In this document: positions 1-64,000 of the stretch, piece after piece | Layout of the letters: every line of letters starts with the position of its first letter | Position numbering within the stretch: position 1 is the first letter of the stretch | Assembly: GCA_002753465.1 (NCBI GenBank) | Contig: PEAF01000002.1 | Location: forward strand, 10,942 to 74,941 | From: Candidatus Omnitrophota bacterium | GTDB lineage: Bacteria > Omnitrophota > Gorgyraeia > Zapsychrales > Fredricksoniimonadaceae | Direction of reading: 5' to 3' | Length of the DNA: 64,000 nucleotides | Program-made: the position numbers and the translations under genes | Notes under the pieces: model-generated | Database searches by the model: none | Seen by the model: the letters and a program-made list of their open reading frames with translations, nothing else | What the model was told of the DNA's origin: nothing

Positions 1-39
1 CTGAGGAAACGATAGCGTTCCCTCTACCCAGGATATAAC

Positions 40-1002
40 ATGGATCTTTCTTTCCTTAACGAGATCAATATCAAGATCAACATCAACGCTTCCTTAAAGC
101 AATTCACTACGTTCAAACTTGGCGGCTTTTGCCCCGCATTGATCGAATGCCCTGACGCTGCCGTGCTACGAAGAGTTGTAATCCTATTACGTGAACGGAA
201 TATCCCCTTCATACTCATGGGATTTGGATCCAATATTCTAGCCTCAGACTACGGCATCAATAAGATCATGCTTCGCTTCAACAATGAAACTCCCTTAGTA
301 ACTCGTGAAGGTAATACTATTAACGTTGATGCGGCCACCCATTTAGACGCTCTGACTCAGTACGCAACAGAACAAGGCCTTGAGGGTTTGTCTCAGATTT
401 GCGGCATCCCGGGAACGGTCGGCGGGGCCATTGCCGGCAATGCCGGCGCTTATGGGCAGCAGGTCTCTGACCATTTAACCTCTGTCACGGTCCTTAAACC
501 TGACAACTCTGTTGTCAAGCTTCCAAGATCTGCCATTCGCTTTGACTACCGTGACTCTGATTTAAAACATAACGGCGACATCATTCTTTCTGCTGAGTTC
601 ACATTAAACCATATTAACGACACAACCAGCCTTAAAGCGGCACGTGAAGAAGTTCTTCGGACACGTCCGTGCAATATCAACTTATGGAGAGACATTCCCT
701 GTGCAGGATCTTTCTTCCGTAACGTAGACCCCACCTCCAAGGCCGGTCAACGACAATCGGCGGGATGGTTCCTGGATAATGCCGGATGTAAAGATCTTAA
801 TCTTAACGGGGCGCATGCGTACACAAAACATGCCAACATCATCACGCGTGATGACGGTGCAACAGCCCAGGCTGTTTACGATCTGACGATCAAAATGATT
901 GACATGGTCAAAGATAAATACGGGATAGTGCTGATACGTGAAGTAAGGCTGCTGGGGAAATTCAATAACGCTGCCGGATGTAACGCTGAAAACTACTGGT
1001 GA
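40..1002 (+). CDS. murB: UDP-N-acetylenolpyruvoylglucosamine reductase MurB
   Basis: 320 aa; N-terminal FAD-binding motif (FTTFKLGG...ILMGFGSNIL) and overall MurB-like architecture. Confidence 0.8.
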   Translation: MDLSFLNEINIKININASLKQFTTFKLGGFCPALIECPDAAVLRRVVILLRERNIPFILMGFGSNILASDYGINKIMLRFNNETPLVTREGNTINVDAATHLDALTQYATEQGLEGLSQICGIPGTVGGAIAGNAGAYGQQVSDHLTSVTVLKPDNSVVKLPRSAIRFDYRDSDLKHNGDIILSAEFTLNHINDTTSLKAAREEVLRTRPCNINLWRDIPCAGSFFRNVDPTSKAGQRQSAGWFLDNAGCKDLNLNGAHAYTKHANIITRDDGATAQAVYDLTIKMIDMVKDKYGIVLIREVRLLGKFNNAAGCNAENYW

Positions 1003-1458
1003 TCATTCCGTTGATACAGACTTCTCTTTATCCAAAGCCCCCTTCATGGTGTGCCAGGCGAGAATAGCGCATTTAACCCGACTTGGGTACTTCCAGATCC
1101 CTGAGAATACGGCAAGCTTTCCCAGAAGCTGCTGCGGCTGAGCTGCATCAGTTTCTTTCATCACAAGTTTTCTAAACTCTTCGAAAAGAAGCTTAGCCTC
1201 ATCAACCGTCTTTCCTTTAACGGCAGCCGTCATCATCGACGCTGAAGCTTTGGAAATAGCGCAACCATCGCCATAAAAAGACACCTCATTCACAACCCCT
1301 TCAGGCGTGATACGCAAATAAACGCTCAAATGATCGCCGCACAAAGGATTGTATCCTTCGGCTTCATGGGTGCACGGGCAAAGCTTAACAAAGTTCCGGG
1401 GATGCTTATTGTGCTCCAGAATAACTTGTTGGTAAAGTTCATCAGTATGTTCTGTCAT
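1003..1458 (-). CDS. sufU: Fe-S cluster assembly sulfur-acceptor/scaffold SufU (NifU-N/IscU-like)
   Basis: 151 aa; LYQQVILEHNKHPRN...NPLCGD...GDGCAISKASASMMT motifs; last gene of suf operon, start overlaps sufS stop (ATGA). Confidence 0.8.
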   Translation of the reverse strand: MTEHTDELYQQVILEHNKHPRNFVKLCPCTHEAEGYNPLCGDHLSVYLRITPEGVVNEVSFYGDGCAISKASASMMTAAVKGKTVDEAKLLFEEFRKLVMKETDAAQPQQLLGKLAVFSGIWKYPSRVKCAILAWHTMKGALDKEKSVSTE

Positions 1459-2678
1459 TTAAAAACCTCAATGATCTTGTGAAGCGCTTTCACAAAAATA
1501 TCCAATTCATCTTTGGTGTTATAAAAAGCCAACGACGCGCGTGCCGTAGCCGGAATATTGAAATGCTTCATTACAGGCTGTGTACAGTGATGTCCTGTGC
1601 GTATCGCCACCCCTTCCCGGTCGATGAGCGTTCCTATATCATGAGGGTGAATATCCTGAAGGATAAATGAAAAGATCGGGGCTTTATGCTTCGCTGTACC
1701 GATCATCCTTAACCCAGGAACAGTCTCAAGAAGCTTATGCCCATAGGCCAATAATTCATTCTTATAGGCAGACACACCCTCCCAGCCAACAGCTTTAACG
1801 TAGGAGATCGCATCGCCAAGAGCAATAACTCCGGCGATATTAGGCGTCCCCGCTTCAAACTTAAATGGCAACCGGTTAAAGATCGTTTTATCGAACGATA
1901 CGCTTAAGATCATATCGCCGCCACCCTGATAAGGTGGCATCGTCTCCAGTAACGCCTGTTTGCCGTACAGAACACCAACCCCCGTTGGACCATACAGCTT
2001 ATGGCCTGAGAACGCCAGAAAATCACAATCCCAATCCTGGACATCGATAGGTTCATGGGAAACACCCTGGGCTGCATCAACAAGAACAACCGCACCGGCG
2101 GCATGTGCCAAAGCAATAATTTCCTTAACCGGATTCACCGTACCCATTGAATTCGACACATGAACAATCGAAACCAGCCTTGTTCGGGATGTAAGCAGCT
2201 TGCGGTACTCATCCATCAAAAGTTCGCCCTGATCATTGAATGGTATAACTTTAATGACACATCCGGTCTCTTCACGCAACATCTGCCATGGGACAATATT
2301 CGAATGATGTTCCATTTCAGAGATGATCACTTCATCACCTGACTTAATGAACTTGCGGCCGTAACTATGCGCCACAAGGTTGATCGATTCGGTAGCACCT
2401 TTTGTAAAGATAATTTCAAAATTATCCCTGGCATTCAAAAAGCTCCGCACCTTTTCACGGCTGGACTCGTAGGCCGCCGTCGCTTCTTCACTAAGATAAT
2501 GCACCCCACGGTGAATATTAGCCGTGCGATGGCAATAATGCGCATGCGTGGATGAAATGACCTGACAGGGTTTAAATGTCGTGGCCGCATTATCAAAATA
2601 GATGAGCGGCTTTTCATCACGCCCACGGGTAGACAAATTAGGGAAATCTTTGCGGATCTTTTCAACGTCAAATGTCAT
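1455..2678 (-). CDS. sufS: cysteine desulfurase SufS (class V aminotransferase)
   Basis: 407 aa; PLP-lysine region SGHKLYGPTGVGVLYGK and C-terminal RTGHHCTQP; in suf operon. Confidence 0.85.
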   Translation of the reverse strand: MTFDVEKIRKDFPNLSTRGRDEKPLIYFDNAATTFKPCQVISSTHAHYCHRTANIHRGVHYLSEEATAAYESSREKVRSFLNARDNFEIIFTKGATESINLVAHSYGRKFIKSGDEVIISEMEHHSNIVPWQMLREETGCVIKVIPFNDQGELLMDEYRKLLTSRTRLVSIVHVSNSMGTVNPVKEIIALAHAAGAVVLVDAAQGVSHEPIDVQDWDCDFLAFSGHKLYGPTGVGVLYGKQALLETMPPYQGGGDMILSVSFDKTIFNRLPFKFEAGTPNIAGVIALGDAISYVKAVGWEGVSAYKNELLAYGHKLLETVPGLRMIGTAKHKAPIFSFILQDIHPHDIGTLIDREGVAIRTGHHCTQPVMKHFNIPATARASLAFYNTKDELDIFVKALHKIIEVFK

Positions 2679-3466
2679 AACATACCTCCAGCCTCAGCAC
2701 GCAACAGAGGATCATTGATCTTCAATAAAACGTCTTTTACAAATCCTTTGACCAGCATGCGCGCCGCCTCTTCACGGCCAATACCGCGTGTTTGGAAATA
2801 AAATAGTTGATCATCATCTAACTGGCCAATGGCTGCACCATGAGAACACTTTACATCGTCAGCAAAGATCTCCAGTTGAGGCTTAGTATCAACACGCCCT
2901 TCAGGACTTAAGATCAAATTCTTGTTCAATTGGTACGCATTAGTTAACTGAGCTTCACGCCGGACCATGATCTTCCCATGAAAGAATGAATGACCCCGGT
3001 CACGGACAACACTTTTATAAAGCTGGTCACTTTTTGTAGATGGGGCAACATGGTCTATTAAGGTAAGGCTGTGCGCCTCACAGGCATTCGACAGATCATG
3101 CAAACCATTCAATGAAACCTCAGCGCCTTCTCCCGCAAGAACAACACTTACATTATCTTTAAAAGAAATCGAACCTTTGGTCACCATAAATGCTGTCAGC
3201 GAGCTGTCTTTTGCCTGATGCACACTTAAAGATACTTCACGCTCAAGCGTTTGATCCAAAAGAAACGGCCGTAAAAGCTCAAGACGCGCCCCTTCTTCAA
3301 GGATCACCTCAAGGAACGAAGCTGACGAAATAATAACAGCGCTTACCCCGGGCTTAACACGGATCAAAGACTTACCATCAGCGTCGGTAATACGGATAAT
3401 CTCCGCACCCTTCCTGGATGAATCTATCTGCCAACAACGTTGAGGAACTGATGAACCTTCTGTCAT
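2675..3466 (-). CDS. sufD: Fe-S cluster assembly protein SufD (short form)
   Basis: 263 aa; C-terminal SufBD-fold motifs (CSHGAAIGQLDDDQLFYFQTRGI); between sufC and sufS. Confidence 0.7.
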   Translation of the reverse strand: MTEGSSVPQRCWQIDSSRKGAEIIRITDADGKSLIRVKPGVSAVIISSASFLEVILEEGARLELLRPFLLDQTLEREVSLSVHQAKDSSLTAFMVTKGSISFKDNVSVVLAGEGAEVSLNGLHDLSNACEAHSLTLIDHVAPSTKSDQLYKSVVRDRGHSFFHGKIMVRREAQLTNAYQLNKNLILSPEGRVDTKPQLEIFADDVKCSHGAAIGQLDDDQLFYFQTRGIGREEAARMLVKGFVKDVLLKINDPLLRAEAGGML

Positions 3467-3477
3467 TTTTATTCCGT

Positions 3478-4239
3478 TCAGGATTTGATCAACCAGTCAT
3501 ACCCTTGATCTTCAACCTTCAGCGCCAATTCAGGCCCACCGGTCTTAATGATCCGCCCTTGATAAAGCACGTGCACAATGTCCGGCTTAATGTAATTAAG
3601 AAGGCGCTGATAGTGCGTAATAACGATCATGGCATTACGTTTACTGCGCAGCAAATTAACGCCATGCGCAACGATCTTCATGGAATCAACATCAAGGCCG
3701 GAGTCAGTTTCATCTAAAACCGCCAAACGCGGGTTCAATACGGCCATTTGAAGGATCTCATTACGTTTCTTCTCCCCACCGGAGAAATCCACGTTAACAG
3801 CACGGTCAATATACTTGTCGTCCATTTCAAGGACCTTCATTTTTTCTCGGATAAAACCGTCAAAATCGATAGGGTCCATCTGTTCTAGGCCATGATGCCG
3901 ACAAACCGAATTATATGACGCTCTCAGAAATTCTGATGTTGGCACGCCAGGCAACTCAACTGGATACTGAAACGCCAGAAAAATACCCTCTCGCGCACGC
4001 TGATCAGGTTCCATGCCAAGGATATTGACCATTTGACCATTGATCTCGAAATCCACAAGGCCGCTATCGGCCACATACTGCGGATGCCCGGTAATAACCT
4101 TGGATAGCGTGCTTTTGCCGGAACCATTCGGCCCCATAATGGCATGGACTTGACCCGCCTTAACCGAAAGGTTCAATCCTTTAAGGATTTGATTGCCTTC
4201 AACGCTCGCGTATAAATCTTTGATATTCAACATAATCAT
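3478..4239 (-). CDS. sufC: Fe-S cluster assembly ATPase SufC
   Basis: 253 aa; Walker [13 protein letters not shown] signature FSGGEKKR, Walker [13 protein letters not shown]. Confidence 0.9.
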
Positions 4240-5651
4240 CCCACGCTGTTTTCTAGTTTCATTTCTAAAAGCCTTACCGCCTCGACTGCAAACTCTAAAG
4301 GGAGGGTCTTAAACACTTCCTTGCAAAAGCCATTAATGACCAGTGAGATAGCCTCTTCCTTATTTAAACCACGTGACTGCAAATAAAACACCTGCTCGGC
4401 ACTGATCTTTGACGTAGTCGCTTCATGCTCAAGCACCGCCGTGCTGTTCTTGATCTGGATATCAGGAAAAGTATTGGCGCTACAATTATTCCCCACCAAC
4501 ATGGAGTCGCACTGGGAAAAATTGCGCGCGTGGTCAGCTCCAGGTGAGATCTTGACCATCCCGCGGTAACTGTTATGCGAATAATCCGAAGAAATACCTT
4601 TTGAAATAATGGTGCTGCGTGTATGTTTGCCAATATGGATCATTTTAGTGCCTGTATCAGCATTCATCTTGTTGTTAGTTAAAGCAACTGAATAAAACTC
4701 CCCAACAGAATGATCACCTCTGAGGATACAGCTGGGATACTTCCAGGTAATAGCACTTCCTGCCTCAACCTGCGTCCAGGATATCTTGGAATGATGCCCT
4801 GCGCATAAGCCGCGCTTGGTCACAAAATTATAGATCCCGCCGCGCCCGTCCTTGTCACCCGCGTACCAATTCTGTACCGTCGAATACTTGATCTCGGCAT
4901 TATCAAGCGCTATCAGCTCAACGACAGCCGCATGCAATTGATTTTCATCACGTACCGGAGCGGTACAGCCTTCCAGATAACTTACATAAGAACCCGTGTC
5001 AGCGATAATAAGCGTCCGCTCGAACTGTCCGGTCTCTTTAGCGTTGATCCGGAAATAAGTCGACAATTCGACAGGACAGCGCACGCCAGGTGGAATATAA
5101 CAAAAAGAACCATCCGTAAAAACAGCTGAATTAAGCGCCGCAAAGAAATTATCTGTAGCCGGCACAACACTTCCCATATATTTCTTAACCAGCTCAGGAT
5201 GTTTTGCCAGTGCTTCTGATATGGGGCAAAAAATGATGCCGAGCTCCTCAAGCTCTTTTTGATGCGTGGTGCCCACAGAAACGCTATCGAACACAGCATC
5301 AACAGCAACCCCGGTCAGGCGCTTTTGCTCACTCAAGGGAATGCCTAATTTTTCAAATGTCTTAACAACCTCATGGTCCACTTCCTCAAGGCTCTTGGGT
5401 CCGTCAGTCTTCTTTTTAGGCGCAGCATAATAACGGATATCCTGATAGTCAATGGGTTCGTAATGAAAATTCGCCCAATGTGGCTCTTTCATCGTCAACC
5501 AATGACGATAAGCCTTAAGCCGCCAATCTAGCATAAAAGATGGTTCTGACTTCTTGTGTGAAATAACAGCAACGACCTCCTCATTCAATCCTTTGGGGAG
5601 CGTATCCATTTCAACTTCAGTCACAAAACCGTATTTATATTCCTGTTCCAT
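4236..5651 (-). CDS. sufB: Fe-S cluster assembly protein SufB
   Basis: 471 aa; typical SufB length and conserved C-terminal region; directly upstream of sufC. Confidence 0.85.
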
Positions 5652-5652
5652 A

Positions 5653-6054
5653 TCAACCGATCATTTCGCTGACCATAACATCGTTAAAAGCCTTAATGAC
5701 CTTGAGATTTAGTTTCGTCATAGCACCTTTTAAAACACAGTGTTCTGCCCTCTCACAGGAAACCTCATCCCCGACACAATCCGTAACAGCAAGCCCACCG
5801 ACAACCATCTGGCTTAAAGCGTAAACACTAAGGCGGTCAAGATCACCTTTTAAGCCATACCCGCCATGAACCCCCTGTTCGACCTTAAGAACGCCCTGCT
5901 GTGCCATTAACTGCAGGACTCTTGACGTTGGATCGAAAGGGATACTGAACTTAGTGCATATCTCTTTTGCCGTTACCTTATACTCAGGTTTCTGAGCGGA
6001 AATATGCTTTAACGCGATCAGCGCGTATTTAACTTTCTTATGGATCTTGAACAT
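5653..6054 (-). CDS. Rrf2-family transcriptional regulator (IscR/SufR-like, 3-Cys)
   Basis: Internal start [19 protein letters not shown] (wHTH) and Cys cluster [14 protein letters not shown]; immediately upstream of sufB; longer ORF-track start overlaps nfuA and is likely spurious. Confidence 0.65.
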
Positions 6055-6055
6055 A

Positions 6056-6607
6056 CTAACCCAATTGCACCTGAATCCCGGGCCTGTATTGATCTTGCAG
6101 AATATTCTGGATCGCATACAACGTTCCCATGGCCGCATGCGGGCAGCAACCACAAGCACCTTGATAGCTAATCGTTAATACATCGCCTTCCAATGAGATC
6201 ACCTCAAGGTCACCGCCATCGCGCTGCAGGGCCGGACGGATAGTAGAATCTAAAATGGCATTTATCTTCGCAAGTTCGCCCGTTAGAGGAATAGTTCCCC
6301 CAACCTTATCAGCAGAAAGATCAAAATCGGGATTATGGTCTGCAATATGCATCTGTATAGCTGTTTTAATGAGGCCCTCAAGTTCATCCCAATTGCCAAT
6401 CCCCGACTGAGTTACGGTCAAGAACCTGCCAGAGAAATAAACCTCGCTCACCTGAGGGACATTAAGTATGGCGGCAGCCAAAGGAACACCTTTAGCAGCA
6501 TCTATTGTTTTAAAAACAGCACTGTCTGTTGATTTCAGAGGTACATTAAGTACAAACTTAAGCGCATTAGGGTTAGGCGTAGGCTGAACCGCAATTGAAT
6601 AATCCAT
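6056..6607 (-). CDS. NfuA-like Fe-S cluster carrier (Nfu_N + NifU C-terminal CxxC domain)
   Basis: Start at MDYSIAV with AAGGAG SD; Nfu N-domain plus C-terminal GACGCCPHA motif. Confidence 0.6.
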   Translation of the reverse strand: MDYSIAVQPTPNPNALKFVLNVPLKSTDSAVFKTIDAAKGVPLAAAILNVPQVSEVYFSGRFLTVTQSGIGNWDELEGLIKTAIQMHIADHNPDFDLSADKVGGTIPLTGELAKINAILDSTIRPALQRDGGDLEVISLEGDVLTISYQGACGCCPHAAMGTLYAIQNILQDQYRPGIQVQLG

Positions 6608-6712
6608 TCTCATCTCCTTTTTTAGTACATAAATAATAGCGTCAAATTGGAAATCGGTCAAATAATAACTTATATCTTAAATTTAGTCGAATGGCTCCAG
6701 GAAAACTTTCAA

Positions 6713-7930
6713 TCATCCCAGAATATATTTTTCGCAGACGAAATCAGCGAAGGGAAAGGCGCAGGTGAAAGCCGGTGAAACGGCATTAAGTACATGGACA
6801 GTAGAACGGTCGCCCTCAACTACAAAATCCTGTACTAAATGACGCGTGGTTTTGTCCAAAAGTTGGGCACGGATACCCGGACGTGTAAATTCACCGAAAC
6901 CTTCAGGGTCGATGGAAGGGATCATCCTGACGGCCAGATCAATAAAATAACGACGATTGTATTTTCTAATTTCATCAAAAGCCAGATCCCTGAAGCCGAA
7001 AGAATTCGACAAGAATAATCCGGCCTGATGGCTTACGATCTCAGCCATTTCACGCAGATCAAAACGATGGCCGATCGAATAATTCTCCCTCCAGAAAGCA
7101 GGAATAGCAGTAGGCCCTATCTTTATCGTACCATCAACTGTTTTTGTAAAGTGTACACCCAGGAAAGGATTCTTAAGATTAGGCACTGGGTAAACATTGA
7201 TTTTCACATCAGTTTTATTTTTCTTATACTTAAGGTATAACCCCTTAAAAGGGATCATGGTGTATTTCATGCCAAAACCACACGCTTGAGCAACTTGGTC
7301 TGCATAAAGACCGGCACAGTTGATTATCTTGCGTGCTTCAAAATCGCCGGCGCTTGTCTTGACCACCTGGCCATTACGGCCCAGGAACTTGGCCTCAAAC
7401 ACAAACTCAACCTGCACATTCATCAGATCATCCTTAAGAGCGACCAGTACATCCAAAGGGTCGAGACTTGCCGTATCAGGCGAAAAAAGCGCCTTCTTGT
7501 ACGTAAACACACCAGGTTCATATACCTTTGCTTCTTCTCTATCGATCAATCTCACGTGAGACCCGTTACGCTTCCCCCGCCGCTCCAACTCGTGCAACAT
7601 GGCCAATTCACCCTCATCCATGGCAACGACCAGTTTGCCACAAGCATTCACGGGTATATTCTTTAAGGCACAGTAATCCTTTAATGCCCCGGCACCCTGT
7701 ACAGTGAATCTCGCCTTTAAACTATCAGCGCTGTAATAAAAACCAGCATGCAGAATACCGCTGTTTCTGCCAGATGAATGGGCTCCAACATCCTCCTCTT
7801 TATCAAGGACCAAGATCAACGCACCAGGTTTCACAGTCCGCAAACTACGTGCAATACTGAGACCGATAACGCCCGCACCAATGATCACATAATCATAAAT
7901 CTTATTGGACATATATTGATTCCATGACAA
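6713..7930 (-). CDS. FAD-dependent oxidoreductase, L-2-hydroxyglutarate oxidase (LhgO)-like
   Basis: 405 aa; DYVIIGAGVIGLSIARSL dinucleotide-binding motif; colinear similarity to LhgO/DAO family. Confidence 0.65.
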   Translation of the reverse strand: MSWNQYMSNKIYDYVIIGAGVIGLSIARSLRTVKPGALILVLDKEEDVGAHSSGRNSGILHAGFYYSADSLKARFTVQGAGALKDYCALKNIPVNACGKLVVAMDEGELAMLHELERRGKRNGSHVRLIDREEAKVYEPGVFTYKKALFSPDTASLDPLDVLVALKDDLMNVQVEFVFEAKFLGRNGQVVKTSAGDFEARKIINCAGLYADQVAQACGFGMKYTMIPFKGLYLKYKKNKTDVKINVYPVPNLKNPFLGVHFTKTVDGTIKIGPTAIPAFWRENYSIGHRFDLREMAEIVSHQAGLFLSNSFGFRDLAFDEIRKYNRRYFIDLAVRMIPSIDPEGFGEFTRPGIRAQLLDKTTRHLVQDFVVEGDRSTVHVLNAVSPAFTCAFPFADFVCEKYILG

Positions 7931-7968
7931 GAAAAGGTATAATATTAAAAAATAAAGGAGTTATTCCT

Positions 7969-8310
7969 ATGAAAAAACTAACGATAAGTTTCCTGATCCT
8001 TGCCGCCGTAACAGCCATTTATTCAACCATTTCTACGACACAACTTGCTGCTGAAACTACAAACTTTTCTACAGTTTCTGCTTTTTCATTCAGCACGGGG
8101 CGCGTTGGGTTCTTTGACCGTAGTAATGGAAAATTGTATATATACGAAGGTGATCTTAAAACCTGTGTTTTCAGCGGACAAATAACAGAACTCGGCAAAC
8201 CACTGGAGCCGTTGTTAGCCTCTAACGCAACCACAAAACACACCGCAAAGTCCAACGCAACAACCACGATCAATGAAAAAGGCGAAAAAACCGTTACGCT
8301 TAAGAACTGA
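7969..8310 (+). CDS. hypothetical secreted protein (signal peptide)
   Basis: MKKLTISFLILAAVTAIYS signal peptide, AAAGGAG SD upstream; only plus-strand gene in the region. Confidence 0.45.
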   Translation: MKKLTISFLILAAVTAIYSTISTTQLAAETTNFSTVSAFSFSTGRVGFFDRSNGKLYIYEGDLKTCVFSGQITELGKPLEPLLASNATTKHTAKSNATTTINEKGEKTVTLKN

Positions 8311-8324
8311 TAGACAGCGGGCAA

Positions 8325-8909
8325 TCAAGCGTGATGTAATACAAAAAGACCTGAATCAGCGAATAGATCCGGTAGAACACTCACCTTTTTGCCGGCTGCT
8401 AAATAGCATGCCTTCTCGATAGAAATATTCTTCTCAGAACAAAACTCCCTGAAATCATCGAGACTCAAGAAACGAAGGTTAGGTGTGTTGTACCACTTAT
8501 AAGGCAAACTTTTCGTAACAGGCACTTTCCCCAGGAAAAAGATCTGGAGCCGCGCCCTAAAATGGCAGAAGTTAGGTATGCCTACGACAACCTTCTTACC
8601 GACACGCAAAGCGGCATTTAAAACCTTCTCGATATTTACAACCTGTTGAAGGCTTTCATTGAGGATCACGTAATCAAAACGCTTGTCCTCGTAAACATCA
8701 AGGTCTGAATCAATATTACCCTGAGCGACAGATACCCCGCGTTCAATGCATTTAAAAATCTGTTCCGCAGCTATCTCAATACCTGTAGCACGGCAGTTCT
8801 TTTTCATTTTAAGAAGAGAAAGAAGCTCGCCATCACCGCAACCCAGGTCGAGGACCTTGGCTCCAGGTTCAATGATATCGGCAATGATCTCATAATCCAG
8901 ACGGATCAT
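8325..8909 (-). CDS. metW: methionine biosynthesis protein MetW
   Basis: 194 aa; SAM-MTase-like motif VLDLGCGDGELL; overlaps metX stop. Confidence 0.8.
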   Translation of the reverse strand: MIRLDYEIIADIIEPGAKVLDLGCGDGELLSLLKMKKNCRATGIEIAAEQIFKCIERGVSVAQGNIDSDLDVYEDKRFDYVILNESLQQVVNIEKVLNAALRVGKKVVVGIPNFCHFRARLQIFFLGKVPVTKSLPYKWYNTPNLRFLSLDDFREFCSEKNISIEKACYLAAGKKVSVLPDLFADSGLFVLHHA

Positions 8910-10024
8910 ATTCTGCTCACCCTCTCACGTACAACTTTAGTTAAATAATTAGAGATCATTCGCGTTTGATCGTCAAATTCGACAAGAAAAGCATCATGTC
9001 CGTAATCAGTCTTTATCTCTAAATAAGACACATCAACATCATTCGCCTTAAGCGCGCGCACCATGGCCTGCGACTGTGATGAAGGATAGAGCCAGTCAGA
9101 AGTAAAGCTGATGACCAAAAGGTCTGCCGTCACACCCTTGAATACTTCTGAAAGCTTCTTCCCCTCGGAAAGATCGAAATAATCCATCGCCTTGGTCAGG
9201 TAAATATAGCTGTTAGCATCAAACCGCTCAACGAAACTTTGCCCCCGGTATTGAAGGTAACTTTCAACTTCAAAGTCCTTGGAGAAATCATACCCCAGCT
9301 TTTCTTTATCCTGAAGCTTACGACCAAACTTCTGCTCCATAGAAATCCAGCTCATATAGGTAATATGACCGATCATACGCGCCACAGCCAGCCCGCGCCC
9401 CGGCAGCGCTTTACCAAAGTAATCTCCACCCTGCCAATCAGGATCTGCCATAACAGCCTGGCGTCCAACTTCATGAAAAGCGATCTGCTGGGCTGTATGC
9501 CCGTGACATGCCGCGATAACGATCGATGAATGAACCATGTCAGGATACATAACCGCCCATGTTATCGCCTGCATCCCGCCCATAGAACCCCCAGCGACGC
9601 TCAAGAGCTTCCGAATGCCCAGATGATCGATCAACTTTTTCTGAAGCGCAACCATGTCCTGAATGGTAATAAGAGGGAAATGGAGGGCAAAAGGTTTCTG
9701 TGTTTTGAGGTCGATCGAACTTGGGCCGGTTGTGCCCTTGCAGCTGCCCAAAACATTTGAACAGATCATAAAATATTTATCCGTATCAAATGCCTTACCC
9801 GGACCGATCATATCATCCCACCACCCAGGCTTAGACGCACCTTCATGATAAAAAGCAGCGTGGGCGTCTCCCGTAAAAGCATGCAGGATCAATATAGCAT
9901 TGGATTTATCAGCATTGAGTTTACCGTAAGTCTCATAGACAACAGTGACCGGCGAAAGAGCTGCGCCGCTTTTTAATAAAAGCTGATCGGTGAATGTTAT
10001 CTGTTGTGGCGTTACGTATATCAT
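8906..10024 (-). CDS. metX: homoserine O-acetyltransferase MetX
   Basis: 372 aa alpha/beta hydrolase with GGSMGGMQ nucleophile elbow; followed by metW. Confidence 0.85.
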   Translation of the reverse strand: MIYVTPQQITFTDQLLLKSGAALSPVTVVYETYGKLNADKSNAILILHAFTGDAHAAFYHEGASKPGWWDDMIGPGKAFDTDKYFMICSNVLGSCKGTTGPSSIDLKTQKPFALHFPLITIQDMVALQKKLIDHLGIRKLLSVAGGSMGGMQAITWAVMYPDMVHSSIVIAACHGHTAQQIAFHEVGRQAVMADPDWQGGDYFGKALPGRGLAVARMIGHITYMSWISMEQKFGRKLQDKEKLGYDFSKDFEVESYLQYRGQSFVERFDANSYIYLTKAMDYFDLSEGKKLSEVFKGVTADLLVISFTSDWLYPSSQSQAMVRALKANDVDVSYLEIKTDYGHDAFLVEFDDQTRMISNYLTKVVRERVSRI

Positions 10025-10030
10025 ATCACC

Positions 10031-11071
10031 TTACTCACAGGCGGTCTTTCTTGACGACTGAGCCTCAGCATATTCAAACATGGCTTCCAAGGACTTTAAT
10101 GCTTTAATACGAACAGCATCCTCAATAACAACCCTGTCTGAAGCCTTTGGCGCTTTCAAAACACGCAAAATATCTTCAAGGGTATTGGACTTCATATATT
10201 TGCACAAAGCACAACTTCCCACAAGTTCCTTATCAGGAAATTCTGACTGCAATCTCGCTGACAAGCCGCATTCGGTCAGCATTAGGAACTGCTTCGATCT
10301 GGTCTTACGCATATAGTCAAGCATCTGCTCGGTGCCACCGACGAAGTCAGAATTGGCTACAACATCAGCATTACACTCCGGGTGACTGACGATCTTGGCC
10401 TGAGGATATTCAAGCCTCACTTTAAGGATGGCTTCCTCATTGTATTCTTCATGAACATAGCAAGTACCCTTGAAGAACTGAATATCTTTCCTTACCCCAC
10501 GCCGGGCCATCTCATTTTTGAGATTTATCCCCATGAACTTGTCGGGCAGGAAGTAGATCTTATCCGAAGGATACTTCTCGACGATGGCATAAACATTCGC
10601 TGAGGTTACACAAACATCACACTCAGCTTTGACCTCGGCCGTTGTATTGACATAGCAAATGAACGTGTACCCGGGAAACTGTTTTCTTAAATTACGCACA
10701 TCCTCAGCCGTAATAGCATCCGCCAGTGTACAACCCGATAGCCGTGCCGGCACCAGGACTTCTTTATCCGGATTAAGTATTTTAGCCGTCTCCCCCATGA
10801 AACGAACCGCCACAAAAACGATCGTCTTAGCCTTTGTATTAACGGCGTCTTTACTTAACTTGTAGGAATCACCTATAAAATCGGCAACACCGTAAACTAT
10901 CTCGGGGGAAACATATGAATGCACCAAAATCACTGCATCTTTTTCCTTCTTCAAGCGGTTGATCTCGTTGATCAAAGGCACCAGCTCTTCACACTTTCTG
11001 AGTGAATACTGGCAAACATTCCCGCCAATACGGACATTTTTTAATTTATTATATAAATCTTCTGCTGTCAT
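10031..11071 (-). CDS. nadA: quinolinate synthase NadA
   Basis: 346 aa; three-fold repeated NadA architecture, conserved cysteines, C-terminal TECGLS motif. Confidence 0.8.
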   Translation of the reverse strand: MTAEDLYNKLKNVRIGGNVCQYSLRKCEELVPLINEINRLKKEKDAVILVHSYVSPEIVYGVADFIGDSYKLSKDAVNTKAKTIVFVAVRFMGETAKILNPDKEVLVPARLSGCTLADAITAEDVRNLRKQFPGYTFICYVNTTAEVKAECDVCVTSANVYAIVEKYPSDKIYFLPDKFMGINLKNEMARRGVRKDIQFFKGTCYVHEEYNEEAILKVRLEYPQAKIVSHPECNADVVANSDFVGGTEQMLDYMRKTRSKQFLMLTECGLSARLQSEFPDKELVGSCALCKYMKSNTLEDILRVLKAPKASDRVVIEDAVRIKALKSLEAMFEYAEAQSSRKTACE

Positions 11072-11155
11072 AGGAGGCCCAGGAAACGAATGCTTAGTCG
11101 TATTTTCATTAAAAATATTGAGTTACTATATATTAAAACAAACGATTGTTCAAGA

Positions 11156-12520
11156 TTAGAGGCTAGCGTTAACGACTTCACCTTTTAGCTGATGGGGCGT
11201 CCCCTTGGTGATCCTGACATTAACAGTGTCCCCTATTTTCAAAATCATGTCAGGAACCGGCGTTAAAAGAACAATTTTATTGGCATCATTACGCCCGTAG
11301 ATCGACCCGCCTTTTTCTTTCTCCATAGATTCGATCAGAACAGGTTGAACCTGACCTACCAGCGCCTTGTTCTTTTCCAAGGATATCCCTGTTTGAAGTG
11401 TATTGATCCTGACAATGCGCCGTGTCTTAACATTTTCAGGTACATCATCAGTCATTTTTCGGGAAGCTTCTGTATTAGGACGGACAGAATATTTGAACAT
11501 GAACGCCGTATCAAATCTGACCGCCTCCATCACGCGCACCGTATCCTCAAACTCGGCATCAGTCTCTGTCGGAAAGCCAACGATCACATCCGTTGACAAT
11601 GCCATAGCAGGGCAAGCCTTACGGAGTTTGTCGACGAGGCCTTTAAAATCAGCCTGCGTATAGTTACGATTCATGACAGACAATACTCTGTCATTACCTG
11701 CCTGCAGGGGCAAATGCACCTGCTTGCAAACCTTAGGGTTCTGTGCCAGGACCTTGATCAGACTCTCAGGAAAATCTTTAGGGTGCGGTGAGGTAAATCG
11801 GATGCGATCAACGCCATCGACCCTGGATACTTGATCGACAAGGAACGCAAAATCATGCCCGTCATGTGCATACGAATTTACATTCTGCCCCAACAATGTC
11901 ACCTGCTTAAACCCTTCACCCGCCAGGCGTCTGACCTCATCGAGAATACTATCAACAGAACGGCTACGCTCCCGGCCACGTGTAAAAGGAACAATACAGA
12001 ACGAGCAGAAATTATTACACCCGCGCATCACGGCCACCCAGGCGTTCACGCCGGCAGTCCTGGTCGGATAAACATCAGCATAGGTTTCAAACTCTGACAA
12101 AGTAACATCATACCCGGTAGCATCGGTATCATGAAGGTTTTGCAGGATTTGAGGAAGGCGCTTGTAGCTGTCCGGGCCAACTACAAAATCAAGCGCCAGA
12201 TGTTTGTTATCTATGAGCTCTTTACGTAACCCTGTCGCCATACACCCGAGTATCCCAATCAAAACAGGCTTTCCTTGACGGCGATGGCGCATATCATGAA
12301 TATGTCCATAAACCTTGCGATGGGCATTCTCACGCACCGAACATGTATTAAGCATAATAATGTCAGCCTGAAGATCGTCATCAACAAAGAAATACCCGGC
12401 CTCGAGCAAGATAGCGCGCACAAGCTCCGTATCATACTCATTCATCTGACAACCGAAAGTAATGAGCGCGATACGCTTTCCGGTTTTGTCGCAACTATCT
12501 GGTCTTGCTTCACTTGGCAC
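11156..12520 (-). CDS. miaB: tRNA-i6A37 methylthiotransferase MiaB (radical SAM MTTase with TRAM domain)
   Basis: 454 aa; N-terminal ITFGCQMNEYD, radical SAM CNNFCSFC; apparent GTG start; 5' end overlaps 3' end of the recombinase gene. Confidence 0.8.
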   Translation of the reverse strand: MPSEARPDSCDKTGKRIALITFGCQMNEYDTELVRAILLEAGYFFVDDDLQADIIMLNTCSVRENAHRKVYGHIHDMRHRRQGKPVLIGILGCMATGLRKELIDNKHLALDFVVGPDSYKRLPQILQNLHDTDATGYDVTLSEFETYADVYPTRTAGVNAWVAVMRGCNNFCSFCIVPFTRGRERSRSVDSILDEVRRLAGEGFKQVTLLGQNVNSYAHDGHDFAFLVDQVSRVDGVDRIRFTSPHPKDFPESLIKVLAQNPKVCKQVHLPLQAGNDRVLSVMNRNYTQADFKGLVDKLRKACPAMALSTDVIVGFPTETDAEFEDTVRVMEAVRFDTAFMFKYSVRPNTEASRKMTDDVPENVKTRRIVRINTLQTGISLEKNKALVGQVQPVLIESMEKEKGGSIYGRNDANKIVLLTPVPDMILKIGDTVNVRITKGTPHQLKGEVVNASL

Positions 12521-14103
12521 TTTACAGCCACCCCTTCGAATAAACTTTTAAACGGCTGATACAAATCAAACTTCGTAATCCGTCCACCCTCAACGCTGAT
12601 GGACCTGAATAATAGCTTAATAAGTCCCTTTTTTCCAGCCATATCAAGATCTTCATTGATAGACTCAAAATGGTTCGCCACAGACTGGAGTAATTTGAGA
12701 TACTCCGTACTCCTTTCCTTCTCGATCATACTCAATTCATGCCTTCTGATCCTGGATCTGATGTCATTCTCTGCATGCCTTAATGGCATTATCTGATTCT
12801 TATACGCCTCTTTGGCCAGCAAACCCTCGGAGAAGATCCCGCTTAGCTTCTCTTGTCTTGAAATATTGGTACCAAGCTCGACCTTTAACTTGGCTACCCC
12901 ATCCCTGACATCTTCAGTGTAAGCTTTGGTCGCCTGCTTCAGCAACCCTTCCAGCCTGGTATCGCTAATGTCTTCCATAAAGATTAATCTGAGAACTTCA
13001 CAAATAAAACTTTCTGCCTCATCAGCCCTGACATAGCCATTCCCGCACTTCGCATTATGTTTAGCATTCCCGCAACAACGATAGTACCTTCTTTTTTCCA
13101 ATGTCTTTCGCTTTCCACCTAAGGCCGGATCTTTCTTGCTCCTCTTGGACGCAGCTAAACAGCCCTGAAAGCGAAGCCCACATACCCCACAGATCAACAA
13201 ACCAGACAATAAATAGTCCTGATTCCCCTGGCGTGTTAAGACGCCATTTCTGTTCAACGAAAGTCGTTTCTGAACAGTATCAAAATCATCCTTATGGATA
13301 ATTCGTTCATGCTCGCTATCGCCATAAATGAACTTCGACGGGTCATTCTTAACAAATTTAAAACCCTTCAGCGTCTTCTTCGTCTTGTCGTATCTTCTTC
13401 GATTCCATACAAGCCTCCCGAGATAAACCGGATTCTTCAAAATGTCACAGACAAGCTTAGTATGAAACATGCCCCCGCTTCTGGTCTTATAGCCCTTCTT
13501 ATACAGATATCCTGCGATCTGTCCGGTACTGCTTCCCGACTGATACATGAGGTAAATTGTTTTAACTACGGCGGCTTCCTCAGGAACCACCTCCAAGATT
13601 TTCTTTTCCTTATTATAATGGTAGCCGTACGGATAATACCGAGAGCCTTGCCAGTGTCCTCTCTGCACTCCCTTTATCATCCCGGGAAGAATTCTCTCCT
13701 TCAGCCGATTCCTTTCAAACTCGGCAAAGGTCCCTAGAAGCTGGAACATCAGCTTGCCGGATGAATTTGTTGTATCGAAAAACTCCGTAGCTGATTTGAA
13801 CCCAATGCCTGCCAGTTCGAGATCCTCGACCAAAGTAACAACATCCTTCAGTTTCCTTGAGAATCTGTCCAGCTTATAGACCAGAATGAAATCGAACTTC
13901 TTCTTTTTGGCATCCGCAAGAAGCCGTCTTAATGCAGGACGATCTAATGAATAGCCACTTATCCCGTCGTCTTCATAAACATTAAATACCTCATGACCTT
14001 CCTGCTTGGCATACTTGAGCAAGAATTCCCTCTGAACTTCCATGGAGAATCCTTCTCTTGCCTGATCCTCCGTCGAAACTCTTGTATAAATGGCAACTTT
14101 CAT
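12442..14103 (-). CDS. large serine recombinase (resolvase domain + recombinase domain + zinc ribbon)
   Basis: 553 aa; N-terminal VAIYTRVSTEDQ catalytic Ser motif, central recombinase domain, Cys-rich zinc-ribbon (CGVCG...CC...C). Confidence 0.85.
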   Translation of the reverse strand: MKVAIYTRVSTEDQAREGFSMEVQREFLLKYAKQEGHEVFNVYEDDGISGYSLDRPALRRLLADAKKKKFDFILVYKLDRFSRKLKDVVTLVEDLELAGIGFKSATEFFDTTNSSGKLMFQLLGTFAEFERNRLKERILPGMIKGVQRGHWQGSRYYPYGYHYNKEKKILEVVPEEAAVVKTIYLMYQSGSSTGQIAGYLYKKGYKTRSGGMFHTKLVCDILKNPVYLGRLVWNRRRYDKTKKTLKGFKFVKNDPSKFIYGDSEHERIIHKDDFDTVQKRLSLNRNGVLTRQGNQDYLLSGLLICGVCGLRFQGCLAASKRSKKDPALGGKRKTLEKRRYYRCCGNAKHNAKCGNGYVRADEAESFICEVLRLIFMEDISDTRLEGLLKQATKAYTEDVRDGVAKLKVELGTNISRQEKLSGIFSEGLLAKEAYKNQIMPLRHAENDIRSRIRRHELSMIEKERSTEYLKLLQSVANHFESINEDLDMAGKKGLIKLLFRSISVEGGRITKFDLYQPFKSLFEGVAVKCQVKQDQIVATKPESVSRSLLSVVR

Positions 14104-14438
14104 AAGCTTACGTGTCCTTTCTCTTGCTTGACATCTTGAATATCCGAATCGGTTTCCTTGCGTTTTTCTAACAGCCGATCAACACGGGCAAGGTCTGCCT
14201 GTAAGATAATCTCCAATACTGCGGATAACCTCACATATTCCTCCCCGTCCTCGTTAATAATACGTTCTTGCCGTTTTCTTGACCTTCTTGCCAAACGCCA
14301 CACACCAACCTTATCCGAGCCATACATATCCTTTGACTCTGACCACTGCTCAAACAGCTTGATCAAATCTGCATCAGGATACTTGTTCGCGTAACCGCTG
14401 AATGCCTCGGCCTGCACCACATAATCTTTTTCGTCCAT
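14100..14438 (-). CDS. hypothetical protein (112 aa), translationally coupled to recombinase
   Basis: ORF overlaps recombinase start by 4 nt; no recognizable motif. Confidence 0.4.
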   Translation of the reverse strand: MDEKDYVVQAEAFSGYANKYPDADLIKLFEQWSESKDMYGSDKVGVWRLARRSRKRQERIINEDGEEYVRLSAVLEIILQADLARVDRLLEKRKETDSDIQDVKQEKGHVSL

Positions 14439-14514
14439 TTGTTGTTATTAAACTCCACCTTGATCCTTTCGTTTCATTACTGCCGTTACTATGCGCCTTA
14501 TGCGCAAAATTTCA

Positions 14515-15327
14515 TTACACGCATTCCTCAAATGCAAAGCCACCTTCCTTAGATCCGTCCGACCACCAAGCACACTCACGACCCGCTCCATCGGGAAGCT
14601 TAAAGGCGTCAGGATGTTCTCTGCAAATCTCCTTGATCGACCGCAACCTTTTATCCCGTGTCCCCGCCGAGGCCGGCAAGGCTGAGGCCGTGACTTCTAC
14701 GTGTCTTCCTTGTTCGGGTATGCCACTATGCTGCTCGATTCGGATACCCTCCGTGTCTGGCACTCTCTGATCTACTATGTCAGCCGGAGCGCAAGCGAAG
14801 GCAGTGGTAACCAAAGGAGCAACTGCTTCTAAGCGAGCGTCAGCGAGCAATGTGTGATTAAGATCGGATATTTGAAGGTTTTCATTCTTTTGTATACTAT
14901 CTATTGTGTTATGTATTGTGTGTGGCGGTCCTGCCACCGGTAATTGCCCTGCAGGCGCCACTAGTTGAGACCTGAACGCCACTAGCTTATCCGCTTCTTC
15001 AGATGTCATTACTGGTGGCGATCCTGCCACTACCCATTGAGAATATTTCCTGTTCAAGGCATATGAATTGATGTGCCCGTGCCTCATTAAAACAATTCCT
15101 TTCCTCACAAGCGATTTTAGAGCGCCAACTTGCCGCTTCCTTTCCAACCCGGTCATTGACTGAAATTGCGAAATGCTTATCCGATCATGGCTCTTCTGAT
15201 ACCCGTATGTCTTTCTGACCAACGCCATCACGGTTCGCCATTCATTCGGGGTCAACCTCGCTTTCGCCAAATTCTCAAGTGTGGTGCTCGATATCCTCGT
15301 GAAATATTTCTTTTCCTTCTCTTCCAT
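14515..15327 (-). CDS. phage replisome-organizer/replication initiator O-like protein (N-terminal wHTH)
   Basis: N-terminal region (FTRISSTTLENLAKARLTPNEWRTVMALVRKTYGYQK...ISISQFQSMTGLERKRQVGALKSLVRKGIV) resembles Phage_rep_org_N domain; C-terminal half low complexity. Confidence 0.45.
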   Translation of the reverse strand: MEEKEKKYFTRISSTTLENLAKARLTPNEWRTVMALVRKTYGYQKSHDRISISQFQSMTGLERKRQVGALKSLVRKGIVLMRHGHINSYALNRKYSQWVVAGSPPVMTSEEADKLVAFRSQLVAPAGQLPVAGPPHTIHNTIDSIQKNENLQISDLNHTLLADARLEAVAPLVTTAFACAPADIVDQRVPDTEGIRIEQHSGIPEQGRHVEVTASALPASAGTRDKRLRSIKEICREHPDAFKLPDGAGRECAWWSDGSKEGGFAFEECV

Positions 15328-15361
15328 TTTTCTCCATCCTTATCTTGTACCGATTTCCTGT

Positions 15362-15547
15362 TCAGACATCGCCCCGACCCTTGCTCTTCACCCACGAAGC
15401 AACGACGTCGGGATCGAAGCGAACCAGTTTCCCCAGTTTGCTATGGGGGATCTTACCCGTCTCGGCCCACCAGTAAATTGTGGTCCGGCTCACTCCAAGA
15501 CATGCTGCTACCTCGTCGACGTTTAAAAACTTCTTCTCCATACTCAT
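15362..15547 (-). CDS. excisionase/AlpA-like HTH_17 DNA-binding protein
   Basis: Start MSMEKKF with AGGAGG SD; LNVDEVAACLGVSRTTIYWWAETGKIPHSKLGKLVRFDPDVVASWV matches excisionase-family HTH. Confidence 0.6.
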   Translation of the reverse strand: MSMEKKFLNVDEVAACLGVSRTTIYWWAETGKIPHSKLGKLVRFDPDVVASWVKSKGRGDV

Positions 15548-16100
15548 TGTGCTTCCTCCTTCTGGGGACAAAACAGTCCCGCCACGAAGCATAATTGCTC
15601 CGCGTATTAAGTCTTATTTCTTGTTGGGATTTACTAACGATGAATCCGTGGTGTGGGGCAATATGAAGCAGACGTTTCTTTACCCTACAATTGCATTATA
15701 CTACTAAACAGGCACATTCCTCAACCACGACTTTGAAATATTTTTTACAGCGACGGAGTATTAACGTTCTACCCTCTTGGGAAATGACCTTTATTTGAGC
15801 ATTTATCCCGATCAATCTGCCTTAATCGAGCGTTTTCTCTGAACCCTGAGCAAAACAAAGGGTTAAAGGAAATGCTACCCAAGCGACCAGTGAGTGCTGG
15901 CGGCTTTAAGCATTTCCCCGGAGCCCTTTTACGATAACGATATGGACGATCGCATGCTCTTCCAGTCCTAAAATAACTCCTGTTATTTTCCATTTGATCC
16001 CTCCGATGTTAATCACTCCCTGATAAATGGATCTATTCGCATCTCAGGAGGGCTTAGCGGCCTTGAGAATGCCGCTAAATCCCATGGACACCTTCTACCC

Positions 16101-16856
16101 CTACCATTTCCTGCACAGTTCGCGATAACCGCACCAAGAACAAGTCTGCTTATTCTCACAGGGATACAGGGTCCCCGATTGGATCGCCTTGCTTACAAAT
16201 CCCAGGACCTTCAGGAATCGGCGAATATCATCCTGCGTCCGTGTGGTCGGGATCTGCTGGAGCTTCGGGACCTTGGTCTTGACCATTACGTCAAACCGCA
16301 GTTCCTTTTCCGGCACTCCGAATAGCGTCCGATATGCCAACGCATAGCATGTCAGCTGAATGTCCGATCCAACATCTTCCGGGTTCATGCTTCGTTTTGA
16401 GGTTTTATGATCGATGATCGTACCCTCCACATCCACGAGATCAATGATCCCCTTGAGCGTGTAACTGACGTTCGCAAAAATCAAATTAAACTCATGCTCA
16501 ACGAGCCTCGGCTGAATGGTTGGAGATATCTGGCCATGATAGGCTGTGACCATCTTGACTCCATCATCCTTAACAGTTCCAGCCTTCTCATCCATGTCGA
16601 AGACCGTCTCTTTAACTTCCTGCTCCCATCGATCTGAGAACAGATCCAATACCTTCTCCGCAGGAAGATCCTGCTTACTTGTGATCTTCTGCGAGTAGTT
16701 GGCCTCCAACGCCGAGTGGATTGACTTGCCAAGGGTCAGCGATCCCGTTGGCGGTATCTTCAACCCGTCGATATACCGGAATTGATATTGCAAGGGGCAC
16801 CTGAGGAACATCTTAATCTGTGAGACCGATAAGTGTTTGCTTTCCATGGGACACAC
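16101..16856 (-). CDS. PD-(D/E)XK nuclease, Cas4/RecB-like exonuclease with Fe-S Cys cluster
   Basis: 251 aa; N-terminal Cys (CPLQYQF), catalytic block IDLVDVEG...IIDHKTSK, C-terminal CxxxxCSWCxxxxxC. Confidence 0.6.
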   Translation of the reverse strand: MCPMESKHLSVSQIKMFLRCPLQYQFRYIDGLKIPPTGSLTLGKSIHSALEANYSQKITSKQDLPAEKVLDLFSDRWEQEVKETVFDMDEKAGTVKDDGVKMVTAYHGQISPTIQPRLVEHEFNLIFANVSYTLKGIIDLVDVEGTIIDHKTSKRSMNPEDVGSDIQLTCYALAYRTLFGVPEKELRFDVMVKTKVPKLQQIPTTRTQDDIRRFLKVLGFVSKAIQSGTLYPCENKQTCSWCGYRELCRKW

Positions 16857-16924
16857 TCCTTTAGTTAAAAGAAAGACGGCAGGCCCCCGGTTGCCCGAAG
16901 ACCTGCCGTCCGATTGCTTATGGT

Positions 16925-17344
16925 TTACGCTGTAACAGCCAACATCTCCTCGATCACCTTACTCGCCGAGGCCATGCTCATCTCATTAACTCCTTCGATG
17001 AACTGTCTACGTTCCTTGGCAAGCTTGATGATGAGAGACTTCTGCTTTGGCGAGATCGGAGCCTCTGGATCCTTTGGATGAGGCTTACCATTTCCATTAC
17101 CATTGATAGGCTTCCCATTGCCATTAGCGTGCTTCTTAGGCTCAGGAATGACCACATCCTCCCTATGCGGCTCACCCTGATTACCCGTCGGATTGACCTG
17201 CCTACTAATGGCCCTTTTTGCCATAGAGAACAGCTCGTCCACGACGCCATCAGCTTGCTCCTTTGCAACATCACCGGAAGTTTCAAAACTGACTTGGTAA
17301 CTGTCACCGTTGCTTCTGTAACTGTAATTAGCAAGAATACGCAT
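16925..17344 (-). CDS. hypothetical protein with NG-rich linker (139 aa)
   Basis: Protein-like composition; NGNGKPINGNGNGKP repeat linker; alternate-frame 144-aa ORF is Arg/Ser-rich and rejected. Confidence 0.4.
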   Translation of the reverse strand: MRILANYSYRSNGDSYQVSFETSGDVAKEQADGVVDELFSMAKRAISRQVNPTGNQGEPHREDVVIPEPKKHANGNGKPINGNGNGKPHPKDPEAPISPKQKSLIIKLAKERRQFIEGVNEMSMASASKVIEEMLAVTA

Positions 17345-17389
17345 TTGATCCTCCTTGTTGTTAGAAACTGTTGAGTTTGATTTAGAACA

Positions 17390-17752
17390 TTACGCATGCG
17401 ATTTACATTCACAGCACTCTCCTTTCTGCCACCCCTGGGCTTTTCGAATCAGGTCGACCTCAATGGCCTTCCTGGGTGTAAAAAAGAGATCCCGATCAAT
17501 CTCCAGAAACAGCATCTTGATCTGGTCCAGTTCCTCCAGGCTGAAATAGCCCCATTCGGCCATATCCAGATTGCCGTTTAAGACCACAAAGCCAAAGAAA
17601 GTCTGGCTTGCGGGATCATATTCAGCAGCGTACCAGTCACACCCGCCAATGAAGAAATGAAGATGGATGATCTTCTCCTTCAATGGCACGCTCTCCGTCG
17701 TGTAGAAGGCTGGCAATTGAGCCAGCTCCTGCTTTGTTGGCTTATTCCACAT
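17390..17752 (-). CDS. DUF2958-family protein
   Basis: HFFIGGCDWYAAEYD...FFGFVVLNGNLDMAEWGYFSLEEL...RDLFFTP matches DUF2958 signature; likely start MWNKPTKQEL. Confidence 0.55.
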   Translation of the reverse strand: MWNKPTKQELAQLPAFYTTESVPLKEKIIHLHFFIGGCDWYAAEYDPASQTFFGFVVLNGNLDMAEWGYFSLEELDQIKMLFLEIDRDLFFTPRKAIEVDLIRKAQGWQKGECCECKSHA

Positions 17753-17942
17753 GGTCTGTTCCTTTCTGTTCGCAGACATAAAAAAAGACACCCTCTTGGG
17801 TGCCTGTCTCATGCCTCTGGTTTAGCTGTGACTTCTTAGTAGATGTCCTTACTCCACCGCCAGTAACTCAGGAAACTGGACATCCCTCGTCCACTCCTGA
17901 AGCTATGACGGTATGCAAAGTAGATCCTCTTAACAATGTGGT

Positions 17943-18209
17943 TCATGCGGCCTCCTTCTGGTAATGATTAACAACCACCGTAGAGAAATCCTCATACGTG
18001 GACGCGTTCTTACACACGACCTGATCGTACCACTGGTTATCTTTACCCTGCTCCTGCGGCATGGAGACGAAGATCCCCTTCTTACCAGCGAGCAGACGCA
18101 CTCCCTTGATAACAAGAACGTCATTAATCGAGACATCTGCGAACGCCTTCAATGATCCGGCGTCCGGTAGACGGTACATCTTCTCGACAGTGAATTTAAC
18201 TTGGCTCAT
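17943..18209 (-). CDS. SpoVG-family protein
   Basis: MSQVKFTVEKMYRL...SLKAFADVSINDVLVIKGVRLLAGKKGIFVSMPQ colinear with SpoVG; AGGAGG SD before MSQV start (alternative upstream start at 18269 also has an SD). Confidence 0.55.
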   Translation of the reverse strand: MSQVKFTVEKMYRLPDAGSLKAFADVSINDVLVIKGVRLLAGKKGIFVSMPQEQGKDNQWYDQVVCKNASTYEDFSTVVVNHYQKEAA

Positions 18210-18292
18210 GACTTCCTCCTTGTTGTTGGTTGCTGAAACAGTTTGAACGGTTTCCTTTGCTTTCCTCATACTCGCCTCCTTGTGATTGGTTA

Positions 18293-18457
18293 TTAGAATT
18301 TCCCGAGATAACAACTTCCACAATCGGTGTTATTGCCTTCGCGCTGACAGACTGAACACACCGGCACCCTGCCTGCGCCTCTCAGGCCTTCACCGAGAAA
18401 CTCCTCCAGGAGTTCGGTCATCGGCCTTTGGTATGCCTGCTCGACTAGGCTCTCCAT
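18293..18457 (-). CDS. hypothetical small CxxC...CxxC protein (54 aa)
   Basis: MESLVEQ... start preceded by AGGAGG SD; two CxxC pairs; C-terminal part of a longer, likely spurious 148-aa ORF. Confidence 0.35.
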   Translation of the reverse strand: MESLVEQAYQRPMTELLEEFLGEGLRGAGRVPVCSVCQREGNNTDCGSCYLGKF

Positions 18458-18801
18458 ATCTTTCCTCCTTTCTGATACTGGACCATTATTCTTGGGAACA
18501 CAGGTACGCGGCCAAACAGCCGATACCAATCCAACACAACGCCCTTGATGCCTTCTTTTTGGATGTGCCACAAGGCGTACAGTCCAAACACAACAGAAGC
18601 AGCAAGGTTGCATATCCCCACAAAGCTGGCCACACCAGTGAACACAGTTATTAAACCCGAACCAGCGAAGTCCATAACAAACGCCAGCATTGGGTTCGCA
18701 AACATGATGTGCCGAAACTTGAGTGGGAATATTCCCCACAGGCTAATGTGGATCACGCTCATGATGATCGTGACGATAATAAATCCAACAGCGTCGAACA
18801 T
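18445..18801 (-). CDS. small integral membrane protein (3-4 TM)
   Basis: Start MFDAVGF with GGAGGTG SD; hydrophobic helices throughout. Confidence 0.5.
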   Translation of the reverse strand: MFDAVGFIIVTIIMSVIHISLWGIFPLKFRHIMFANPMLAFVMDFAGSGLITVFTGVASFVGICNLAASVVFGLYALWHIQKEGIKGVVLDWYRLFGRVPVFPRIMVQYQKGGKIWRA

Positions 18802-18844
18802 ACAGATCACCTCCTTTCCATGTTTGATTTTGTTAACGAGTAGA

Positions 18845-18888
18845 CACAAAAAATCCCTTGTCAGTGTCAGAGTGACACCAACAAGGGA
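18845..18888 (-). terminator. rho-independent terminator (minus strand) ending the AT-rich cargo block
   Basis: Stem TCCCTTGT/ACAAGGGA with inner palindrome GTGTCA..TGACAC, followed on minus strand by TTTTTTTGTG. Confidence 0.5.
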
Positions 18889-19013
18889 TGTAATTGAGAC
18901 CCCCCTGGGGCACGAAACGAAGATTATTTCAGACTATATAATGACTAGGAACCTGCAGGAATTTTTTAGAGAAATTTTCGGGGAATAAGAAATTTATAGC
19001 AGCGACGCGCGCA

Positions 19014-19526
19014 CTAGTTAATTAAATTTTCCAGAACTCTTTGAGGGATAAAGCCATCATGCAAGGCCGCTTCAATATAAACAGATTGCTTGGTCGGCAT
19101 TCTGTCTGACTTTGAAGCGACTTCCTTTTTCTGCATCAATTCTGCGAACTTAACGACAGGGAGAGCTGCCACTTTTTTCATCCCATTACCATTGTCGCGC
19201 ATCTTACTTAATAAATCTTGCCTTAAAATCGGCTCAACATCACCCACATCAATATATGATCTCTCCGCCCTTAAATGCGCTTCGTGCAAATCTTCCCATT
19301 GATGCCTTTCGACAACAATGGTCAACGCGGGATTGCACGCATGTGGCTTTGAAGTTAAAGGAAAAAACGGATAAAAGATTAGGGTTGGATGAAAATCTAA
19401 AATCTTTCCTACTAATTTATATTTGCGTTTAACGATTGGGTTATGAGGATCTTTAGACTTGGCGTCTAAATGAATATTTCTAGTTTGGATTCTAGAAATT
19501 AAGTCTTCATCGGAAAGATTACGCAC
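19014..19526 (-). CDS. hypothetical protein (170 aa), candidate toxin partner of Panacea-domain protein
   Basis: Overlaps upstream Panacea-domain gene by 8 nt; no recognizable motif. Confidence 0.45.
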   Translation of the reverse strand: MRNLSDEDLISRIQTRNIHLDAKSKDPHNPIVKRKYKLVGKILDFHPTLIFYPFFPLTSKPHACNPALTIVVERHQWEDLHEAHLRAERSYIDVGDVEPILRQDLLSKMRDNGNGMKKVAALPVVKFAELMQKKEVASKSDRMPTKQSVYIEAALHDGFIPQRVLENLIN

Positions 19527-19989
19527 ATCCTAAATCCAGTTTTTCATTCAAGTGCTCACGTCCGCCTAAGGTTGCGCCGATTCTCACCATTGGGGCTGTT
19601 TGATACGCGATATCAGTGAGCGCTTTGGCGCCGTAGCCTCTTAACTTCTCTAACACTTCATCGATTAACGAATATTCCTCTTCAGAAATCAGTTCAGAAA
19701 CACCCTGCTGATCACCATCAGATTGATAAATTACATATTCATCCCCGGAATAAGCATACTCCGTCTTCGACTTAACGACCCCTTCACTCTGCAAAGCAGT
19801 TAACAAAGTATAAATTTTGTCATCATAAGGTCCATAATAATATCGCACATAGGAAAACTCGGATATGGGCTTCCCTGTCTTTTTAACACTCACCACATCA
19901 ATTAAATAACACAACTTCAGCAAGCTGGTGAGCGAGGCCGTTATGTGCCTTTTGATTATATAGGCTAATAGACTTTTCGTCTTTTCCAT
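19519..19989 (-). CDS. Panacea-domain (DUF4065, SocA/PanA-like) antitoxin-like protein
   Basis: MEKTKSLLAYIIKRHITASLTSLLKLCYLIDVVSVKKTGKPISEFSYVRYYYGPY matches DUF4065/Panacea N-terminal signature. Confidence 0.55.
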   Translation of the reverse strand: MEKTKSLLAYIIKRHITASLTSLLKLCYLIDVVSVKKTGKPISEFSYVRYYYGPYDDKIYTLLTALQSEGVVKSKTEYAYSGDEYVIYQSDGDQQGVSELISEEEYSLIDEVLEKLRGYGAKALTDIAYQTAPMVRIGATLGGREHLNEKLDLGCA

Positions 19990-20117
19990 TTGATTTAATG
20001 ATACCTTATTCAACTTTTTAGTAAAGAAGTTACAAATAAATAAACAAAAACACATTATCTCTTGTGGGTCGCCCCGGGAGACAAGCCGTGAGCTGTCTTA
20101 GATTAAATGTGGCAACC

Positions 20118-20765
20118 TCAAACATCCCAACGAAAACTTTTATAAACTCGCATAAGATCATCAAAAGCGAAATCCCCATACTTAATTGGTGAAATTAAAT
20201 CGAGAAGTAATACATGTTTACCTGAAAGGGCGCTTTCACAGGGTATCATGATAGTTGCGTGGAATCTTTCGTCTCCATCTGAAAATCTCCCTTTTACTGT
20301 AAGCAATGCGCCTTTAATGCCCGCATCATTATTTTGAGCAACATCGGCCTTGCCTCCTCCATCAATATTTTCAATCAAATGCTCGGTTTTCTTAGTAAAT
20401 ATTGCCTCATAGTACTGCTCAAATGTTTCATTTGCTTTTACACTTACAATTTGGACTCGTAAATTACTATGTAACTCTTGGCACATAAACCTATAATCAA
20501 AGAAATTATCAGGATTATGTTCGGGATCAATCATCGAATTCAATAACCCTCTTGAAATAAACCAAATATATTTACAATCTTTGAAAGACATTTGATATTT
20601 AAAATATCGGCCTTTAATATCGCCAACTTTCTTGAAAAGAAGACTAAATGCTATAGGATGTGGCGGCTTATTCTTCCCGCCCATCGTTGACAAATCAGTC
20701 CCACAGTGCTTGCAAACTGTCGCGGCATCCTGAATCTCTTCAATACAAAAAGGACATTTTCTCAT
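20118..20765 (-). CDS. hypothetical protein with N-terminal zinc ribbon (CPFC...CKHC)
   Basis: 215 aa; CxxC-x13-CxxC at N-terminus, remainder unrecognized. Confidence 0.45.
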   Translation of the reverse strand: MRKCPFCIEEIQDAATVCKHCGTDLSTMGGKNKPPHPIAFSLLFKKVGDIKGRYFKYQMSFKDCKYIWFISRGLLNSMIDPEHNPDNFFDYRFMCQELHSNLRVQIVSVKANETFEQYYEAIFTKKTEHLIENIDGGGKADVAQNNDAGIKGALLTVKGRFSDGDERFHATIMIPCESALSGKHVLLLDLISPIKYGDFAFDDLMRVYKSFRWDV

Positions 20766-20807
20766 CTAATTTCATCCCTTTCTACTTACCAATGTTCTTG
20801 TTCAAGA

Positions 20808-21419
20808 TCACAACCCAAATTCACTCTTTAGCACAGCATTCTTCTCTTGATTTAAGCGCTGCTTATCTAACTCCACCTCATTATGAATAATATTAAACGC
20901 AGAAATAATATCTTCTACCCACTCCCCGTGGATAAAACAATCAGGTTCAGCGTTTATCTCCCAGTATGAGGAGCCGGACTTTCTAATGACTCCGTCCAAA
21001 GCGAACTCATAAACTTTCTTATTCTCAACCAATAATCTAAAAGCGCCATATTTTTTTACGCCTAAGAATGAAGACTTACGAAATAGAAAATCGAAAGCCC
21101 TGTTATTTATCATCATTCTTCGACAATCATTAAAGCCTTTCACATCAGGATTGCTTTGATACTTCATCCAAAACCCAAAGTCATAGCTAAAACTGTTTAA
21201 ATCTTTCGGCTTGTTCTTTTCATAATATTGCGACCGTGCATGGCATATTTTCTTGCCAACAACCACAAGGTCGGTGTGTGTCTGACCAAAATCAGACCCC
21301 CAATCGTAAAGCCTAAACATAATTTCACTCAACTTCAAACTTTTAGCCTTCTCTTTCAAAAGACGTATTTTTTCTTTGAGCTCCACTTCAGATACCAATT
21401 CCTGTCCATCGCTAGTCAT
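20808..21419 (-). CDS. hypothetical protein (203 aa), third gene of 3-gene operon
   Basis: 3-nt gap to upstream gene; coiled-coil-like N-terminus; no known motif. Confidence 0.45.
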   Translation of the reverse strand: MTSDGQELVSEVELKEKIRLLKEKAKSLKLSEIMFRLYDWGSDFGQTHTDLVVVGKKICHARSQYYEKNKPKDLNSFSYDFGFWMKYQSNPDVKGFNDCRRMMINNRAFDFLFRKSSFLGVKKYGAFRLLVENKKVYEFALDGVIRKSGSSYWEINAEPDCFIHGEWVEDIISAFNIIHNEVELDKQRLNQEKNAVLKSEFGL

Positions 21420-21421
21420 AA

Positions 21422-22222
21422 CTATTTTCCCTTCCTGACACCAATACGATATTTAATCGGCATCTTCGGGTCGCGTTCTACCTCAGGAATGCCAACTATC
21501 ATCGCGGGGTATGTCAACTTTAAATCAACCAACGTCACAAAAACTTCCTCTGAAAATTCAAACAAATTCGACCACAACACATTTAAAAAATCTTCAATCT
21601 TTTGGTTGTTAACAGTTGGAATCAAGACTTGGCCCTTGCCAGAAGAATCAATCTTGTAATTTATCATCGGCAAATTAAACCCATTATGCTCAATCTCAGT
21701 ACGAATTTCCCTGAATAACGCATACCATTGACGATCATCCCTAAGCATCTTTACAAACTCTTTGAGCCGCGAATCTTCCCCTCGGCCCAAAATTGACTGT
21801 AACCCCTTCTCAAAGGCAGGATCTTTCTGGAAAAAGAACCCAATGGGATAACCCATAAATGCAGAAAGCTTATCAAGACATTGAAGCGATATTCGTCCTT
21901 TTATAAAAAAATCCTTAAAATTACGATTCAGCTCTTGGGCAATGCTCTCTCTTACCGTCCAAGCATTATTTTGCCCTTCAATTATTTCTCCTGAACTAAT
22001 CTTTCTTGAATGATCATCAATAAGACGAGCACATTCTTTAAATGCCTGTCTACACTCCGCTAAATTATTAAATAAAGGCTCGTATAATCCATCGAACTCT
22101 TTGATCTGAACCTCGCCGCACATCACAAAATTCCTTAACTCCAAATTTTGACACATCATTCTAGCAAAAAAAGGATCAGCAGTTCCCTCGTCAGAAATCT
22201 TTTGTATTAGGAACGGCTTCAT
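21422..22222 (-). CDS. hypothetical protein (266 aa), second gene of 3-gene operon
   Basis: Overlaps lipoprotein gene by 4 nt; no known motif. Confidence 0.45.
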   Translation of the reverse strand: MKPFLIQKISDEGTADPFFARMMCQNLELRNFVMCGEVQIKEFDGLYEPLFNNLAECRQAFKECARLIDDHSRKISSGEIIEGQNNAWTVRESIAQELNRNFKDFFIKGRISLQCLDKLSAFMGYPIGFFFQKDPAFEKGLQSILGRGEDSRLKEFVKMLRDDRQWYALFREIRTEIEHNGFNLPMINYKIDSSGKGQVLIPTVNNQKIEDFLNVLWSNLFEFSEEVFVTLVDLKLTYPAMIVGIPEVERDPKMPIKYRIGVRKGK

Positions 22223-22710
22223 TTATACTTAATCGCCTTTGCCTTTATGTTTATAACTTTTTGTGATGTTGTCTCAGAAACAGGCATTGTCCCTACAGTG
22301 TTCCCATACGCGTCTTTTACTGATTCTTGTGTTATATCCGTATCTGTCCTGCTTCCTAATGATGTTTGAATATCCATTAAACCATCAGCCCCAATATTTC
22401 TTGCTTTCGTTTCCAATAATGGCCTCAGGTTGCTATCACGAATAACATACCCCATAACCTCACCTATCACTTCATACGGCTTCTGAGGTTTGTCTCCAAA
22501 AAACAAATCAATCGGATAGTCCTTTGTCTGAGGGGGATAGACACTCTTGTTGTAATTAACAAATGACAGCTGCCTATTAGCTGCAGAACCACCAAGCAGA
22601 TTGCCAAGAAGACCGCCGGATTCAGTAGCGCACCCAGTAGTCAAGACAACCAAAGCCAACAAACAAAAGATTTTTCTCATAATAACAGTCCTCTCCTTTT
22701 CGACGACCAT
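22219..22710 (-). CDS. hypothetical lipoprotein, first gene of 3-gene operon
   Basis: Signal peptide with lipobox MRKIFCLLALVVLTTGC (true start probably ~22680). Confidence 0.5.
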   Translation of the reverse strand: MVVEKERTVIMRKIFCLLALVVLTTGCATESGGLLGNLLGGSAANRQLSFVNYNKSVYPPQTKDYPIDLFFGDKPQKPYEVIGEVMGYVIRDSNLRPLLETKARNIGADGLMDIQTSLGSRTDTDITQESVKDAYGNTVGTMPVSETTSQKVINIKAKAIKYK

Positions 22711-22855
22711 AACTCTATACTTCTAAGCCTTCTTCTCCACAAATACTCTAATATCTGAATCAACAAATTTTGTGGATATTGTATCATCTGCGACGATATT
22801 CACAAACCGGAATTTTCCGCACACCCAGACATTCAGGCATTATGTCGGGTCACAG

Positions 22856-22893
22856 AAACAAAAAAGCCTGATCCCATATCTGGAACCAGGCGC
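22856..22893 (-). terminator. putative rho-independent terminator (minus strand) after the 236-aa gene
   Basis: GCCTG...CAGGC stem followed on minus strand by TTTTTTGTTT. Confidence 0.35.
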
Positions 22894-22930
22894 TGAGTAT
22901 TTCCTCTAAAAACCAAACATGCTGCTTTCT

Positions 22931-23641
22931 CTATGCCCCTTCCTTCGTGTTTTTCGACTTGATTGATTCTTTCATAAACTCAGCAAAAAGATTTCCCATT
23001 ATTTCAGAGACGGACAGGCCATTAATCTTTTCCTTGCTAACAAGATGCTTTGCTTGTGCCATAATCTTCTCAACTGGAGATCCAATGGCAAGAAGATCAT
23101 CATATGTCCTATGGGCGGCATTTCTTGCGATAAGATAACCGCAAAGATAGGCCGCTCCAATAACAGAAGACACATGAACAACTTGTTCATCAGTAAGTGC
23201 CTCCGGCATCATCGATGATTCGGCCTGAATAAATCTATTTACTTCATTAAAAAAGATCGGTTCTGCTTCGGCCAGAAACTTTAATATTTCTCGACCCTTC
23301 TCTGCGTCGGCAAGCGTCCCGTGAACATCCTGTATAATCTCCCGCGTTACGCTGTGCTCACCATGGCTTTTATTTAAATGCTTCAGTGGCGTCTCTTCTT
23401 CTGCCTCATCTTGTAAAGCAACGCCCTCCTCATCAGGCATCGGCCCATCACTTATTTTCTCCACATGTACATCAGCAATAGCTTGAATATCGCCGTCGTC
23501 TTTTAAATCTTCTAAAACATTATGAGCTAACAATTCAATCGCATGTTCCTCACAAGTTGCTTCAAGATCATATTCAATATGTGCCGAGACCGTCCATGTC
23601 TTCCGATCCTGTTCCATAAAACCCCCTGCGTTATTCCTCAT
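22931..23641 (-). CDS. hypothetical acidic protein (236 aa)
   Basis: Long ORF, highly acidic N-terminal half; no motif recognized. Confidence 0.4.
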   Translation of the reverse strand: MRNNAGGFMEQDRKTWTVSAHIEYDLEATCEEHAIELLAHNVLEDLKDDGDIQAIADVHVEKISDGPMPDEEGVALQDEAEEETPLKHLNKSHGEHSVTREIIQDVHGTLADAEKGREILKFLAEAEPIFFNEVNRFIQAESSMMPEALTDEQVVHVSSVIGAAYLCGYLIARNAAHRTYDDLLAIGSPVEKIMAQAKHLVSKEKINGLSVSEIMGNLFAEFMKESIKSKNTKEGA

Positions 23642-23651
23642 TTATTCGCGT

Positions 23652-23728
23652 TAACAGGTTCAAAATGTTCATGCGCCAACGTGACCAATCGTCAACCAAA
23701 GGTCTGGAGATACACTTTATTATTCATT
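23652..23728. repeat. direct repeat copy A (~77 nt, ~80% identical to copy B) downstream of FkbM gene
   Basis: Alignable with 24792-24865: TAACAG(G/A)TTCAAAAT...CGCCAACG...CAATCGTCA...TTCATT. Confidence 0.6.
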
Positions 23729-23749
23729 TTGTTATTATCAAGATCATGT

Positions 23750-24493
23750 TTATTGCTTGGGAGAAAAATACCAGTTTAATGGATCATACGGTAAATATTT
23801 ATCAATCCGCTCGTACCCGTACTTTTGAAAATAATCCAGAATCTTTTTGCTTGTCCGGCGGGCATGTTCAATACAAACAAGTTCAGGTCTGAATTTCTTA
23901 ATATTAAAGCCTGCCAAGGCCTCGGGCTCCCCGCCTTCAATATCCATCGAAAGGAAATCTATCTTTGATACTCCATTCTGATCTAGTAAAGCATCAAGGG
24001 TAATGGCCGGAGCTTCTTGCTGTTTTATATTAGGACTCTGGATATGGTGGTATTTCACAGAAGCTTTCAAGAACCTTACATTTGCTGAAGAAAGTGCTTT
24101 TGCATTTAAAAGTGCGAAAAACGGTTCATTATTAGCCGAATGGTCAGTGACAATGAATCTGAAAAACCTGGTTTTCGGCCGATATTTTAAATACGCATCC
24201 GCATACTCAGCCAGGGCGTCAACCGCTATGCCTGCCCAGCCAAGATGTTGCTCAAGATAATACGTCGTGCTCATGTCTTTATAATCCGCGCACCCTACAT
24301 CAAGAAAAACACCGTTGGAACGGTCATTGAAGAAATCTCGGATTATAAGCTCTTCATTATATTGCGAGTAGAGCTTAACCCCATTATCGAGAATCTCACC
24401 TGCAATGGCATTGTCTTTATGCGCCCAAGGAACGATCTCGTTTACTAAAAATAAATTTAATATAGTAATGAAAATCACAATTATCTTATTCAT
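23750..24493 (-). CDS. FkbM-family methyltransferase
   Basis: 247 aa; VFLDVGCADY SAM-binding motif and FkbM hallmark IDFLSMDIEGGEPEAL; N-terminal hydrophobic segment. Confidence 0.65.
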   Translation of the reverse strand: MNKIIVIFITILNLFLVNEIVPWAHKDNAIAGEILDNGVKLYSQYNEELIIRDFFNDRSNGVFLDVGCADYKDMSTTYYLEQHLGWAGIAVDALAEYADAYLKYRPKTRFFRFIVTDHSANNEPFFALLNAKALSSANVRFLKASVKYHHIQSPNIKQQEAPAITLDALLDQNGVSKIDFLSMDIEGGEPEALAGFNIKKFRPELVCIEHARRTSKKILDYFQKYGYERIDKYLPYDPLNWYFSPKQ

Positions 24494-24791
24494 TAATGCA
24501 ACTTTTCTTCCCTGTCATCATAATATTAAATTTATCCAACACCCAAATTGGGGACAGTTGAAGTACTTTAAACTCCCAATCCTTGATCTTACCCCAATAT
24601 TGACGCGGAGTCGGGCTGTCAGTTAAAGCCTCTACCACATCAACAACACTGAAAAACCATTCATTCTCATGAAAGACTCGCCTGATCTTCTATACTCAAA
24701 CACAACAAGCGATTTATTTTTATCCATAAACCTTCTCCAAGGTTTTAATCAAGATCGTGAAACTTTCTACTCTTTTTCGCTTATCTTCTGT

Positions 24792-24865
24792 AACAGATTC
24801 AAAATCATCCCACGCCAACGCGAACAATCGTCAGCCGATAGTCTGAAGAAATATATTTTTCATTG
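24792..24865. repeat. direct repeat copy B (~74 nt), ~10 nt 3' of ABC ATPase stop
   Basis: See copy A; both copies begin immediately 3' of a minus-strand gene stop. Confidence 0.6.
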
Positions 24866-24874
24866 ATCCTGCCA

Positions 24875-25720
24875 TTACCTAACTTTCGCTGGTGCTCTTA
24901 ATGCGTAATAATACCCATCCTTGATATTAATATCGACGGGCGTGCCGAACAACTTACTGACATTCTTTCCCGTCAAAACAGCCGACTTATCCCCATCCAT
25001 ACAGAACTTGCCATCTTTCATCAGAACAACCCGCCCTATTTCAGGAATGATGTCGGAAAGATTGTGCGTAACAAGAATAATGCTCGTGCCTGATCGAGCT
25101 ATCTTACGAAGCATGTCTGTGAACTTGTAAAGGGCATGAAGATCCAGGCTTGTCGTAGGCTCGTCCAGTATCAATGCTTTGGGGTCATGGACCAAAGCCC
25201 TTCCGATCAAAAAACGGCGAGCTTCACCTGAAGACATCTCATTCATTTTCCTATGCTTCAGGTGATCGATCTCAAGAAATTCAATAACCCTTCCAGCCTT
25301 CTTCTTCATGGCAGGAGTCAGGCGCTCCTTGAACAAACCGATGCTACTAAAAAACCCTGACAAAACAACTTCAAGTCCAGTTATATCTCTCGTACAAACG
25401 TGTTGAAGGTCATTGGATACTATCCCCAGCAATTTCCTCAGCTCGGAAATATTCCATCGTTCCTGACCTAATATCCTGCATGAACTAGCCCTGTCATCTT
25501 TCAGGACCGGATAATACTCGCGTGTTATAACTTTGATCAAAGAAGACTTACCCGCGCCGTTGGGGCCCAAAATAGCAAGATTATCGCCTTCATAGATCTT
25601 AAGGGATATCGAATTAAGAACCTTGGCCTTCACTCCTTTAAGAACAGTGAGATCTTTGAATTCTAATAAAGGGACTTCCTGGTCGTTCATATTTTTAAAC
25701 TCACTTACCAATATCTTCAT
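24875..25720 (-). CDS. stand-alone ABC transporter ATP-binding protein
   Basis: 281 aa; Walker A GPNGAGKSSL, signature MSSGEARR, Walker B LILDEPTTSLD. Confidence 0.75.
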   Translation of the reverse strand: MKILVSEFKNMNDQEVPLLEFKDLTVLKGVKAKVLNSISLKIYEGDNLAILGPNGAGKSSLIKVITREYYPVLKDDRASSCRILGQERWNISELRKLLGIVSNDLQHVCTRDITGLEVVLSGFFSSIGLFKERLTPAMKKKAGRVIEFLEIDHLKHRKMNEMSSGEARRFLIGRALVHDPKALILDEPTTSLDLHALYKFTDMLRKIARSGTSIILVTHNLSDIIPEIGRVVLMKDGKFCMDGDKSAVLTGKNVSKLFGTPVDINIKDGYYYALRAPAKVR

Positions 25721-26153
25721 TCCAAAGGGCAGGAGATTTTTTAATGAATGATTCCATCATTTGGATACATTCAGCGTCCTGGAGAACATCGATCGAAACA
25801 CCACTCTGTCGCAACAGGCCCTCCGCCCCCAGGAATGTTTTATTCTCACCTATAACCACACGGCGTATTCCATAAAGAAGCATTGTCCCTGCACACATCA
25901 TACAAGGGGAAAGTGTTGTGTACATTATGCAGTCCCGATAAACAGCTGCATTTTGACGACCCGCATTCTCCATGGCATCAGTCTCACCATGTAAAATAAC
26001 ACTGTTTTTTTGGACCCGGCGATTATGGCCGCGACCGATGATCCTGCCTTTATACACCAGAACGGCACCAATAGGTATGCCACCCTCAACGAGGCCGGCC
26101 TTAGCCTCCTCTATAGCTTCCTTCATAAAACTATCCATAAAACTCCATAACAA
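25701..26153 (-). CDS. cytosine deaminase, yeast Fcy1-type (CDA fold)
   Basis: 150 aa; HGETDAMENAGR...YTTLSPCMMCAG zinc motifs and C-terminal WNEDIGK colinear with Fcy1-type cytosine deaminases; overlaps ABC ATPase start. Confidence 0.6.
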   Translation of the reverse strand: MLWSFMDSFMKEAIEEAKAGLVEGGIPIGAVLVYKGRIIGRGHNRRVQKNSVILHGETDAMENAGRQNAAVYRDCIMYTTLSPCMMCAGTMLLYGIRRVVIGENKTFLGAEGLLRQSGVSIDVLQDAECIQMMESFIKKSPALWNEDIGK

Positions 26154-26174
26154 TAACCCAGAACATGAAGAAAA

Positions 26175-27836
26175 TTAACCGGCAGATATCTTTACAATAT
26201 ATTTATCGCCAATAACCTTCAACAAGACCGGGTTCATTCCATTGTGCTGAGAAAACGTACGCAGATCCTCCCAATCGTGATCAGATACAACTCCGTACGT
26301 TACACCTTGACGTCGCAAGAAAGCAATCAATTCCTCATGTGAATCCAGGTTCTCAATTGGATGAGGACTGAAATAATTCTTTCCATTGATATTCATTAAG
26401 GCTACATCTTTATTCAGATAATATTTAACGCTTCGCGCAAAAAACTTTGAAGAGATAATCTTTCCGCTCGCCGCAGGTTGCTCAGATAAATATTGAGCTG
26501 CCGCTTGAGTTGAGACATAAGGTTCAATATTCTTATGAAGTAACAAAGCTCCGAAAAAGACCAGGGGTAATTGGACACTAAAGCAAACAAAAGCCTCACG
26601 TATGCGCCCATGCCAAATATAAAAAGCAGTGAGGCCTAAAAATATAATTTCTCCTGCCCCAATAGCCAGGAATTTCGGCGTAAATGAAACGTAATGGCTG
26701 AATTTTAAGGGCCCGATCAAAAGAACAAGAAGTATCACGGCACACAACGAGAAGGTCCACCACAACATAGTTTTGAACTTTTTCTTGTTTTCCTCGTAAC
26801 AACTAACCCAGCAATCCCCCGTCAGAAGCGCCATCGCCGGGAAAAGAGGAAAAATATAGCTCACCAACTTTGAATGCGCTACCTGAAAGACTATAAAAAC
26901 CACAAGTATCCAAAGGATCAAGAACTGCTGAAAATTAGTAGCTCTTCCTTTTATAAAAGAACTTCCAGACCGCCATAAGCCGGCGCCCGCGAACAGGACC
27001 CACGGGAACATACAGCCCAACATTGAAGCCGGGTAAAAATACCAACGGTCATTCTTTAAATGCTCGGCCTCTAAAAGCCGCCGCCAATGATCATTGTAGA
27101 AAAACTCCTTAATAAACACATCGCCGTAGCGCTTGAACATTAATGCATACCAGGGTACTGACAGTAAAAGCATGAGAACAAAACCCAAGAGAAACGCACG
27201 CACGGCCATGAACTTGATCTCACGTCTCATCAAAAGGAAAATAAAAATAGTCAACAAGGGTATGGCATAACCTAAGGGGCCCTTGGTCAAAACAGCTAAG
27301 GCCGCAAAGATATGAAAAAAGATCAGTCCGCTACTCTTAAAAGTCGGCCTGGCATACGCCACATAAAATGAAGCCAGTGACAGAAGAATAAAAACAGTAA
27401 AGATCATGTCCGTAAAGACAGTCCTGGCAAGCCCTATATACAGCCCCGAACTCATAAGCATCAAAGCGCTGATCAAAGCTCGACGCGAATCGTTAAATGC
27501 AACCTTACCGAGCCAATATGCAGCAAACCCTCCCAAAAGAGCAAAAAAAGCAGGGAAAAATCTTGCCGCAAATGAATTCTCACCAAAAATCAAAAAACCA
27601 ATACGGATAAGATCATAGGTCAAAACAGGTTTTTCAAATTGCGGATGGTCAAACAGATAAGGCGTTGTCCATGTGCACTGACGTGCCATTTCCTTCGCAG
27701 TGCCGGCGTAAAAAACCTCATCAGGATTTGTAAGACTTAAAACATTATTTCCGATAAAGAAAGCTAATAAACCAAAAATTAAAAGAAATAGACTATTACG
27801 CAAACATAGGTTCATGGTAGCTCCAGGGTTCGCCAA
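26175..27836 (-). CDS. GT-C glycosyltransferase family 39 (ArnT/PMT-like) membrane protein
   Basis: 553 aa polytopic; N-terminal DE...YAGTAKEM loop typical of GT39/ArnT. Confidence 0.6.
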   Translation of the reverse strand: MANPGATMNLCLRNSLFLLIFGLLAFFIGNNVLSLTNPDEVFYAGTAKEMARQCTWTTPYLFDHPQFEKPVLTYDLIRIGFLIFGENSFAARFFPAFFALLGGFAAYWLGKVAFNDSRRALISALMLMSSGLYIGLARTVFTDMIFTVFILLSLASFYVAYARPTFKSSGLIFFHIFAALAVLTKGPLGYAIPLLTIFIFLLMRREIKFMAVRAFLLGFVLMLLLSVPWYALMFKRYGDVFIKEFFYNDHWRRLLEAEHLKNDRWYFYPASMLGCMFPWVLFAGAGLWRSGSSFIKGRATNFQQFLILWILVVFIVFQVAHSKLVSYIFPLFPAMALLTGDCWVSCYEENKKKFKTMLWWTFSLCAVILLVLLIGPLKFSHYVSFTPKFLAIGAGEIIFLGLTAFYIWHGRIREAFVCFSVQLPLVFFGALLLHKNIEPYVSTQAAAQYLSEQPAASGKIISSKFFARSVKYYLNKDVALMNINGKNYFSPHPIENLDSHEELIAFLRRQGVTYGVVSDHDWEDLRTFSQHNGMNPVLLKVIGDKYIVKISAG

Positions 27837-29200
27837 GCGGTTTCATCCAAGGTTAGATCATAAAGGGCTGTTTTAGCGCTGCTTAATATGCGCTCAGGAT
27901 TTCCCAATAACGCTAAGGGAACTTTAAAAATCAGCTCCTTATCTTTCTCGATAAAGATAATTTCTTTTGAACTGATCGTCTTCTTTTTATCTTTTACGTG
28001 AAACCCGTTAATGCCGAATATCAATGAGATCTTTGGCATTTGCGCGAAAGGGATGGTCCTATTATAACCCATCAGATAAACAGATATCCCGAACTCTTTA
28101 TCCATTGATCGACGTAGCTTAAGTTTGACAACTAAATAATTTCCTTGCCGGGCATAGAATGTCCCGGCAAAATGATTGTCCGCATCACTTTTAATACGAT
28201 TCTTTGGCTTCTTAAGCGTCGAGACATCAGACCAGACAAGCTCAGTATCTGACGCCAACTGTTTTACTAGAGTGACCATGGGAAAGTCACCAAAAAGTTC
28301 GTTCTGACGCACAAAAGTTACCAGGTATCTTGGTGCGTACTTGATCTGTGACGGATACTCAAGAATGGCATCATACTTCTTCCCGATCTCAAAAGGACCT
28401 AACGGCTGTTTTATCCAGTTAATATTGCTATGTTCAAAACCTGGCGGAACATCTAAGAATAACTCCGGATGATACCCGCGTGGCACTGGCCATGCCTGAA
28501 CATGGATAATATAAGGATAAATTAAAGGCGGCTCCACCTTGCGCTCATTCTCAAGATCCCACAGGGCGATCCGCGTAAAAAGGTAAGTGGAACGATGATC
28601 ACGGTTCACATCGGCCGGATGAGTAACAAAAACCATTGTTGGTTTATACGCCTCTATCACGCGTTTAAGGTCAGCAAGAATATTATCACCGATATAGGCA
28701 GCTCCCGGTGACAAAGCCTCAGGGTACGGCACCTTACGGACCCTGGCAAGCATGCTGCGAAAAGGCTTTACATCGCCCCAGTATTTCAGAAAGATCTCCA
28801 TAGTCCCGTAATCAGGATACCCCAAAGAAACAACATCTTCTGGGGCTACGCCTAAAAGATGCATGGCATCAACGGTCTCTCTCCGGCGAACTTCTCCCAA
28901 ACGTAAAAATTCTTTCGGCTTCAGGACAATCCTGTGCTCATAAACAATAAAGGCAAACTCGTTATTCTCTCCCTGGGTCAATAAGCAGATCTTGACCTTT
29001 GCCCCCGCCTTGATGGCCTGCTGAATAACGCCCGAAGCACCGATTGTTTCGTCATCCGGATGCGGTGCTACCACCAGAACGCGGTCATCGCTTGAAAACT
29101 TGATCGATGGCTCATTGACGGTTTCAGCTGCAACTGAAAAACATGGACCGAGAGCCATGTAAACAAATAAAACAAGCGCCTTCTTTAGAAAATTATTCAT
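27812..29200 (-). CDS. PIG-L/LmbE-family N-acetylglucosaminyl deacetylase with signal peptide and C-terminal extension
   Basis: LVVAPHPDDETIGASG motif; secretion signal. Confidence 0.65.
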   Translation of the reverse strand: MNNFLKKALVLFVYMALGPCFSVAAETVNEPSIKFSSDDRVLVVAPHPDDETIGASGVIQQAIKAGAKVKICLLTQGENNEFAFIVYEHRIVLKPKEFLRLGEVRRRETVDAMHLLGVAPEDVVSLGYPDYGTMEIFLKYWGDVKPFRSMLARVRKVPYPEALSPGAAYIGDNILADLKRVIEAYKPTMVFVTHPADVNRDHRSTYLFTRIALWDLENERKVEPPLIYPYIIHVQAWPVPRGYHPELFLDVPPGFEHSNINWIKQPLGPFEIGKKYDAILEYPSQIKYAPRYLVTFVRQNELFGDFPMVTLVKQLASDTELVWSDVSTLKKPKNRIKSDADNHFAGTFYARQGNYLVVKLKLRRSMDKEFGISVYLMGYNRTIPFAQMPKISLIFGINGFHVKDKKKTISSKEIIFIEKDKELIFKVPLALLGNPERILSSAKTALYDLTLDETAWRTLELP

Positions 29201-29204
29201 AAAC

Positions 29205-30653
29205 TCAACTTTTAGGATTTTTGCATATGAGAGATGATTGTAACGCGGCGATATCTTTATCGTCGGCTAAAACAAGAAGGACGTCCCCGCCCTCAATACG
29301 GGTCGACCCATTAGGAATGATAAACTTATCTTCCCGTGAAATAAGGACGATCAGTGCTTTTGAAGGTACCTTCATTTCAAAGACCGTTTTACCGGCAGCC
29401 AATGACTCATAGGGAACAATAAGATCAGTTAAATTCGCCGGGATCGCCTCGGACCTTTCAAACTCGATAGGATATTTACGACGACGTCCCAAAGGCGTAT
29501 CAACATTGAACATCTTGGCGACCATAGGGATTGACATACCCTGGATAACAATAGAGATCAGGACAACAAAGAAAACGATATGAAATATTTGTGTCGCCTG
29601 CGGTATCCCAGATAATAATGGAAATGTCGCTAAAATAATGGGGGCGGCACCTCGCAACCCTACCCAGGCGATCATTCCCATACGATTAAACCCGAAGCCA
29701 AACGTTGAAAGAGACACAAAAACACTAAGTGGCCGCGCTACGAACATCAGGACCACGGCGATCAACACCCCCTGGCCAACAACAGGAGGGATAGCCGCTA
29801 TAGGCATCATTAATCCGAGAACAAGGAACATGCCGATCTGCATGAACCATGAAAGCCCCTCATGGAACTGCTTGACCGTCTTTTTATACATAAAATCCGC
29901 ATTCCCCATGACGAGGCCTGCGATATAGACAGCAAGAATGCCGCTGCCGTGAAGCAGCGATGTCGATGAATAAATAAGCAAAACGATAGCCGCAATCAAC
30001 GCGGGGTACAAACTGCCGAATTCAAGCTTAAGCCACCCTATGAACTTTAAACTGCCTTGCGCCATTAACCAGCCCACCAAAGCACCTGTACCCATTTCCA
30101 ACAAGAACTGAGGCACAAGCTCCGAAGGCGCTATATCCCCCTGAATAAGACGGATCAAGGCAATGGTCAGGAAAACAGCCATTGGATCATTGCTGCCTGA
30201 CTCAAACTCTAACAAAGGCCGTAATGACCCCTTAAGGCCAACCAAACGGGAACGCAAGATACTGAACACAGCCGCTGCATCAGTCGATGAAACAATGGCG
30301 CCCAGCAAAAAACCTTCCAAAAGACTAAAATGAAGCCAGTAAACCGCCGTAAGACCCACAATAACAGCTGTTAAGAGGACACCGAACGTAGACAATAAAA
30401 GCCCGGGTATGAGAATAGGGCGTATATCTTTTAGATCCGTGTCAAATCCACCCGTAAAGATAATAAAAACAAGCGCAACGATACCCAGCTGTTTGGCTAA
30501 CCAGGGATCATTGAAATGGATGCCTGCAAGAGCCGCCAACATACCGATGAAGAGGAAAAATACAAGGGCAGGAACCGCAAATTTATCTGACAATTTACTC
30601 GCCGCGATGCTCAGAAGAACAAGCGCCGATCCGATCAAAAAAGCAAACTCCAT
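29205..30653 (-). CDS. CPA1-family cation/H+ antiporter (NhaP-type) with C-terminal TrkA-C domain
   Basis: 482 aa; ~11 TM Na_H_exchanger core plus C-terminal regulatory domain. Confidence 0.7.
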   Translation of the reverse strand: MEFAFLIGSALVLLSIAASKLSDKFAVPALVFFLFIGMLAALAGIHFNDPWLAKQLGIVALVFIIFTGGFDTDLKDIRPILIPGLLLSTFGVLLTAVIVGLTAVYWLHFSLLEGFLLGAIVSSTDAAAVFSILRSRLVGLKGSLRPLLEFESGSNDPMAVFLTIALIRLIQGDIAPSELVPQFLLEMGTGALVGWLMAQGSLKFIGWLKLEFGSLYPALIAAIVLLIYSSTSLLHGSGILAVYIAGLVMGNADFMYKKTVKQFHEGLSWFMQIGMFLVLGLMMPIAAIPPVVGQGVLIAVVLMFVARPLSVFVSLSTFGFGFNRMGMIAWVGLRGAAPIILATFPLLSGIPQATQIFHIVFFVVLISIVIQGMSIPMVAKMFNVDTPLGRRRKYPIEFERSEAIPANLTDLIVPYESLAAGKTVFEMKVPSKALIVLISREDKFIIPNGSTRIEGGDVLLVLADDKDIAALQSSLICKNPKS

Positions 30654-31270
30654 TACACAGCCACTTTCATATTAAAGAAAGAATCTATCGTAGTATTCTC
30701 ATTCACACGCACATCCAGTGATCTTAAGTGCCCTGACAGTATCCGCTTCCAGCGGGCATCAGGATCAAGCGGTATGTATGAAGCATCAAAGTAATTTGTA
30801 GGGCACTGGAAATACGGCCCGTCTTCATGCAAAACAACAACATACTTCCTTCCCAGCAATGCGATTAACTGGCCCAGCAGGAATACAAACACCGGCGAAG
30901 GCGTCGTCATGGGTTTATCCACATCGATGTTCTTAAACCGTAACAAACAATCCCCATTCAGGACAATGACAACACAATGAACCTTGCCCATTTGACGGAC
31001 ATATTCGACAACAGACTCCCCCAGAGAAAAAGACAATTGACCCGTTACAACAGTGGCATCTGAAAGCACCAAAGCCCTGTGAATGTCATTATTCAATTCT
31101 TGATTAAGAGATGGAATAAAGAATATTTTCTTTAGCGTATTCTTCAGGTCAATCTCATCCGCGATATCCACATGATAACTTTTCAACTGATCAAGCCTGT
31201 GAATATCCCGCAAATCAATACGGACCCGTGGTAAAGTCGAGGAAGAACGTGACTGTTCATAGCCTACCAT
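30653..31270 (-). CDS. hypothetical protein (205 aa)
   Basis: ORF contiguous with downstream operon; no confident motif. Confidence 0.4.
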   Translation of the reverse strand: MVGYEQSRSSSTLPRVRIDLRDIHRLDQLKSYHVDIADEIDLKNTLKKIFFIPSLNQELNNDIHRALVLSDATVVTGQLSFSLGESVVEYVRQMGKVHCVVIVLNGDCLLRFKNIDVDKPMTTPSPVFVFLLGQLIALLGRKYVVVLHEDGPYFQCPTNYFDASYIPLDPDARWKRILSGHLRSLDVRVNENTTIDSFFNMKVAV

Positions 31271-31460
31271 ATGATCCCTCCTTTAACAGTATCAACATCA
31301 ACGCTGATTTAGTGAAAAACAAACATGGGGGTTTAATATCTAATCTTTTATAATTAATATTATTGTAGCATAATTTTTGTGACGTCAAATCCATAGGTAA
31401 TTTTTTATTCTTCAAAACATCAAATAAGAAGTAAAGTTTTCTTTTAATTGAAATATAACC

Positions 31461-31466
31461 TATAAT
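31461..31466 (+). promoter_or_regulatory. -10 box TATAAT 8 nt upstream of dusB ATG (possible leaderless transcript)
   Basis: TATAATtgtgcccATG; no SD between -10 and ATG. Confidence 0.3.
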
Positions 31467-31473
31467 TGTGCCC

Positions 31474-32436
31474 ATGAAATTAGGAAACTTTGAACTCAAC
31501 CAACCTCTTATTTTAGCACCGATGGAAGATGTCACGGATCTTCCCTTCCGCTTGATCTGCAAGCATCTTGGCGCTGACGTAACCGTAACTGAATTCACTG
31601 CCGCAGAAGCACTCATCAGGAACGTAGGCAGAGCTTTAAAAAAGATCGAGATCCTTGATGAAGAGCGTCCTGTCGGCATCCAACTTTTCGGTTCACGTCC
31701 GGAAGCATTGAAAGAAGCCGCCGGTATTGCCGAACAGATGAATCCCGACTTCATCGACATCAATTGCGGCTGCTGGGTCAAGAATCATGTGGCAAGGACC
31801 GAGGGTGCCGGATTGTTAAAAGACCTTCCTCTTTTTGAAAAGATCGTCAAAGCAACGGTTGCCGGAACAAAACTCCCGGTCACCGTTAAAACACGGCTGG
31901 GCTGGGATCAAGATTCAATTGTAATCATGGAAGTGGCTAAAATGGTCGAGGCCGCCGGCGCAAAAATGTTAACACTCCACTGCCGCACACGCGCTCAGGC
32001 GCACCGTGGATTTGCCGATTGGGCATGGCTTGAGCGTGTAAAAAAGACGATCAAGATCCCACTTATCGGAAACGGGGATATCATTACGCCTGACGATGCC
32101 AAGACCATGTTCGATACGGGCTGCGATGGCGTTATGATCGGCAGGGGTGCTGTCGCCAATCCCTGGATCTTCAAACAAATAAAACATTACTTACATACTG
32201 GAAATTTACTGCCTGAGGCGACCATTCATGACAAGATTGCCTTGTGCATTGAACATTTAGAGAATGCCTGCCGTGTAAAAAGCTGTCGCAACCCTGTGCT
32301 GGCTTTCCGCAAACACTACGTTGGATACCTTAAGGGGTTACCTGGGATATCCAAATTACGTGCAGACCTTATGCAACTTGACACGCTTGAACATGTACGC
32401 ACCCGCCTGCAGCAATACGCCGCTGAACACGCATAA
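31474..32436 (+). CDS. tRNA-dihydrouridine synthase (DusB-like)
   Basis: TIM-barrel Dus motifs LAPMEDVTDLPFR, catalytic Cys in HCR; ORF-track start is GTG at 31468, ATG at 31474 more likely. Confidence 0.85.
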   Translation: MKLGNFELNQPLILAPMEDVTDLPFRLICKHLGADVTVTEFTAAEALIRNVGRALKKIEILDEERPVGIQLFGSRPEALKEAAGIAEQMNPDFIDINCGCWVKNHVARTEGAGLLKDLPLFEKIVKATVAGTKLPVTVKTRLGWDQDSIVIMEVAKMVEAAGAKMLTLHCRTRAQAHRGFADWAWLERVKKTIKIPLIGNGDIITPDDAKTMFDTGCDGVMIGRGAVANPWIFKQIKHYLHTGNLLPEATIHDKIALCIEHLENACRVKSCRNPVLAFRKHYVGYLKGLPGISKLRADLMQLDTLEHVRTRLQQYAAEHA

Positions 32437-32444
32437 CACGTCGA

Positions 32445-32603
32445 TCAAAATAATGTGTAGATAAATGGAGCTACTGCAGAGCTCTGCGCAAAAACGATCA
32501 GAACGCTCAACAGGACAAGGATTATTAGAATAGGGGCCAGCCAAAAACGTTTACGTACTTTAAGAAAAGCCCACAATTCTTTCAATATCGATGCTTTTGA
32601 CAT
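32445..32603 (-). CDS. DUF5989/SxtK-like small membrane protein (52 aa), not in provided ORF track
   Basis: Translates to MSKASILKELWAFLKVRKRFWLAPILIILVLLSVLIVFAQSSAVAPFIYTLF with GAGGA SD; C-terminal APFIYTLF motif typical of DUF5989. Confidence 0.6.
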   Translation of the reverse strand: MSKASILKELWAFLKVRKRFWLAPILIILVLLSVLIVFAQSSAVAPFIYTLF

Positions 32604-32614
32604 ACCAATCCTCA

Positions 32615-33019
32615 CTAAAATTGTTGTTCACAACTCTCTTTTTGAAATGCAGCCTTCACTCTTTGATGCCAGTATGTCTTGGCGTTACGGTCGATCGTTC
32701 TGTTTAGGAAATCTTTTCCGATCAGCCTGAACAAAACGCCCAGAGGTGCAAAGAGTAAAAGGAATACCAGGCTCAAAATGACCGCAGTTACAATACTACC
32801 GATAAAATGTGCTGCACGCATCCACAATCCATATCCTGTCTTCAATGAAGGCCAATGACACGCCGTGACAACCAGGAAAATGGCACTGCAAATAAATAAT
32901 GTAATGGACGAACCCATAAGACCATGCTTTAAGGCCCCACCAACGCCGAAGATCAAAGAAATCAGCGTAAGCCCGCAACCGAAAAACAAAAGATCTTTCT
33001 GTTCTTTATTCATATTCAA
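32615..33019 (-). CDS. SxtJ-like small membrane protein
   Basis: 134 aa, 4 TM; start overlaps carbamoyltransferase stop by 4 nt; conserved partner of NodU/CmcH carbamoyltransferases. Confidence 0.5.
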   Translation of the reverse strand: MNMNKEQKDLLFFGCGLTLISLIFGVGGALKHGLMGSSITLFICSAIFLVVTACHWPSLKTGYGLWMRAAHFIGSIVTAVILSLVFLLLFAPLGVLFRLIGKDFLNRTIDRNAKTYWHQRVKAAFQKESCEQQF

Positions 33020-34848
33020 TCCAAGATCTGAGAGATCTTTTCTTTCGTATAGTCATCTTTACGGGGCTGATCAACTTTTAACACGATAAAACGATTCAAA
33101 ATCAAGGCATCCATATCCGTACACATAAAACAACGGTAAGCATCGTCAAGGGTGCAAACAATTGGCTCACCCCGGATGTTAAATGATGTGTTAATAATAA
33201 CAGGACAGCCGGTTTTATTGAAAAATGCGCGAATTATCTTGTAATAAAAAGGGCTGTTTTCCTCATCAACGGTTTGAACACGTGCGGAATAATCAACATG
33301 CGTTACGGCAGGGATAGAGGAACGTTTTACATTTAACCTGTCAATACCGGCAACCCCGGACAACTGCGACCCATGATCGATCTGAGACGAAGTCACAGGC
33401 GCCACCAAAAGCATATACGGGCTTTCGGTCGACAGGTCAAAATAGTCCCTGGCTTTCTCAGCCAAAACGCTTGGGGCAAAAGGACGGAATGACTCACGAA
33501 ATTTAATACGCAGGTTCATCTGCTGCTGCATCGTTGTCGATCGAGCATCGCCGATGATACTTCTTGTGCCCAATGCCCTCGGGCCGAACTCCATTCGCCC
33601 CTGCACAAGGCCGATCACCTTTCCTTGATCAATAAGATCTGCAATAGCCGAAAAAACCGTATCTGTCGAGTATTCATAATGCGGGATCTTATTTGACCCT
33701 AAAAAAGACACCACCTCATTATCTGCATATTCAGGCCCCAGACAAGAACCGGCTTGAAGATCATGGACCTCGTCCGCGCAGCGCGGATTATCCAAATAGC
33801 GGTGCCAGACAAATAATGCCGCCCCTAAAGCGCCCCCGGCATCACCGGCAGCAGGCTGTATCCAGATATTCTTAAACGAAGTTTGTTGAAGTATCTTACC
33901 GTTAGCCACACAATTAAGCGCAACCCCGCCGGCAAGGCACAAATTCGTCTCACCCGTAACCTCATGAATGAAATTGGCGGTTTTAACAATGATCTCTTCA
34001 GTTACATGCTGTACGGAACATGCCAAATCCATATCAAGCTCAGTGATCGGCGTTTCCGGAATTCTTGGCGCACGCCCGAAAAGACGATGGAACTTTGAGC
34101 TAGTCATTGTTAGTCCGGCGCAATAATTAAAATATGCCATATTTAGACGGAATGAACCATCAGGCTTAATATCAACGATCTCCCGACGGATAATATCCGC
34201 ATACTTCGGCGTGCCATACGGAGCGAGGCCCATCAGTTTATACTCGCCGGAATTAACCCTGAAACCACAGTAGTACGTGAACGCCGAGTAGAGCAAACCC
34301 AATGAATGCGGGAACCTCAACTCTTTATCCAGCGTAAGGGTATTTCCCAGACCCACTCCGAAGCTCGTCGTCGTCCATTCACCGACCCCATCCATCGTAA
34401 GCACTGCCGCACGTTGGAATGGAGAAGGAAAAAAGGCTGCCGCTGCATGTGATTCGTGGTGTTCGGGAAAGAGGATCTTTCCCTTGTAGTTAAGTTCGTT
34501 TAGAAGAAGATCCTTAAGAAAGATCTTCTCCTTAAGCCATACAGGCATGGCCTTCAAAAATGAGCTTAAACCGAAAGGAGCATAATTAAGATAAGTTAAA
34601 AGAAGCCGCTCTAATTTTAGAAACGGCTTCTCATAGAAACCAACATACGCAACATCATTGATCGTAATGCCAGCAGTTTTAAGGCAAAAATCAACAGCAT
34701 GACCCGGGAAAGATGCGTCGTGTTTTTTGCGGGTAAACCGCTCTTCTTGCGCTGCCGCTATGATCTTCCCATCTTTAAGAAGGCAGGCAGCACTGTCATG
34801 ATAATAGGCTGAGATACCCAAAATAAAGATGTGGTCGCTTGAAGTCAC
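33016..34848 (-). CDS. carbamoyltransferase (NodU/CmcH/HypF-like)
   Basis: 610 aa; N-terminal Kae1/YgjD-like fold (ILGISAYYHDSAACL...AAQEERFTRKKHD) and C-terminal carbamoyltransferase domain. Confidence 0.85.
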   Translation of the reverse strand: MTSSDHIFILGISAYYHDSAACLLKDGKIIAAAQEERFTRKKHDASFPGHAVDFCLKTAGITINDVAYVGFYEKPFLKLERLLLTYLNYAPFGLSSFLKAMPVWLKEKIFLKDLLLNELNYKGKILFPEHHESHAAAAFFPSPFQRAAVLTMDGVGEWTTTSFGVGLGNTLTLDKELRFPHSLGLLYSAFTYYCGFRVNSGEYKLMGLAPYGTPKYADIIRREIVDIKPDGSFRLNMAYFNYCAGLTMTSSKFHRLFGRAPRIPETPITELDMDLACSVQHVTEEIIVKTANFIHEVTGETNLCLAGGVALNCVANGKILQQTSFKNIWIQPAAGDAGGALGAALFVWHRYLDNPRCADEVHDLQAGSCLGPEYADNEVVSFLGSNKIPHYEYSTDTVFSAIADLIDQGKVIGLVQGRMEFGPRALGTRSIIGDARSTTMQQQMNLRIKFRESFRPFAPSVLAEKARDYFDLSTESPYMLLVAPVTSSQIDHGSQLSGVAGIDRLNVKRSSIPAVTHVDYSARVQTVDEENSPFYYKIIRAFFNKTGCPVIINTSFNIRGEPIVCTLDDAYRCFMCTDMDALILNRFIVLKVDQPRKDDYTKEKISQILD

Positions 34849-34874
34849 AATGAACCCTGAAAAAGCCTCACAGA

Positions 34875-35447
34875 TTACTTGAGGTAGGCTTTAATGATCT
34901 TCTGTTCTTCAACAGGACGATCACCAGGCCCGACCTCGACATTTTCGATCTTTTGAACAACGTCATAACCAGCAACAATCTCTCCGAAGATCGTATGGCG
35001 ATTGTTTAGCCATGGCGTCGGAACAGTTGTAATGAAAAACTGACTGCCATTGGTCGCGGGACCACTATTGGCCATGGCCAAAAGCCCCTTGCGGTCAAAT
35101 TTTACATTTGGCGAGAATTCATCTTCGAAACGGCCGCCCCAAAGGCTTTCACCACCGCGCCCGGTCCCTGTCGGATCTCCGCCTTGAACCATGAACGACT
35201 TGATGACACGGTGAAAAATCAGGCCGTTATAATATCCCTTAGCAACAAGGCCCTTAAAGTTCTCACAGGCCTTGGGCGCCACATCGTTAAACAATTTGAT
35301 CTCAACATTACCCTGATTGGTTTCCAGCACAACAACAGATTCATTAGCCCCCATACCCGTTTCCTCCTTCTGAGCCTGTACACAGCCCGTCATTGTTAAT
35401 GAAAAGATCCCTGCCGCGACCAAGAAAACCCTTAAAGCTGAAAACAT
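34875..35447 (-). CDS. cyclophilin-type peptidyl-prolyl cis-trans isomerase, secreted/lipoprotein
   Basis: 190 aa; signal peptide, FHRVIKSFMVQGGDP and WLNNRHTIFGEIV motifs. Confidence 0.85.
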   Translation of the reverse strand: MFSALRVFLVAAGIFSLTMTGCVQAQKEETGMGANESVVVLETNQGNVEIKLFNDVAPKACENFKGLVAKGYYNGLIFHRVIKSFMVQGGDPTGTGRGGESLWGGRFEDEFSPNVKFDRKGLLAMANSGPATNGSQFFITTVPTPWLNNRHTIFGEIVAGYDVVQKIENVEVGPGDRPVEEQKIIKAYLK

Positions 35448-35457
35448 AATTCACTCC

Positions 35458-35961
35458 TCAGTAGTAGTTTCGATTTCCATTATCCGGACTGAACACATCC
35501 TGTAATAAAGTCGCTTTTTCCGGGGCAACATTATCCGGCGGATCAAGCGGCTTTTGAGATTCTTTGGCAAACATTCTAGCCTGTAACGACATGTTCTCTT
35601 CATGAGAACGCGAAAGCTCATCTTTGAGAGATTTATTTTCTTGTTTTAAAAGATCGATCTGTCCCTGGAATATCTGTTTTAGTTTCTCTACCTGATCCTG
35701 ATGGTCTTCCTGAGAAAAAGCATTTTTCTGAAGCTGAGTTATCGCATGATTCTTCTCTTCGATCAATTTTTCCAATGTCATGAGTTTCAATACGGAAGCT
35801 TCATTGACCATCTTAAGTTCCATCTGTTCCTGAGACACAGCCCCACGGGGACCTTCAGCGGTAACGGGCACTGCGACGCCAGCGTCTTTAAACTCCTTCA
35901 TAAATACAAAAAGAAAGGCCCCTATCCCCGCAGCTAAAATGAAAATAAAAAGAATAAACAT
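35458..35961 (-). CDS. hypothetical membrane-anchored coiled-coil protein
   Basis: N-terminal TM then heptad-rich sequence. Confidence 0.4.
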   Translation of the reverse strand: MFILFIFILAAGIGAFLFVFMKEFKDAGVAVPVTAEGPRGAVSQEQMELKMVNEASVLKLMTLEKLIEEKNHAITQLQKNAFSQEDHQDQVEKLKQIFQGQIDLLKQENKSLKDELSRSHEENMSLQARMFAKESQKPLDPPDNVAPEKATLLQDVFSPDNGNRNYY

Positions 35962-35977
35962 TATGTTCCCCCAAAGA

Positions 35978-36664
35978 TCACATCAAACTAATAACTTCCG
36001 GCGGCAATGACTTTAATTCATCCACTCCCAGGACCTTGATGGACCACCTTAATAACTGCAGCTTATTGCGCAGTTTGGCTTGAGAAGGATCCTCTTTAGC
36101 TATCTTCTTTCGCGTCAGGAAAAAGATCTTACGCAGCGTATTCAGTACGATCCGCGCTTCCCTTGGCCTTTGATTGCCAACCGACAGAATGTCTTCAATG
36201 GCCGCATAAGCTAATTCATTGACATACGGCTCATAATGATCCATGCGCTGAATCAATAAAGGCATCATTGAATCAAAATATCTGTAACGGTCAATGATCA
36301 GAAGTGCACGCATGATCTCGATCTGAAAATAAACAGAATTTATGCGTTGAAGCTGCCTTAGAAAAACGCGCTCAACAATAGATTTTTCTTTCGAAACCGC
36401 CTGGGACGCAAACTTCTGCCTGAAAACAACAACAGCAGCTGTTTTTTTATGAATATTCAGTTCATCATCGTTAATCATAGCCAACAGCAGATCTTTCGTC
36501 GCTGTAGAGAGCTTGGCTGTGTAACCGACGATCAATGCCTTATCATCGAATATATCCGCCGCTACCGATAACGGCGCACTTGCCTGAGCCCCCACCGATG
36601 AAGCCAGACAGCTAACCAACAAGCATACCGCAATAAGGAAGGATCTATTCATCAATGACCTCAA
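35978..36664 (-). CDS. hypothetical secreted protein
   Basis: Signal peptide MRSLMNRSFLIAVCLLVSCLASSVGAQA; no motif. Confidence 0.4.
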   Translation of the reverse strand: MRSLMNRSFLIAVCLLVSCLASSVGAQASAPLSVAADIFDDKALIVGYTAKLSTATKDLLLAMINDDELNIHKKTAAVVVFRQKFASQAVSKEKSIVERVFLRQLQRINSVYFQIEIMRALLIIDRYRYFDSMMPLLIQRMDHYEPYVNELAYAAIEDILSVGNQRPREARIVLNTLRKIFFLTRKKIAKEDPSQAKLRNKLQLLRWSIKVLGVDELKSLPPEVISLM

Positions 36665-37520
36665 GTGTCATGTCGATCGCCTTGCGTGAATGCGTTAATG
36701 CCCCGATAGAGATACGGTCAACACCCGTTGCCGCGGCCATGCGTACATTGTGAATATTAATGCCGCCAGATGCCTCAAGCAAAGGCCTGTTCTTCCCGGG
36801 AAAACGGGCCTTGGTCAATCGCACCGCCTTCTTGAGATCCTGAGGTGACATATTATCTAAAAGGATCATTTCAGGAGACGCGTCGAGAACATCCTGCAGT
36901 TCGGGCAAAGAATCAACTTCGATCTCCACTTTAGCGCTCGTTTTTTGATGGGCCAGACGTACAACATCAGCCAAAGACGATTTCTTGGCACAGATAGCCC
37001 GATGATTGTCTTTGATCAACACCATATGCCCTAATCCAAAACGGTGATTGACGCCTCCACCGCATACAACGGCATAACGCTCAATGATACGCGAACCTGG
37101 TGTTGTTTTGCGTGTATCCATAATGCACGCTGTATACGGCTTGACAGCCTGACAGAAATCTCTGGTGCGAGTAGCGATCGCTGAAAGATAACTCAGGTAA
37201 TTAAGTGCAACGCGTTCACCCGTAAGAATGGCACGTGTACCGCCTTGCAATGAAATAATAACATCACCATGTACAACGAGATCCCCGTCATGCTTTCGGA
37301 TCGTTATTGTTAGTTTCGGATCAAGCTGACGAAAAACTTCTTTAACAAAATCCACGCCGCAGACAACGGACGGCTCTTTGGACATGATCGAGGCGCAACT
37401 TTTATGCGATTCAGGAATAAGTAAATTGGTCGTGATATCACCGGTGCCGACATCTTCTTCTAAAGCAACCTTAACCAGCTTACGCACATCCGCGACTGGT
37501 AACATATTAATATTTTTCAT
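36645..37520 (-). CDS. nadC: nicotinate-nucleotide pyrophosphorylase (carboxylating) NadC
   Basis: 291 aa QPRTase N- and C-domains. Confidence 0.85.
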   Translation of the reverse strand: MKNINMLPVADVRKLVKVALEEDVGTGDITTNLLIPESHKSCASIMSKEPSVVCGVDFVKEVFRQLDPKLTITIRKHDGDLVVHGDVIISLQGGTRAILTGERVALNYLSYLSAIATRTRDFCQAVKPYTACIMDTRKTTPGSRIIERYAVVCGGGVNHRFGLGHMVLIKDNHRAICAKKSSLADVVRLAHQKTSAKVEIEVDSLPELQDVLDASPEMILLDNMSPQDLKKAVRLTKARFPGKNRPLLEASGGINIHNVRMAAATGVDRISIGALTHSRKAIDMTLEVIDE

Positions 37521-37619
37521 AGTAACATCCTAGCATAAATGATCATAAAGTCATTTGAGCTTTAACAAAAAACGCAGGTCCTTATAATTTAATAAGAATC
37601 TGCGTTTAAAATATAAAAA

Positions 37620-37637
37620 CGGAGAAGGAGGGATTCG
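37620..37637 (-). repeat. 18-nt duplicate of tRNA-Ser 3' end (CGGAGAAGGAGGGATTCG)
   Basis: Identical to 37744-37761 and to 3' end of tRNA-Ser(GGA) at 51353; surrounding sequence does not fold as tRNA. Confidence 0.6.
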
Positions 37638-37743
37638 TTGCCCTTCACTCGCTACGCTCGTTCGGGTCAGACATCCGCATCGCCTAAAGGATGCTGCGCA
37701 TCCAGCGATGCTCCTTCGAATCCTTAAGATATAATTAAAAAAA

Positions 37744-37832
37744 CGGAGAAGGAGGGATTCGAACCCTCGGACCCAGTCACCCAGGTCAACTTCTTAGCAG
37801 GAAGCTCCAATCGGCCACTCTGGCACCTCTCC
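37744..37832 (-). tRNA. tRNA-Ser (anticodon GCU)
   Basis: Cloverleaf with GGAGAGG acceptor, anticodon loop CUGCUAA, long variable arm, GGTTCGAAT T-arm; 89 nt. Confidence 0.85.
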
Positions 37833-37837
37833 AAAAT

Positions 37838-38305
37838 CTATTTGCTCTTTTTCCTTTTTTTACGAAAGAACTCACTGATAACATCACCGCACTCATCAGC
37901 CAGTAAACCACTCTCAACTTTGACCTGATGATTCAGCGTATTGTTCTTAAGGATATTTACTACAGAACCGCACGCACCCGTCTTTGGTGCCGCTGCCCCA
38001 TAGAAGATTTTTTCCAAACGTGCGAGGACGATCGCCCCGGCGCACATCGAACAAGGCTCGATTGTAACATACAGCGTACAATCATGCAACCACTTGGACG
38101 ATAGAAAATTCGCCGCCTGTGTGATGGCGATCATTTCCGCGTGCGCGGTAGGATCCTTCAAAAGTTCAACCTGATCATACGCCCGCCCGATGATCTGCTG
38201 GCCGTGAACGATAACAGCCCCGACAGGCACCTCATCTTTAGAGGCGGCCTGATGCGCCTGTTTAAGCGCTTCACGCATCATGGCTTCATGAAATTTATAG
38301 TCCAT
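37838..38305 (-). CDS. tadA: tRNA-specific adenosine-34 deaminase TadA
   Basis: 155 aa; HAEMIAI...EPCSMCAGAI zinc motifs; flanked by tRNA-Arg(ACG) and tRNA-Ser. Confidence 0.8.
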   Translation of the reverse strand: MDYKFHEAMMREALKQAHQAASKDEVPVGAVIVHGQQIIGRAYDQVELLKDPTAHAEMIAITQAANFLSSKWLHDCTLYVTIEPCSMCAGAIVLARLEKIFYGAAAPKTGACGSVVNILKNNTLNHQVKVESGLLADECGDVISEFFRKKRKKSK

Positions 38306-38356
38306 AAATAAAAACTCCGCTTCCGTCGTATCGACAGAAACGGACCTTTTAAAAAA

Positions 38357-38430
38357 CGCGCCTGACAGGAGTCGAACCTGTAACCTTTTGATCCGTAGTC
38401 AAATGCTCTATCCAATTGAGCTACAGGCGC
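38357..38430 (-). tRNA. tRNA-Arg (anticodon ACG)
   Basis: 74-nt cloverleaf GCGCCTG...anticodon loop CUACGGA...GGTTCGACTCC. Confidence 0.85.
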
Positions 38431-38482
38431 AAAATACTGACTGATCTATTAAGAACACAACTTCCTGAAACAATGTTGCACA

Positions 38483-38510
38483 ATTTTACACAAAATCCTG
38501 ATTCTGACAA
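38483..38510 (-). promoter_or_regulatory. putative sigma70 promoter for tRNA-Arg-tadA-tRNA-Ser (TTGTCA-16-TGnTAAAAT)
   Basis: -35 TTGTCA, 16-nt spacer, extended -10 TGTGTAAAAT on minus strand ~55 nt upstream of tRNA-Arg. Confidence 0.4.
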
Positions 38511-38518
38511 GAAGAAAC

Positions 38519-39880
38519 TTAAAGGTTTTCCACTTCTTTCAAAAGATTCTTCCGATTGAGGCCGATACGGTTCATGGCGTCAGCCGGGTCTGCACGGTAT
38601 GCCCGGCAAAAGGTGGTCACATCTTTTAACGTATGAACACCCTTGCCGTGCAATTGTTTTAAAACAACGGCCCGGACCAGCGTTTCATTAATAATATCTC
38701 GAGGTGTAACACCAGCTTCACGTGCCAATCTGTCACGATAGATCGTACTCGGTGACATCATCACAATACGATTCTGCTCATAATTATATTTATAAACTGG
38801 TGATAAAAGTATCCTCTTTGACTCCATGCCGCCAGTCTCACTAACTTCGTCGATCACACGAAAAACTTTATCTTCTACATGAAAACGTTTCAACACCACA
38901 AACACATCGATCAAATTAACGAGCACTTCGGGGATATTCATCGGGTCATTCTGTAAACGCATGATCGCCTCACGTGAAGTCAGGGCATGGATCGTACACA
39001 TGCAATACTTACCCACATTCATAGCCGTGATCATATCACGGGCCTCAATACCACGGACCTCACCGACGATAATACGTTCAGGGCGCATACGTAACGTATT
39101 CCTCACAAGGTCAGCCAGGGAAAGCTCGTCATCACTTTCGAGACGAGATACCGTGTCCATGAGAAAGGTGTTCATTTCCAACGTGTCCTCAATAAGGATC
39201 ACGTGATCTTTTTCTGGTATAAAACTGAAAAGAGCATTCAGCAGGGTTGTTTTTCCAGTACCGGGACCGCCTGCCAACATGATATTCGCAGGGCGAATAG
39301 CCATCCCATCCACGTAAACCCACAACTGCGCGGCCACCTCATACGACATGCTACCGAATGAAATAAGATCCAGGATGCTGACAGGGTCAACCTTCGCTTT
39401 GGTTATCGTGATCTGTGCGCCAAAAGGTGACGTAATGATATTCACACGTCCGCCTAAATTGACCAGCTCAAGATCAATGATACGCCTTACCATTTCGCGG
39501 TTCGCAAAAACCAGGATCTTCTTGATAAAAATATCAAGCTCACGAATATGCTCAAACTGCTTGCCCGTAGAGACAAAACCCTTTTCAGCGTGGTGAATAT
39601 AGATCGGCTGTAAACCGTGAATGACAATATCTTCCACGTCGCTATCGCACAACATGGATTCAATGATCCCGTAAGAAAGAAATTCACGGATAAAGGCTGA
39701 CTTGGCACTATTCGTAGTGAACTCATTTGAAAAACGGCGGGGCTTATCATTGACCAAGACACTCTCGAGCGCAGCCGATGCCAGCTCTTCGCGGTCATGG
39801 TCGGGCTGTAATATCTGCATCCTGCCTTTAAGCTTATCGAGCAGCTGATCTTCTAATTCCAAGCGTATATTTTTATTCAT
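38519..39880 (-). CDS. type II/IV secretion system ATPase (CpaF/VirB11/PilT superfamily)
   Basis: 453 aa; Walker A GGPGTGKTT, Asp/His boxes. Confidence 0.7.
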   Translation of the reverse strand: MNKNIRLELEDQLLDKLKGRMQILQPDHDREELASAALESVLVNDKPRRFSNEFTTNSAKSAFIREFLSYGIIESMLCDSDVEDIVIHGLQPIYIHHAEKGFVSTGKQFEHIRELDIFIKKILVFANREMVRRIIDLELVNLGGRVNIITSPFGAQITITKAKVDPVSILDLISFGSMSYEVAAQLWVYVDGMAIRPANIMLAGGPGTGKTTLLNALFSFIPEKDHVILIEDTLEMNTFLMDTVSRLESDDELSLADLVRNTLRMRPERIIVGEVRGIEARDMITAMNVGKYCMCTIHALTSREAIMRLQNDPMNIPEVLVNLIDVFVVLKRFHVEDKVFRVIDEVSETGGMESKRILLSPVYKYNYEQNRIVMMSPSTIYRDRLAREAGVTPRDIINETLVRAVVLKQLHGKGVHTLKDVTTFCRAYRADPADAMNRIGLNRKNLLKEVENL

Positions 39881-39920
39881 ATGGTTGATAATTTAACATG
39901 GCAGAAACAGGATGTAAACC

Positions 39921-42503
39921 CTATTCTCCCGTCTTTTCATTCAGGGTTCTTGTGATCACGACGGCAGCGTGATCTACATTAAGATATTTTTGAGCTGCAG
40001 ATCTAACAGCCTCCAGCGAAACCGCATCAATCCGTGAAGAATATTCATCGACATTTTTATAACCTAGGCCCAAAAGCTCATCCACAGCCCTTACCATGGT
40101 CTGCGATCCAATGGCCTGCATATCACTTGCCAGTCTGCTTTTAAGGTAGATCTTGGCATCTGCTAATTCCTGATCGCTGATCAAAGCATCGCGTACTTTC
40201 AGGAATTCTTCCTGCATGATCGAACGGACCTTATCGACGCCTTCATTACTTGTAAGCGCAAAGAAGCTGATCATGCCCGCGTCGATAGCAGGAGAAACAC
40301 TGCCGCTGACGGTATAGGCCTTTCCGAATTCATCACGGATACGCTTGAACAACCGTCCGCCTAAAGAAGAACTTAACACATTGACTAAAACCTCGGTAGC
40401 ATAACGATCACCATCTTTGATCAACGGCCCCCTGAAACCAAACATGACCAGCGCCTGCTCTTTATCCATTTTCATTTCTTTAATACGCACCGTCGCAGGC
40501 AACGGCTCTTCGCTAAGTTTGAACTCTGGCTTGCCCCGCTTTAAAACAGCCAAACGATGCTCGAGCTCACCGCGCATTTTTACAGCGTCGATATCACCAA
40601 AAACGGCAATGACGCCGTTATCTGAACGGACACAGCGCTCAAAAGCCGCCACGAGATCCGTACGCTTGATGCGACGCAAGCTTTCCTCTGTCCCAAGGCT
40701 GTCCCAACGGTAAGGATGGTGCTCAAAAAGAGTCTCGATCAAAACACGCGAAGATGTATGGAACACACTGTCCTTACGTCGCATTAAGGCCGTGATCATC
40801 TGATCTTTATCACGGCTGATCTCAACGTCAGGAAACGATGGCTTACTCAAGAGCAGTTCTAATTGGTCAAGAATAAACCCTTGGTCTTGAATTAATCCGT
40901 CTAAGGCTAATGTGAACGTATTTCTCCCCGCTCCGCCACTCACACTAACACCGCGCGACTCGGCCTCACGGCTGATCTGATCGGCCGTTTTTCCTGGCAA
41001 GCCCTTAGTCCATACTGAACCTGTCAAAGCAGCAAGCCCATTTAACGACAATGTTTCATAACGCATACCGCCATTAAAAACAGCACTCACTGAAATGATC
41101 GGCAGACTATGGTCTTCTTTTATAAGGAGCGTCAGCCCATTCGGCATGACAACCTTCTGAATTTCATGCTTTAAAACAGCATCATCTTTAATAATAACCT
41201 TAGCTGCAGACTTTGGTTTAAGGACAACAACATTGAGACGCTGATCCACAAGATAACGGGCAGCTACACGTTTTATGTCCTCATTTGTGACCGCGCGAAC
41301 ACCATCGAGATATCGATCGGAAAAGTTCATGTCACCCGTAAATGCCGTATCAGCGGCAGCCTTGTCCGCCATGCCTTCAGCCGTCTGACGGTCATAAATA
41401 TTCTCCGCCATGACCTGCCGTTTGATTTTTTCAAGCTCATCCGCCAGAAGCCCCTGGCGCTGAGCTGTCATTATCATATCTTTAATGACCGCAATAACCT
41501 TGTTAACATCCTGGTTTTTTATCACGCAGGAGACTTCAAACAACCCTCGGTCTTGTGGGGTATAATTTCCGGCATCTACAGATTCAACCAAATGACGTTT
41601 CTTGTACAGTTCAAGATACAACCTCGAGCTAGCACCTTGCCCGAGAGCCATCGCCAGCACATCAAGAGCATAAAGATCAGCGTCTAATAACTCAACGCTT
41701 TGATAGGCCATAACAAGCCGCGTCAGGTCTGTTGGATAATCAACTTCAAGGCGACGTGAAGCGATCTGCGCAGGCTCCTGAGGTACATTACGTAAAGGGA
41801 ATGATCGGGCCTTAAAGTCCTTGAACTTATCTTTAATCAGCGGCATTACATCATCTGGCTTCAGATTCCCAGCTATAGAAAGGATCATGTTATTCGGAAC
41901 ATAAAGCGTCTGATGGTACTCAACAAGATCATTACGCTTAAGGGAACGAAAAATATCTTCCCGTCCAATGATACGGTATTGATACGGGTGAACATGGTAC
42001 GCTGTCTGATAAACAAGATCACTGGTTTTACGGTCCGGGTTATCATTGACCATGTTCATTTCTTTAACGATCACTTCACGCTCACGATCAAGTTCAGCCT
42101 GGTCAAATAGCGGATTTATAACCATATCGGCGATAAGATCCAGCGCTTTCGGAAAGTTCTCCTGGGGCACACTTAAAACATAATCAGTATTATCATACCC
42201 GGTAGATGCGTTGATATACCCGCCCATAGCCCTGGCTTCCTGGGGAATAACACCAGCGGAACGCCGGGCGGTTCCCTTAAAAAGCATATGTTCAACGAAA
42301 TGCGTGATCCCGCTGCCCATGAACCTGCCCTCATTCGCTGCACCGGTCTTAACCCACAAATTTATCGCTGCCATGGGAGATGAAGGCATTTCACTCACAA
42401 GAACAGTCATGCCATTATCGAGGACAAATCTTTGAACAGAAGCCTGCGCTAACGAAATAAAAAGAACTAAATAAAATACAGATAAAACCAACACACGTCG
42501 CAT
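39921..42503 (-). CDS. secreted tandem M16 (pitrilysin/insulinase) zinc peptidase
   Basis: 860 aa; signal peptide; inverted zincin motif HFVEHMLFKGT; two M16 units. Confidence 0.8.
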   Translation of the reverse strand: MRRVLVLSVFYLVLFISLAQASVQRFVLDNGMTVLVSEMPSSPMAAINLWVKTGAANEGRFMGSGITHFVEHMLFKGTARRSAGVIPQEARAMGGYINASTGYDNTDYVLSVPQENFPKALDLIADMVINPLFDQAELDREREVIVKEMNMVNDNPDRKTSDLVYQTAYHVHPYQYRIIGREDIFRSLKRNDLVEYHQTLYVPNNMILSIAGNLKPDDVMPLIKDKFKDFKARSFPLRNVPQEPAQIASRRLEVDYPTDLTRLVMAYQSVELLDADLYALDVLAMALGQGASSRLYLELYKKRHLVESVDAGNYTPQDRGLFEVSCVIKNQDVNKVIAVIKDMIMTAQRQGLLADELEKIKRQVMAENIYDRQTAEGMADKAAADTAFTGDMNFSDRYLDGVRAVTNEDIKRVAARYLVDQRLNVVVLKPKSAAKVIIKDDAVLKHEIQKVVMPNGLTLLIKEDHSLPIISVSAVFNGGMRYETLSLNGLAALTGSVWTKGLPGKTADQISREAESRGVSVSGGAGRNTFTLALDGLIQDQGFILDQLELLLSKPSFPDVEISRDKDQMITALMRRKDSVFHTSSRVLIETLFEHHPYRWDSLGTEESLRRIKRTDLVAAFERCVRSDNGVIAVFGDIDAVKMRGELEHRLAVLKRGKPEFKLSEEPLPATVRIKEMKMDKEQALVMFGFRGPLIKDGDRYATEVLVNVLSSSLGGRLFKRIRDEFGKAYTVSGSVSPAIDAGMISFFALTSNEGVDKVRSIMQEEFLKVRDALISDQELADAKIYLKSRLASDMQAIGSQTMVRAVDELLGLGYKNVDEYSSRIDAVSLEAVRSAAQKYLNVDHAAVVITRTLNEKTGE

Positions 42504-42521
42504 AGATATCCTCTGTTTAAC

Positions 42522-43067
42522 CTAATTGAGCTGTTGACGGCGGCGGTAATCGTCCATAAGACGCCTTAGGTCAACATCACTGTTACGCGCCACTTGAGCG
42601 CAAATAAATATCAGAAGCGAAAACTGCCACACGTCTTCACGCCCTGTGATCAAGCCGCAAGTAACATCCTCTTCCCGCTCCAACTGATTGGCGAAATGGG
42701 CAACAGCGCTAGAAACCCCGCCCTCATAAACATCCAATGAATAAGTTTTATTATTATATTTGAGGGACGGCAACGTTATGCCTCTAACCAGCAGAAAATT
42801 GACCACAGCCCCTTGATCGACACCTTCCTCGTGCCTGAAATCAAAACCTTCAAACCTCGGAATATTCGGCGGCAGGATAAGCGCCGGCTTTTGGACCACA
42901 ACCTCACCCTTACGCACAACTGTATCGCCATCATTTATAAGGGAAGGTGACAAAAAAACATATGGCACATGAGTATCATCAAAAGTATGTAAAGACGAAA
43001 TACGCCGTCTTACAATTTCTGTTTCTTTTAAGGCACTTTCCCAAGCTTCCTGAAAATCCATAAACAC
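42522..43067 (-). CDS. hypothetical protein (181 aa)
   Basis: ORF with coding-like composition; no motif. Confidence 0.4.
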   Translation of the reverse strand: MFMDFQEAWESALKETEIVRRRISSLHTFDDTHVPYVFLSPSLINDGDTVVRKGEVVVQKPALILPPNIPRFEGFDFRHEEGVDQGAVVNFLLVRGITLPSLKYNNKTYSLDVYEGGVSSAVAHFANQLEREEDVTCGLITGREDVWQFSLLIFICAQVARNSDVDLRRLMDDYRRRQQLN

Positions 43068-43245
43068 ATCCTTTTTTAATAAGTCGCCGATGGTATAGCG
43101 AGCTTACATCACGGCTAAGTTATACCAAAACAGCTTCAGTGACGCAATCAAATACAAATAAAGAAACTTTTATTTCCATTTCTTTGACTTGTGATATTAT
43201 ATTGGACAAATCCGAACTATTATCACCTAACTACACGAGGTTTTT

Positions 43246-44250
43246 ATGAACAAACGACCGCTTCCGTTAAACAAACTCATGGCTTTCTTTTTAGGCGCCA
43301 TGCTTGTTATTGCACTGCCTTCACAAGCACATGCCCAGATCATTGACCAGGCTAAGCGTGAAACCAAGCGCGAAGAGAATATGAAGGTGCTCCAAGAGCG
43401 CTTCAAGTGGTGGCCTACAGATGCCCTTCCCGGCCCCGTTAAAGATGAGCGCGGCGGTTACTGGTGGTGGCCCAAAGAGGCTGGTTCTGTCAAAGAAAAC
43501 TGGGGTAACCGCGGCTACGTTTATGTGCTTAAAGTAATTTATGACTACAAAGCCAATGACGAACAGGCCTACCAGGAGCCAGTTAAAAAAGAAGAACCTA
43601 AAGCCATGAAGCCCTCATTGCTTATCAAAAAGATTATTCGCAACGTAAAAATCTATTTTGATTACAATAAAGCGGACCTACGCGAAGATCACACGCCTAT
43701 TCTTCAGAAGGCCATCAAATCCCTTGAAAAGAACCCCGAAGCGTCAATCCTGATCACGGGAAACTGTGATACCCGTGGCTCGGATGAATATAATATGAAG
43801 CTCGGTGCCAAGCGCAGCAGTGTTGTTCAAAATTATATGCTTGAAAATGGCATTACAGCAAACCGCATCAAGATCATCTCGCGCGGCAAGTTAGATGCTG
43901 TTGCTCCTGTCAAAGACCTGGCCGGCATGCAAAAAGACCGCAATGCCCAGTTCATGGTCGCTGTCGTTGAAGAGTTCGATGTCCCGGCAGACCAGATACC
44001 TCAAGACCAGAACGTCCAGAAAATGGATGATGGTAAATATGTCGTTGAGGAAAAAGAAAGCGTTGAGTCCGCACCCAAAGTGTCGAGCCGTGAATATACG
44101 ATCCAGCTTAATGATTCTCTCTGGAAGATCGCAGCCAAAGAAATGGGTAACGGCAACCGTTGGAAATACCTGTATGAACTTAACAAGGATAAGATTGCTA
44201 ACCCTAACAAGCTAAAAAAGGGCACGGTCATCATTATCCCGATCGAATAA
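43246..44250 (+). CDS. OmpA-family peptidoglycan-binding protein with C-terminal LysM domain
   Basis: Signal peptide; OmpA_C motif NCDTRGSDEYNMKLGAKRS; LysM YTIQLNDSLWKIA...GTVIIIP. Confidence 0.8.
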   Translation: MNKRPLPLNKLMAFFLGAMLVIALPSQAHAQIIDQAKRETKREENMKVLQERFKWWPTDALPGPVKDERGGYWWWPKEAGSVKENWGNRGYVYVLKVIYDYKANDEQAYQEPVKKEEPKAMKPSLLIKKIIRNVKIYFDYNKADLREDHTPILQKAIKSLEKNPEASILITGNCDTRGSDEYNMKLGAKRSSVVQNYMLENGITANRIKIISRGKLDAVAPVKDLAGMQKDRNAQFMVAVVEEFDVPADQIPQDQNVQKMDDGKYVVEEKESVESAPKVSSREYTIQLNDSLWKIAAKEMGNGNRWKYLYELNKDKIANPNKLKKGTVIIIPIE

Positions 44251-44275
44251 TAAAAACCTTCAGTAAGAAGCAAAA

Positions 44276-44304
44276 GGGAGCTGAATATTCAGCTCCCTTT
44301 TTAT
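44276..44304. terminator. bidirectional rho-independent terminator between convergent genes
   Basis: Perfect stem GGGAGCTGAATA/TATTCAGCTCCC flanked by A-run upstream and TTTTTAT downstream. Confidence 0.8.
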
Positions 44305-44329
44305 TTACACAGAAACAGCGGGCCAACAA

Positions 44330-46189
44330 CTAATGGATTTTACGGGCAATAAGAACACCAAACCCTTTACCTGCAAAAGGAACCTGCCCGATCAACTGAA
44401 CAGGTTGATAGTTCGGCGCCATCCAGGCATAAAGGTCACGGGCGTAATCCCTGCCGAAGTAATGCGCCCCATGCTCACCCATATCCTGATCAACAAGGAC
44501 AATGTAATCTGATGGAGCTGCTTTGAATGCCGCCAAGACATCACTCTCAGCGGACATATTAAAAAAGCTCGGTGAGAATTCAAAATATTTCGTTGAAAGC
44601 TCACGACCGGACATGAAATTCAACATAACGCCCTCAGGAAAAACAGTGACCGTCGTCCCTTTTGGCAATGCTTTCAGGAAATCAATGGCACGCATCAGGA
44701 TGGGGCCTCTTGATTCTATCTTGGGGCTGTAGGTCAAAAACTGCCCTCGATCAGACCCGAATACAAAGCTCTTGAATTTATAGTAAAAATTATCGACGAT
44801 CGAATAGCTTAGAACAACGCCCCCGAAGATCATTACAAGGAAGGTGTGAAAGAAAAGCTTCCAACCTTTTAAGCCTGCAACCACACGTTCTCCGCCGTCA
44901 TAAGAAACAACAACCAGCAATAAAGACGCGGGTAATGCCAGAATAAAGCCACTATGGTAAATATGCCCGTAAAGAACGATCTTCAACATCAAGATTGTCG
45001 AAAAAACAGCAAACGTAAACCTGATGATACAAGGAAGCATCCGATCGGGTGATCTTGATTGAACCAACTGTATGCCAAAAATGGCTAAAGAGATCAAACT
45101 TACCAAAGGAAGCAAACGAAATATCATGTAAGCAGGCACATATTGGGTTACAGCAATCCACAAACAAGCCGCTAATACAAGTATAATTAAACAATAACCC
45201 AGCCATCTGCACCACATCGTCCTCAGCTTTAAAAGGATCCAGGAAGTAAAGATTGCAAAACCTATCAATGCAAAATATGTAAAAGCGGAGACAGACATCA
45301 GATAAATACTTTTTGAAGGATTATCCATCCCTGAGAACATTTTATAGAAACCATTAACAGAAAGGCTGGTGTTAAATATCGCCATATACGGATAGAAAAA
45401 GGCGAAGACAGCTGGCTTTATCCCCATTTGTGAAATAAAGTACGCCAAAAAAGCAAAAACTGGAACAACTATCCCTATGATAAATATAAAAAATCGTGAA
45501 AATATCTCCTTGTACCCAAGGTATAAGGTTCTAGCCAGCGTACCGGCCATTAAGGCACTCGCCAGGGCAATAAAGACTTCCACCTTAGTTAGAAAAACCA
45601 ACCCGACTAAGATCCCTAGCCAAAAAACCTTACGACTTGATGGACTGCGGAGATATTCAGCGAAAAGCAAAAGAGCCGCAAAGGAAAGCACCAACCCATG
45701 CACTAATTCATGCGAATAAGGACAAATAAAATTGTAATTAGCAATGCCTGTATACTGGCCAAAAGCAAAAAGAGAGAAGAAAATACCTATGGCTAACAAA
45801 GTTGCGGCGACAGACGCCCATACACGAAGCAAACGGTAAGTAATAACCACAAAAACAAGAGTGATGAAAAAATTGATGCAGATGATAACGGAGAGATTTG
45901 ATGAGAACAACTTAAAAAAAACAGCGTAGAAATATTTGGATAAAGGGCCGTAATAAAAGAATATATCTTTGTAAAGGACCTTGCCCTCACTGAGTTGCCA
46001 GGGAATATATAGTTCTCGGCCAAAATCAACGATAATGTCAGGCCACTTACCCCAGCTCAGGGTCAAAACTGAAGCGGAAGCCGTCAATAAAACAAGCGTA
46101 CCCAATAAAGCCGGCCAGCCTATAGCAAGAATTGCCTCACGCTTGCGTTCAAGCCATGCCCGTAGCATCATTTGTCCTCGATTAAACAC
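44330..46189 (-). CDS. large polytopic membrane protein, hypothetical (GT-C-like?)
   Basis: 619 aa, >10 TM helices, C-terminal soluble region; function not assignable. Confidence 0.35.
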   Translation of the reverse strand: MFNRGQMMLRAWLERKREAILAIGWPALLGTLVLLTASASVLTLSWGKWPDIIVDFGRELYIPWQLSEGKVLYKDIFFYYGPLSKYFYAVFFKLFSSNLSVIICINFFITLVFVVITYRLLRVWASVAATLLAIGIFFSLFAFGQYTGIANYNFICPYSHELVHGLVLSFAALLLFAEYLRSPSSRKVFWLGILVGLVFLTKVEVFIALASALMAGTLARTLYLGYKEIFSRFFIFIIGIVVPVFAFLAYFISQMGIKPAVFAFFYPYMAIFNTSLSVNGFYKMFSGMDNPSKSIYLMSVSAFTYFALIGFAIFTSWILLKLRTMWCRWLGYCLIILVLAACLWIAVTQYVPAYMIFRLLPLVSLISLAIFGIQLVQSRSPDRMLPCIIRFTFAVFSTILMLKIVLYGHIYHSGFILALPASLLLVVVSYDGGERVVAGLKGWKLFFHTFLVMIFGGVVLSYSIVDNFYYKFKSFVFGSDRGQFLTYSPKIESRGPILMRAIDFLKALPKGTTVTVFPEGVMLNFMSGRELSTKYFEFSPSFFNMSAESDVLAAFKAAPSDYIVLVDQDMGEHGAHYFGRDYARDLYAWMAPNYQPVQLIGQVPFAGKGFGVLIARKIH

Positions 46190-48143
46190 GTATAGGTAGA
46201 ACTACAAAAGGTATTCCGCTCTGATAAAACTTCCGCTGAAGTGAAAAAGCTGTATCATTGTGCAACCAGCGCGTCCAGAGTGTTTCATTAGGGAACACCA
46301 GCTGCCCGCCAAAAATAACCGCATGCGGGAATCGTTTTGAAACGACTCCAATAACTTTATCCGCCTCTTCAAGGATGTCAACGCCCATATATGCCATGCT
46401 CTCGGCATAAGAGCCCTGGCGCTGCATAAACTCGACATAACGAACAAGGTCTTTCTTGACCTGTGCCTCAAGGTTAACAACTTCCGCTGCGCCTTTAAAA
46501 TTGCCGGCATCAATGATGCCCACCTGAACAAAAACGAAGTTCTTAAATTCCTTGCCGAAAAAACGCGTCACATTAAAAAGCGTATGCAAGCCAAGTCCGT
46601 TGAAGCCACCAACAAGAATAACAGCTGTCCGGCTGTTAGGATCGAATGGTGTGATTTTATCTGTAACGCTAGGAGAAACCGCGACAGCATGAACGAGCGT
46701 ATTAAGGCGGTGAAGCATTTTGGCAACTTCAAGATAATGGCGTTTAATGAATATAGCCAGAACAATAAGGGATCCAGTTACGAAGAGTGTGACCCATCCG
46801 CCTTCATTGAATTTCAAAATAACAACCGACAGCAGGATCACCGTTGTTAATACGAGGCCGGCCCAACTAACCACCATTTTACGCTTCCAGGGGAGTCCGT
46901 CATTTCGAACACTCCACCAATGACGCACCATGCCCATTTGGGATAAAACGAATGTGATGAATACATTGATACTGTAAAAGATCACCAGCAACGACACCTG
47001 CCCATGGGCTAAGAAAAGTGTGATCAGCGCCGCGACGCCCATGATCAGGATCCCGTTCTGAGTTACCAAACGGTCACTTAAATTCGCAAACTTATTCGGA
47101 AACCAGCGGTCCAGCGCCATATTGGCAATAACGCGCGGGCCTCCAAGGAATCCGGTCTGAGCGGCGACAAACAACAAAAGTGCTTCTGAAAGCAGAATTG
47201 TAACAACAAAACATGATCCGAATTGCCCCCAATCTTTTGCCATTGACTCAAACAAAACTGCATTTAATGTTTTCCCTGCTTGGGGCGTAACATGAAAAAG
47301 TAAATACCCGACCATCAGACCGAAAACAGTGATCGCCAGCGACCATGTCATATACCTCATGGTTCGTTTGCCGGTCTCAACCCGTGGTTCACGCAATATG
47401 TTCAACCCATTACTGACAGCTTCGATACCTGTGTAGGTACCTGCCCCCAGGGTGTATGAACGTAAGATCAATAGCAACATACCCACAAAACCTATTTGTG
47501 AAGAGGCCACCTGCGCATCCATCCGTGCATCTGTTATGATCGACGGCACCTGCCCCGCATGGGAAATAAAGGCATACAGGATAACAAAAGCATGTGCCGC
47601 CAGAAAAGTTAAGAAAATAGGGATAAGCGGCCCGATACTTTCCTTAACCCCACGCATATTCAAAATAATCAGGATCACGATAATAAACGCTTGTGCTTGA
47701 AGTTTGAATGTTTGCAGCTCGGGTGGGAGAAAGCTGAACAAAGCATCAACACCACTTGCCACAGACAGCGCAATGGTCAACACATAGTCGATCAAAAGTG
47801 CACACCCTGAGATCATGCCGGCTGTAGGATTGAGCAGTTTACTGGCAACAAGATACCCCCCGCCACCGGAAGGAAAAAGCTCAATGATCTGTGAATAACT
47901 GGCACTGATAAGAAAAACCGTACCCACCGTAGCCAGTGCAACAAAGATACTTAAATAAGTGTGGCCTTGTAGGGCCAGAAATGCGGCTTCAGGACCATAA
48001 CATGAGGATGTTAACCCATCCGCGCCAAGACCGATCCAAGCCAGGAATGCGACTAACGACAACTTATGGAAGACATCCCGATCAAGAGGGCTTTTGGCTT
48101 GCCCGATAAAAACATTCTTAATTTTTTTAAAAAATGAAGGCAT
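46182..48143 (-). CDS. APC-superfamily permease with ~200-aa C-terminal cytoplasmic domain
   Basis: 653 aa; 12-TM APC core then soluble extension. Confidence 0.6.
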   Translation of the reverse strand: MPSFFKKIKNVFIGQAKSPLDRDVFHKLSLVAFLAWIGLGADGLTSSCYGPEAAFLALQGHTYLSIFVALATVGTVFLISASYSQIIELFPSGGGGYLVASKLLNPTAGMISGCALLIDYVLTIALSVASGVDALFSFLPPELQTFKLQAQAFIIVILIILNMRGVKESIGPLIPIFLTFLAAHAFVILYAFISHAGQVPSIITDARMDAQVASSQIGFVGMLLLILRSYTLGAGTYTGIEAVSNGLNILREPRVETGKRTMRYMTWSLAITVFGLMVGYLLFHVTPQAGKTLNAVLFESMAKDWGQFGSCFVVTILLSEALLLFVAAQTGFLGGPRVIANMALDRWFPNKFANLSDRLVTQNGILIMGVAALITLFLAHGQVSLLVIFYSINVFITFVLSQMGMVRHWWSVRNDGLPWKRKMVVSWAGLVLTTVILLSVVILKFNEGGWVTLFVTGSLIVLAIFIKRHYLEVAKMLHRLNTLVHAVAVSPSVTDKITPFDPNSRTAVILVGGFNGLGLHTLFNVTRFFGKEFKNFVFVQVGIIDAGNFKGAAEVVNLEAQVKKDLVRYVEFMQRQGSYAESMAYMGVDILEEADKVIGVVSKRFPHAVIFGGQLVFPNETLWTRWLHNDTAFSLQRKFYQSGIPFVVLPIRV

Positions 48144-48210
48144 TGATATCTCACTAAGTAAGTTTTAAAGAAGGTGATATTTTAATACAAAATTAAATTC
48201 TTAAGAAGAT

Positions 48211-49992
48211 TTATACAGTTTCTTTCGTAGGAATCTTAACCGTGAATACGGACCCCATTCCCGGCTCACTCTTAACCGAAATCGTACCTCGATGCTTTTC
48301 AATAATACTATAAGAAATAGATAGTCCCAACCCAGTACCCATTCCCGCCGGCTTTGTAGTAAAGAACGGCTCAAATAAATGCAACAAAACTTCCTCTGTC
48401 ATTCCAGCCCCCGTATCTGCAACCTCGATCAAAACATCATCAGCGTCGAGCGTGGTCGTTATTGTCACAACTCCTTTTTCCTCAATTGCCTGTGCGGCAT
48501 TGACAAAAAGATTAATAAACACCTGACTTAATTGCTGCGGATAGCATGAAATGGGAGGTAAATTCGTAAAATGCTTAACGATACTGACTTTATACTTCAA
48601 CTCGTTCCTGGCAATATTTAAAGCTGAATCAATTAATTTATTAAGATCCGCAATCTCCTTACGCTCATTGTCAGCATGTGAGAAAGTCTTCAAATCTACA
48701 ACGATCTTCTTGATCCGCTCAAAGCCATCATCCATTTCTTCAAGCAGCTTGATCATGTCTGTCAGGACAAAATCAAAATTAACTTCCTTCTTGTAACTAT
48801 CAAGGTCATTAACTAAACCCTTAAACTTACCCTGATCAACAAAAGCAGCCTTCTCGATCTCGATGTATTTCTCAACTACCCGTGCCGTTGCCTGTGTATA
48901 TTCTTTTAACATTTCCATATTGTTCATCAGAAATGCGACCGGGTTATTAATCTCATGCACAACGCCCGCTGCAAGCTGACCGACCGTGGCCATTTTCTCA
49001 GAGTGAACCAGTTGCCGTTGCATTTTCTTAAGCTCATTATAAGCCATTAAAAGGTCTTCTTCGGCATGTTTACGCTCCAGGATCTCTTCCTGTAGCTTCA
49101 GATTCGAATCAGATAATTGCTCTGTCCGGTGCGTGACACGCTGCTCAAGGCTGCCGATAAGTGCACGCATTTGTGCCATCATGTGATTAAATGCGATGGC
49201 TAAAACCCCGAATTCATCGTGACGGGCAGACTGGATCGGATGGTCTAATTTTCCGTTTGAGATAGATTCTACGGCACGCTGAATATCGATCAAAGGAAAA
49301 AATATCCTCTGGATATTCAAGAAAGCAATGAATAATGAGAGCAAAAGAATAACCCCACCGACGCTCACGATCATCAATAATGACCGTTGAGCCACGAACT
49401 GCGCCTTTCGTCGGGCTTTATCTAAATTATCCGTCTCAATGTCTTCAAGTGAACGAATGGCATCGAGCATGGGTTCACGTAAAATGGCCATATCGGTCAA
49501 AACAGCCTTTGTACGGACCCCATACCCCCTTTCCTGATCATGCGTATCCATCAATAACTGGGCCTGTTTCAAAAATCCCTTAACCTGCCCGTTCACTCGC
49601 TCAACAGCGAGCAGTTCACGACCTTCAAATGTGTTAGACGCCTGACGAAAGAGTTCCTCTATCCGGCGCGAAGACTCTTCAAAGATAACGCGAAGCCTGA
49701 CCCTGCTATCTTCACCCTCATGTATGACATATTGCGACATCAGATCAGAGAGGAACAGCCCCTCCACGCGAATACGCGTACTCAAATAACGGCCATCGCT
49801 ACGAACCATGGATTCTTTGATAATGCCCTGCGTCAGCCGAACCTGATAATAGGCCATTGACCCCATGGCGAGAATTAAAAGCGCTAAAAGGATCATGCTC
49901 GAAAGAAGAACCGTGGAAACACGTTGCCACGGCTTTAAATGGTACTCAGGTTGTTCTGATCTCTGGAACCATTTAGTCTGACCAGCCATCAT
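48211..49992 (-). CDS. sensor histidine kinase (periplasmic sensor, HAMP/coiled coil, HisKA, HATPase_c)
   Basis: H-box VHEINNP, N/G boxes (DTGAGM...GLGL). Confidence 0.8.
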   Translation of the reverse strand: MMAGQTKWFQRSEQPEYHLKPWQRVSTVLLSSMILLALLILAMGSMAYYQVRLTQGIIKESMVRSDGRYLSTRIRVEGLFLSDLMSQYVIHEGEDSRVRLRVIFEESSRRIEELFRQASNTFEGRELLAVERVNGQVKGFLKQAQLLMDTHDQERGYGVRTKAVLTDMAILREPMLDAIRSLEDIETDNLDKARRKAQFVAQRSLLMIVSVGGVILLLSLFIAFLNIQRIFFPLIDIQRAVESISNGKLDHPIQSARHDEFGVLAIAFNHMMAQMRALIGSLEQRVTHRTEQLSDSNLKLQEEILERKHAEEDLLMAYNELKKMQRQLVHSEKMATVGQLAAGVVHEINNPVAFLMNNMEMLKEYTQATARVVEKYIEIEKAAFVDQGKFKGLVNDLDSYKKEVNFDFVLTDMIKLLEEMDDGFERIKKIVVDLKTFSHADNERKEIADLNKLIDSALNIARNELKYKVSIVKHFTNLPPISCYPQQLSQVFINLFVNAAQAIEEKGVVTITTTLDADDVLIEVADTGAGMTEEVLLHLFEPFFTTKPAGMGTGLGLSISYSIIEKHRGTISVKSEPGMGSVFTVKIPTKETV

Positions 49993-51164
49993 TTCAAAAC
50001 CTCTATATGATCCTTAAGAACTTCCCAGCGTCCATTTCTTATTTGATGCATCTTCAGTACAACAGCGCCCTTATGACGATCTTGAGCAAACGTGATAGGA
50101 GAAGTGATCCCCCCGGTATCAAAATCTTTGATGCTCTCTAACGAATGCCTGAGATTCTCCCCTGAAAGGTTTGGCGCCGTTCTCTCAATAGCTGTCAAAA
50201 GAACTTTGGCGGTAACCCAGCCTTGCAAATACCTTAAGCCTACAGTATTAAGATCGCGTCCCAAAACTGGCATTGCGGCTCTGATCTCGACCATTCCAGG
50301 AAGATCTTCATAGGGAAATGCAAATGGATTTACACCCAACAACCCCTCTCCCGCCTGCCCGGTCAATGACTGCACTTTTTCATCGACACCCCAATTCAAA
50401 GTTATGAACTGAATTTTACTATTCAATCGGTTGCTCGTTCTAACGACTGTTGCTGTAGCCGTTGCTGTCTGATTGATGATACCGTAATCGGCACCACCTG
50501 CGTCTATAACGGCCTTTATTTGTTCAGAGGCATCCAATGCTGATAAAGCGACTATCTGTTCACTCACAAGATCAATGCCATTAGCCCTGGCATAGTCTCG
50601 TCCGGCTTGAATAGGGGATTTTCCGAATGACGTGTCATTGTAGAAAAAGGCAACCTTTGGCTTACGCGTCTTATCGGTCCAGTTATCTAGAATGTATTTC
50701 AAAGCTATCTTCATTTGATCTGAATATGATGCAGCAATCAGAAAATTGTACGGCGCCGTTACAACATCAGAAAGGTCTTCTGTCAGTGAACACGGGATAA
50801 ACGGGACTTTATCGACAGCAGCCTTACCATGCAAGACCTGAGAGTCGCCTGTACCCCAGCCTAAAATAGCGATCACCCTATCATCATTCACAAGTTTACG
50901 ATAAAGCTCCTCAGCTCGGGGGATATTATAGGCGTAATCATCATAAATAAGTTCGACCTTCAAACCGTTGATACCACCACGCGAATTAACATAAGCAACA
51001 TAATCCCGCTCACCATCAGAAAAAGGAATAGCCGCATCGCTGGTTGGACCGGTAAGATCCCATATCCCACCGATCTTAATTGTCTTTGTCTCTGTTTTTC
51101 CACAGCCATAAATTACTGATATACCAAAGATCGCAAACAATAAGAATAAATATTTTATACGCAT
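49989..51164 (-). CDS. periplasmic substrate-binding lipoprotein (Leu/Ile/Val-binding type-I PBP family)
   Basis: Signal peptide MRIKYLFLLFAIFGISVIYGCGK; Peripla_BP_6-like; stop overlaps HK start by 4 nt. Confidence 0.7.
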   Translation of the reverse strand: MRIKYLFLLFAIFGISVIYGCGKTETKTIKIGGIWDLTGPTSDAAIPFSDGERDYVAYVNSRGGINGLKVELIYDDYAYNIPRAEELYRKLVNDDRVIAILGWGTGDSQVLHGKAAVDKVPFIPCSLTEDLSDVVTAPYNFLIAASYSDQMKIALKYILDNWTDKTRKPKVAFFYNDTSFGKSPIQAGRDYARANGIDLVSEQIVALSALDASEQIKAVIDAGGADYGIINQTATATATVVRTSNRLNSKIQFITLNWGVDEKVQSLTGQAGEGLLGVNPFAFPYEDLPGMVEIRAAMPVLGRDLNTVGLRYLQGWVTAKVLLTAIERTAPNLSGENLRHSLESIKDFDTGGITSPITFAQDRHKGAVVLKMHQIRNGRWEVLKDHIEVLK

Positions 51165-51230
51165 ACAGATCTCCAAAAATAACTATTAACTAAGAGTAGT
51201 TTACAGCTAATTTAAAGTTCATGGAATATA

Positions 51231-51267
51231 AAAAGAAAAAACCCTTTCTGTATAAGAAAGGGTTTTA
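51231..51267 (-). terminator. rho-independent terminator after tRNA-Ser(GGA)
   Basis: Stem AAACCCTTTC/GAAAGGGTTT, 7-nt loop, T-run on minus strand. Confidence 0.65.
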
Positions 51268-51352
51268 AAAAGATTAAATAATATTTAAATTTCGTCTAAA
51301 ATAAAGATCCCACGATGATTCTTCGAATCCCTATATGCGTAACTAAAGAATA

Positions 51353-51441
51353 CGGAGAAGGAGGGATTCGAACCCTCGGTACACATCTCTGCATACACAC
51401 ACTTTCCAGGCGTGCGCCTTCAACCACTCGGCCACCTCTCC
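51353..51441 (-). tRNA. tRNA-Ser (anticodon GGA)
   Basis: 89-nt cloverleaf GGAGAGGTGGCCGAGTGGTTGAAGGCG, anticodon loop CUGGAAA, long variable arm. Confidence 0.85.
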
Positions 51442-51538
51442 AAAACAAATAAAGCAATCTAAAAGAACAAAGCGCTGCTTTCAAACAACGGCATTCAGCG
51501 TTGTGCCAGCGTCAACAAACTTATTCCAGAAAAGCTGG

Positions 51539-51568
51539 CCAACCACTCGGCCACCTCTCCAAAACAAA
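51539..51568 (-). repeat. 29-nt duplicate of tRNA-Ser(GGA) 5' end plus upstream flank
   Basis: CAACCACTCGGCCACCTCTCCAAAACAAA identical to 51421-51449; remainder does not form a tRNA. Confidence 0.6.
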
Positions 51569-51593
51569 CAAGCTTTTCTAAAAGAACAACGAA

Positions 51594-53699
51594 TCAAATA
51601 ATAATACGCGCATCAACTGCAAAAGAACCGTCTTTATTGGTGATCAGAGGATTAATGTCCACTTCTTTTACATGCTCTGCGATCTTCTGCACAGCAAGAA
51701 GGGTCTTAATGATCGATTCTTTATGCGCACCCTGGCCGCGATACCCGTCCAAAAGCTTCTTGGCTTTGATCTCACCGATCAATCGCTTAGCCTCTCCCTC
51801 CCCAAAGGGAACAATGCGGAAAGAAACATCCTTAAGAACCTCAACGAATATCCCTCCAAGGCCAAACATAACGGCCGGACCGAACTGAGGGTCTTTATTC
51901 ATGCCAACAATGCACTGCAAACCATCGACCATCTGGCAAAGGTTAACACCCAAAAGCTTCGCATTAGGCGCATTTTTCTTAACCGTCTCCATCATCTGAT
52001 CAAACTTGGCCCGCATTTCATCTGCATTCTTAATATTAAGTATAACGCCGCCTACATCTGACTTATGAATAATATCCACGGACGTGATCTTCATGGCAAC
52101 AGGATACATTTGCGTTTTTTCAGCGATCTTGACCGCTTCATCAGCTGACGTCGCAAAACCCCATTTAGGCATTGGCACACCGCAGGCTTCAAAAACTTCA
52201 CGTGATTCATGCTCTAAGAGGAACGTACGACCTTCTTTACGGACGCGCTCGATGACTTCCAGTGCTTTTGCAGGGGCTTCGGGTGTTTTCACCTTCTCCT
52301 TGGGACGTGCACAAATTTCCTTCCACTGATAGAGGGATTTCAAACCAGCGACAGCTTCACGGACCTCTGTCATCGCGGGTATCTGATTCTCATTAAGGAT
52401 CTGAATGGCCTGACGTGAGCGCTCGCCGCCAACCATGGTCACAACCAGAGGCTTATTGCGTTTAACAGCGTTATACTCATCAACAACAGCCCTGGCAACT
52501 TCAACGGGGTCCAAAACAGCCGTTTCACAATAAAGAACGATCACAGAATGGATGCGGTCTTCAGCCAATGCAACACGAACAGCCTTTTGATAGCCCTCAC
52601 GTCCGCCGCCACCTGTCACATCGATAGGATTTTTAGTAGAGCCGAACTCAGGCATGGTCGGACGGAATTTTTCCTCAAGCCAAACATGATCTTCAAATAG
52701 TTTAAGACCGGCATTATCACACTCATCCGTCGCACTGACGCCGATACCGCCGCCATTGGTAATGATCAACGTATCATCACCCTTGGGTTCAGGCATTGAT
52801 AAGGCGCAGGCACTGGCGAATGCCTGGGTGAATGTACGGCCACGCAACATTCCCAATTGATTGAACGCCGCCGTATAGATCTTGTCAGAGCCTGACAATG
52901 AACCTGTATGTGAAGCCGCTGCCTGAGCGCCACGCGTAGATGTCCCGGACTTCAAAATGACCACAGGCTTTTTGATCTTGGTGGTCATAAATTGACGACC
53001 ATCCTTAATGCCTTCCATATAGATCAAAATAACGCTGACATTCGGATCATCATTAAAATATTCAATCAGCTCTTTCTCTCCGATATCCGCTTTATTCCCC
53101 AAACTAACGACCGAAGCAAGCCCGATCTTTTCCATCATGGTCCAACCCATCAGCGAAATACCCAAAGCGCCGCTCTGAGAAATAAAGGCGATCTTCCCCG
53201 CCGTAACATTTTGAGGACCGAAAGAAGCATTAAGGTTTGAAGGCGTATATACAAAACCAAATGTATTCGGACCTAAAAGAGCAATGTCATGTTTATCAGC
53301 CAGATCCTTAAGCGCCTGTTCCTCCTTTTTCTTACCGATCTCGGAAAAACCGGAAGTAATGATAACGGCACCCTTTACATTCTTGGCAGCACATTCTTTA
53401 AGAACACCCTCGACCATAGGTGCCGGAACAGCGATGACGGCAAAATCAATGTCCGTCGGACATGCGGTCACAGAAGGAAAACAGGGGACGCCCAGGATCT
53501 CCGTCGACTTCTTATTGACGGGGTATATCTTGCCCTTAAACCCGTTCTTGACGATATTATTGAGAACCTGATAGCCGACTTTGGCCGGTTCTGATGACGC
53601 CCCGACAACCACTACGCTCTTGGGATTAAATACCTTCTTGAGATTTGCAATCTTGACCTTAACATCCGCGACTACTTCACCGGCGGCATCGAGTGACAT
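51594..53699 (-). CDS. acetyl-CoA synthetase (ADP-forming), fused alpha/beta (NDP-forming acyl-CoA synthetase)
   Basis: 701 aa; N-terminal CoA-binding/ligase-CoA domains, C-terminal ATP-grasp. Confidence 0.8.
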   Translation of the reverse strand: MSLDAAGEVVADVKVKIANLKKVFNPKSVVVVGASSEPAKVGYQVLNNIVKNGFKGKIYPVNKKSTEILGVPCFPSVTACPTDIDFAVIAVPAPMVEGVLKECAAKNVKGAVIITSGFSEIGKKKEEQALKDLADKHDIALLGPNTFGFVYTPSNLNASFGPQNVTAGKIAFISQSGALGISLMGWTMMEKIGLASVVSLGNKADIGEKELIEYFNDDPNVSVILIYMEGIKDGRQFMTTKIKKPVVILKSGTSTRGAQAAASHTGSLSGSDKIYTAAFNQLGMLRGRTFTQAFASACALSMPEPKGDDTLIITNGGGIGVSATDECDNAGLKLFEDHVWLEEKFRPTMPEFGSTKNPIDVTGGGGREGYQKAVRVALAEDRIHSVIVLYCETAVLDPVEVARAVVDEYNAVKRNKPLVVTMVGGERSRQAIQILNENQIPAMTEVREAVAGLKSLYQWKEICARPKEKVKTPEAPAKALEVIERVRKEGRTFLLEHESREVFEACGVPMPKWGFATSADEAVKIAEKTQMYPVAMKITSVDIIHKSDVGGVILNIKNADEMRAKFDQMMETVKKNAPNAKLLGVNLCQMVDGLQCIVGMNKDPQFGPAVMFGLGGIFVEVLKDVSFRIVPFGEGEAKRLIGEIKAKKLLDGYRGQGAHKESIIKTLLAVQKIAEHVKEVDINPLITNKDGSFAVDARIII

Positions 53700-53775
53700 A
53701 AAAACCCTTCCTTTTTATATTTAAATCCGCTTAGGGCAAGACAACCTTACCCTAAGCAGATCAATTCCAAACGAA

Positions 53776-56700
53776 CTACGCTTGAACAGACTTGACAGAC
53801 GCTGCAACCTGCGCAGCAAGGGACTCATATGCCGCCCACTTGGAATTAACATCTTCCTGAGCTAACTTGATCAAACGCTCCGCCTCTTCAGGCTTCGATT
53901 TTGTCAATGACTTGAAGCGCGTTTCGCCATAAGCATAATCCTTGAAATTCATCTTAGGTGCAGCGGAATCCAAAGTTAGAGGATTTTTACCTTCCTTAAT
54001 GAGATCCGGATTATAGCGGAACAGCGGCCAGTGACCTGAATCAACGACTGACTTCTGCTCAGAAAGACCGCCTGCCATATTGATACCATGCGCAATACAA
54101 TGGCTGTAAGCAAGAATCAGAGAAGCGCCCTGATACTTCTCTGCTTCCATGATAGCCTTGACCGTATGCTCATCTTTGGCACCAACAGCAACAGTGGCCA
54201 CATAAACATTGCCGTAAGTCATGATCATGCGCGCAAGATCCTTTTTAGGCATCTGCTTTCCACCCGCAGCGAACTTGGCAACAGCACCACGTGGCGTTGA
54301 CTTTGACGCCTGGCCACCCGTGTTTGAGTAAACTTCAGTATCCATGACCATGATGTTAACATTGCGACCTTGTGCCAGAACATGGTCCAAGCCGCCGAAG
54401 CCGATGTCATATGCCCAACCATCGCCGCCGAAGATCCAGACGCTCTTTTTAACAAGATAGTCCGCCAGCGACAAAAGATGCTTGGCCTCAAGTGATGAAT
54501 TACCAGCCAGCTTTTTCTTAAGCGCTTCTACGCGATTGCGCTGTTCAAAGATATCAGCTTCATCGATCTGATTAGCCGTCAAAATAGCATTAACCAATTC
54601 TGAGCCAACCTGAGCCTCAAGCGTCTTTAACAGCATCGCAGCATGATCCGCCTTTTTATCGATCGAAAGACGGAACCCAAGGCCAAACTCCGCATTGTCC
54701 TCAAAGAGCGAATTTGACCAGGCAGGCCCGCGCCCGTCGCAATTCTTCGTATATGGCGTTGTCGGAAGGTTGCCGCCGTAGATGGACGTGCAACCCGTGG
54801 CATTCGCAATAATGGCACGGTCACCGAACAATTGCGTGACAATTTTGATATACGGTGTTTCTCCACAACCTGCGCAAGCACCGGAGAACTCGAACAAAGG
54901 CTGAAGGAACTGCGCGCCGCGAACTGTACCCTGCTTGATCTTGGAACGATCGGCATCAGGAAGATTGAAGAAAAATTCCCAATTTTTAGCTTCACGATCA
55001 CGGATCGGAGCAATTGAGACCATATTGATAGCCTTCTTCGTCGGATCCTTCTTGTTCTTTGCGGGACAGGCAGAAACACACACGCCGCAACCGGTGCAAT
55101 CCTCAGCAGCAACCTGAATGCGGAATTTCATACCCGCAAATTCCTTATCCTTAGCCGCCGTTGTAACGAAAGACGCATCGGCTCCCTTAAGATTCTCTTC
55201 ACTGATAACTTTGCTGCGAATAACAGCATGCGGACATACCATGACACACTTACCACACTGGATGCAAACCTCAGAATCCCACTCAGGGCACTCTAAAGCA
55301 ATGCAGCGCTTTTCATACTTGGTCGTACCTGTTGGGAATGTGCCATCGATAGGCATTTTACTGACAGGCAGTTTGTCGCCGCGACCGGCGATGATCTCAG
55401 CTGTAACGTTCTTGACGAATTCAGTCGGGATACCGGAGACAGGAGCCTTGAACTCGACCTTACTGGTCACGGCCGCAGGAACTTTCACTTCGTGCAAATT
55501 AGCCAAGGTCTCATCAACAGCCTTAAAGTTCTGCTGAACGACGTCTTCACCCTTTTTGCCATAGGCCTTTTGAATGGACTTCTTGATCTGATTGATAGCC
55601 TCTTCACGCGGCAAAACGCCAGAGATCGCGAAGAAACATGTTTGCATGATCGTGTTGATGCGCCCGCCCATACCGGTCTTCAAGGCCACATGAGAAGCAT
55701 CAATAACATAGAATTTAAGTTTCTTCTCAACGACATGCGCCTGGATCGGACGCGGCAAAGAATCCCACGCTTTATCCGCAGACACCGTCGAATTAAGAAG
55801 GAATACAGCTCCTTCAGCTGCATCCTTTAACATGTCATATCTCTCCAGGAAAATATTCTGGTGGCATGCAATAAAATTCGCTCGGCAGATCAAATACGGC
55901 GCACGGATCGGGTTCGGCCCGAATCGTAAGTGAGACACGGTCATCGAACCGGACTTCTTTGAATCATACACGAAATACCCCTGTCCATAATTCGGCGTAT
56001 TCTCGGCGATGATCTTGATGGTCGCTTTGTTTGCTCCAACCGTACCATCAGCTCCTAAACCGTAGAACAGACAGCAGACACTCTTAGGATCTTCAACAAC
56101 ACATGCCTCATTGATCTCAAGGCTGGTGTGGCAAACATCATCGTTAATACCTACCGTAAAATGATTCTTGGCATCAGCTTTCTTCATCTCATCGAATACG
56201 GCCGTAACCATCGCCGGTGTAAATTCTTTGGACGACAACCCGTAACGACCACAGATAACCTTAGGCACTGACTTAAGAACGCCTTCCTGCTGCGCTTCGA
56301 ATAAGGCGTTGACCACATCCTGATAAAGCGGCTCACCGGCGCAGCCAGGCTCCTTGGTGCGATCAAGGACCGCCAGGGTCCTGACCGACTTAGGCAAAGC
56401 GTTAATGAAATGCTTAATCGAGAACGGACGGTATAAACGAACCTTAAGAACACCGACTTTCTCTCCCTTTGCAGCGAAATGGTCGATCGTGGTCTGAACA
56501 GTCTCACAACCGGAGCCCATCAGAATGATCACACGCTCTGCATCAGGCGCGCCGTAATAATCAAAGATCCGGTACTGACGGCCAAGTAACTTGGAAAACT
56601 TGTCCATCTGGGCCTGTACGATATCCGGGCACTTGATATAGAAAGGATTAACCGTTTCACGACCCTGAAAATAGACGTCAGGATTTTGTGCAGTTCCACG

Positions 56701-57351
56701 CATCACAGGCTTATCAGGCGTTAACGCACGGTTGCGGTGCGCAATAACCAGATCATCATTGATCATGGCCTTGATATCAGCCTCGTCAAGAAGTTCGATC
56801 TTGGCAACTTCATGGGACGTACGGAACCCGTCGAAGAAATGCATGAAAGGGATACGGCTCTCAAGCGACGCGGCATACGAGATCAGCGCCATGTCCATAC
56901 ATTCCTGGACATTGGTCGATGCCAGCATGGCAAAACCGGTTTGACGGGCGGACATAACATCAGAATGATCACCAAAGATCGACAATGCCTGCGCAGCCAA
57001 TGAGCGCGCAGAAACATGGAAGACAGCGGGCGTCAACTCGCCGGCGATCTTGTACATATTAGGGATTTTTAACAGCAGACCCTGCGACGCCGTGAATGTC
57101 GTCGTCATAGCGCCCGCCTGAAGCGCTCCATGCACAGCGCCCGCAGCACCGGCCTCAGACTGCATTTCCTGAACCATGGGAACAACACCCCAGATATTCT
57201 TAACGCCCATAGCCGCCCATTCGTCGGAAAACTCACCCATATTGGATGAAGGGGTGATCGGATAGATCGCGATCACATCGCTAACGCGATAAGCGACATA
57301 AGCTGCCGCTTCATTGCCATCAAGTGTGTAGAATTTACGTGCCATTTTCAT
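53776..57351 (-). CDS. pyruvate:ferredoxin (flavodoxin) oxidoreductase, single-chain PFOR
   Basis: 1191 aa; domains I-VII incl. 2x[4Fe-4S] ferredoxin motifs (CIQCGKCVMVCP, CTGCGVCVSACP) and TPP-binding GDGW. Confidence 0.9.
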   Translation of the reverse strand: MKMARKFYTLDGNEAAAYVAYRVSDVIAIYPITPSSNMGEFSDEWAAMGVKNIWGVVPMVQEMQSEAGAAGAVHGALQAGAMTTTFTASQGLLLKIPNMYKIAGELTPAVFHVSARSLAAQALSIFGDHSDVMSARQTGFAMLASTNVQECMDMALISYAASLESRIPFMHFFDGFRTSHEVAKIELLDEADIKAMINDDLVIAHRNRALTPDKPVMRGTAQNPDVYFQGRETVNPFYIKCPDIVQAQMDKFSKLLGRQYRIFDYYGAPDAERVIILMGSGCETVQTTIDHFAAKGEKVGVLKVRLYRPFSIKHFINALPKSVRTLAVLDRTKEPGCAGEPLYQDVVNALFEAQQEGVLKSVPKVICGRYGLSSKEFTPAMVTAVFDEMKKADAKNHFTVGINDDVCHTSLEINEACVVEDPKSVCCLFYGLGADGTVGANKATIKIIAENTPNYGQGYFVYDSKKSGSMTVSHLRFGPNPIRAPYLICRANFIACHQNIFLERYDMLKDAAEGAVFLLNSTVSADKAWDSLPRPIQAHVVEKKLKFYVIDASHVALKTGMGGRINTIMQTCFFAISGVLPREEAINQIKKSIQKAYGKKGEDVVQQNFKAVDETLANLHEVKVPAAVTSKVEFKAPVSGIPTEFVKNVTAEIIAGRGDKLPVSKMPIDGTFPTGTTKYEKRCIALECPEWDSEVCIQCGKCVMVCPHAVIRSKVISEENLKGADASFVTTAAKDKEFAGMKFRIQVAAEDCTGCGVCVSACPAKNKKDPTKKAINMVSIAPIRDREAKNWEFFFNLPDADRSKIKQGTVRGAQFLQPLFEFSGACAGCGETPYIKIVTQLFGDRAIIANATGCTSIYGGNLPTTPYTKNCDGRGPAWSNSLFEDNAEFGLGFRLSIDKKADHAAMLLKTLEAQVGSELVNAILTANQIDEADIFEQRNRVEALKKKLAGNSSLEAKHLLSLADYLVKKSVWIFGGDGWAYDIGFGGLDHVLAQGRNVNIMVMDTEVYSNTGGQASKSTPRGAVAKFAAGGKQMPKKDLARMIMTYGNVYVATVAVGAKDEHTVKAIMEAEKYQGASLILAYSHCIAHGINMAGGLSEQKSVVDSGHWPLFRYNPDLIKEGKNPLTLDSAAPKMNFKDYAYGETRFKSLTKSKPEEAERLIKLAQEDVNSKWAAYESLAAQVAASVKSVQA

Positions 57352-57378
57352 GCCTCTTTCTTTAATGTATTTTGCCGC

Positions 57379-57409
57379 AAAACAGAAAACCCTGCGCTCA
57401 TGCGCAGGG
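57379..57409 (-). terminator. rho-independent terminator between purU and PFOR
   Basis: Perfect palindrome CCCTGCGC-tcat-GCGCAGGG followed on minus strand by TTTTCTGTTTT. Confidence 0.6.
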
Positions 57410-57586
57410 CAGAATATCCCAAAGGGCCGTAAGTTTACAGGCCGGAACAGATGAAACGATCTTTACATGACTCTCGACTGACATATATAGGGAAATACCG
57501 ATGTTTAACTGAAGAATCCAAATATTTTACATACTTTTCGATTTGTGTAAAGGGATTTTCAAACGAACCGCGGCTTTACTGAAGGG

Positions 57587-58441
57587 TCATTCAAAAACAA
57601 CCGTTTTATTGCCGTAACACAGGACCTTACGTTCCAGATGCCAGCGAATAGCTCGATATAAAACAACACGCTCAAGATCCTGCCCCTCCTCGATCAGATC
57701 ATGGATCGCATAACGATGGCTGATACGTGCAGCGTCCTGTTCGATAATGGGCCCCTGATCAAGCGCCTCAATAACATAATGACTGGTTGCACCTATAAGC
57801 TTGACACCCTTCTGGTGAGCCTGAGCATACGGACTACCCCCAACAAATGCCGGCAAGAAAGAGTGATGGATGTTAATAATGGCATTAGGGTACTGCTGAA
57901 TGAACTGATCGGTCAGAATTTGATGATAGCGTGCCAGAACAACAAGATTTACACCTTTAGCCTGCAAAGCCGCCAACTGGATCTCCTCAGCCGCCCTTTT
58001 TGTTTCTGCCAAAACAGGCACATGAAGAAAGTCAATACCCGATTGATGCGCCAGGTCCTCAGCATCATGATGATTGCTGATGATCAGTTCAATCTTAGCG
58101 TGCGGCAACTGTCCGGACCTGTAACGAAAAAGAAGGTCATACAAACAATGCAACTGCTTTGAAACAAAGATCGCCATCTTAACCGGAACGTCCGTAAAGT
58201 AAAGCTCCCACGACATTTTAAACTTTTCGGCCAAAGGCTGAAACTCACGGCTGATGGTCGCTCGTGGCACCGTAAAACCCGCCATAGCCCACTCGATACG
58301 CATAAAAAATGCCCCCGACTCAGCATCAGCATGCTGTGCTGCGTCAAGGATATTGCCGCCGCGCTTGAAAACAAAATCTGTGACGGCGGCAGTTATGCCT
58401 TTTTGATCCGGACATGAAATTAGAAGAATGGCATGAGGCAT
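57587..58441 (-). CDS. purU: formyltetrahydrofolate deformylase PurU
   Basis: 284 aa; N-terminal ACT domain, C-terminal formyl_trans_N with conserved HHS...D motif. Confidence 0.8.
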   Translation of the reverse strand: MPHAILLISCPDQKGITAAVTDFVFKRGGNILDAAQHADAESGAFFMRIEWAMAGFTVPRATISREFQPLAEKFKMSWELYFTDVPVKMAIFVSKQLHCLYDLLFRYRSGQLPHAKIELIISNHHDAEDLAHQSGIDFLHVPVLAETKRAAEEIQLAALQAKGVNLVVLARYHQILTDQFIQQYPNAIINIHHSFLPAFVGGSPYAQAHQKGVKLIGATSHYVIEALDQGPIIEQDAARISHRYAIHDLIEEGQDLERVVLYRAIRWHLERKVLCYGNKTVVFE

Positions 58442-58790
58442 AAAATTGTCCTAGAAGTTCTGCACCGCGCCCTGTCGCTCCAACTCCCTGGAACGCTCAG
58501 CATCTCTCTGCTTGCCATAGAAAAAGAAACCGCCGGCAACCATTCCTGTTATGACAATGAATGAAAGATATGTCCATACACGCGGCTTTCTTTTGCGGGG
58601 ATCAAAGAATATTGACACACGGCCCTCCAATTTGTAGCAGGGAAACAAGGCCGAAGGCCGAGTTCCCCTGAATCTTGCGGATCGTGACGAAGCTATTTGC
58701 AGAGGAACTTGTTCATCGGCAAATAGCTGAGGCACGAGACGCTGGCATTGCTTTTAGCAATGCCACGTCATTTTTACACAGTAAAAATGG

Positions 58791-58877
58791 CGGAGAGGCA
58801 GGGATTCGAACCCTGGGTATCCTTGCGGATACAACGGTTTTCGAGACCGCCCCGTTCGGCCACTCTGGCACCTCTCC
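58791..58877 (-). tRNA. tRNA-Ser (anticodon CGA)
   Basis: 87-nt cloverleaf GGAGAGGTGCCAGAGTGGCCGAA, anticodon loop CUCGAAA, long variable arm, GGTTCGAATCC. Confidence 0.8.
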
Positions 58878-58982
58878 GTTAAATCAAACACTCTAAATGA
58901 ACAAAAATACAATACCCATCCCCTACAAAATGTAATGGAGATGGGTATTATATTTAGAAAATGAAATATACGAAATGTTTTT

Positions 58983-59477
58983 TCATTTCAAATCTTTATT
59001 CTCGCTATCCCCGTGTTCCTGGTCATTGCGACGATCTTTCCTTGAGCTCTTTTTCTTACCACGCATCTCACGCATCTTCTGGTATTGCTCAGCGGTCAGG
59101 ATATTTCTGACTTTAAAAACATCATCGATATAAAGAAGCGAAAGCTGTTCTTCAAGAGCAACGATATCTTTGACAATAGCCACGGCCTTCGCACGATCAG
59201 GATTTACAGCATTCATTTCTTCTTTTAAGGCAACCTTCTTTGTTTTAACCTCGGCCCTTAACAACTCCGTCTTTGTTCGGCCCTCATCACGTAAAGCCTT
59301 CATTTGTGTACGCTGTTCCTCTGTCAATCCGATTGCCCACGGATCATTCTGTGCATGCGCCTGCTTCTTTCCTTCATGAGGAGCAGCCGCCTGATTTTCC
59401 ACAGCAAAGGACGCTGAACTTATAAACAACATCGTTCCCGCTACAACAATAAAACCCAATAAATACTTAAACCTCAT
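58983..59477 (-). CDS. periplasmic Spy/CpxP-family (LTXXQ motif) stress protein
   Basis: Start MRFKYLLG with GGGAGG SD; signal peptide; LTEEQRTQMKAL and LTAEQYQKMREM LTXXQ repeats. Confidence 0.65.
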   Translation of the reverse strand: MRFKYLLGFIVVAGTMLFISSASFAVENQAAAPHEGKKQAHAQNDPWAIGLTEEQRTQMKALRDEGRTKTELLRAEVKTKKVALKEEMNAVNPDRAKAVAIVKDIVALEEQLSLLYIDDVFKVRNILTAEQYQKMREMRGKKKSSRKDRRNDQEHGDSENKDLK

Positions 59478-59511
59478 ACGACTACCTCCCGTTATTAAAA
59501 ACCTTACCCAG

Positions 59512-59976
59512 TTACAAATAATCGATACTGCCCAGATCAATCCCAGACAAATCTGCTTCAATAAAAAAAGAATCTTCATCCGCATACACAAGCTGCATAA
59601 CGATATCTGCGTCGGAATCAGCTGTCGCCATCCTTCTTTGCGAAAGAATAGGGTTGGCAACAAACAATATAACGATCAATCCCGCCATCACACTGCCATA
59701 AACGAACCTTGACCTTCCTCCCCATCCGAGAAAATCTTGCCAGCAAAAAACAGGCTGCGCAATCTTATTCGCTATCCTGGCCCATACATGAAATGGCGCC
59801 TGCTCGATGACAGGTACAGATTTGATCTGGGCATCCACCTGTTGGGCGGACATTAAAAGTGCGCGACACGCCAAGCAACCTGATAAATGCTCATCAACCG
59901 TCTTTGTGCTTTCTAAGGAAAGGCGGCCATCCAGAAAATCTGTCAGCAGGATATCTTTGATCTGGCCACAATTCAT
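59512..59976 (-). CDS. anti-sigma factor (zf-HC2 zinc-finger, single TM)
   Basis: HLSGCLACRALL motif, central TM helix; overlaps ECF sigma stop. Confidence 0.65.
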   Translation of the reverse strand: MNCGQIKDILLTDFLDGRLSLESTKTVDEHLSGCLACRALLMSAQQVDAQIKSVPVIEQAPFHVWARIANKIAQPVFCWQDFLGWGGRSRFVYGSVMAGLIVILFVANPILSQRRMATADSDADIVMQLVYADEDSFFIEADLSGIDLGSIDYL

Positions 59977-60479
59977 AATAAACCTTTCTTCTGCGCGATC
60001 AGCGTCATGCGTGCACGGCTCAATCTAGAACGCACCGTATTCACATTGATATGCAAAACATCGGCAATCTCCTCATACGTCAACCCTTCCTGAGCCCTTA
60101 AGAGAATGCATACCTTTTGATCCTCATTTAAACACTCCAGAAGGTCCGCAACCTTACTCTGACCTTCTTCAGCGGCTATCTTTTGCTCAGTAACACTTTT
60201 GGTGTCTGCCGGGTCAAAACCCTCCATCCAGGGAACCTCAAACCTGTTTTTGCGTTTCTTGAGCAGATTCAAAGAACAGTTAACAGCGATACGGTATATC
60301 CATGTTTTTAACGACGCTTTCCCTTCAAACGTTTTAAGACTCCTATGAACCGCCAAGAAAACCTGCTGTGTTACCTCTTCAGCATCTTCTACACGGCTTA
60401 GCATACGCAAAGCCAAACGATAAACCATACCCGAGTGGCCGCGATATATATCCTCAAAAGAACAATCCTCACCACCCAT
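59973..60479 (-). CDS. RNA polymerase ECF sigma factor
   Basis: 168 aa; region 2 (FLAVHRSL...WIYRIAVN) and region 4 HTH. Confidence 0.8.
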   Translation of the reverse strand: MGGEDCSFEDIYRGHSGMVYRLALRMLSRVEDAEEVTQQVFLAVHRSLKTFEGKASLKTWIYRIAVNCSLNLLKKRKNRFEVPWMEGFDPADTKSVTEQKIAAEEGQSKVADLLECLNEDQKVCILLRAQEGLTYEEIADVLHINVNTVRSRLSRARMTLIAQKKGLL

Positions 60480-60544
60480 GATACACTCCGTTACAGCCTT
60501 CTTTTATTTAGACAAGGGCCGATACAATAAAGTTCCCAACCTGA

Positions 60545-61756
60545 TTAACTAATTGAATACATCTGAAGGACCCAGCGGATGACCTTGTCACCCCAGAAAA
60601 GACTAACGACTATGCCCATGGCCAGAAATGGGCCGTAAGCGATGGCCGTGTCCTGTTTTCGAAGCATTTTAACAAGGCCGGCAACGGCACCGAAAAAAGG
60701 TGCAACAAAAAAGGCGACACAGGCTAACTGCCATCCAAGGAAAGCACCCGCCATGGCCAAAAGCTTAACATCACCCCAGCCCATAACTCCACCCTCATCA
60801 ACAGCATAAAGCATTTCAAAGATGTCTTTACGTTTAGGCTCAAAAGCATGCCCGAGTTTCAAATTGCCGACCACTTTGACCTCACGGAAAGCGGGCTGAA
60901 GATTCCCCAGCGCATCGATGTAACTATGCGCTTGAAGATCCGCCAATAACGCCAAAGGATCATCCACAATACCTTTAAAATCAAATTCAGTCACTATGCG
61001 CTTGGTAATGATCACTTCACCCAACAACCCTGTCACCCATAAAGAACAAGCACCGACAATGACACCCTGGAAAGCATCAGCTAAAGCCGACAAATAAACA
61101 GCTAAACCCGGGATCATGCGTGCCGCGACAAGCGCTGTCCACTGCAATGCCAGTAACGTTAAACCAACGGCGAATATCTCTTTGTCTTCACGTTCAAAGG
61201 GAAGTTTACGGCGCAGTATCTTGATAAGATGAAGCCCCATACAACTGCCAGCCAAAATAAGTGAAACGGTACTGCCTGTTAACAAAACCTCGGTCGCCGG
61301 CCCTTTATGAAGCCCCGGGATCAACGCACTTACCAATAAACCGACAGCTATACCTCCAACGCTGATCTCATCAGGAATAATACGCCACTCAATATCGACC
61401 CATGAAGCCACGATCAGTCCAGATAATAAAATAAGTGCGGGAATGATCGACCATGAAAGCCCTAGCAGAACATACGTCCACATAAAAATGATCGCTGTGA
61501 AATGTTCGACAAAGAAGTAGCGGAACGGGATGTGCGTGCGGCAGGCGCGACATTTAGCGCGCAGTAAAAGATAACTGATTATAGGGATGTTATCGAACCA
61601 TGCGATGGGCTTTTTGCACTTAGGGCAATGCGACGCCGGAAAAACAATGGACTGGCTCCTGGGAAGACGGACAATACAGACATTAAGAAAACTGCCGATC
61701 AAGGCACCGCATATAAAAAATGAAACACGCAAGAAAATCTCAGCATCGACTAGCAT
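60545..61756 (-). CDS. prepilin peptidase (A24 family) with extended membrane region
   Basis: N-terminal CPKC...CRAC zinc motif, DiS_P_DiS; catalytic Asp-containing TM segments. Confidence 0.6.
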   Translation of the reverse strand: MLVDAEIFLRVSFFICGALIGSFLNVCIVRLPRSQSIVFPASHCPKCKKPIAWFDNIPIISYLLLRAKCRACRTHIPFRYFFVEHFTAIIFMWTYVLLGLSWSIIPALILLSGLIVASWVDIEWRIIPDEISVGGIAVGLLVSALIPGLHKGPATEVLLTGSTVSLILAGSCMGLHLIKILRRKLPFEREDKEIFAVGLTLLALQWTALVAARMIPGLAVYLSALADAFQGVIVGACSLWVTGLLGEVIITKRIVTEFDFKGIVDDPLALLADLQAHSYIDALGNLQPAFREVKVVGNLKLGHAFEPKRKDIFEMLYAVDEGGVMGWGDVKLLAMAGAFLGWQLACVAFFVAPFFGAVAGLVKMLRKQDTAIAYGPFLAMGIVVSLFWGDKVIRWVLQMYSIS

Positions 61757-62625
61757 TATTTCGCAGCACTCGCTTTCTGAAGTTCAGACCACATCTTATC
61801 CTTAATATTCTCCGGCAACTGCATCTCGGCCCAATGTTGAAACGCCAGAACCCCCTGATAAAAAAGCATCTTAAGCCCGTTAACCGTTTTGGCACCTTTG
61901 GCCTTGGCCATGGCTAAAAGCTTTGTTTGCGCAGGATTGTAAACCAGATCATAAACCATCATATTGGCATGCAACAGCTCTTCGCTGACAAGGCACGGAT
62001 CCGTCGGCTTCATGCCAATAGGTGTGGCATTGATCAAAAGATCTGAAAGTTCAATGTCCAGATCATCGATACAATTAACGACTTCCACACGTCCAGTATC
62101 CATACGGGCAGAAAGATCTCTGATTAAGGCTTGAGCACGTTCCGGATCAACATCATAAACTTTGATCGAACGCGGTTTATCTGCCAGTAAACAAAAAACA
62201 CTGATCAAGGCTCTCGACGCTCCTCCTGCACCAAGGATCGCGATCCTTTTATCTTTAGGATCAAACCCCTCTTCAGTAAGATGTGTTAAAAAGCCAGGGC
62301 CATCTGTATTAAAACCGATCAGCTTTCGCTCCGGCGTAATAACAACGGTATTGATCGCACCAACCTTGGCAGCAAAAGGATTCATCCCGTCAAGGAAAGG
62401 TATGACATTTTCTTTATGCGGCACGGTCACATTGAGGCCAAAAATAGGACTTTCTTTATCCTTAAGGCCCTTGAAGAAAGACTCTAGCGCTTCTTCTTTC
62501 ATGGGAAAAAGGTTGTAGACAGCGTCGACGCCTAACGCCTTAAAAGCTGTATTATGCATTACAGGCGAAAGGCTATGCCCCAAAGGGTAGCCAACCAGTC
62601 CATACGTCGTTTGATGGTCAGACAT
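61756..62625 (-). CDS. aroE: shikimate dehydrogenase AroE
   Basis: Start MSDHQTTYGLVGYPLGHSLSP with AGGAG SD; GAGGASRA NADP motif. Confidence 0.8.
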   Translation of the reverse strand: MSDHQTTYGLVGYPLGHSLSPVMHNTAFKALGVDAVYNLFPMKEEALESFFKGLKDKESPIFGLNVTVPHKENVIPFLDGMNPFAAKVGAINTVVITPERKLIGFNTDGPGFLTHLTEEGFDPKDKRIAILGAGGASRALISVFCLLADKPRSIKVYDVDPERAQALIRDLSARMDTGRVEVVNCIDDLDIELSDLLINATPIGMKPTDPCLVSEELLHANMMVYDLVYNPAQTKLLAMAKAKGAKTVNGLKMLFYQGVLAFQHWAEMQLPENIKDKMWSELQKASAAK

Positions 62626-62632
62626 AAATCTC

Positions 62633-64000
62633 CTAAGGCTGAAGGCCAAAATCAATGGCCTTGCCCTTTGTCTTTTTAGAAGCCGCCGCAATGCAGGCCT
62701 TATTAACCGCATTCAAATAAGCTTTAACTGATGCCTCAATAACATCCGTCGATGCGCCGATACCCATGATCTTCTGTCCGTCAAAATTCACACGAACACG
62801 AACCTCACCCATGGCATCCTGGCCTTCCGTGACCGACTGGATGCTGTAGTTGAGCAGTTTACCCCTCATACCAGTGACCGTGTCAATAGCCACATAACAT
62901 GCATCAATAGGTCCGTCACCGGTAGCTTGCTGCTGAAATACCTTACCCGAAGACCTTAATGTCATCCTGACATCAGGCGGTATTTTCGTCCCGCTGGTAA
63001 CGATCAAAGAATCCAACGTCCAGACATCCTTGACCTCCTGGACCTCATCCTCAACAATCGCCACCAGATCCTCGTCAAAGACCTCTTTCTTTTTATCACA
63101 CAGGTCCTTAAACCGCCCGAACGCGCGCAGCAATTCTGCATCACTTAATTCAATACCCAGATGCTTCAACCTGGCCTTGAGCGCCGCACGTCCCGAATGT
63201 TTACCCAAAACAAGCCCGGTACCTGTAAAGCCGACATCTTCAGGACGAATGATCTCATAAGTTGTCGGCTCTTTCAGCACGCCATCCTGATGAATACCTG
63301 ACTCATGGCGAAAAGCATTACCTCCCACGATAGATTTATTCGGAGCAATAACAAACCCCGTGTATTTACTGACCAAACGGGAAACGCGGCAGATCTCGGG
63401 GGTATTAATACCCGTGGAAACGCCAAAATAATCTGAACGTGTCCGGATCGCCATGACGATCTCTTCCATGGCCGCATTACCTGCACGCTCGCCGATCCCG
63501 TTAATAGTGCACTCAACCTGCCGCGCACCACACTTGACCGCTGCCAATGAATTGGCTACCGCCAAACCCAGATCATTGTGACAATGAACAGATATGATCG
63601 CTTTGTCGATATTCGGCACATTGTTACGGATATCTGTAATCAATTTTCCATACTGCTCGGGCATAGCATAGCCTACAGTGTCCGGGATATTGACTGTACG
63701 CGCACCCGCTTTAATAACAGCCTCCAGGACACGGTAAAGGAATGTTTTCTCCGAGCGTGACGCGTCTTCAGGCGAGAACTCAACATCATCGGTCCATTGC
63801 CGCGCCGCCTTGACAGCATCGACCGCCATTTGCACGATCTCATCGGGCGACTTCCTCAGCTTATGCTCCAGATGTATCTTTGACGTCGCCAGAAAAACAT
63901 GGATACGCCCGCGCTTGGCAGACTTCAATGCCTCACCAGCCGCATCAATATCCTTCTTGATCGACCTTGCCAACCCAGCTACCGTTGAGTGTTTGACCTT
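62633..64000 (-). CDS. 2-isopropylmalate/citramalate synthase family (LeuA/CimA), 5' end beyond window
   Basis: HMGL-like TIM barrel motifs ([17 protein letters not shown]) plus C-terminal LeuA dimer domain; N-terminus truncated by window edge. Confidence 0.75.

Follow-up and report, generated by a model that had tools for sequence, protein, structure and literature searches.

A probable composite genomic island in miaB of a Candidatus Omnitrophota bacterium, placed by a large serine recombinase with attP inside its own gene

Canonically, large serine recombinases (LSRs) recombine attP with attB only. In SSV-type archaeal integrases, attP lies within int, and integration breaks the gene of the tyrosine integrase into two parts, neither of them active; in accretions of integrative elements, recombinase-less units are known as CIME-type partners. 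The concept of accretion, including phage-ICE tandems, has been set out previously (PMC13651849). SCC elements (SCCmec and its relatives), with Ccr LSRs, insert into a conserved RNA-modification gene at its coding end and leave the gene intact; they form composites in tandem that include internal att sites and partners lacking a recombinase, and carry defense-type cargo (PMC11470126). The dusA islands and prophages (DAI integrases) enter a tRNA-modification gene at its 5' end and replace that end with element-borne sequence (PMC4482086). In the mycobacteriophage BPs and its relatives, attP is located in a protein-coding gene, and integration alters the C-terminus of the product, yielding state-specific isoforms (PMC4557955, PMC3694055). 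Panacea (PanA) toxin-antitoxin systems consist of two genes, encoding a Panacea-domain protein and a small partner (PMC8832971).

Here we describe a locus from a 64,000-nt stretch of a Candidatus Omnitrophota contig (hereafter, the window), in which positions 12450-24833 are probably occupied by a 12,382-bp composite genomic island placed inside the miaB coding sequence by LSR-mediated site-specific recombination. Sequence comparison assigns the island to a large set of elements of this kind from Omnitrophota that has apparently not been described. It consists of an 11,243-bp element with a recombinase and a 1,139-bp remnant without one; all island genes, like miaB and the att sites, are on the minus strand. 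The initial annotation had already recognized an integrated serine-recombinase element here, and this reading is borne out by definable att sites, a replication/nuclease backbone, and compositionally distinct cargo. Its boundaries (12442-24870) lie ~10 and ~40 bases from the derived junctions at 12450 and 24833, and its AT-rich block is evident in the GC profile, with 0.472 in the backbone (12450-18852), 0.396 in the cargo (18853-23693), 0.388 in the remnant (23694-24832), and 0.456 in the host flanks. The location inside miaB and the rebuilding of that gene, the internal att site that makes the island a composite, and the large LSR clade with the same target had been missed.

The LSR, in its short (integrated) form of 553 aa (12442..14103), contains the Pfam domains Resolvase (E = 3e-40), Recombinase (1e-21), and Zn_ribbon_recom (9e-11) as well as the catalytic motif YTRVS10TEDQ, with Ser10 present, and matches PHROG 95, integrase (E = 2e-117). 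The recombinase gene had been described as lying flush against miaB; the two are indeed adjacent but not merely flush, given that the last 79 nt of the LSR ORF overlap the miaB ORF on the same strand, and the element/host junction therefore must fall inside an ORF. The LSR stop codon, TGA, falls within host CAG-ATG-AAT. At this junction, attR (P arm-TG-B' arm; 12425..12476), the inferred crossover TG (12451-12450) occupies positions 1 and 2 of the codon for Cys24, the cysteine of the conserved G-C-Q-M-N motif. In methylthiotransferases, the ligands of the N-terminal Fe-S cluster begin with this cysteine. In the rebuilt miaB (11156..12520), residues 1-23 (VPSEARPDSCDKTGKRIALITFG) come from the element, and the sequence from Cys24 onward comes from the host. 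The rebuilt protein scores 457.7 bits against TIGR01574, above the cutoff of 355.3, and contains the UPF0004, Radical_SAM, and TRAM domains (Pfam); its N-terminus is ~14 aa longer than those of empty-site homologs, which begin with MK[KR][IV][FY][LI]xT[FY]GCQMN, without the extension.

The insertion point probably lies in codon 11 of miaB. The target attB is most likely the DNA encoding ...T-[F/Y/I]-G-C-Q-M-N-E-Y, with the crossover at the TG of the Cys codon. The initial annotation had proposed a comparison with an empty site, but none was found in a close relative, the nearest MiaB in two large collections being only 59-61% identical; attB is therefore reconstructed rather than observed, and the reconstructed empty (attB-type) junction reads CAGACTATCGGCTGTCAGATGAATGAG. 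Integration would strand the first 10-11 native miaB codons at the far end of the island, where the P' arm (TG-AC...) would create a TGA stop directly after them, and would link the remainder of miaB to the P arm of the element, formed by the 3' end of the LSR gene. Read in a second frame, the P arm would supply a start codon and ~23 codons ending in ...KRIALITFG as the new MiaB N-terminus, so that MiaB would remain full-length. Promoter-like matches are no more frequent than expected by chance.

The same LSR/miaB junction is present in five other assemblies with available DNA (L081, L082, L083, L165, and L170), with LSR identity to the window of 88% in L081, 57% in L082, 55% in L083, and 53% in L165. 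All five LSR homologs stop at a TGA within CAR-ATG-A of the UPF0004/radical-SAM gene, and common to all five are the conserved P arm and an open extension of the miaB frame starting with GTG or ATG; the P arm (...GGAAAGCGTATC...ACTTTCGGT) is kept in all six occupied sites. An unrecombined attP is found in L171, with an LSR 58% identical to that of the window: there, the same P arm runs into a P' arm rather than miaB (...ACCTACGGT-TG-ACCGTAGGTTACGTTGG), in a sequence that matches the P' arms of the window and forms a perfect 8+4+8 palindrome centered on TG. For the window element, the corresponding attP-type junction is predicted to be ...CATTACTTTCGGTTGACGATTG...; attP would lie inside the LSR ORF, ~20 codons ahead of the LSR stop. 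The dyad symmetry favors TG as the putative crossover dinucleotide, although GG or CG within the shared TCGG would be possible as well.

Such a location of attP would give the recombinase two forms. In the free element, the encoded LSR would have 571 aa and end in a conserved tail (...DDWSRWRMNILNLLTRINEE), and integration would exchange this ~20-residue tail for three host-encoded residues (V-V-R), producing the 553-aa form. Among the best 120 LSR homologs, 93 end in [VADG][VA][RK], a 3-mer with a background frequency of 0.0066 that is the LSR-frame reading of GGN-TGY-CAR-ATG-A, that is, the peptide encoded by the junction; ~20 of the remaining 27 have tails of 18-30 residues past the junction. 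When joined to either P' arm, the window LSR acquires an open tail of 20-21 codons that resembles those of a subset of homologs (P0026, P0116, P0021, and P0003). The 112-aa protein encoded beside the recombinase (14100..14438), a candidate directionality or regulatory factor, has no family match in profile searches; its homologs are encoded next to the recombinase gene or in its vicinity in L081, L082, L083, L165, and L166, and genes for 112-aa proteins fill the same place in two further contigs.

At the left end of the island, a relic start of miaB is joined to a P' arm twice. The outer junction, attL1 (24813..24863), starts 11 nt beyond the host ABC-ATPase gene, whose stop is at 24875; here, a relic native miaB start (RBS-like GGCAGGA, ATG at 24863, MKNIFLQTIG, stop TGA at 24833-24831) is fused to the P' arm GGCTGACGATTGTTCGCGTTGGCG (TG at 24833-24832), which in the recombinase frame encodes DDCSRWRGMILNLLQKISEKE followed by a stop. 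At the internal junction, attL2 (23674..23727), a relic miaB-type start (ATG at 23727, MNNKVYLQTFG, stop TGA at 23694-23692) is fused to the P' arm GGTTGACGATTGGTCACGTTGGCG (TG at 23694-23693), which in the same frame encodes DDWSRWRMNILNLLTRINEE and a stop. The native MiaB N-terminus pattern has only these two matches in the six frames of the window (0.005 expected per shuffle), and GGYTGACGATTGKTCRCGTTGGCG, which directly follows both relic starts, occurs twice in the window, versus 0.00 expected. The two attL-type sites form the longest direct repeat of the island (70 nt, 74% identical, 1,139 nt apart), and attR, attL2, and attL1 are directly oriented att sites. The window is the only place where this attL structure is seen, with two instances; the far-end junctions were not located in L165, L082, and L170. 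The presence of two attL-type junctions implies that the island arose by two or more integrations; it is therefore a composite of the 11,243-bp element and the 1,139-bp remnant. An intact miaB would be regained whether excision used attL2 x attR or attL1 x attR.

On its left side, attL2 carries a host-type (B) arm, which requires an extra assumption beyond canonical attP x attB chemistry. This arm resembles the native ABC-miaB spacer, with mostly G-to-A differences, and makes it possible, if doubtful, that the locus holds a single 12.4-kb element in which attL2 is a scar from an earlier host, now passenger DNA, with only attL1 x attR in use; an older upstream attL-type site would then have served excision, capturing the scar. 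It is also established that LSRs are not expected to recombine attP with attR, and the P'1 arm likewise retains an intact tail ORF. However, attL2 is no less well preserved than attL1, its 24-nt P' motif being complete and its tail frame open, and excision through attL2 would leave an intact miaB too (MNNKVYLQTFG-CQMN...). Both histories, with stacked elements or with a single one, need two integration events at a miaB site.

The gene set outlined in the initial annotation, namely, the 553-aa LSR and the Rep-O-like, Xis-like, Cas4-like nuclease, DUF2958, and SpoVG-like genes, is supported by Pfam and PHROG matches. The replication initiator (14515..15327) has a lambda O-like N-terminal domain (Pfam Phage_rep_O, E = 6e-17; TIGR01610 above cutoff), and its gene contains two 16-nt palindromes, GTGGCG(G/A)TCCTGCCAC (14922-14937 and 15015-15030; repeat family D19), which are a possible origin; the excised circle would replicate by way of RepO. 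The HTH_17/excisionase-like (Xis-like) DNA-binding protein (15362..15592; Pfam HTH_17, E = 3e-14) belongs to PHROG 66, 'excisionase and transcriptional regulator', and the PD-(D/E)XK (Cas4-like) exonuclease (16101..16856; Pfam PDDEXK_1, E = 3.5e-34; PHROG 69, exonuclease) is 83% identical to its homolog in L081. The rest of the conserved backbone (16925..18849; four ORFs, Pfam matches) encodes a 139-aa protein (16925-17344), a DUF2958 protein (17390-17812; Pfam), a SpoVG-like protein (17943-18323; Pfam), and a 134-aa protein (18445-18849). Three of these four ORFs have homologs in L081 (53-68% identity), and the DUF2958 ORF has no match there; the two further contigs, for which no DNA was available, have the same gene order as the window, DUF2958 included. 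Overall, the backbone is kept in L081 at 53-89% amino acid identity. Between the cargo and the backbone lies the terminator noted previously at ~18.85 kb, a terminator-like hairpin with a 17-bp stem, 7 GC pairs, and a T-run (18853..18889; inverted repeat I22).

The relatives carry different cargo, and their contigs often end at the cargo border. In the window, the element starts with a gene for an acidic protein of 228-236 aa (22931..23641) that has no family match in profile searches and is followed by a terminator-like hairpin (22891-22866). The four-ORF cargo operon (20118..22710) encodes a zinc-ribbon protein (20118-20765), a 203-aa protein (20808-21419), a 266-aa protein with a HEPN-like fold and an invariant R-x4-H motif (21422-22222), and a 163-aa protein (22219-22710) with an N-terminal hydrophobic stretch ending in TTGC, by eye a possible lipoprotein signal. 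A candidate toxin-antitoxin pair (19014..20055) comprises a gene for a Panacea (PanA) antitoxin-domain protein (19519-20055; Pfam SocA_Panacea, E = 1e-16) and, downstream, with an 8-nt overlap, an orphan 170-aa ORF (19014-19526) that has one non-self homolog only among 5.8 billion clustered proteins and whose structure model has a pLDDT of 41 and no usable fold. The sole intact gene of the 1,139-bp remnant encodes an FkbM-family methyltransferase (23750..24493; Pfam Methyltransf_21, E = 5e-16); next to it lies a pseudogene fragment, a frameshifted short ORF (24494..24760; three-frame translation) without a Pfam match. Anti-phage or addiction functions had been suggested for the cargo. In partial agreement with this suggestion, domain or fold resemblance suggests that the Panacea pair may act as an addiction module and the HEPN-like protein as a toxin or abortive-infection effector, but PADLOC recognizes no known defense system in the cargo.

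The label of a phage satellite or integrative mobilizable island fared less well. A PICI- or P4-like satellite packaged by a helper phage would agree with the size of 11-12 kb, the integrase and replication initiator, the Xis-like regulator, and accessory cargo with no virion genes (capsid, terminase, portal, and tail families were not found in the island by Pfam and PHROGs profile searches, as noted initially for the first three), and the nine island ORFs without family assignment could include helper-sensing or capsid-hijacking functions. We nevertheless consider this unlikely: PHROGs detect neither a terminase small subunit nor capsid-scaffold, head-size, or pac/cos-related families, there is no helper link, a search of IMG/VR found neither close relatives of the LSR, nuclease, or RepO nor an exact match to the P-arm pattern that was tested, and elements with homologous LSRs, L082 (at miaB) and L171 (attP state), instead carry Replic_Relax genes of the plasmid type. 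The island yielded no relaxase family, leaving the mobilizable label unsupported. Still less probable is a decayed prophage or immobilized remnant, with recombinase and backbone relics that no longer excise and cargo that is ordinary host accessory DNA. The lack of transfer and packaging genes, the pseudogene, and the recombinase-less 1.1-kb segment, which indicates that decay does occur at this locus, would fit, but none of the backbone ORFs is disrupted and the majority are conserved (53-89%) in a second lineage, the LSR keeps its catalytic motif and all three domains, the 20-21-codon tail frame is open in both P' arms, and roughly a fifth of the close LSR homologs are in the attP state, so that the family is actively mobile. 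A chimeric metagenome contig joining an element to miaB, which the metagenomic origin of the closest relatives and the frequent contig breaks at the cargo border might suggest, is highly improbable, with the LSR-miaB junction repeated in six assemblies from different sources, one a 3.36-Mb contig, and coherent reading frames on either side of each junction.

The probable composite island in miaB shares features with several known systems. Like SCC, it is an LSR island in an RNA-modification gene that would stay intact, with an internal att site, a recombinase-less partner, and candidate defense-type cargo, and the best NCBIfam match of its LSR is CcrB, although the score of 222 bits is far below the cutoff of 900; furthermore, unlike SCC, which targets the rlmH 3' end, the island targets the miaB 5' end, has attP inside the recombinase ORF and a RepO-type replication module, and resides in Omnitrophota. 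As in the dusA islands, the 5' end of a tRNA-modification gene is targeted and replaced from the element, but the DAI enzymes are tyrosine recombinases with a longer shared core, their new 5' end is not encoded by the integrase gene read in another frame, and their hosts are Proteobacteria. The three directly oriented att sites, with one autonomous and one recombinase-less unit and potential joint or separate excision, resemble accretion with CIME-type partners; those systems, however, use tyrosine recombinases with identical core repeats, whereas a second LSR integration needs a regenerated attB-like site. In the cargo, the Panacea gene overlaps a small partner, as in PanA systems, but this partner has no recognizable toxin domain and almost no homologs; the HEPN-like protein resembles HEPN toxins in its fold and R-x4-H motif but matches no Pfam, PADLOC, or NCBIfam model. 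As in BPs, integration would change the C-terminus of the protein whose gene holds attP; there, the split gene encodes a repressor, integration is by a tyrosine recombinase, and the tail that is lost is a degradation tag, whereas in the island it is the LSR gene itself that is split. Finally, as in SSV, attP lies within the recombinase's own ORF, but the island would exchange only the last ~20 LSR codons, with the catalytic and DNA-binding domains remaining intact.

At 12442-14103 on the minus strand, the island encodes a 553-aa protein in which Pfam recognizes the Resolvase, Recombinase, and Zn_ribbon_recom domains. The Resolvase match spans the entire profile (positions 1-145 of 145; E 3e-40), with the serine nucleophile in the motif YTRVS10TEDQ, and the C-terminal part matches Recombinase at E 1e-21 and Zn_ribbon_recom at E 9e-11; a further match is to PHROG 95 (E 2e-117). 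The three domains and the catalytic serine motif bear out the initial annotation of a 553-aa serine recombinase in this position. The att sites of the island are short and imperfectly symmetric, with a small non-palindromic core, as required of the class, and, by its domains and the form of these sites, the protein fits a large serine recombinase (LSR), that is, a phage-type serine integrase.

The LSR gene runs into miaB (11156-12520, minus strand), the product of which scores over the TIGR01574 equivalog cutoff and is a true MiaB. The sole possible start of this gene is GTG at 12520, and the stop codon of the LSR, TGA (12444-12442), lies within CAG-ATG-AAT, in the sequence coding for C-Q-M-N of MiaB. 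An element ORF and a core-genome ORF of the same direction overlap here by 79 nt, and therefore, the junction lies within coding sequence. MiaB homologs without an upstream recombinase start with MK[KR][IV][FY][LI]xT[FY]GCQMN, compared to which the MiaB of the window has ~14 additional N-terminal residues. The native 5' end of miaB has been displaced (relic starts at 24863 and 23727), and an element-encoded replacement keeps the ORF open; the frame of this new 23-codon N-terminus is open at six occupied sites. The Cys24 codon begins with the TG at which we place the crossover; Cys24, Cys60, and Cys93, the N-terminal Fe-S cluster ligands of methylthiotransferases, are all invariant among the MiaB proteins compared. 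A single stretch of ~75 nt is, at once, the recombinase tail, the surrogate MiaB N-terminus with its start codon, and a recombination half-site.

The LSR has 2,310 homologs at E <= 1e-20, many of them from Omnitrophota; contexts with DNA were examined in eight cases. In five of the eight (L081, L082, L083, L165, and L170), the LSR gene ends at this very TGA, within the codons for G-C-Q-M of a UPF0004/radical-SAM gene, with the conserved sequence AAAGTGCCAA...GGAAAGCGT upstream and an open miaB frame that starts with GTG or ATG; the LSRs of the first four of these loci are, respectively, 88%, 57%, 55%, and 53% identical to that of the window. In two further contigs, available as gene lists only, the LSR adjoins MiaB and the same backbone of conserved companion genes is present. 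Read in the LSR frame, GGN-TGY-CAR-ATG-A yields [VADG][VA][RK]-stop, an ending found in 93 of the 120 best LSR homologs versus a background 3-mer frequency of 0.0066. The backbone of L081 is 53-89% identical to that of the window at the amino acid level; for the host genes on its flanks, the range is 52-85%. Exact-sequence look-ups of the MiaB and LSR of the window and of protein P0121 returned no record. When genome_contigs and metagenome_contigs were scanned with MiaB as the seed, the closest MiaB proteins were 61% and 59% identical, respectively, and no empty site of a near relative emerged; synteny upstream of miaB was not kept in L001-L006, further loci compared, or in L165.

A search pattern made from the native MiaB N-terminus and run over all six frames of the window matched only twice, versus 0.005 matches expected per shuffle. 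The outer relic start, at ATG 24863 (minus strand), reads MKNIFLQTIG-stop and begins 11 nt past the stop codon of the ABC-ATPase gene that lies upstream; the internal one, at ATG 23727 (minus strand), reads MNNKVYLQTFG-stop. Both relics are directly followed by GGYTGACGATTGKTCRCGTTGGCG, a motif that occurs at exactly these two places versus 0.00 expected, and the two sites form the longest direct repeat of the island (70 nt, 74% identity, copies 1,139 nt apart). The TGA closing each relic consists of the common TG and the first base of an element arm, P'. Both far-end sites, attL1 (24813-24863) and attL2 (23674-23727), are attL-type junctions of a host B arm with an element P' arm (P'1 and P'2, respectively). 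Only (T)xGG-Y-TG is common to these sites and attR (12425-12476), and no exact repeat of at least 13 nt joins the junction region to upstream sequence. A comparison of the junction with 14-50 kb for exact repeats, direct or inverted, gave only 10-12-mers, and a repeat pair at 43989-44011 was ruled out as an att site because it lies within a plus-strand ORF.

In locus L171, where the LSR is 58% identical to that of the window, the P arm runs on as ...ACCTACGGT-TG-ACCGTAGGTTACGTTGG rather than into miaB, and the P' arm is window-like; this site is an unrecombined attP. It includes a perfect palindrome, ACCTACGG-TTGA-CCGTAGGT, with the axis at TG, and when the window attP is rebuilt as P arm, TG, and P'2, 10 of 19 positions match their mirror positions about the same TG (manual count). 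Because the symmetry of both sites centers there, we infer a crossover at TG (12451-12450, 23694-23693, and 24833-24832); alternatively, it may lie one to three bases further left, in the common TCGG. With the crossover at TG, the predicted attP of the 11.2-kb inner element is CGCGCTCATTACTTTCGGT-TG-ACGATTGGTCACGTTGGCG, and that of the whole island would combine this left half with TG-ACGATTGTTCGCGTTGGCG. The predicted native attB is TTCTTCAGACTATCGGC-TG-TCAGATGAATGAGTATGA, and excision of the inner element would leave behind CTCCAGACCTTTGGT-TG-TCAGATGAATGAG. The attL structure is seen in the window only; the P' motif is absent from the 10 kb upstream in L082 and L170, and the far end of the small element of L165 was sought and not located. 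The reverse complement of the P arm occurs in the window at chance level and in L082 above chance, yet no site emerged there. A circular form of this particular element was not seen.

The island is 12,382 bp long, and its three att sites are in direct orientation, all on the minus strand, as in composite or tandem elements. The inner unit of 11,243 bp comprises the AT-rich cargo in addition to the LSR and backbone, and the outer unit of 1,139 bp has no recombinase, its sole contents being an FkbM-family methyltransferase gene and a frameshifted fragment. With two P' arms and two B-type relics present, integration at a miaB site must have occurred at least twice. In attL2, the left arm resembles host sequence, even the native spacer; an earlier element might have remade an attB-like site that was then used by a second element, or a scar captured in a previous host might now be carried along. 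Excision at either attL would leave miaB intact. The frameshifted fragment (24494-24760) was considered as a Bro-N/DinD-type gene, a reading that was dropped, as Pfam gave no support.

Upstream of the LSR, in transcription order, the backbone encodes a RepO-like initiator, an HTH_17/Xis-like protein, a PD-(D/E)XK nuclease, a DUF2958 protein, and a SpoVG-like protein; the Rep-O-like, Xis-like, Cas4-like nuclease, DUF2958, and SpoVG-like genes named previously are thus all recovered, on the minus strand. The protein encoded at 14100-14438 has homologs at or near the LSR gene in L081, L082, L083, L165, and L166, including the minimal element of ~3 kb in L165, and 112-aa genes hold the same position in both gene-list contigs. 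This protein and the product of 15362-15592 are candidate directionality factors, named by position only. Upstream of the minimal element of L165 (L165:8730-8815), GTGTTTAACA / TGTTAAACA recurs three or four times, in either orientation, and these copies look like operator sites. Within the RepO-like gene of the window, two near-identical 16-nt palindromes, GTGGCG(G/A)TCCTGCCAC, are located 93 nt apart (14922-14937 and 15015-15030), with a 12-nt tandem repeat beside them (14898-14921); by analogy, this arrangement is iteron-like, resembling a lambda-type origin within the O gene. The terminator reported at ~18.85 kb, with an AT-rich block beyond it, corresponds to a terminator-like hairpin with a 17-bp stem (18889-18853, minus strand), and the GC content, 0.472 in the backbone and 0.456 in the host flanks, is lower beyond it, at 0.396 over 18853-23693 and 0.388 over 23694-24832. 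No RNA family was detected in the island with Rfam.

The suggestion that the cargo likely has anti-phage or addiction functions holds in part: a Panacea-domain gene that overlaps a near-orphan ORF and a HEPN-like protein speak for it, but PADLOC detected no known system in the cargo. The Panacea-domain antitoxin gene (Pfam SocA_Panacea, E 1e-16, 62.3 bits versus a cutoff of 25.7) overlaps by 8 nt a 170-aa ORF that has one homolog only, matches no family in Pfam, PADLOC, PHROGs, or NCBIfam, and gives an unusable structure model (pLDDT 41). The 266-aa protein, with R174 and H179 invariant in 41 sequences, shows in its AF2 model (pLDDT 95) the helical-bundle fold with an R-x4-6-H motif that is characteristic of HEPN domains, and would be a putative RNase; no HEPN model of Pfam matched it, and Foldseek searches against PDB and BFVD gave nothing significant. 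The same domain is often the C-terminal part of 620-670-aa proteins (homologs P0158-P0275), in which the N-terminal region of ~360 residues has no Pfam match save one weak DUF6602; these fusion relatives look like an uncharacterized two-domain family. NCBIfam returned nothing for ten unknown ORFs, and all functions assigned to the cargo are putative.

Relatives differ in their cargo, which includes an AAA_15/AAA_21 ATPase in the same slot (gene-list contigs). At other loci with homologous LSRs, L082 and L166, genes of recognizable defense types accompany the recombinase. In L082 (4280-8834), E2-CBASS, ThiF (E1-like), and an 804-aa protein are encoded beside the LSR, in a locus that also has Replic_Relax; in L171, a nucleotidyltransferase gene adjoins P'; and in L166 (9021-9987 and 14729-18028), HEPN/nucleotidyltransferase, two ThsB_TIR genes, and GmrSD surround the LSR. 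In close relatives, the border between backbone and cargo is a recurrent contig end (L081:1-520 and the two gene-list contigs), which suggests strain-level cargo heterogeneity in those samples.

The initial annotation likened the island to a phage satellite or an integrative mobilizable island. The unknown ORFs may leave room for undetected satellite functions; no small terminase, capsid-size or scaffold, or pac/cos families and no helper-phage link were found in the island, and the LSR, nuclease, and RepO have no close relatives in IMG/VR, all of which argues against a satellite. The P-arm pattern has no exact match in IMG/VR, and three matches to the P' motif in that database are unrelated, chance occurrences. 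Among the elements with homologous LSRs, those of L082 and L171 have Replic_Relax, and the island itself contains no relaxase, coupling-protein, or T4SS family (Pfam, PHROGs), so that a mobilizable island is not supported. Prophage identity finds no place in the gene content, given that, in agreement with the reported lack of capsid, terminase, and portal, no capsid, portal, terminase, tail, or lysis families were detected (Pfam, PHROGs), either within 12442-24870 or over the adjoining 10 kb, which hold ordinary cellular genes. The most economical description is that of an integrative element that can probably replicate after excision, because it has a RepO-like gene with two internal palindromes.

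The ABC-type ATPase gene that borders the island (24875-25720) is a stand-alone one, with no adjacent permease, and has partial PADLOC matches to mad3 (E 3e-22) and AriA (E 4e-13). Because the outer relic start lies 11 nt past the stop of this gene, miaB was probably co-transcribed with it prior to the insertion. The ATPase gene is overlapped by one for a weaker TadA-like deaminase (25701-26153); tadA itself (37838-38431), a match that exceeds the NCBIfam cutoff, is separated by 50 nt from tRNA-Arg(ACG), the known substrate of TadA. A dihydrouridine synthase gene (31468-32436, plus strand), among the few plus-strand genes of the window, is adjoined by genes for an SxtJ-like protein and a carbamoyltransferase (32615-34848, minus strand).

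When the LSR ORF is joined over TG to P'2, it encodes 571 aa, ending in ...SVDDWSRWRMNILNLLTRINEE, and when joined to P'1, 572 aa, ending in ...SVDDCSRWRGMILNLLQKISEKE. The short ending is missing in 27 of the 120 best LSR homologs, ~20 of which have tails of 18-30 residues past the junction; the nearest in pattern to those of the window are P0026 (...SAGRWCKYRDIILAILKGLSDLE), P0116, P0021, and P0003. The conserved tail of ~20 residues has alternating charged and hydrophobic residues, ...RW.R..IL.LL..I[ST][DE], and in the short, integrated form, the final three residues are read from the Cys-Gln-Met codons of the host. Integration thus exchanges the ~20-residue tail for three host-encoded residues, and in the second frame, the same ~75 nt provide the new start and first 23 codons of MiaB; both points are evident from the sequence. 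A 49%-identical LSR with a long, attP-state-type tail (...SVGRCLPYRHSMADLAEALIGAD) is encoded in L164 (9900-11800), in the complete genome of Candidatus Velamenicoccus archaeovorus (CP019384.1). It has the attP-like sequence ACCATCGGTTGGCCGTTG, and the gene that it adjoins is that of a Na+/H+ exchanger instead of miaB; RepO and HTH_17 genes are located upstream. This element may be a resident copy in the unrecombined state, or its integration may have been by other means.

A bolder reading, which we consider rather unlikely, is that attP within the LSR gene is a built-in state sensor, with the tail biasing activity, stability, or directionality, joined with a dual-frame surrogate MiaB N-terminus in a large, Omnitrophota-centered clade that exploits a near-universal bacterial target. 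For example, the long LSR could be integration-competent and the short one excision-competent or silent; any such role of the tail is conjectural. To our knowledge, the question raised by this state-dependent change of the recombinase C-terminus has not been addressed in any LSR system.

Omnitrophota are uncultured bacteria, and hardly anything is known of their mobile elements; here, a target, attP, attB, and crossover position can be assigned to an entire serine recombinase clade from sequence alone. The G-C-Q-M-N coding target is conserved in every MiaB homolog compared, and therefore, these LSRs could be candidates for integration tools of broad host range, for which the landing site would be predictable. 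In the literature searched, neither miaB as the target of a serine recombinase nor a natural attP within a serine integrase ORF is reported. Among the closest known systems, the best NCBIfam match of the LSR, a sub-threshold one, is to the Ccr recombinases of SCC elements (PMC11470126). In islands at the 5' end of dusA (PMC4482086), the 5' end of the target is likewise displaced and replaced, with the ORF kept open; however, those islands use a DAI-family tyrosine integrase, whereas the present one employs a serine recombinase, so that the likeness is by analogy only. In integration-dependent immunity systems (PMC4557955, PMC3694055), attP is inside a gene, as it is in this element, and the state sensor, if real, would be the serine-recombinase counterpart of these systems.

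Follow-up and report, generated by a model that had tools for sequence, protein, structure and literature searches.

A Panacea-domain gene whose end overlaps the start of a gene without any recognizable domain raises the question of whether the two form a toxin–antitoxin pair and, if so, what kind of toxin the partner would be. In the window, by which we mean the whole stretch of 64,000 nucleotides that was analyzed, the putative antitoxin gene panA (19519..19989) encodes a stand-alone Panacea-domain protein of 156 aa. The putative toxin gene panT (19014..19526) has a GTG start and encodes a protein of 170 aa, predicted to be a MazF/PemK-like barrel with a C-terminal helical extension. The 8-nt overlap of the Panacea gene with the downstream 170-aa ORF, which had been described in an earlier note on this DNA, proved to be exact (19519..19526, GTGCGTAA), and the minus strand encodes both genes, a point on which the note is silent. 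As the GTG of panT falls within the last panA codons, the arrangement suggests that panA and panT are translationally coupled. The start of panA was assigned to the ATG at 19989 by alignment with 19 homologs, the longest ORF (178 aa, 19519-20055) beginning at an ATG at 20055, and the GTG start of panT lines up with the N-termini of its homologs. Both the exact 156-aa PanA and the exact 170-aa PanT are present as called proteins in the protein collection.

Downstream of panT, an intrinsic-terminator-like hairpin is found on the minus strand at 18853..18889, 125 nt past the stop codon, with a 17-bp stem and a 3-nt loop followed by TTTTTGTGTC, and this hairpin likely ends the panAT transcript. 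Upstream, a sigma-70-like promoter candidate (19998..20025, minus strand; TTTACT, 16-nt spacer, TATCAT) ends 9 nt ahead of the panA ATG. Such sites are not above chance in the region (4 observed versus 4.4 expected from shuffled sequence), and the element is at most a weak candidate for the panA promoter.

The assignment of the 156-aa product to the Panacea/SocA proteins was clearly confirmed. PanA matched PF13274 SocA_Panacea in Pfam with residues 23-130 (E 7.8e-17, 62.7 bits, cutoff 25.7), and the lack of a Panacea HMM hit, named in the earlier note as a finding that would speak against the assignment, is therefore not what we observed. This was the sole Pfam match of PanA; the protein also matched phrog_1281 in PHROGs and, weakly, the PADLOC models for DarG and the candidate defense family PDC-M19A. 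The likeness to the DarTG system is limited to a weak match of DarG models (PADLOC, NCBIfam) over their C-terminal region, whereas the score on NF048014 (19.6 bits, cutoff 250) is far below threshold and the partner matches no DarT model. In addition, PanA has no macrodomain, as it is only 156 aa long and the Panacea domain is its sole Pfam match. Likewise, SocA of the SocAB system carries a Panacea domain, but PanA scores only 13.6 bits on NF047745 (cutoff 190), and its partner matches no SocB model.

PanA is acidic (pI 5.25; family median 5.8), and PanT is a basic protein of 19.6 kDa (pI 9.16; family median 9.0). The most highly conserved part of PanA, residues 118-151 (GYGAKxLTxIAYxTxPMxxxGATLGGxEHLxxxLDL), reaches past the Pfam domain, and the C-terminal tail outside this domain (residues 131-156) is conserved as well and includes invariant and near-invariant residues. 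Judged from this conservation, the 118-151 segment is a candidate toxin-contact element. The single-sequence structure model of PanA was unusable (pLDDT 37.5), and a comparison of the PanA profile with PDB sequences yielded noise only.

The description of the 170-aa ORF as a protein with no recognizable domain also held, as nothing meaningful was found in Pfam, PHROGs, NCBIfam, and PADLOC. NCBIfam, PHROGs, and PADLOC each gave no match at E<=0.1, and Pfam returned a single sub-threshold chance line (Fijivirus_P9-2, 14.5 bits versus a cutoff of 27). When the 132 family members introduced below were compared with Pfam, no consistent family emerged, with six different families each matched by one member, and a PDB sequence search with the family profile gave only noise. 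A word-indexed homolog search identified a 172-aa protein (P0002) with 43% identity as the nearest relative of PanT, and this type of search yielded no more than PanT itself and one to three relatives, also when a profile of 132 sequences was used. A profile search with the family returned only four proteins, none of them informatively named, and representation in RefSeq was almost nil. An exhaustive HMMER search with a two-sequence profile, carried out on 1.84 billion representatives of clusters formed at 50% identity, recovered 194 representatives at E<=1e-3, of which 144 also passed E<=1e-10. The members are almost all 160-180 aa long, with one matched stretch each.

In the 132-sequence alignment of the family, K35 is invariant, and D21, S24, E26, K37, F54, K108, N114, and F116 are conserved in at least 90% of the sequences; T58 (81%) and S90 are further conserved positions. 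Two motifs stand out, KxKYKLAG (33-40) and FFVLTS (54-59). The PanT of the window deviates at two near-invariant positions (E26 is replaced by D and F116 by M) and has N at the position of the common T29. The conserved polar residues would fit an enzymatic or an RNA-binding site. PanT represents a new and unannotated sequence family, which, as the structural and comparative analyses below indicate, is neither a new fold nor a new type of system.

If PanA and PanT function together, their genes should be found together, and this was the case wherever the family could be located. A degenerate DNA pattern that encodes D-x2-S-x-[DE]-x2-T-x3-K-x-K-[YF]-K was run against 185,579 species genomes and gave 89 matches, 26 of which were true members of the PanT family by HMM; the other 63 were chance matches, mostly within large unrelated proteins. 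Each of these 26 members is directly preceded, on its own strand, by a gene for a close PanA homolog, the distance between the two genes ranging from -41 to +11 nt. The same applies to the 1.8 kb ENA contig that encodes P0002, in which a 159-aa SocA_Panacea gene directly precedes the P0002 gene with an identical 8-nt overlap, and an 8-nt overlap is also present at L039, L049, and L061. Co-occurrence of the 170-aa family with a Panacea gene, whose absence would, together with a lack of toxicity, have counted against the pair according to the earlier note, is thereby established for 26 of 26 genome loci and one ENA contig. The pairing is far beyond chance, given a family of 194 representatives and the two-gene arrangement in each of the 26 loci. 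The 26 loci span at least eight phyla, with 15 loci in Patescibacteria (Saccharibacteria, Parcubacteria, Doudnabacteria, Nomurabacteria, Peribacteria, and others) and the remaining ones in Planctomycetota, Thermodesulfobacteriota, Ignavibacteriota, Omnitrophota, Alpha- and Gammaproteobacteria, and a metagenome-assembled genome of Eubacteriales. No conserved third gene was detected among the 26 loci, in which flanking ORFs clustered only in four near-identical loci of Saccharibacteria.

The pairwise identities of PanA and PanT co-vary strongly (Mantel r 0.92, not reached in any of 2000 permutations; r 0.79 with close pairs taken out), which is compatible with a complex of the two proteins, yet this is also expected from co-inheritance alone. 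Decay of the loci was seen in two cases: at L071, a frameshifted panT is found beside an intact panA, and at L016 (Minisyncoccus), both genes are degraded. An intact panT without panA was not found among the recovered loci. Taken together, these data make a functional two-gene module linked to PanA very likely.

A functional two-gene module is not necessarily a toxin–antitoxin system. The two genes could instead form a conserved operon in which the 170-aa protein binds RNA or DNA without being toxic and cooperates with the Panacea protein. The median identity is 44% for PanA and only 27% for PanT, and an antitoxin that is more conserved than its toxin is unusual for type II pairs, which is in line with such an operon. 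The operon explanation could also draw on a previous study, in which eight PanTs were non-toxic in E. coli, including the MazF-like PanT of Flavobacterium xanthum (Kurata, 2022; PMC8832971). However, all genomic hallmarks of type II systems are present, namely the overlap, the small sizes, the complementary charges, the patchy spread across phyla, the lack of a fixed neighborhood, the toxin fold described below, and the decay of the toxin gene first. We therefore regard a non-toxic operon as improbable, and we continue with the toxin–antitoxin interpretation.

The architecture of the locus agrees with that of published PanAT loci, which were defined by criteria in a survey restricted to RefSeq and comprise 88 toxin clusters (Kurata, 2022; PMC8832971). 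PF13274 is above threshold, the genes are adjacent on the same strand within 100 nt of each other (with the 8-nt overlap), and the genes do not belong to a conserved operon of more than three genes. With respect to domain, adjacency, recurrence, and the lack of a longer operon, the toxin–antitoxin-like nature of the locus claimed in the earlier note is thus borne out. Several of the published clusters are close in kind. T25 has a PemK domain by CDD, and T5 and T6, which are without a CDD match, show HHpred similarity to EndoA/PemK/MazF, T5 reaching a probability of 99.5% (PMC8832971). One pair each from Pseudomonas moraviensis (T6) and from Bifidobacterium ruminantium (T25) have been validated as toxin–antitoxin pairs that inhibit translation; the MazF-like PanT of Chryseobacterium bovis was toxic without being rescued, and the one of Flavobacterium xanthum was non-toxic (PMC8832971).

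The present pair resembles T5, T6, and T25 in that the Panacea antitoxin lacks an additional N-terminal domain, the antitoxin gene comes first, and the overlaps are small (-1, -4, -8). As in T5 and T6, neither CDD nor Pfam gives a match for the toxin, which is yet predicted to have an EndoA/PemK/MazF fold, and the two-gene unit is patchily distributed across phyla. Unlike T5, the PanT family is not linked to PemK by profile comparison, and unlike the published PanATs, its members come for the most part from Patescibacteria/CPR and further uncultured lineages, which the RefSeq-only survey did not sample. The family appears distinct from the 88 T clusters at the HMMER level but may be identical to one of them. 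The PanAT pairs already reported from Saccharibacteria were considered as possible members of the present family and rejected, as they belong to a different cluster, T14, with HigB-2/RelE-like toxins and HTH-PanA (PMC8832971).

What remained was the question of the fold of PanT, for which the earlier note had considered a novel toxin fold. With the 132-sequence alignment, AlphaFold2 generated a model of PanT with a pLDDT of 95.3 and a pTM of 0.90, and all five models had a pLDDT of at least 94.3. The model comprises a short N-terminal helix, long β-hairpins (17-26, 29-39, 49-58), further strands (69-73, 89-93, 98-101, 117-121), and a helix (102-110); a barrel of about residues 1-123 is followed by C-terminal helices (124-138, 145-155, 162-169). 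In a Foldseek search of the PDB, the top 50 matches were nearly all endoribonuclease toxins of the MazF/EndoA/PemK/MoxT/YdcE type, including RNA-bound MazFs, and the best matches had E-values from 2.4e-4, a probability of 1.00, and target TM scores of 0.65-0.76. These matches extended over about 130 columns with an rmsd of 3.2-4 Å at 6-16% sequence identity. In BFVD, 10 of the 14 top matches carried PemK-like, PemK/MazF, or endoribonuclease names. The idea of a novel fold was thus not upheld, as the AlphaFold2 model matches MazF/PemK/EndoA toxins in two independent structure libraries, and the core of PanT is predicted to be a MazF/Kid SH3-like barrel with a C-terminal helical extension. The extension makes PanT about 50 residues longer than MazF. 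The Foldseek E-values obtained with PanT are modest, at about 1e-4.

At the sequence level, no link to PemK/MazF was found. PF02452 PemK_toxin was matched neither by the PanT of the window (E<=0.1) nor by the 132 family members (E<=0.01). With hhalign, the probability was 0.4% against B. subtilis MazF (sequence identical to 4me7_A) and 0.3% against a 4-sequence MazF profile, both of which are shallow templates; a homolog search for enriching the MazF profile had recovered only EndoA sequences with about 92% or more identity to EndoA. The short pieces aligned by hhalign keep the topologically expected register, with PanT S90 at MazF S73 and PanT 117-134 at MazF 90-107.

The catalytic pair of an Arg and a Thr/Ser in B. 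subtilis MazF is R25/T48. In the model of PanT, every second residue from K33 through K35 to K37 on one β-strand is a Lys, so that a basic stripe is formed, and T58/S59 end the strand that is equivalent to β-3 of MazF. The spacing of 23 between K35 and T58 is the same as that between R25 and T48 in B. subtilis MazF, with a Lys in place of the Arg, and K35/T58 may correspond to R25/T48. A canonical catalytic Arg is not evident in PanT, in which a Lys is conserved instead.

In comparison to MazEF, PemIK, and Kid-Kis, the pair shares the predicted SH3-like barrel, the combination of a basic toxin with an acidic antitoxin, the overlapping operon with the antitoxin gene first, and the conserved Thr/Ser with which the counterpart of MazF strand β-3 ends. 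It differs in that the antitoxin is a Panacea protein and not a MazE/PemI of the AbrB or RHH type with a DNA-binding domain, and in that PanT lacks a PF02452 match, has a Lys for the catalytic Arg, and possesses the extra C-terminal helices.

Similarities to the type III toxins ToxN, AbiQ, and CptN could alternatively mean that PanT is an endoribonuclease of that type whose RNA antitoxin was swapped for a protein. These toxins share a broad MazF/Kid-like fold superfamily with PanT, the lengths are similar (170 aa for PanT versus 171 aa for ToxN), the LTS at PanT 57-59 (consensus FFVLTSxK) resembles the LTSPK motif of ToxN (T52, S53, K55), and CptN (4rmo) was among the Foldseek matches (E 3.8e-3). 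However, K61 of this motif is not conserved in the PanT family, hhalign with the ToxN sequence, which had been verified by means of 2xd0, gave a probability of only 0.09%, ToxN and AbiQ are absent from the Foldseek top 50, and the match to CptN is poor in comparison to the MazF matches (rmsd 8.5 Å, TM 0.41-0.45). Unlike ToxIN, AbiQ, and CptIN, the locus has no RNA repeat antitoxin, as searches detected neither tandem repeats (18000-21000, minimum score 30) nor direct repeats (18840-20130), and there is no sequence or profile similarity. A ToxN-like identity of PanT was rejected on the grounds of the hhalign result, the lack of a repeat RNA locus nearby, and the poor CptN match; as an explanation of the pair, a type III toxin that acquired a protein antitoxin is highly improbable.

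A MazF-like barrel does not by itself specify the target, as toxins that are not RNases, among them CcdB, which poisons gyrase, also have the MazF/CcdB fold. The pair could thus be a PanAT whose toxin acts on another target, be it DNA gyrase, a specific tRNA or rRNA, or a target that is bound stoichiometrically, with the extension giving the specificity. The non-RNase members of the fold superfamily, the lack of sequence similarity of PanT to PemK, the extra helical region of about 45 residues that is absent from MazF, and the constellation of D21, S24, E26, K35, K37, K108, D111, and N114, which is unlike the Arg/Thr pair of MazF, would be in line with this. On the other hand, the best structural matches are RNase MazFs, RNA-bound ones included, and CcdB is absent from the top 50; the strongly basic PanT with its Lys stripe suits RNA binding, and the validated PanTs with a MazF fold inhibit translation (PMC8832971). 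A different target is unlikely in view of these points.

A related possibility is that PanT belongs to an unnamed, CPR-enriched branch of the MazF/Kid toxins that uses another substrate or chemistry, such as one particular tRNA or rRNA as the target or a mode of action without nucleolysis, and that PanA, as an unusually well-conserved stand-alone Panacea protein, would be a switch that senses a trigger and not a simple plug. This possibility, which rests on D21, S24, E26, K35, K37, K108, N114, and the C-terminal helical module, is to be given little weight. If it were true, the pair would be a compact model for the sensing of activation cues by Panacea proteins.

In our preferred interpretation, the locus is likely a bicistronic, translationally coupled type II PanAT module with a MazF-fold endoribonuclease as the toxin. 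Based on the K33/K35/K37 stripe, the position of T58/S59, and the complementary charges, we propose that PanT is a translation-blocking endoribonuclease that is neutralized by PanA. PanT would most likely stop translation by cleaving RNA at specific sequences, and acidic PanA would bind PanT directly and thereby block it, with the contact to PanT being made by the globular Panacea domain, by the conserved C-terminal tail, or by both. The RNase chemistry, taken by itself, is slightly more likely than not. Toxicity, RNase chemistry, PanA–PanT binding, and the biological role are in this sense what we infer from the data. Direct neutralization has a precedent, as stand-alone Panacea proteins directly neutralize toxins, and MazF/PemK is listed as one of the folds that occur most often in the network (Ernits, 2023; PMC10440598).

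The surroundings of the locus bear on its biological role. The panAT genes look like a part of an integrated element, which encodes a large serine recombinase (12442-14103), Phage_rep_O (14515-15327), HTH_17 (15362-15592), a PD-(D/E)XK nuclease (16101-16856), DUF2958 (17390-17812), and SpoVG (17943-18323). panAT opens a stretch of low GC content at roughly 19-25 kb (0.38-0.41 versus 0.45-0.47 elsewhere), which also holds five ORFs without annotation. The module would be inherited and horizontally exchanged as a self-contained two-gene unit, and in the cargo of the element, it may stabilize the element or serve in phage defense.

Phage defense could even be the main role, with a Panacea sensor that releases the toxin for abortive infection on a mobile element, which is compatible with the mechanism that we propose. 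The location of panAT within an integrated element, in low-GC cargo next to the five unannotated genes, and the weak PADLOC matches of PanA to DarG and PDC-M19A could be seen in this light, and a sensor role of Panacea as well as a link of toxin–antitoxin networks to defense systems have been proposed (Ernits, 2023; PMC10440598). However, neither PanT nor the neighboring genes matched a PADLOC system, and no recurrent neighborhood of defense genes was found in the 26 loci. PanT family members are also lacking in phage records, plasmid records, and the IMG/VR pattern matches, as tblastn of PanT against phage and plasmid collections gave no match and the IMG/VR pattern scan returned only 13 chance matches. 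Phage defense as the main role is therefore a tentative option that we consider rather doubtful.

Pairs of PanA with sequence-divergent toxins of the MazF fold are an already known type of system (PMC8832971), and it is the sequence family that is new. With the present analysis, a fold and a likely function can be given to an unannotated family of 194 clusters for which no Pfam, NCBIfam, or PHROG model exists, and this family is strictly tied to one subfamily of Panacea antitoxins. The small pair of a stand-alone Panacea protein and a MazF-fold protein is useful for structural work on toxin neutralization, and the PanAT catalogue is extended into Patescibacteria/CPR and other uncultured lineages.

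The gene pair panAT, which encodes the Panacea-domain putative antitoxin PanA and the putative toxin PanT, probably lies within an integrated mobile element that spans approximately positions 12442-24500 of the window. A large serine recombinase gene (12442-14103) adjoins a MiaB-like radical-SAM gene and is followed, in this order, by Phage_rep_O, an HTH_17 excisionase-like gene, a PD-(D/E)XK nuclease gene, DUF2958, and a SpoVG homolog. The right-hand part of the element (19-25 kb) is low in GC (0.38-0.41 versus 0.45-0.47 elsewhere). This low-GC cargo includes five successive minus-strand ORFs adjoining panAT (20118-23641; 215, 203, 266, 163, and 236 aa), none of which had a family match in Pfam, PADLOC, or NCBIfam. 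The sole signal among them was a zinc ribbon at the N-terminus of the first ORF (20118-20765), and the five ORFs may represent accessory or defence genes of unknown kind.

Upstream of panA, a single promoter-like site is present, a minus-strand candidate within 19990-20025; it ends 9 nt before the ATG, and a transcript starting from it might therefore, speculatively, be leaderless or nearly leaderless. Likewise, no clear Shine-Dalgarno sequence was found for panT, where an AGGA sits 1 nt before the GTG start codon; this absence would, again speculatively, fit coupling by termination-reinitiation. A very strong terminator-like hairpin on the minus strand (18853-18889; 17-bp stem with 7 G-C pairs, followed by a T-run) separates panT from the next gene, a 134-aa ORF (18445-18849) without family match, the hydrophobic sequence of which suggests a membrane protein.

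Among the housekeeping proteins of the window, NadA, SufB, and an 860-aa protein each stand alone when a collection of 15 billion proteins is clustered at 90% identity, and SufS shares its cluster with only two others; the host therefore belongs to a poorly sampled lineage. Of four tRNAs called in the window, three were found by both ARAGORN and the Rfam tRNA model; the fourth, tRNA-Ser(GCT) at 37743-37833, was called by ARAGORN and not reported by the Rfam model at gathering score.

The PanT family is strongly enriched in Patescibacteria/CPR genomes, whose lineages were not sampled by the published RefSeq-based PanAT surveys; these genomes contribute 15 of the 26 family loci, or 16 loci with a degraded Minisyncoccus copy (L002, L011, L016, L017, L019, L023, L027, L037, L050, L052, L063, L066, L071, L072, L077, and L089). 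Two of these loci are decaying panAT copies: at L071 (2740-3794), a frameshift at about position 64 of the PanT family profile splits panT and leaves panA intact, and at L016 (6785-7308), in the complete Minisyncoccus archaeiphilus genome, panA and panT remain only as fragments.

In type II toxin-antitoxin pairs, the toxin is usually more conserved than the antitoxin. The opposite was observed here, with a median pairwise identity of 44% for PanA and 27% for PanT (pairs of the reference-genome loci L001-L089 and the window). This stronger conservation of the antitoxin agrees with the published idea that the Panacea core is constrained and possibly sensory.

Follow-up and report, generated by a model that had tools for sequence, protein, structure and literature searches.

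A miaB-associated recombinase island of an Omnitrophota bacterium carries a four-gene block that includes a candidate HEPN-type RNase

The four-gene block and the island around it

We analysed a 64,000-nucleotide stretch of Candidatus Omnitrophota DNA (the window), in which four genes, here called A to D, are tightly packed on the minus strand. Gene A (22710 to 22219, an ORF of 163 aa) encodes a lipoprotein, gene B (22222 to 21422, 266 aa) a mostly helical protein that is a candidate HEPN-like RNase, gene C (21419 to 20808, 203 aa) a soluble near-orphan, and gene D (20765 to 20118, 215 aa) a protein composed of a zinc ribbon and a C-terminal domain. As read from the sequence, A and B overlap by 4 nt (ATGA), and the TAG stop codon of B is followed by 2 nt and then by the ATG of C; the gap between C and D measures 42 nt and holds a ribosome-binding site (AAGGGA). 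The packing reported in a preliminary description of this DNA was seen again at every junction, and its statement that no recognisable domain is present agreed, for A, B and C, with our searches of Pfam, NCBIfam, PADLOC and PHROGs, none of which yielded one. Judged by their relatives, which exclude chance ORFs, the four genes are all real, with about 30 or more relatives found for A, 6 for B, about 8 (full-length or partial) for D and 1 for C. The relatives of A, C and D were retrieved with a concatenated A+C+D query, and the matches were assigned to the individual proteins by query coordinates.

A terminator-like hairpin at 22866..22891 (minus strand; an 11-bp stem with 6 GC pairs, then TTTTTTGTTT) lies at the end of the upstream 236-aa gene and marks the 5′ boundary of the transcription unit. 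A promoter-like site is located 5′ of gene A (22778..22805, minus strand; TTGTGA-16-TACAAT, extended TG), and it is a consensus match only, in a region that holds 20 such sites versus 16.6 expected by chance. On the other side of the block, D is separated from a Panacea gene by 62 nt without a terminator, and the first credible terminator 3′ of A is a strong terminator-like hairpin at 18853..18889 (minus strand; a 17-bp stem with 7 GC pairs, then TTTTTGTGTC); thus, A, B, C, D, the Panacea gene and the 170-aa gene that follows it may form a single transcript. An Rfam search of the region gave no RNA family match. Since closely spaced genes on the same strand are commonplace in bacteria, such spacing alone provides no evidence for a functional system.

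The Panacea gene (19519..20055, minus strand) encodes a SocA/Panacea antitoxin-domain protein (PF13274, E 1e-16), and it is overlapped by 8 nt by the gene of the 170-aa protein (19014..19526, minus strand), its candidate cognate toxin. The Panacea domain and the overlapping partner gene are features of PanA–PanT pairs. The pair differs from these in that it adjoins the four-gene block without being a component of it, and in that its 170-aa partner matched no toxin or other family in Pfam, NCBIfam, PADLOC or PHROGs. Hence, of the toxin–antitoxin-like neighbour proposed earlier, the antitoxin domain and the gene overlap stood, while the partner could be assigned to no toxin family. None of the D relatives with a known context adjoins a Panacea gene.

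The GC content falls to 0.37–0.42 at 19–25 kb, compared with about 0.44–0.50 in the flanks. The island encodes a large serine recombinase (12442..14103, minus strand; Resolvase E 3e-40, Recombinase E 1e-21, Zn_ribbon_recom E 9e-11) as well as a Phage_rep_O protein and a PD-(D/E)XK nuclease. The recombinase gene forms the island end that abuts a miaB/rimO-like methylthiotransferase gene (11156..12520, minus strand), the 5′ end of which is the insertion point. These data upheld the setting given in the preliminary description, AT-rich cargo of a mobile element: the block is part of the cargo in the low-GC arm of such an integrative element and adjoins a toxin–antitoxin-like pair. The element would be about 12 kb long, headed by the serine recombinase and inserted at the miaB-like 5′ end, with the cargo array in its low-GC arm.

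In related metagenomic genomes, islands recur at the miaB 5′ end. Three related loci (L001–L003) carry pieces of the miaB N-terminus (UPF0004) on the flanks of successive islands; L001 contains three miaB 5′ fragments, and in L002 and L003 the order is miaB 5′ fragment, island, and miaB-like gene, the last either intact or cut. In a further locus, L013, an A-like pseudogene lies inside an island whose end is a rimO/miaB-like gene. In the window, no displaced miaB 5′ fragment was detected at the protein level at the far island end, and the search for att sites revealed an exact repeat of 12 nt only (12305–12316 and 24723–24734). The right-hand boundary of the island lies somewhere within about 23.6–24.9 kb.

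Genes A, C and D

Gene A probably starts at the ATG at 22680 (M11 of the ORF, MRKIF...), which would yield a 153-aa prelipoprotein. A GGAGAG site lies 8–9 nt 5′ of this ATG, and all A relatives begin there. The N-terminus reads MRKIFCLLALVVLTTG-C, that is, a signal peptide (judged by eye) followed by a lipobox, and the lipobox Cys is kept in at least 90% of 26 A relatives. On sequence grounds, A is a member of a conserved lipoprotein family of about 140 aa, which is weakly YbjQ-like and often found on mobile elements. YbjQ_1 (PF01906) weakly matched 4 of the 26 relatives (best E 0.0014, below the gathering threshold), DUF4156 matched 2 of them (below the curated threshold), and the best PDB sequence match of A was 1y2i (YbjQ; E 0.11). 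The A family shares with the YbjQ (UPF0145)/DUF4156 proteins the motif region Y-x-V-I-G-E-(I/V)...A-R-x-(V/I)-G-(G/A)-D-(G/A), but all its matches to them fall under curated thresholds, and the A protein of the window has no match to PF01906.

An alignment of 8 A sequences searched against genome contigs found 3 MAG loci, the window's own genome not being among these, and an IMG/VR scan with A found none. A would be a lipoprotein of the envelope, from a YbjQ-like family and borne by a mobile element, and a role in surface or entry exclusion is possible. An o-spanin of a phage lysis cassette was also considered for A and rejected: the protein is too long for an o-spanin, its lipoprotein family is broad and non-phage, and neither a holin nor an endolysin accompanies it.

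For gene C, a search of 1.84 billion cluster representatives recovered a single relative (P0011, 48% identity), which is encoded on an 810-bp contig where the ORF 5′ of it is divergent. C had no PDB match, in addition to having no family match in the four databases named above.

The zinc ribbon of D spans residues 1–27 (C4-x2-C7...C18-x2-C21), and all four Cys are invariant in 9 relatives. The zinc-ribbon Pfam model Zn_ribbon_3 matched 9/9 family members (its best E being 8.4e-7), the scores of the window protein itself being under the curated cut-offs. The presence of a CxxC...CxxC zinc-ribbon protein 42 nt after C, as first described, was confirmed by these invariant Cys and by the Zn_ribbon_3 matches throughout the family. 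The C-terminal domain (about residues 40–215) is assigned to the PsbP/Mog1/DcrB/DUF1795 fold by similarity to solved members; with a limit of E 1, neither D nor its 8 relatives matched the Pfam profiles DUF1795, DcrB and PsbP. In contrast to the proteins of this fold named below, D is predicted from its sequence to be cytoplasmic, as it lacks a signal peptide and begins with a zinc ribbon.

The fold of the D domain is shared by the T6SS Eag chaperones PA0094 (1tu1) and SciW (6xrb), by the T6SS immunity proteins TplEi, Tsi3 and Tli4, and by two lipoproteins, LpqN and DcrB. D differs from the chaperones and immunity proteins in having no T6SS or effector gene nearby. The protein would combine a zinc ribbon with a protein-binding domain of the PsbP/Mog1/DUF1795 type, and since Eag chaperones and immunity proteins have the same fold, D is, by analogy, less likely to be an enzyme than a binding protein of the adaptor or immunity-like kind. 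Relatives of D adjoin a 23S_rRNA_IVP gene or a PLDc_2 gene. Viral loci in IMG/VR matched the zinc ribbon of D only, apart from a few in which the match extended to about residue 123.

Gene B and the HEPN proteins

The B family is very rare, consisting of only 7 protein clusters with B included. R174, I177, E178 and H179 are invariant in 7/7 members, and the Rx4-6H motif that serves as a criterion of HEPN proteins is present in all of them as R174-x4-H179. By our own estimate, the chance of finding an R..H pair at a spacing of 5–7 is ~14% (the 266 residues include 6 invariant R and 2 invariant H), so the pair is weak evidence by itself. R174 is followed by T in the window protein, by V in 4 relatives and by N in 2; thus, 5 of the 7 members have T or V in place of the polar residue (N, D or H) that typically follows the conserved R in HEPN proteins.

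The AlphaFold2 model of B was confident (pLDDT 88.5, pTM 0.86). In this model, R174-x4-H179 is located at the C-terminal end of a helix (165–179), which is followed by a hairpin and a long helix (209–235), and helical inserts are present at 128–162; the motif was mapped to HEPN from the secondary-structure string and not from superposition. The remote-homology check by Foldseek, in which the model was compared with the PDB, found no match (best E 0.49). At the sequence level, the window protein matched no HEPN model in Pfam, NCBIfam, PADLOC or PHROGs, and Pfam revealed no HEPN family in any of the 7 members. The PADLOC profile CARF_HEPN weakly matched 1 of the 7 (E 0.0037), and hhalign comparisons of the B profile with the neighbouring HEPN and DUF4145 proteins were not significant (probabilities ≤0.5%). 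The PDB entry 5i45_A, which came up in a profile search with B (overall E 3.5e-4), was discarded as spurious: its per-domain E values were 0.27 and 20, and the match was to a glycosyltransferase C-terminal domain.

One B relative, with 46% identity, lies between hsdM and hsdS in a type I R-M operon and adjoins two defence-type genes, one for a PF05168 HEPN protein and one for GmrSD, which bears out, for gene B elsewhere, the link to defence islands drawn in the preliminary description; another, in locus L008, lies near a DUF4145 gene. In all, there are three independent contexts, representing three lineages, in which B is present and A, C and D are not. No match was found by tblastn of B against plasmids and phages or by an IMG/VR scan, and a search of metagenome contigs with the B alignment found L001 again and nothing else.

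Abortive-infection proteins of the HEPN type that are encoded by single genes within R-M operons have been described (Anantharaman et al. 2013, PMC3710099). Like Abi2/AbiD/AbiF, AbiU2, AbiJ, ApeA-like and DUF4145 proteins, B is a stand-alone helical protein without a conserved partner gene, with an invariant Rx4H at a helix end before the last long helix and with helical inserts in the middle of the protein, and its relative between hsdM and hsdS likewise lies inside an R-M operon. Unlike them, B is detected by none of their sequence profiles, has mostly T or V after the conserved R, and contains extra beta-hairpins (81–90 and 188–200) and a C-terminal beta element (240–262). It also differs from the HEPN–MNT type II/VII toxins (SO_3166 5yep, 7ae2, DUF86), being twice their size and without sequence similarity to them; no MNT gene is adjacent to it in the window or in L007/L008.

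We consider it possible, at somewhat less than an even chance, that B is the founder of an unrecognised HEPN family, that is, a profile-invisible, stand-alone abortive-infection RNase distributed over type I R-M operons and recombinase islands at the miaB hotspot. B would be the functional core of any defence role: a divergent, metal-independent HEPN-type RNase with R174 and H179 as its active site, which would need no partner for its function in abortive infection or as a toxin and would cut RNA once triggered. In this it would resemble the single-gene HEPN Abi proteins of R-M operons. If B were confirmed as an RNase, it would add a new family, missed by Pfam and PADLOC, to the HEPN defence and toxin repertoire, and the miaB 5′ end would represent a defence-island hotspot in little-studied, mostly uncultured lineages.

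Co-occurrence of the four genes and rival explanations

Co-occurrence was assessed in 22 related loci with their flanks, which were searched by tblastn, blastp and tblastx with the proteins of the window and the DNA of the island as queries; viral loci (the IMG/VR matches of D) were left out of the count. Two of the four genes were found together in 0/22 of these non-viral loci, all of which gave single-gene matches only. The sample is small, with three lineages among the B contexts, the C relative on its 810-bp contig and most contigs short, so the missing co-occurrence is suggestive and not exhaustive. This check had been set beforehand as a refuting one, and it found each gene elsewhere without the other three. 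The preliminary description had suggested one coupled system, with the lipoprotein as a sensor, two partners in the cytoplasm and the zinc-ribbon protein; the four genes were not co-conserved in these loci, and this attractive system is left without support from conservation. Each of the four families has its own distribution. We lean, by a little more than an even chance, towards the view that the block is an array of cargo genes that were acquired independently, share one orientation and are probably co-transcribed, and not a conserved multi-component system.

An improbable alternative is that A, B and C, with or without D, constitute a lineage-specific multi-gene defence system, in which the lipoprotein senses envelope perturbation and signals to cytoplasmic effectors. 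The 4-nt overlap between A and B, the 2-nt gap between B and C, the single promoter-like site without an internal terminator and the island-like, defence-like surroundings would all fit such a system, and C and D are so rare that their partners may have escaped detection. It is weakened by the related loci, none of which pairs any two of the four genes, by the three contexts in which B lacks A, C and D, and by the closest A relative (69% identity), whose next gene encodes an FRG-domain protein and not B. Moreover, PADLOC-DB v2.0.0 contains no model matching A, B, C or D, and A, as far as can be read from its sequence, has no cytoplasmic or transmembrane segment after the lipid anchor for an inward signal.

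The genes downstream of the A relatives bear on another explanation, a two-gene module of new architecture in which A-type lipoproteins would be the conserved envelope-anchored partner gating an interchangeable downstream cytoplasmic effector. In 4/4 close A relatives with context (47–69% identity, window included), the lipoprotein gene precedes a gene of a defence-associated family on the same strand, at a distance of −4 to about 200 nt: B in the window, an FRG/ART-like gene in L010, a Schlafen/AlbA_2 gene in L013 and a DUF4145-like gene in L016. A role as an antiviral effector of the ART superfamily has been proposed for the FRG domain (PMC9503650). However, the L016 gene matches DUF4145 only below threshold (E 0.021), the A-like gene of L013 contains a frameshift, other A relatives (34–47% identity) precede HTH_3, DUF5659, another lipoprotein or a convergent gene, and the B relatives have no A-like gene upstream; defence islands, in addition, make any neighbour likely to be defence-like. 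We regard such a module as very improbable. It is also unlikely that A–D include no defence gene at all and are accessory or selfish cargo (envelope or stress proteins, or functions in element maintenance), the Rx4H motif and helical-bundle matches of B being coincidental.

As to the lineage of the window itself, the ATGA overlap and the 2-nt gap make a real coupling of A, B and C possible, an observation that goes against the view of a mosaic of independently acquired genes.

Block anatomy and island setting

All four ORFs of the preliminary description were borne out on the minus strand: gene A (lipoprotein) at 22710-22219, B (266 aa) at 22222-21422, C (203 aa) at 21419-20808 and D (215 aa, zinc ribbon) at 20765-20118. 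As read from the sequence, A and B overlap in ATGA, the TAG stop of B is separated by 2 nt from the ATG of C, and the 42-nt gap between C and D holds a ribosome-binding site. The start of A is most likely the ATG at 22680 (MRKIF...), which is preceded at 8-9 nt by a GGAGAG site and is where the relatives of A begin. A strong terminator-like hairpin (22891-22866) ends the gene upstream of A and is followed, ahead of A, by a promoter-like site (22805-22778). The next strong terminator-like hairpin (18889-18853) lies beyond both the Panacea gene and the adjoining 170-aa gene, so that six genes (A-B-C-D-Panacea-170aa) may be transcribed as one unit. Within the A-D block, no Rfam family was matched and no meaningful repeat was found.

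The island-type setting proposed for the block proved right, as A-D occupy the low-GC arm of a recombinase-headed element beside the Panacea pair, with a GC content of 0.37-0.42 over 19-25 kb of the window vs about 0.44-0.50 on both sides. To the left lie housekeeping genes (SUF system, nadA and a miaB/rimO-like methylthiotransferase); a large serine recombinase (12442-14103) adjoins the 5' end of the miaB-like gene, its ORF overlapping the annotated miaB start by 78 nt (11156-14103), and is followed by genes for a Phage_rep_O protein, a PD-(D/E)XK nuclease, a DUF2958 protein and a SpoVG-like protein. The low-GC arm then runs through the 170-aa gene, the Panacea gene, D, C, B and A to an acidic 236-aa protein without family match (22931-23641, minus strand) and an FkbM-family methyltransferase whose N-terminus is hydrophobic (23750-24493, minus strand), and chromosomal-looking genes (ABC ATPase, deaminase, glycosyltransferases) extend from 24875 onward. 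The protein with the Panacea/SocA antitoxin domain (E 1e-16) overlaps the 170-aa gene by 8 nt (19014-20055, minus strand), and the 170-aa protein, which has no family match, is a candidate new PanT-type toxin.

Distribution of the four genes

BLAST of the island proteins and DNA revealed no two of A-D together in any of the 22 related non-viral loci screened, a small sample with many short contigs. Since the preliminary description, which viewed A-D as one candidate system, had taken co-conservation as its own criterion, this view is not supported.

Relatives of A, C and D were sought with one exhaustive joined HMMER query, the matches being apportioned by query coordinates. The A family consists of lipoproteins of about 140 aa (30 or more representatives); its lipobox is conserved, and its YbjQ-like signature is weak. 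Downstream of the closest relative (69%) comes an FRG-domain protein (E 1.5e-18; L010 560-1390); a second relative, frameshifted, precedes a Schlafen/AlbA_2 protein (E 1.7e-13; L013 6561-7196) in an island ending at a rimO/miaB-like gene, and a third is preceded by an MNT-HEPN pair and followed by a weakly DUF4145-like gene (E 0.021; L016 1353-1922). Remoter relatives adjoin HTH, DUF5659, lipoprotein or integrase-like genes. In a word-indexed search of 5.8 billion protein clusters, C and D found themselves only. HMMER gave one relative of C (P0011, 48% identity), whose upstream ORF is divergent; C matched nothing in Pfam, NCBIfam, PADLOC, PHROGs or the PDB. D has about eight relatives, full-length or partial (28-42% identity), adjoining a 23S_rRNA_IVP or a PLDc_2 gene. 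At viral loci the match covers the zinc ribbon of D only or, at a few of them, runs to about residue 123; proteins of three viral contigs (L024-L026; IMG/VR) match residues 1-123 at 30% identity, past the zinc ribbon, and may be distant phage relatives of the D family.

A-D would best be read as a mosaic of independent cargo genes, in which A would be an envelope lipoprotein borne by mobile elements and D a protein binder that serves as an adaptor or in an immunity-like role. That an A-type lipoprotein gates an interchangeable effector is hinted at by the four close A relatives, but it is contradicted by the other contexts of A and by B relatives occurring without A, and we consider it improbable. 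Further rivals are that A-D form a lineage-specific system and that they have no defence role whatsoever.

Gene B and its possible place in the HEPN superfamily

Only six relatives of B (46-65% identity) were found among the 5.8 billion protein clusters. The 46%-identical one lies in the order hsdR - hsdM - 97-aa gene - B-like gene - HEPN (PF05168) - hsdS - GmrSD, an arrangement found on six contigs of one lineage, where miaB N-terminus fragments flank the islands; two further relatives are surrounded by unrelated small genes, with a DUF4145 protein near one of them. The 97-aa gene (L001 2252-2545; also L002-L006) has no Pfam match, and its 'GIDIV...VVEVETKK' looks like a minimal PD-(D/E)xK nuclease motif.

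Alignment of the seven B family members revealed 68 invariant columns, among them R174, I177, E178, H179, G181, F182, N183, L184 and P185. The AlphaFold2 model was confident (pLDDT 88.5, pTM 0.86), with long helices at 37-77, 95-122, 165-179 and 209-235, helical inserts at 128-162 and small hairpins. In this model R174-x4-H179 is located at the C-terminal end of helix 165-179, the position given for the HEPN Rx4-6H motif, at the end of helix-3 ahead of the loop to helix-4 (Anantharaman et al., PMC3710099). The motif alone would occur by chance in about 14% of cases by our own estimate; Foldseek of the model against the PDB, every sequence profile and hhalign with B were all negative, and a weak PADLOC CARF_HEPN match appeared in one of the seven members. 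With all evidence combined, the chances that B is a HEPN protein stand roughly even. From motif, fold, position and context, we infer that B may act alone as an RNase of HEPN type, in the manner of abortive-infection proteins or toxins. If real, B would be a new family of the established HEPN superfamily, and of a type of gene already described from R-M operons and defence islands.

Island borders and minor features

Islands appear to insert recurrently at the 5' end of the miaB/rimO-like gene, judging from the window (11156-14103), L001-L003 and L013 (10991-12358). Successive islands of L001-L003 are bordered by short fragments (UPF0004) of the miaB N-terminus, and their cargo includes a type I R-M system, GmrSD, a radical SAM protein, an ion channel and a protein with a faint pEK499_p136 (HEPN family) Pfam match on record. 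A search for a right-hand attachment site at the far end of the island defined none. A short ORF fragment, 'ENEWFFSVVDVVEALTDSPTPRQYWGKIKDWE', at about 24560-24670 (minus strand), resembles Bro-N/RhuM/DinD-like prophage proteins and is probably what is left of a gene close to the island's right end. Gene D and the FkbM methyltransferase gene share two inverted repeats, of 17 nt (20596-20612 / 24177-24193, perfect) and 18 nt (20328-20345 / 24244-24261, 94%); as both are AT-rich and they lack colinearity, they probably arose by chance.
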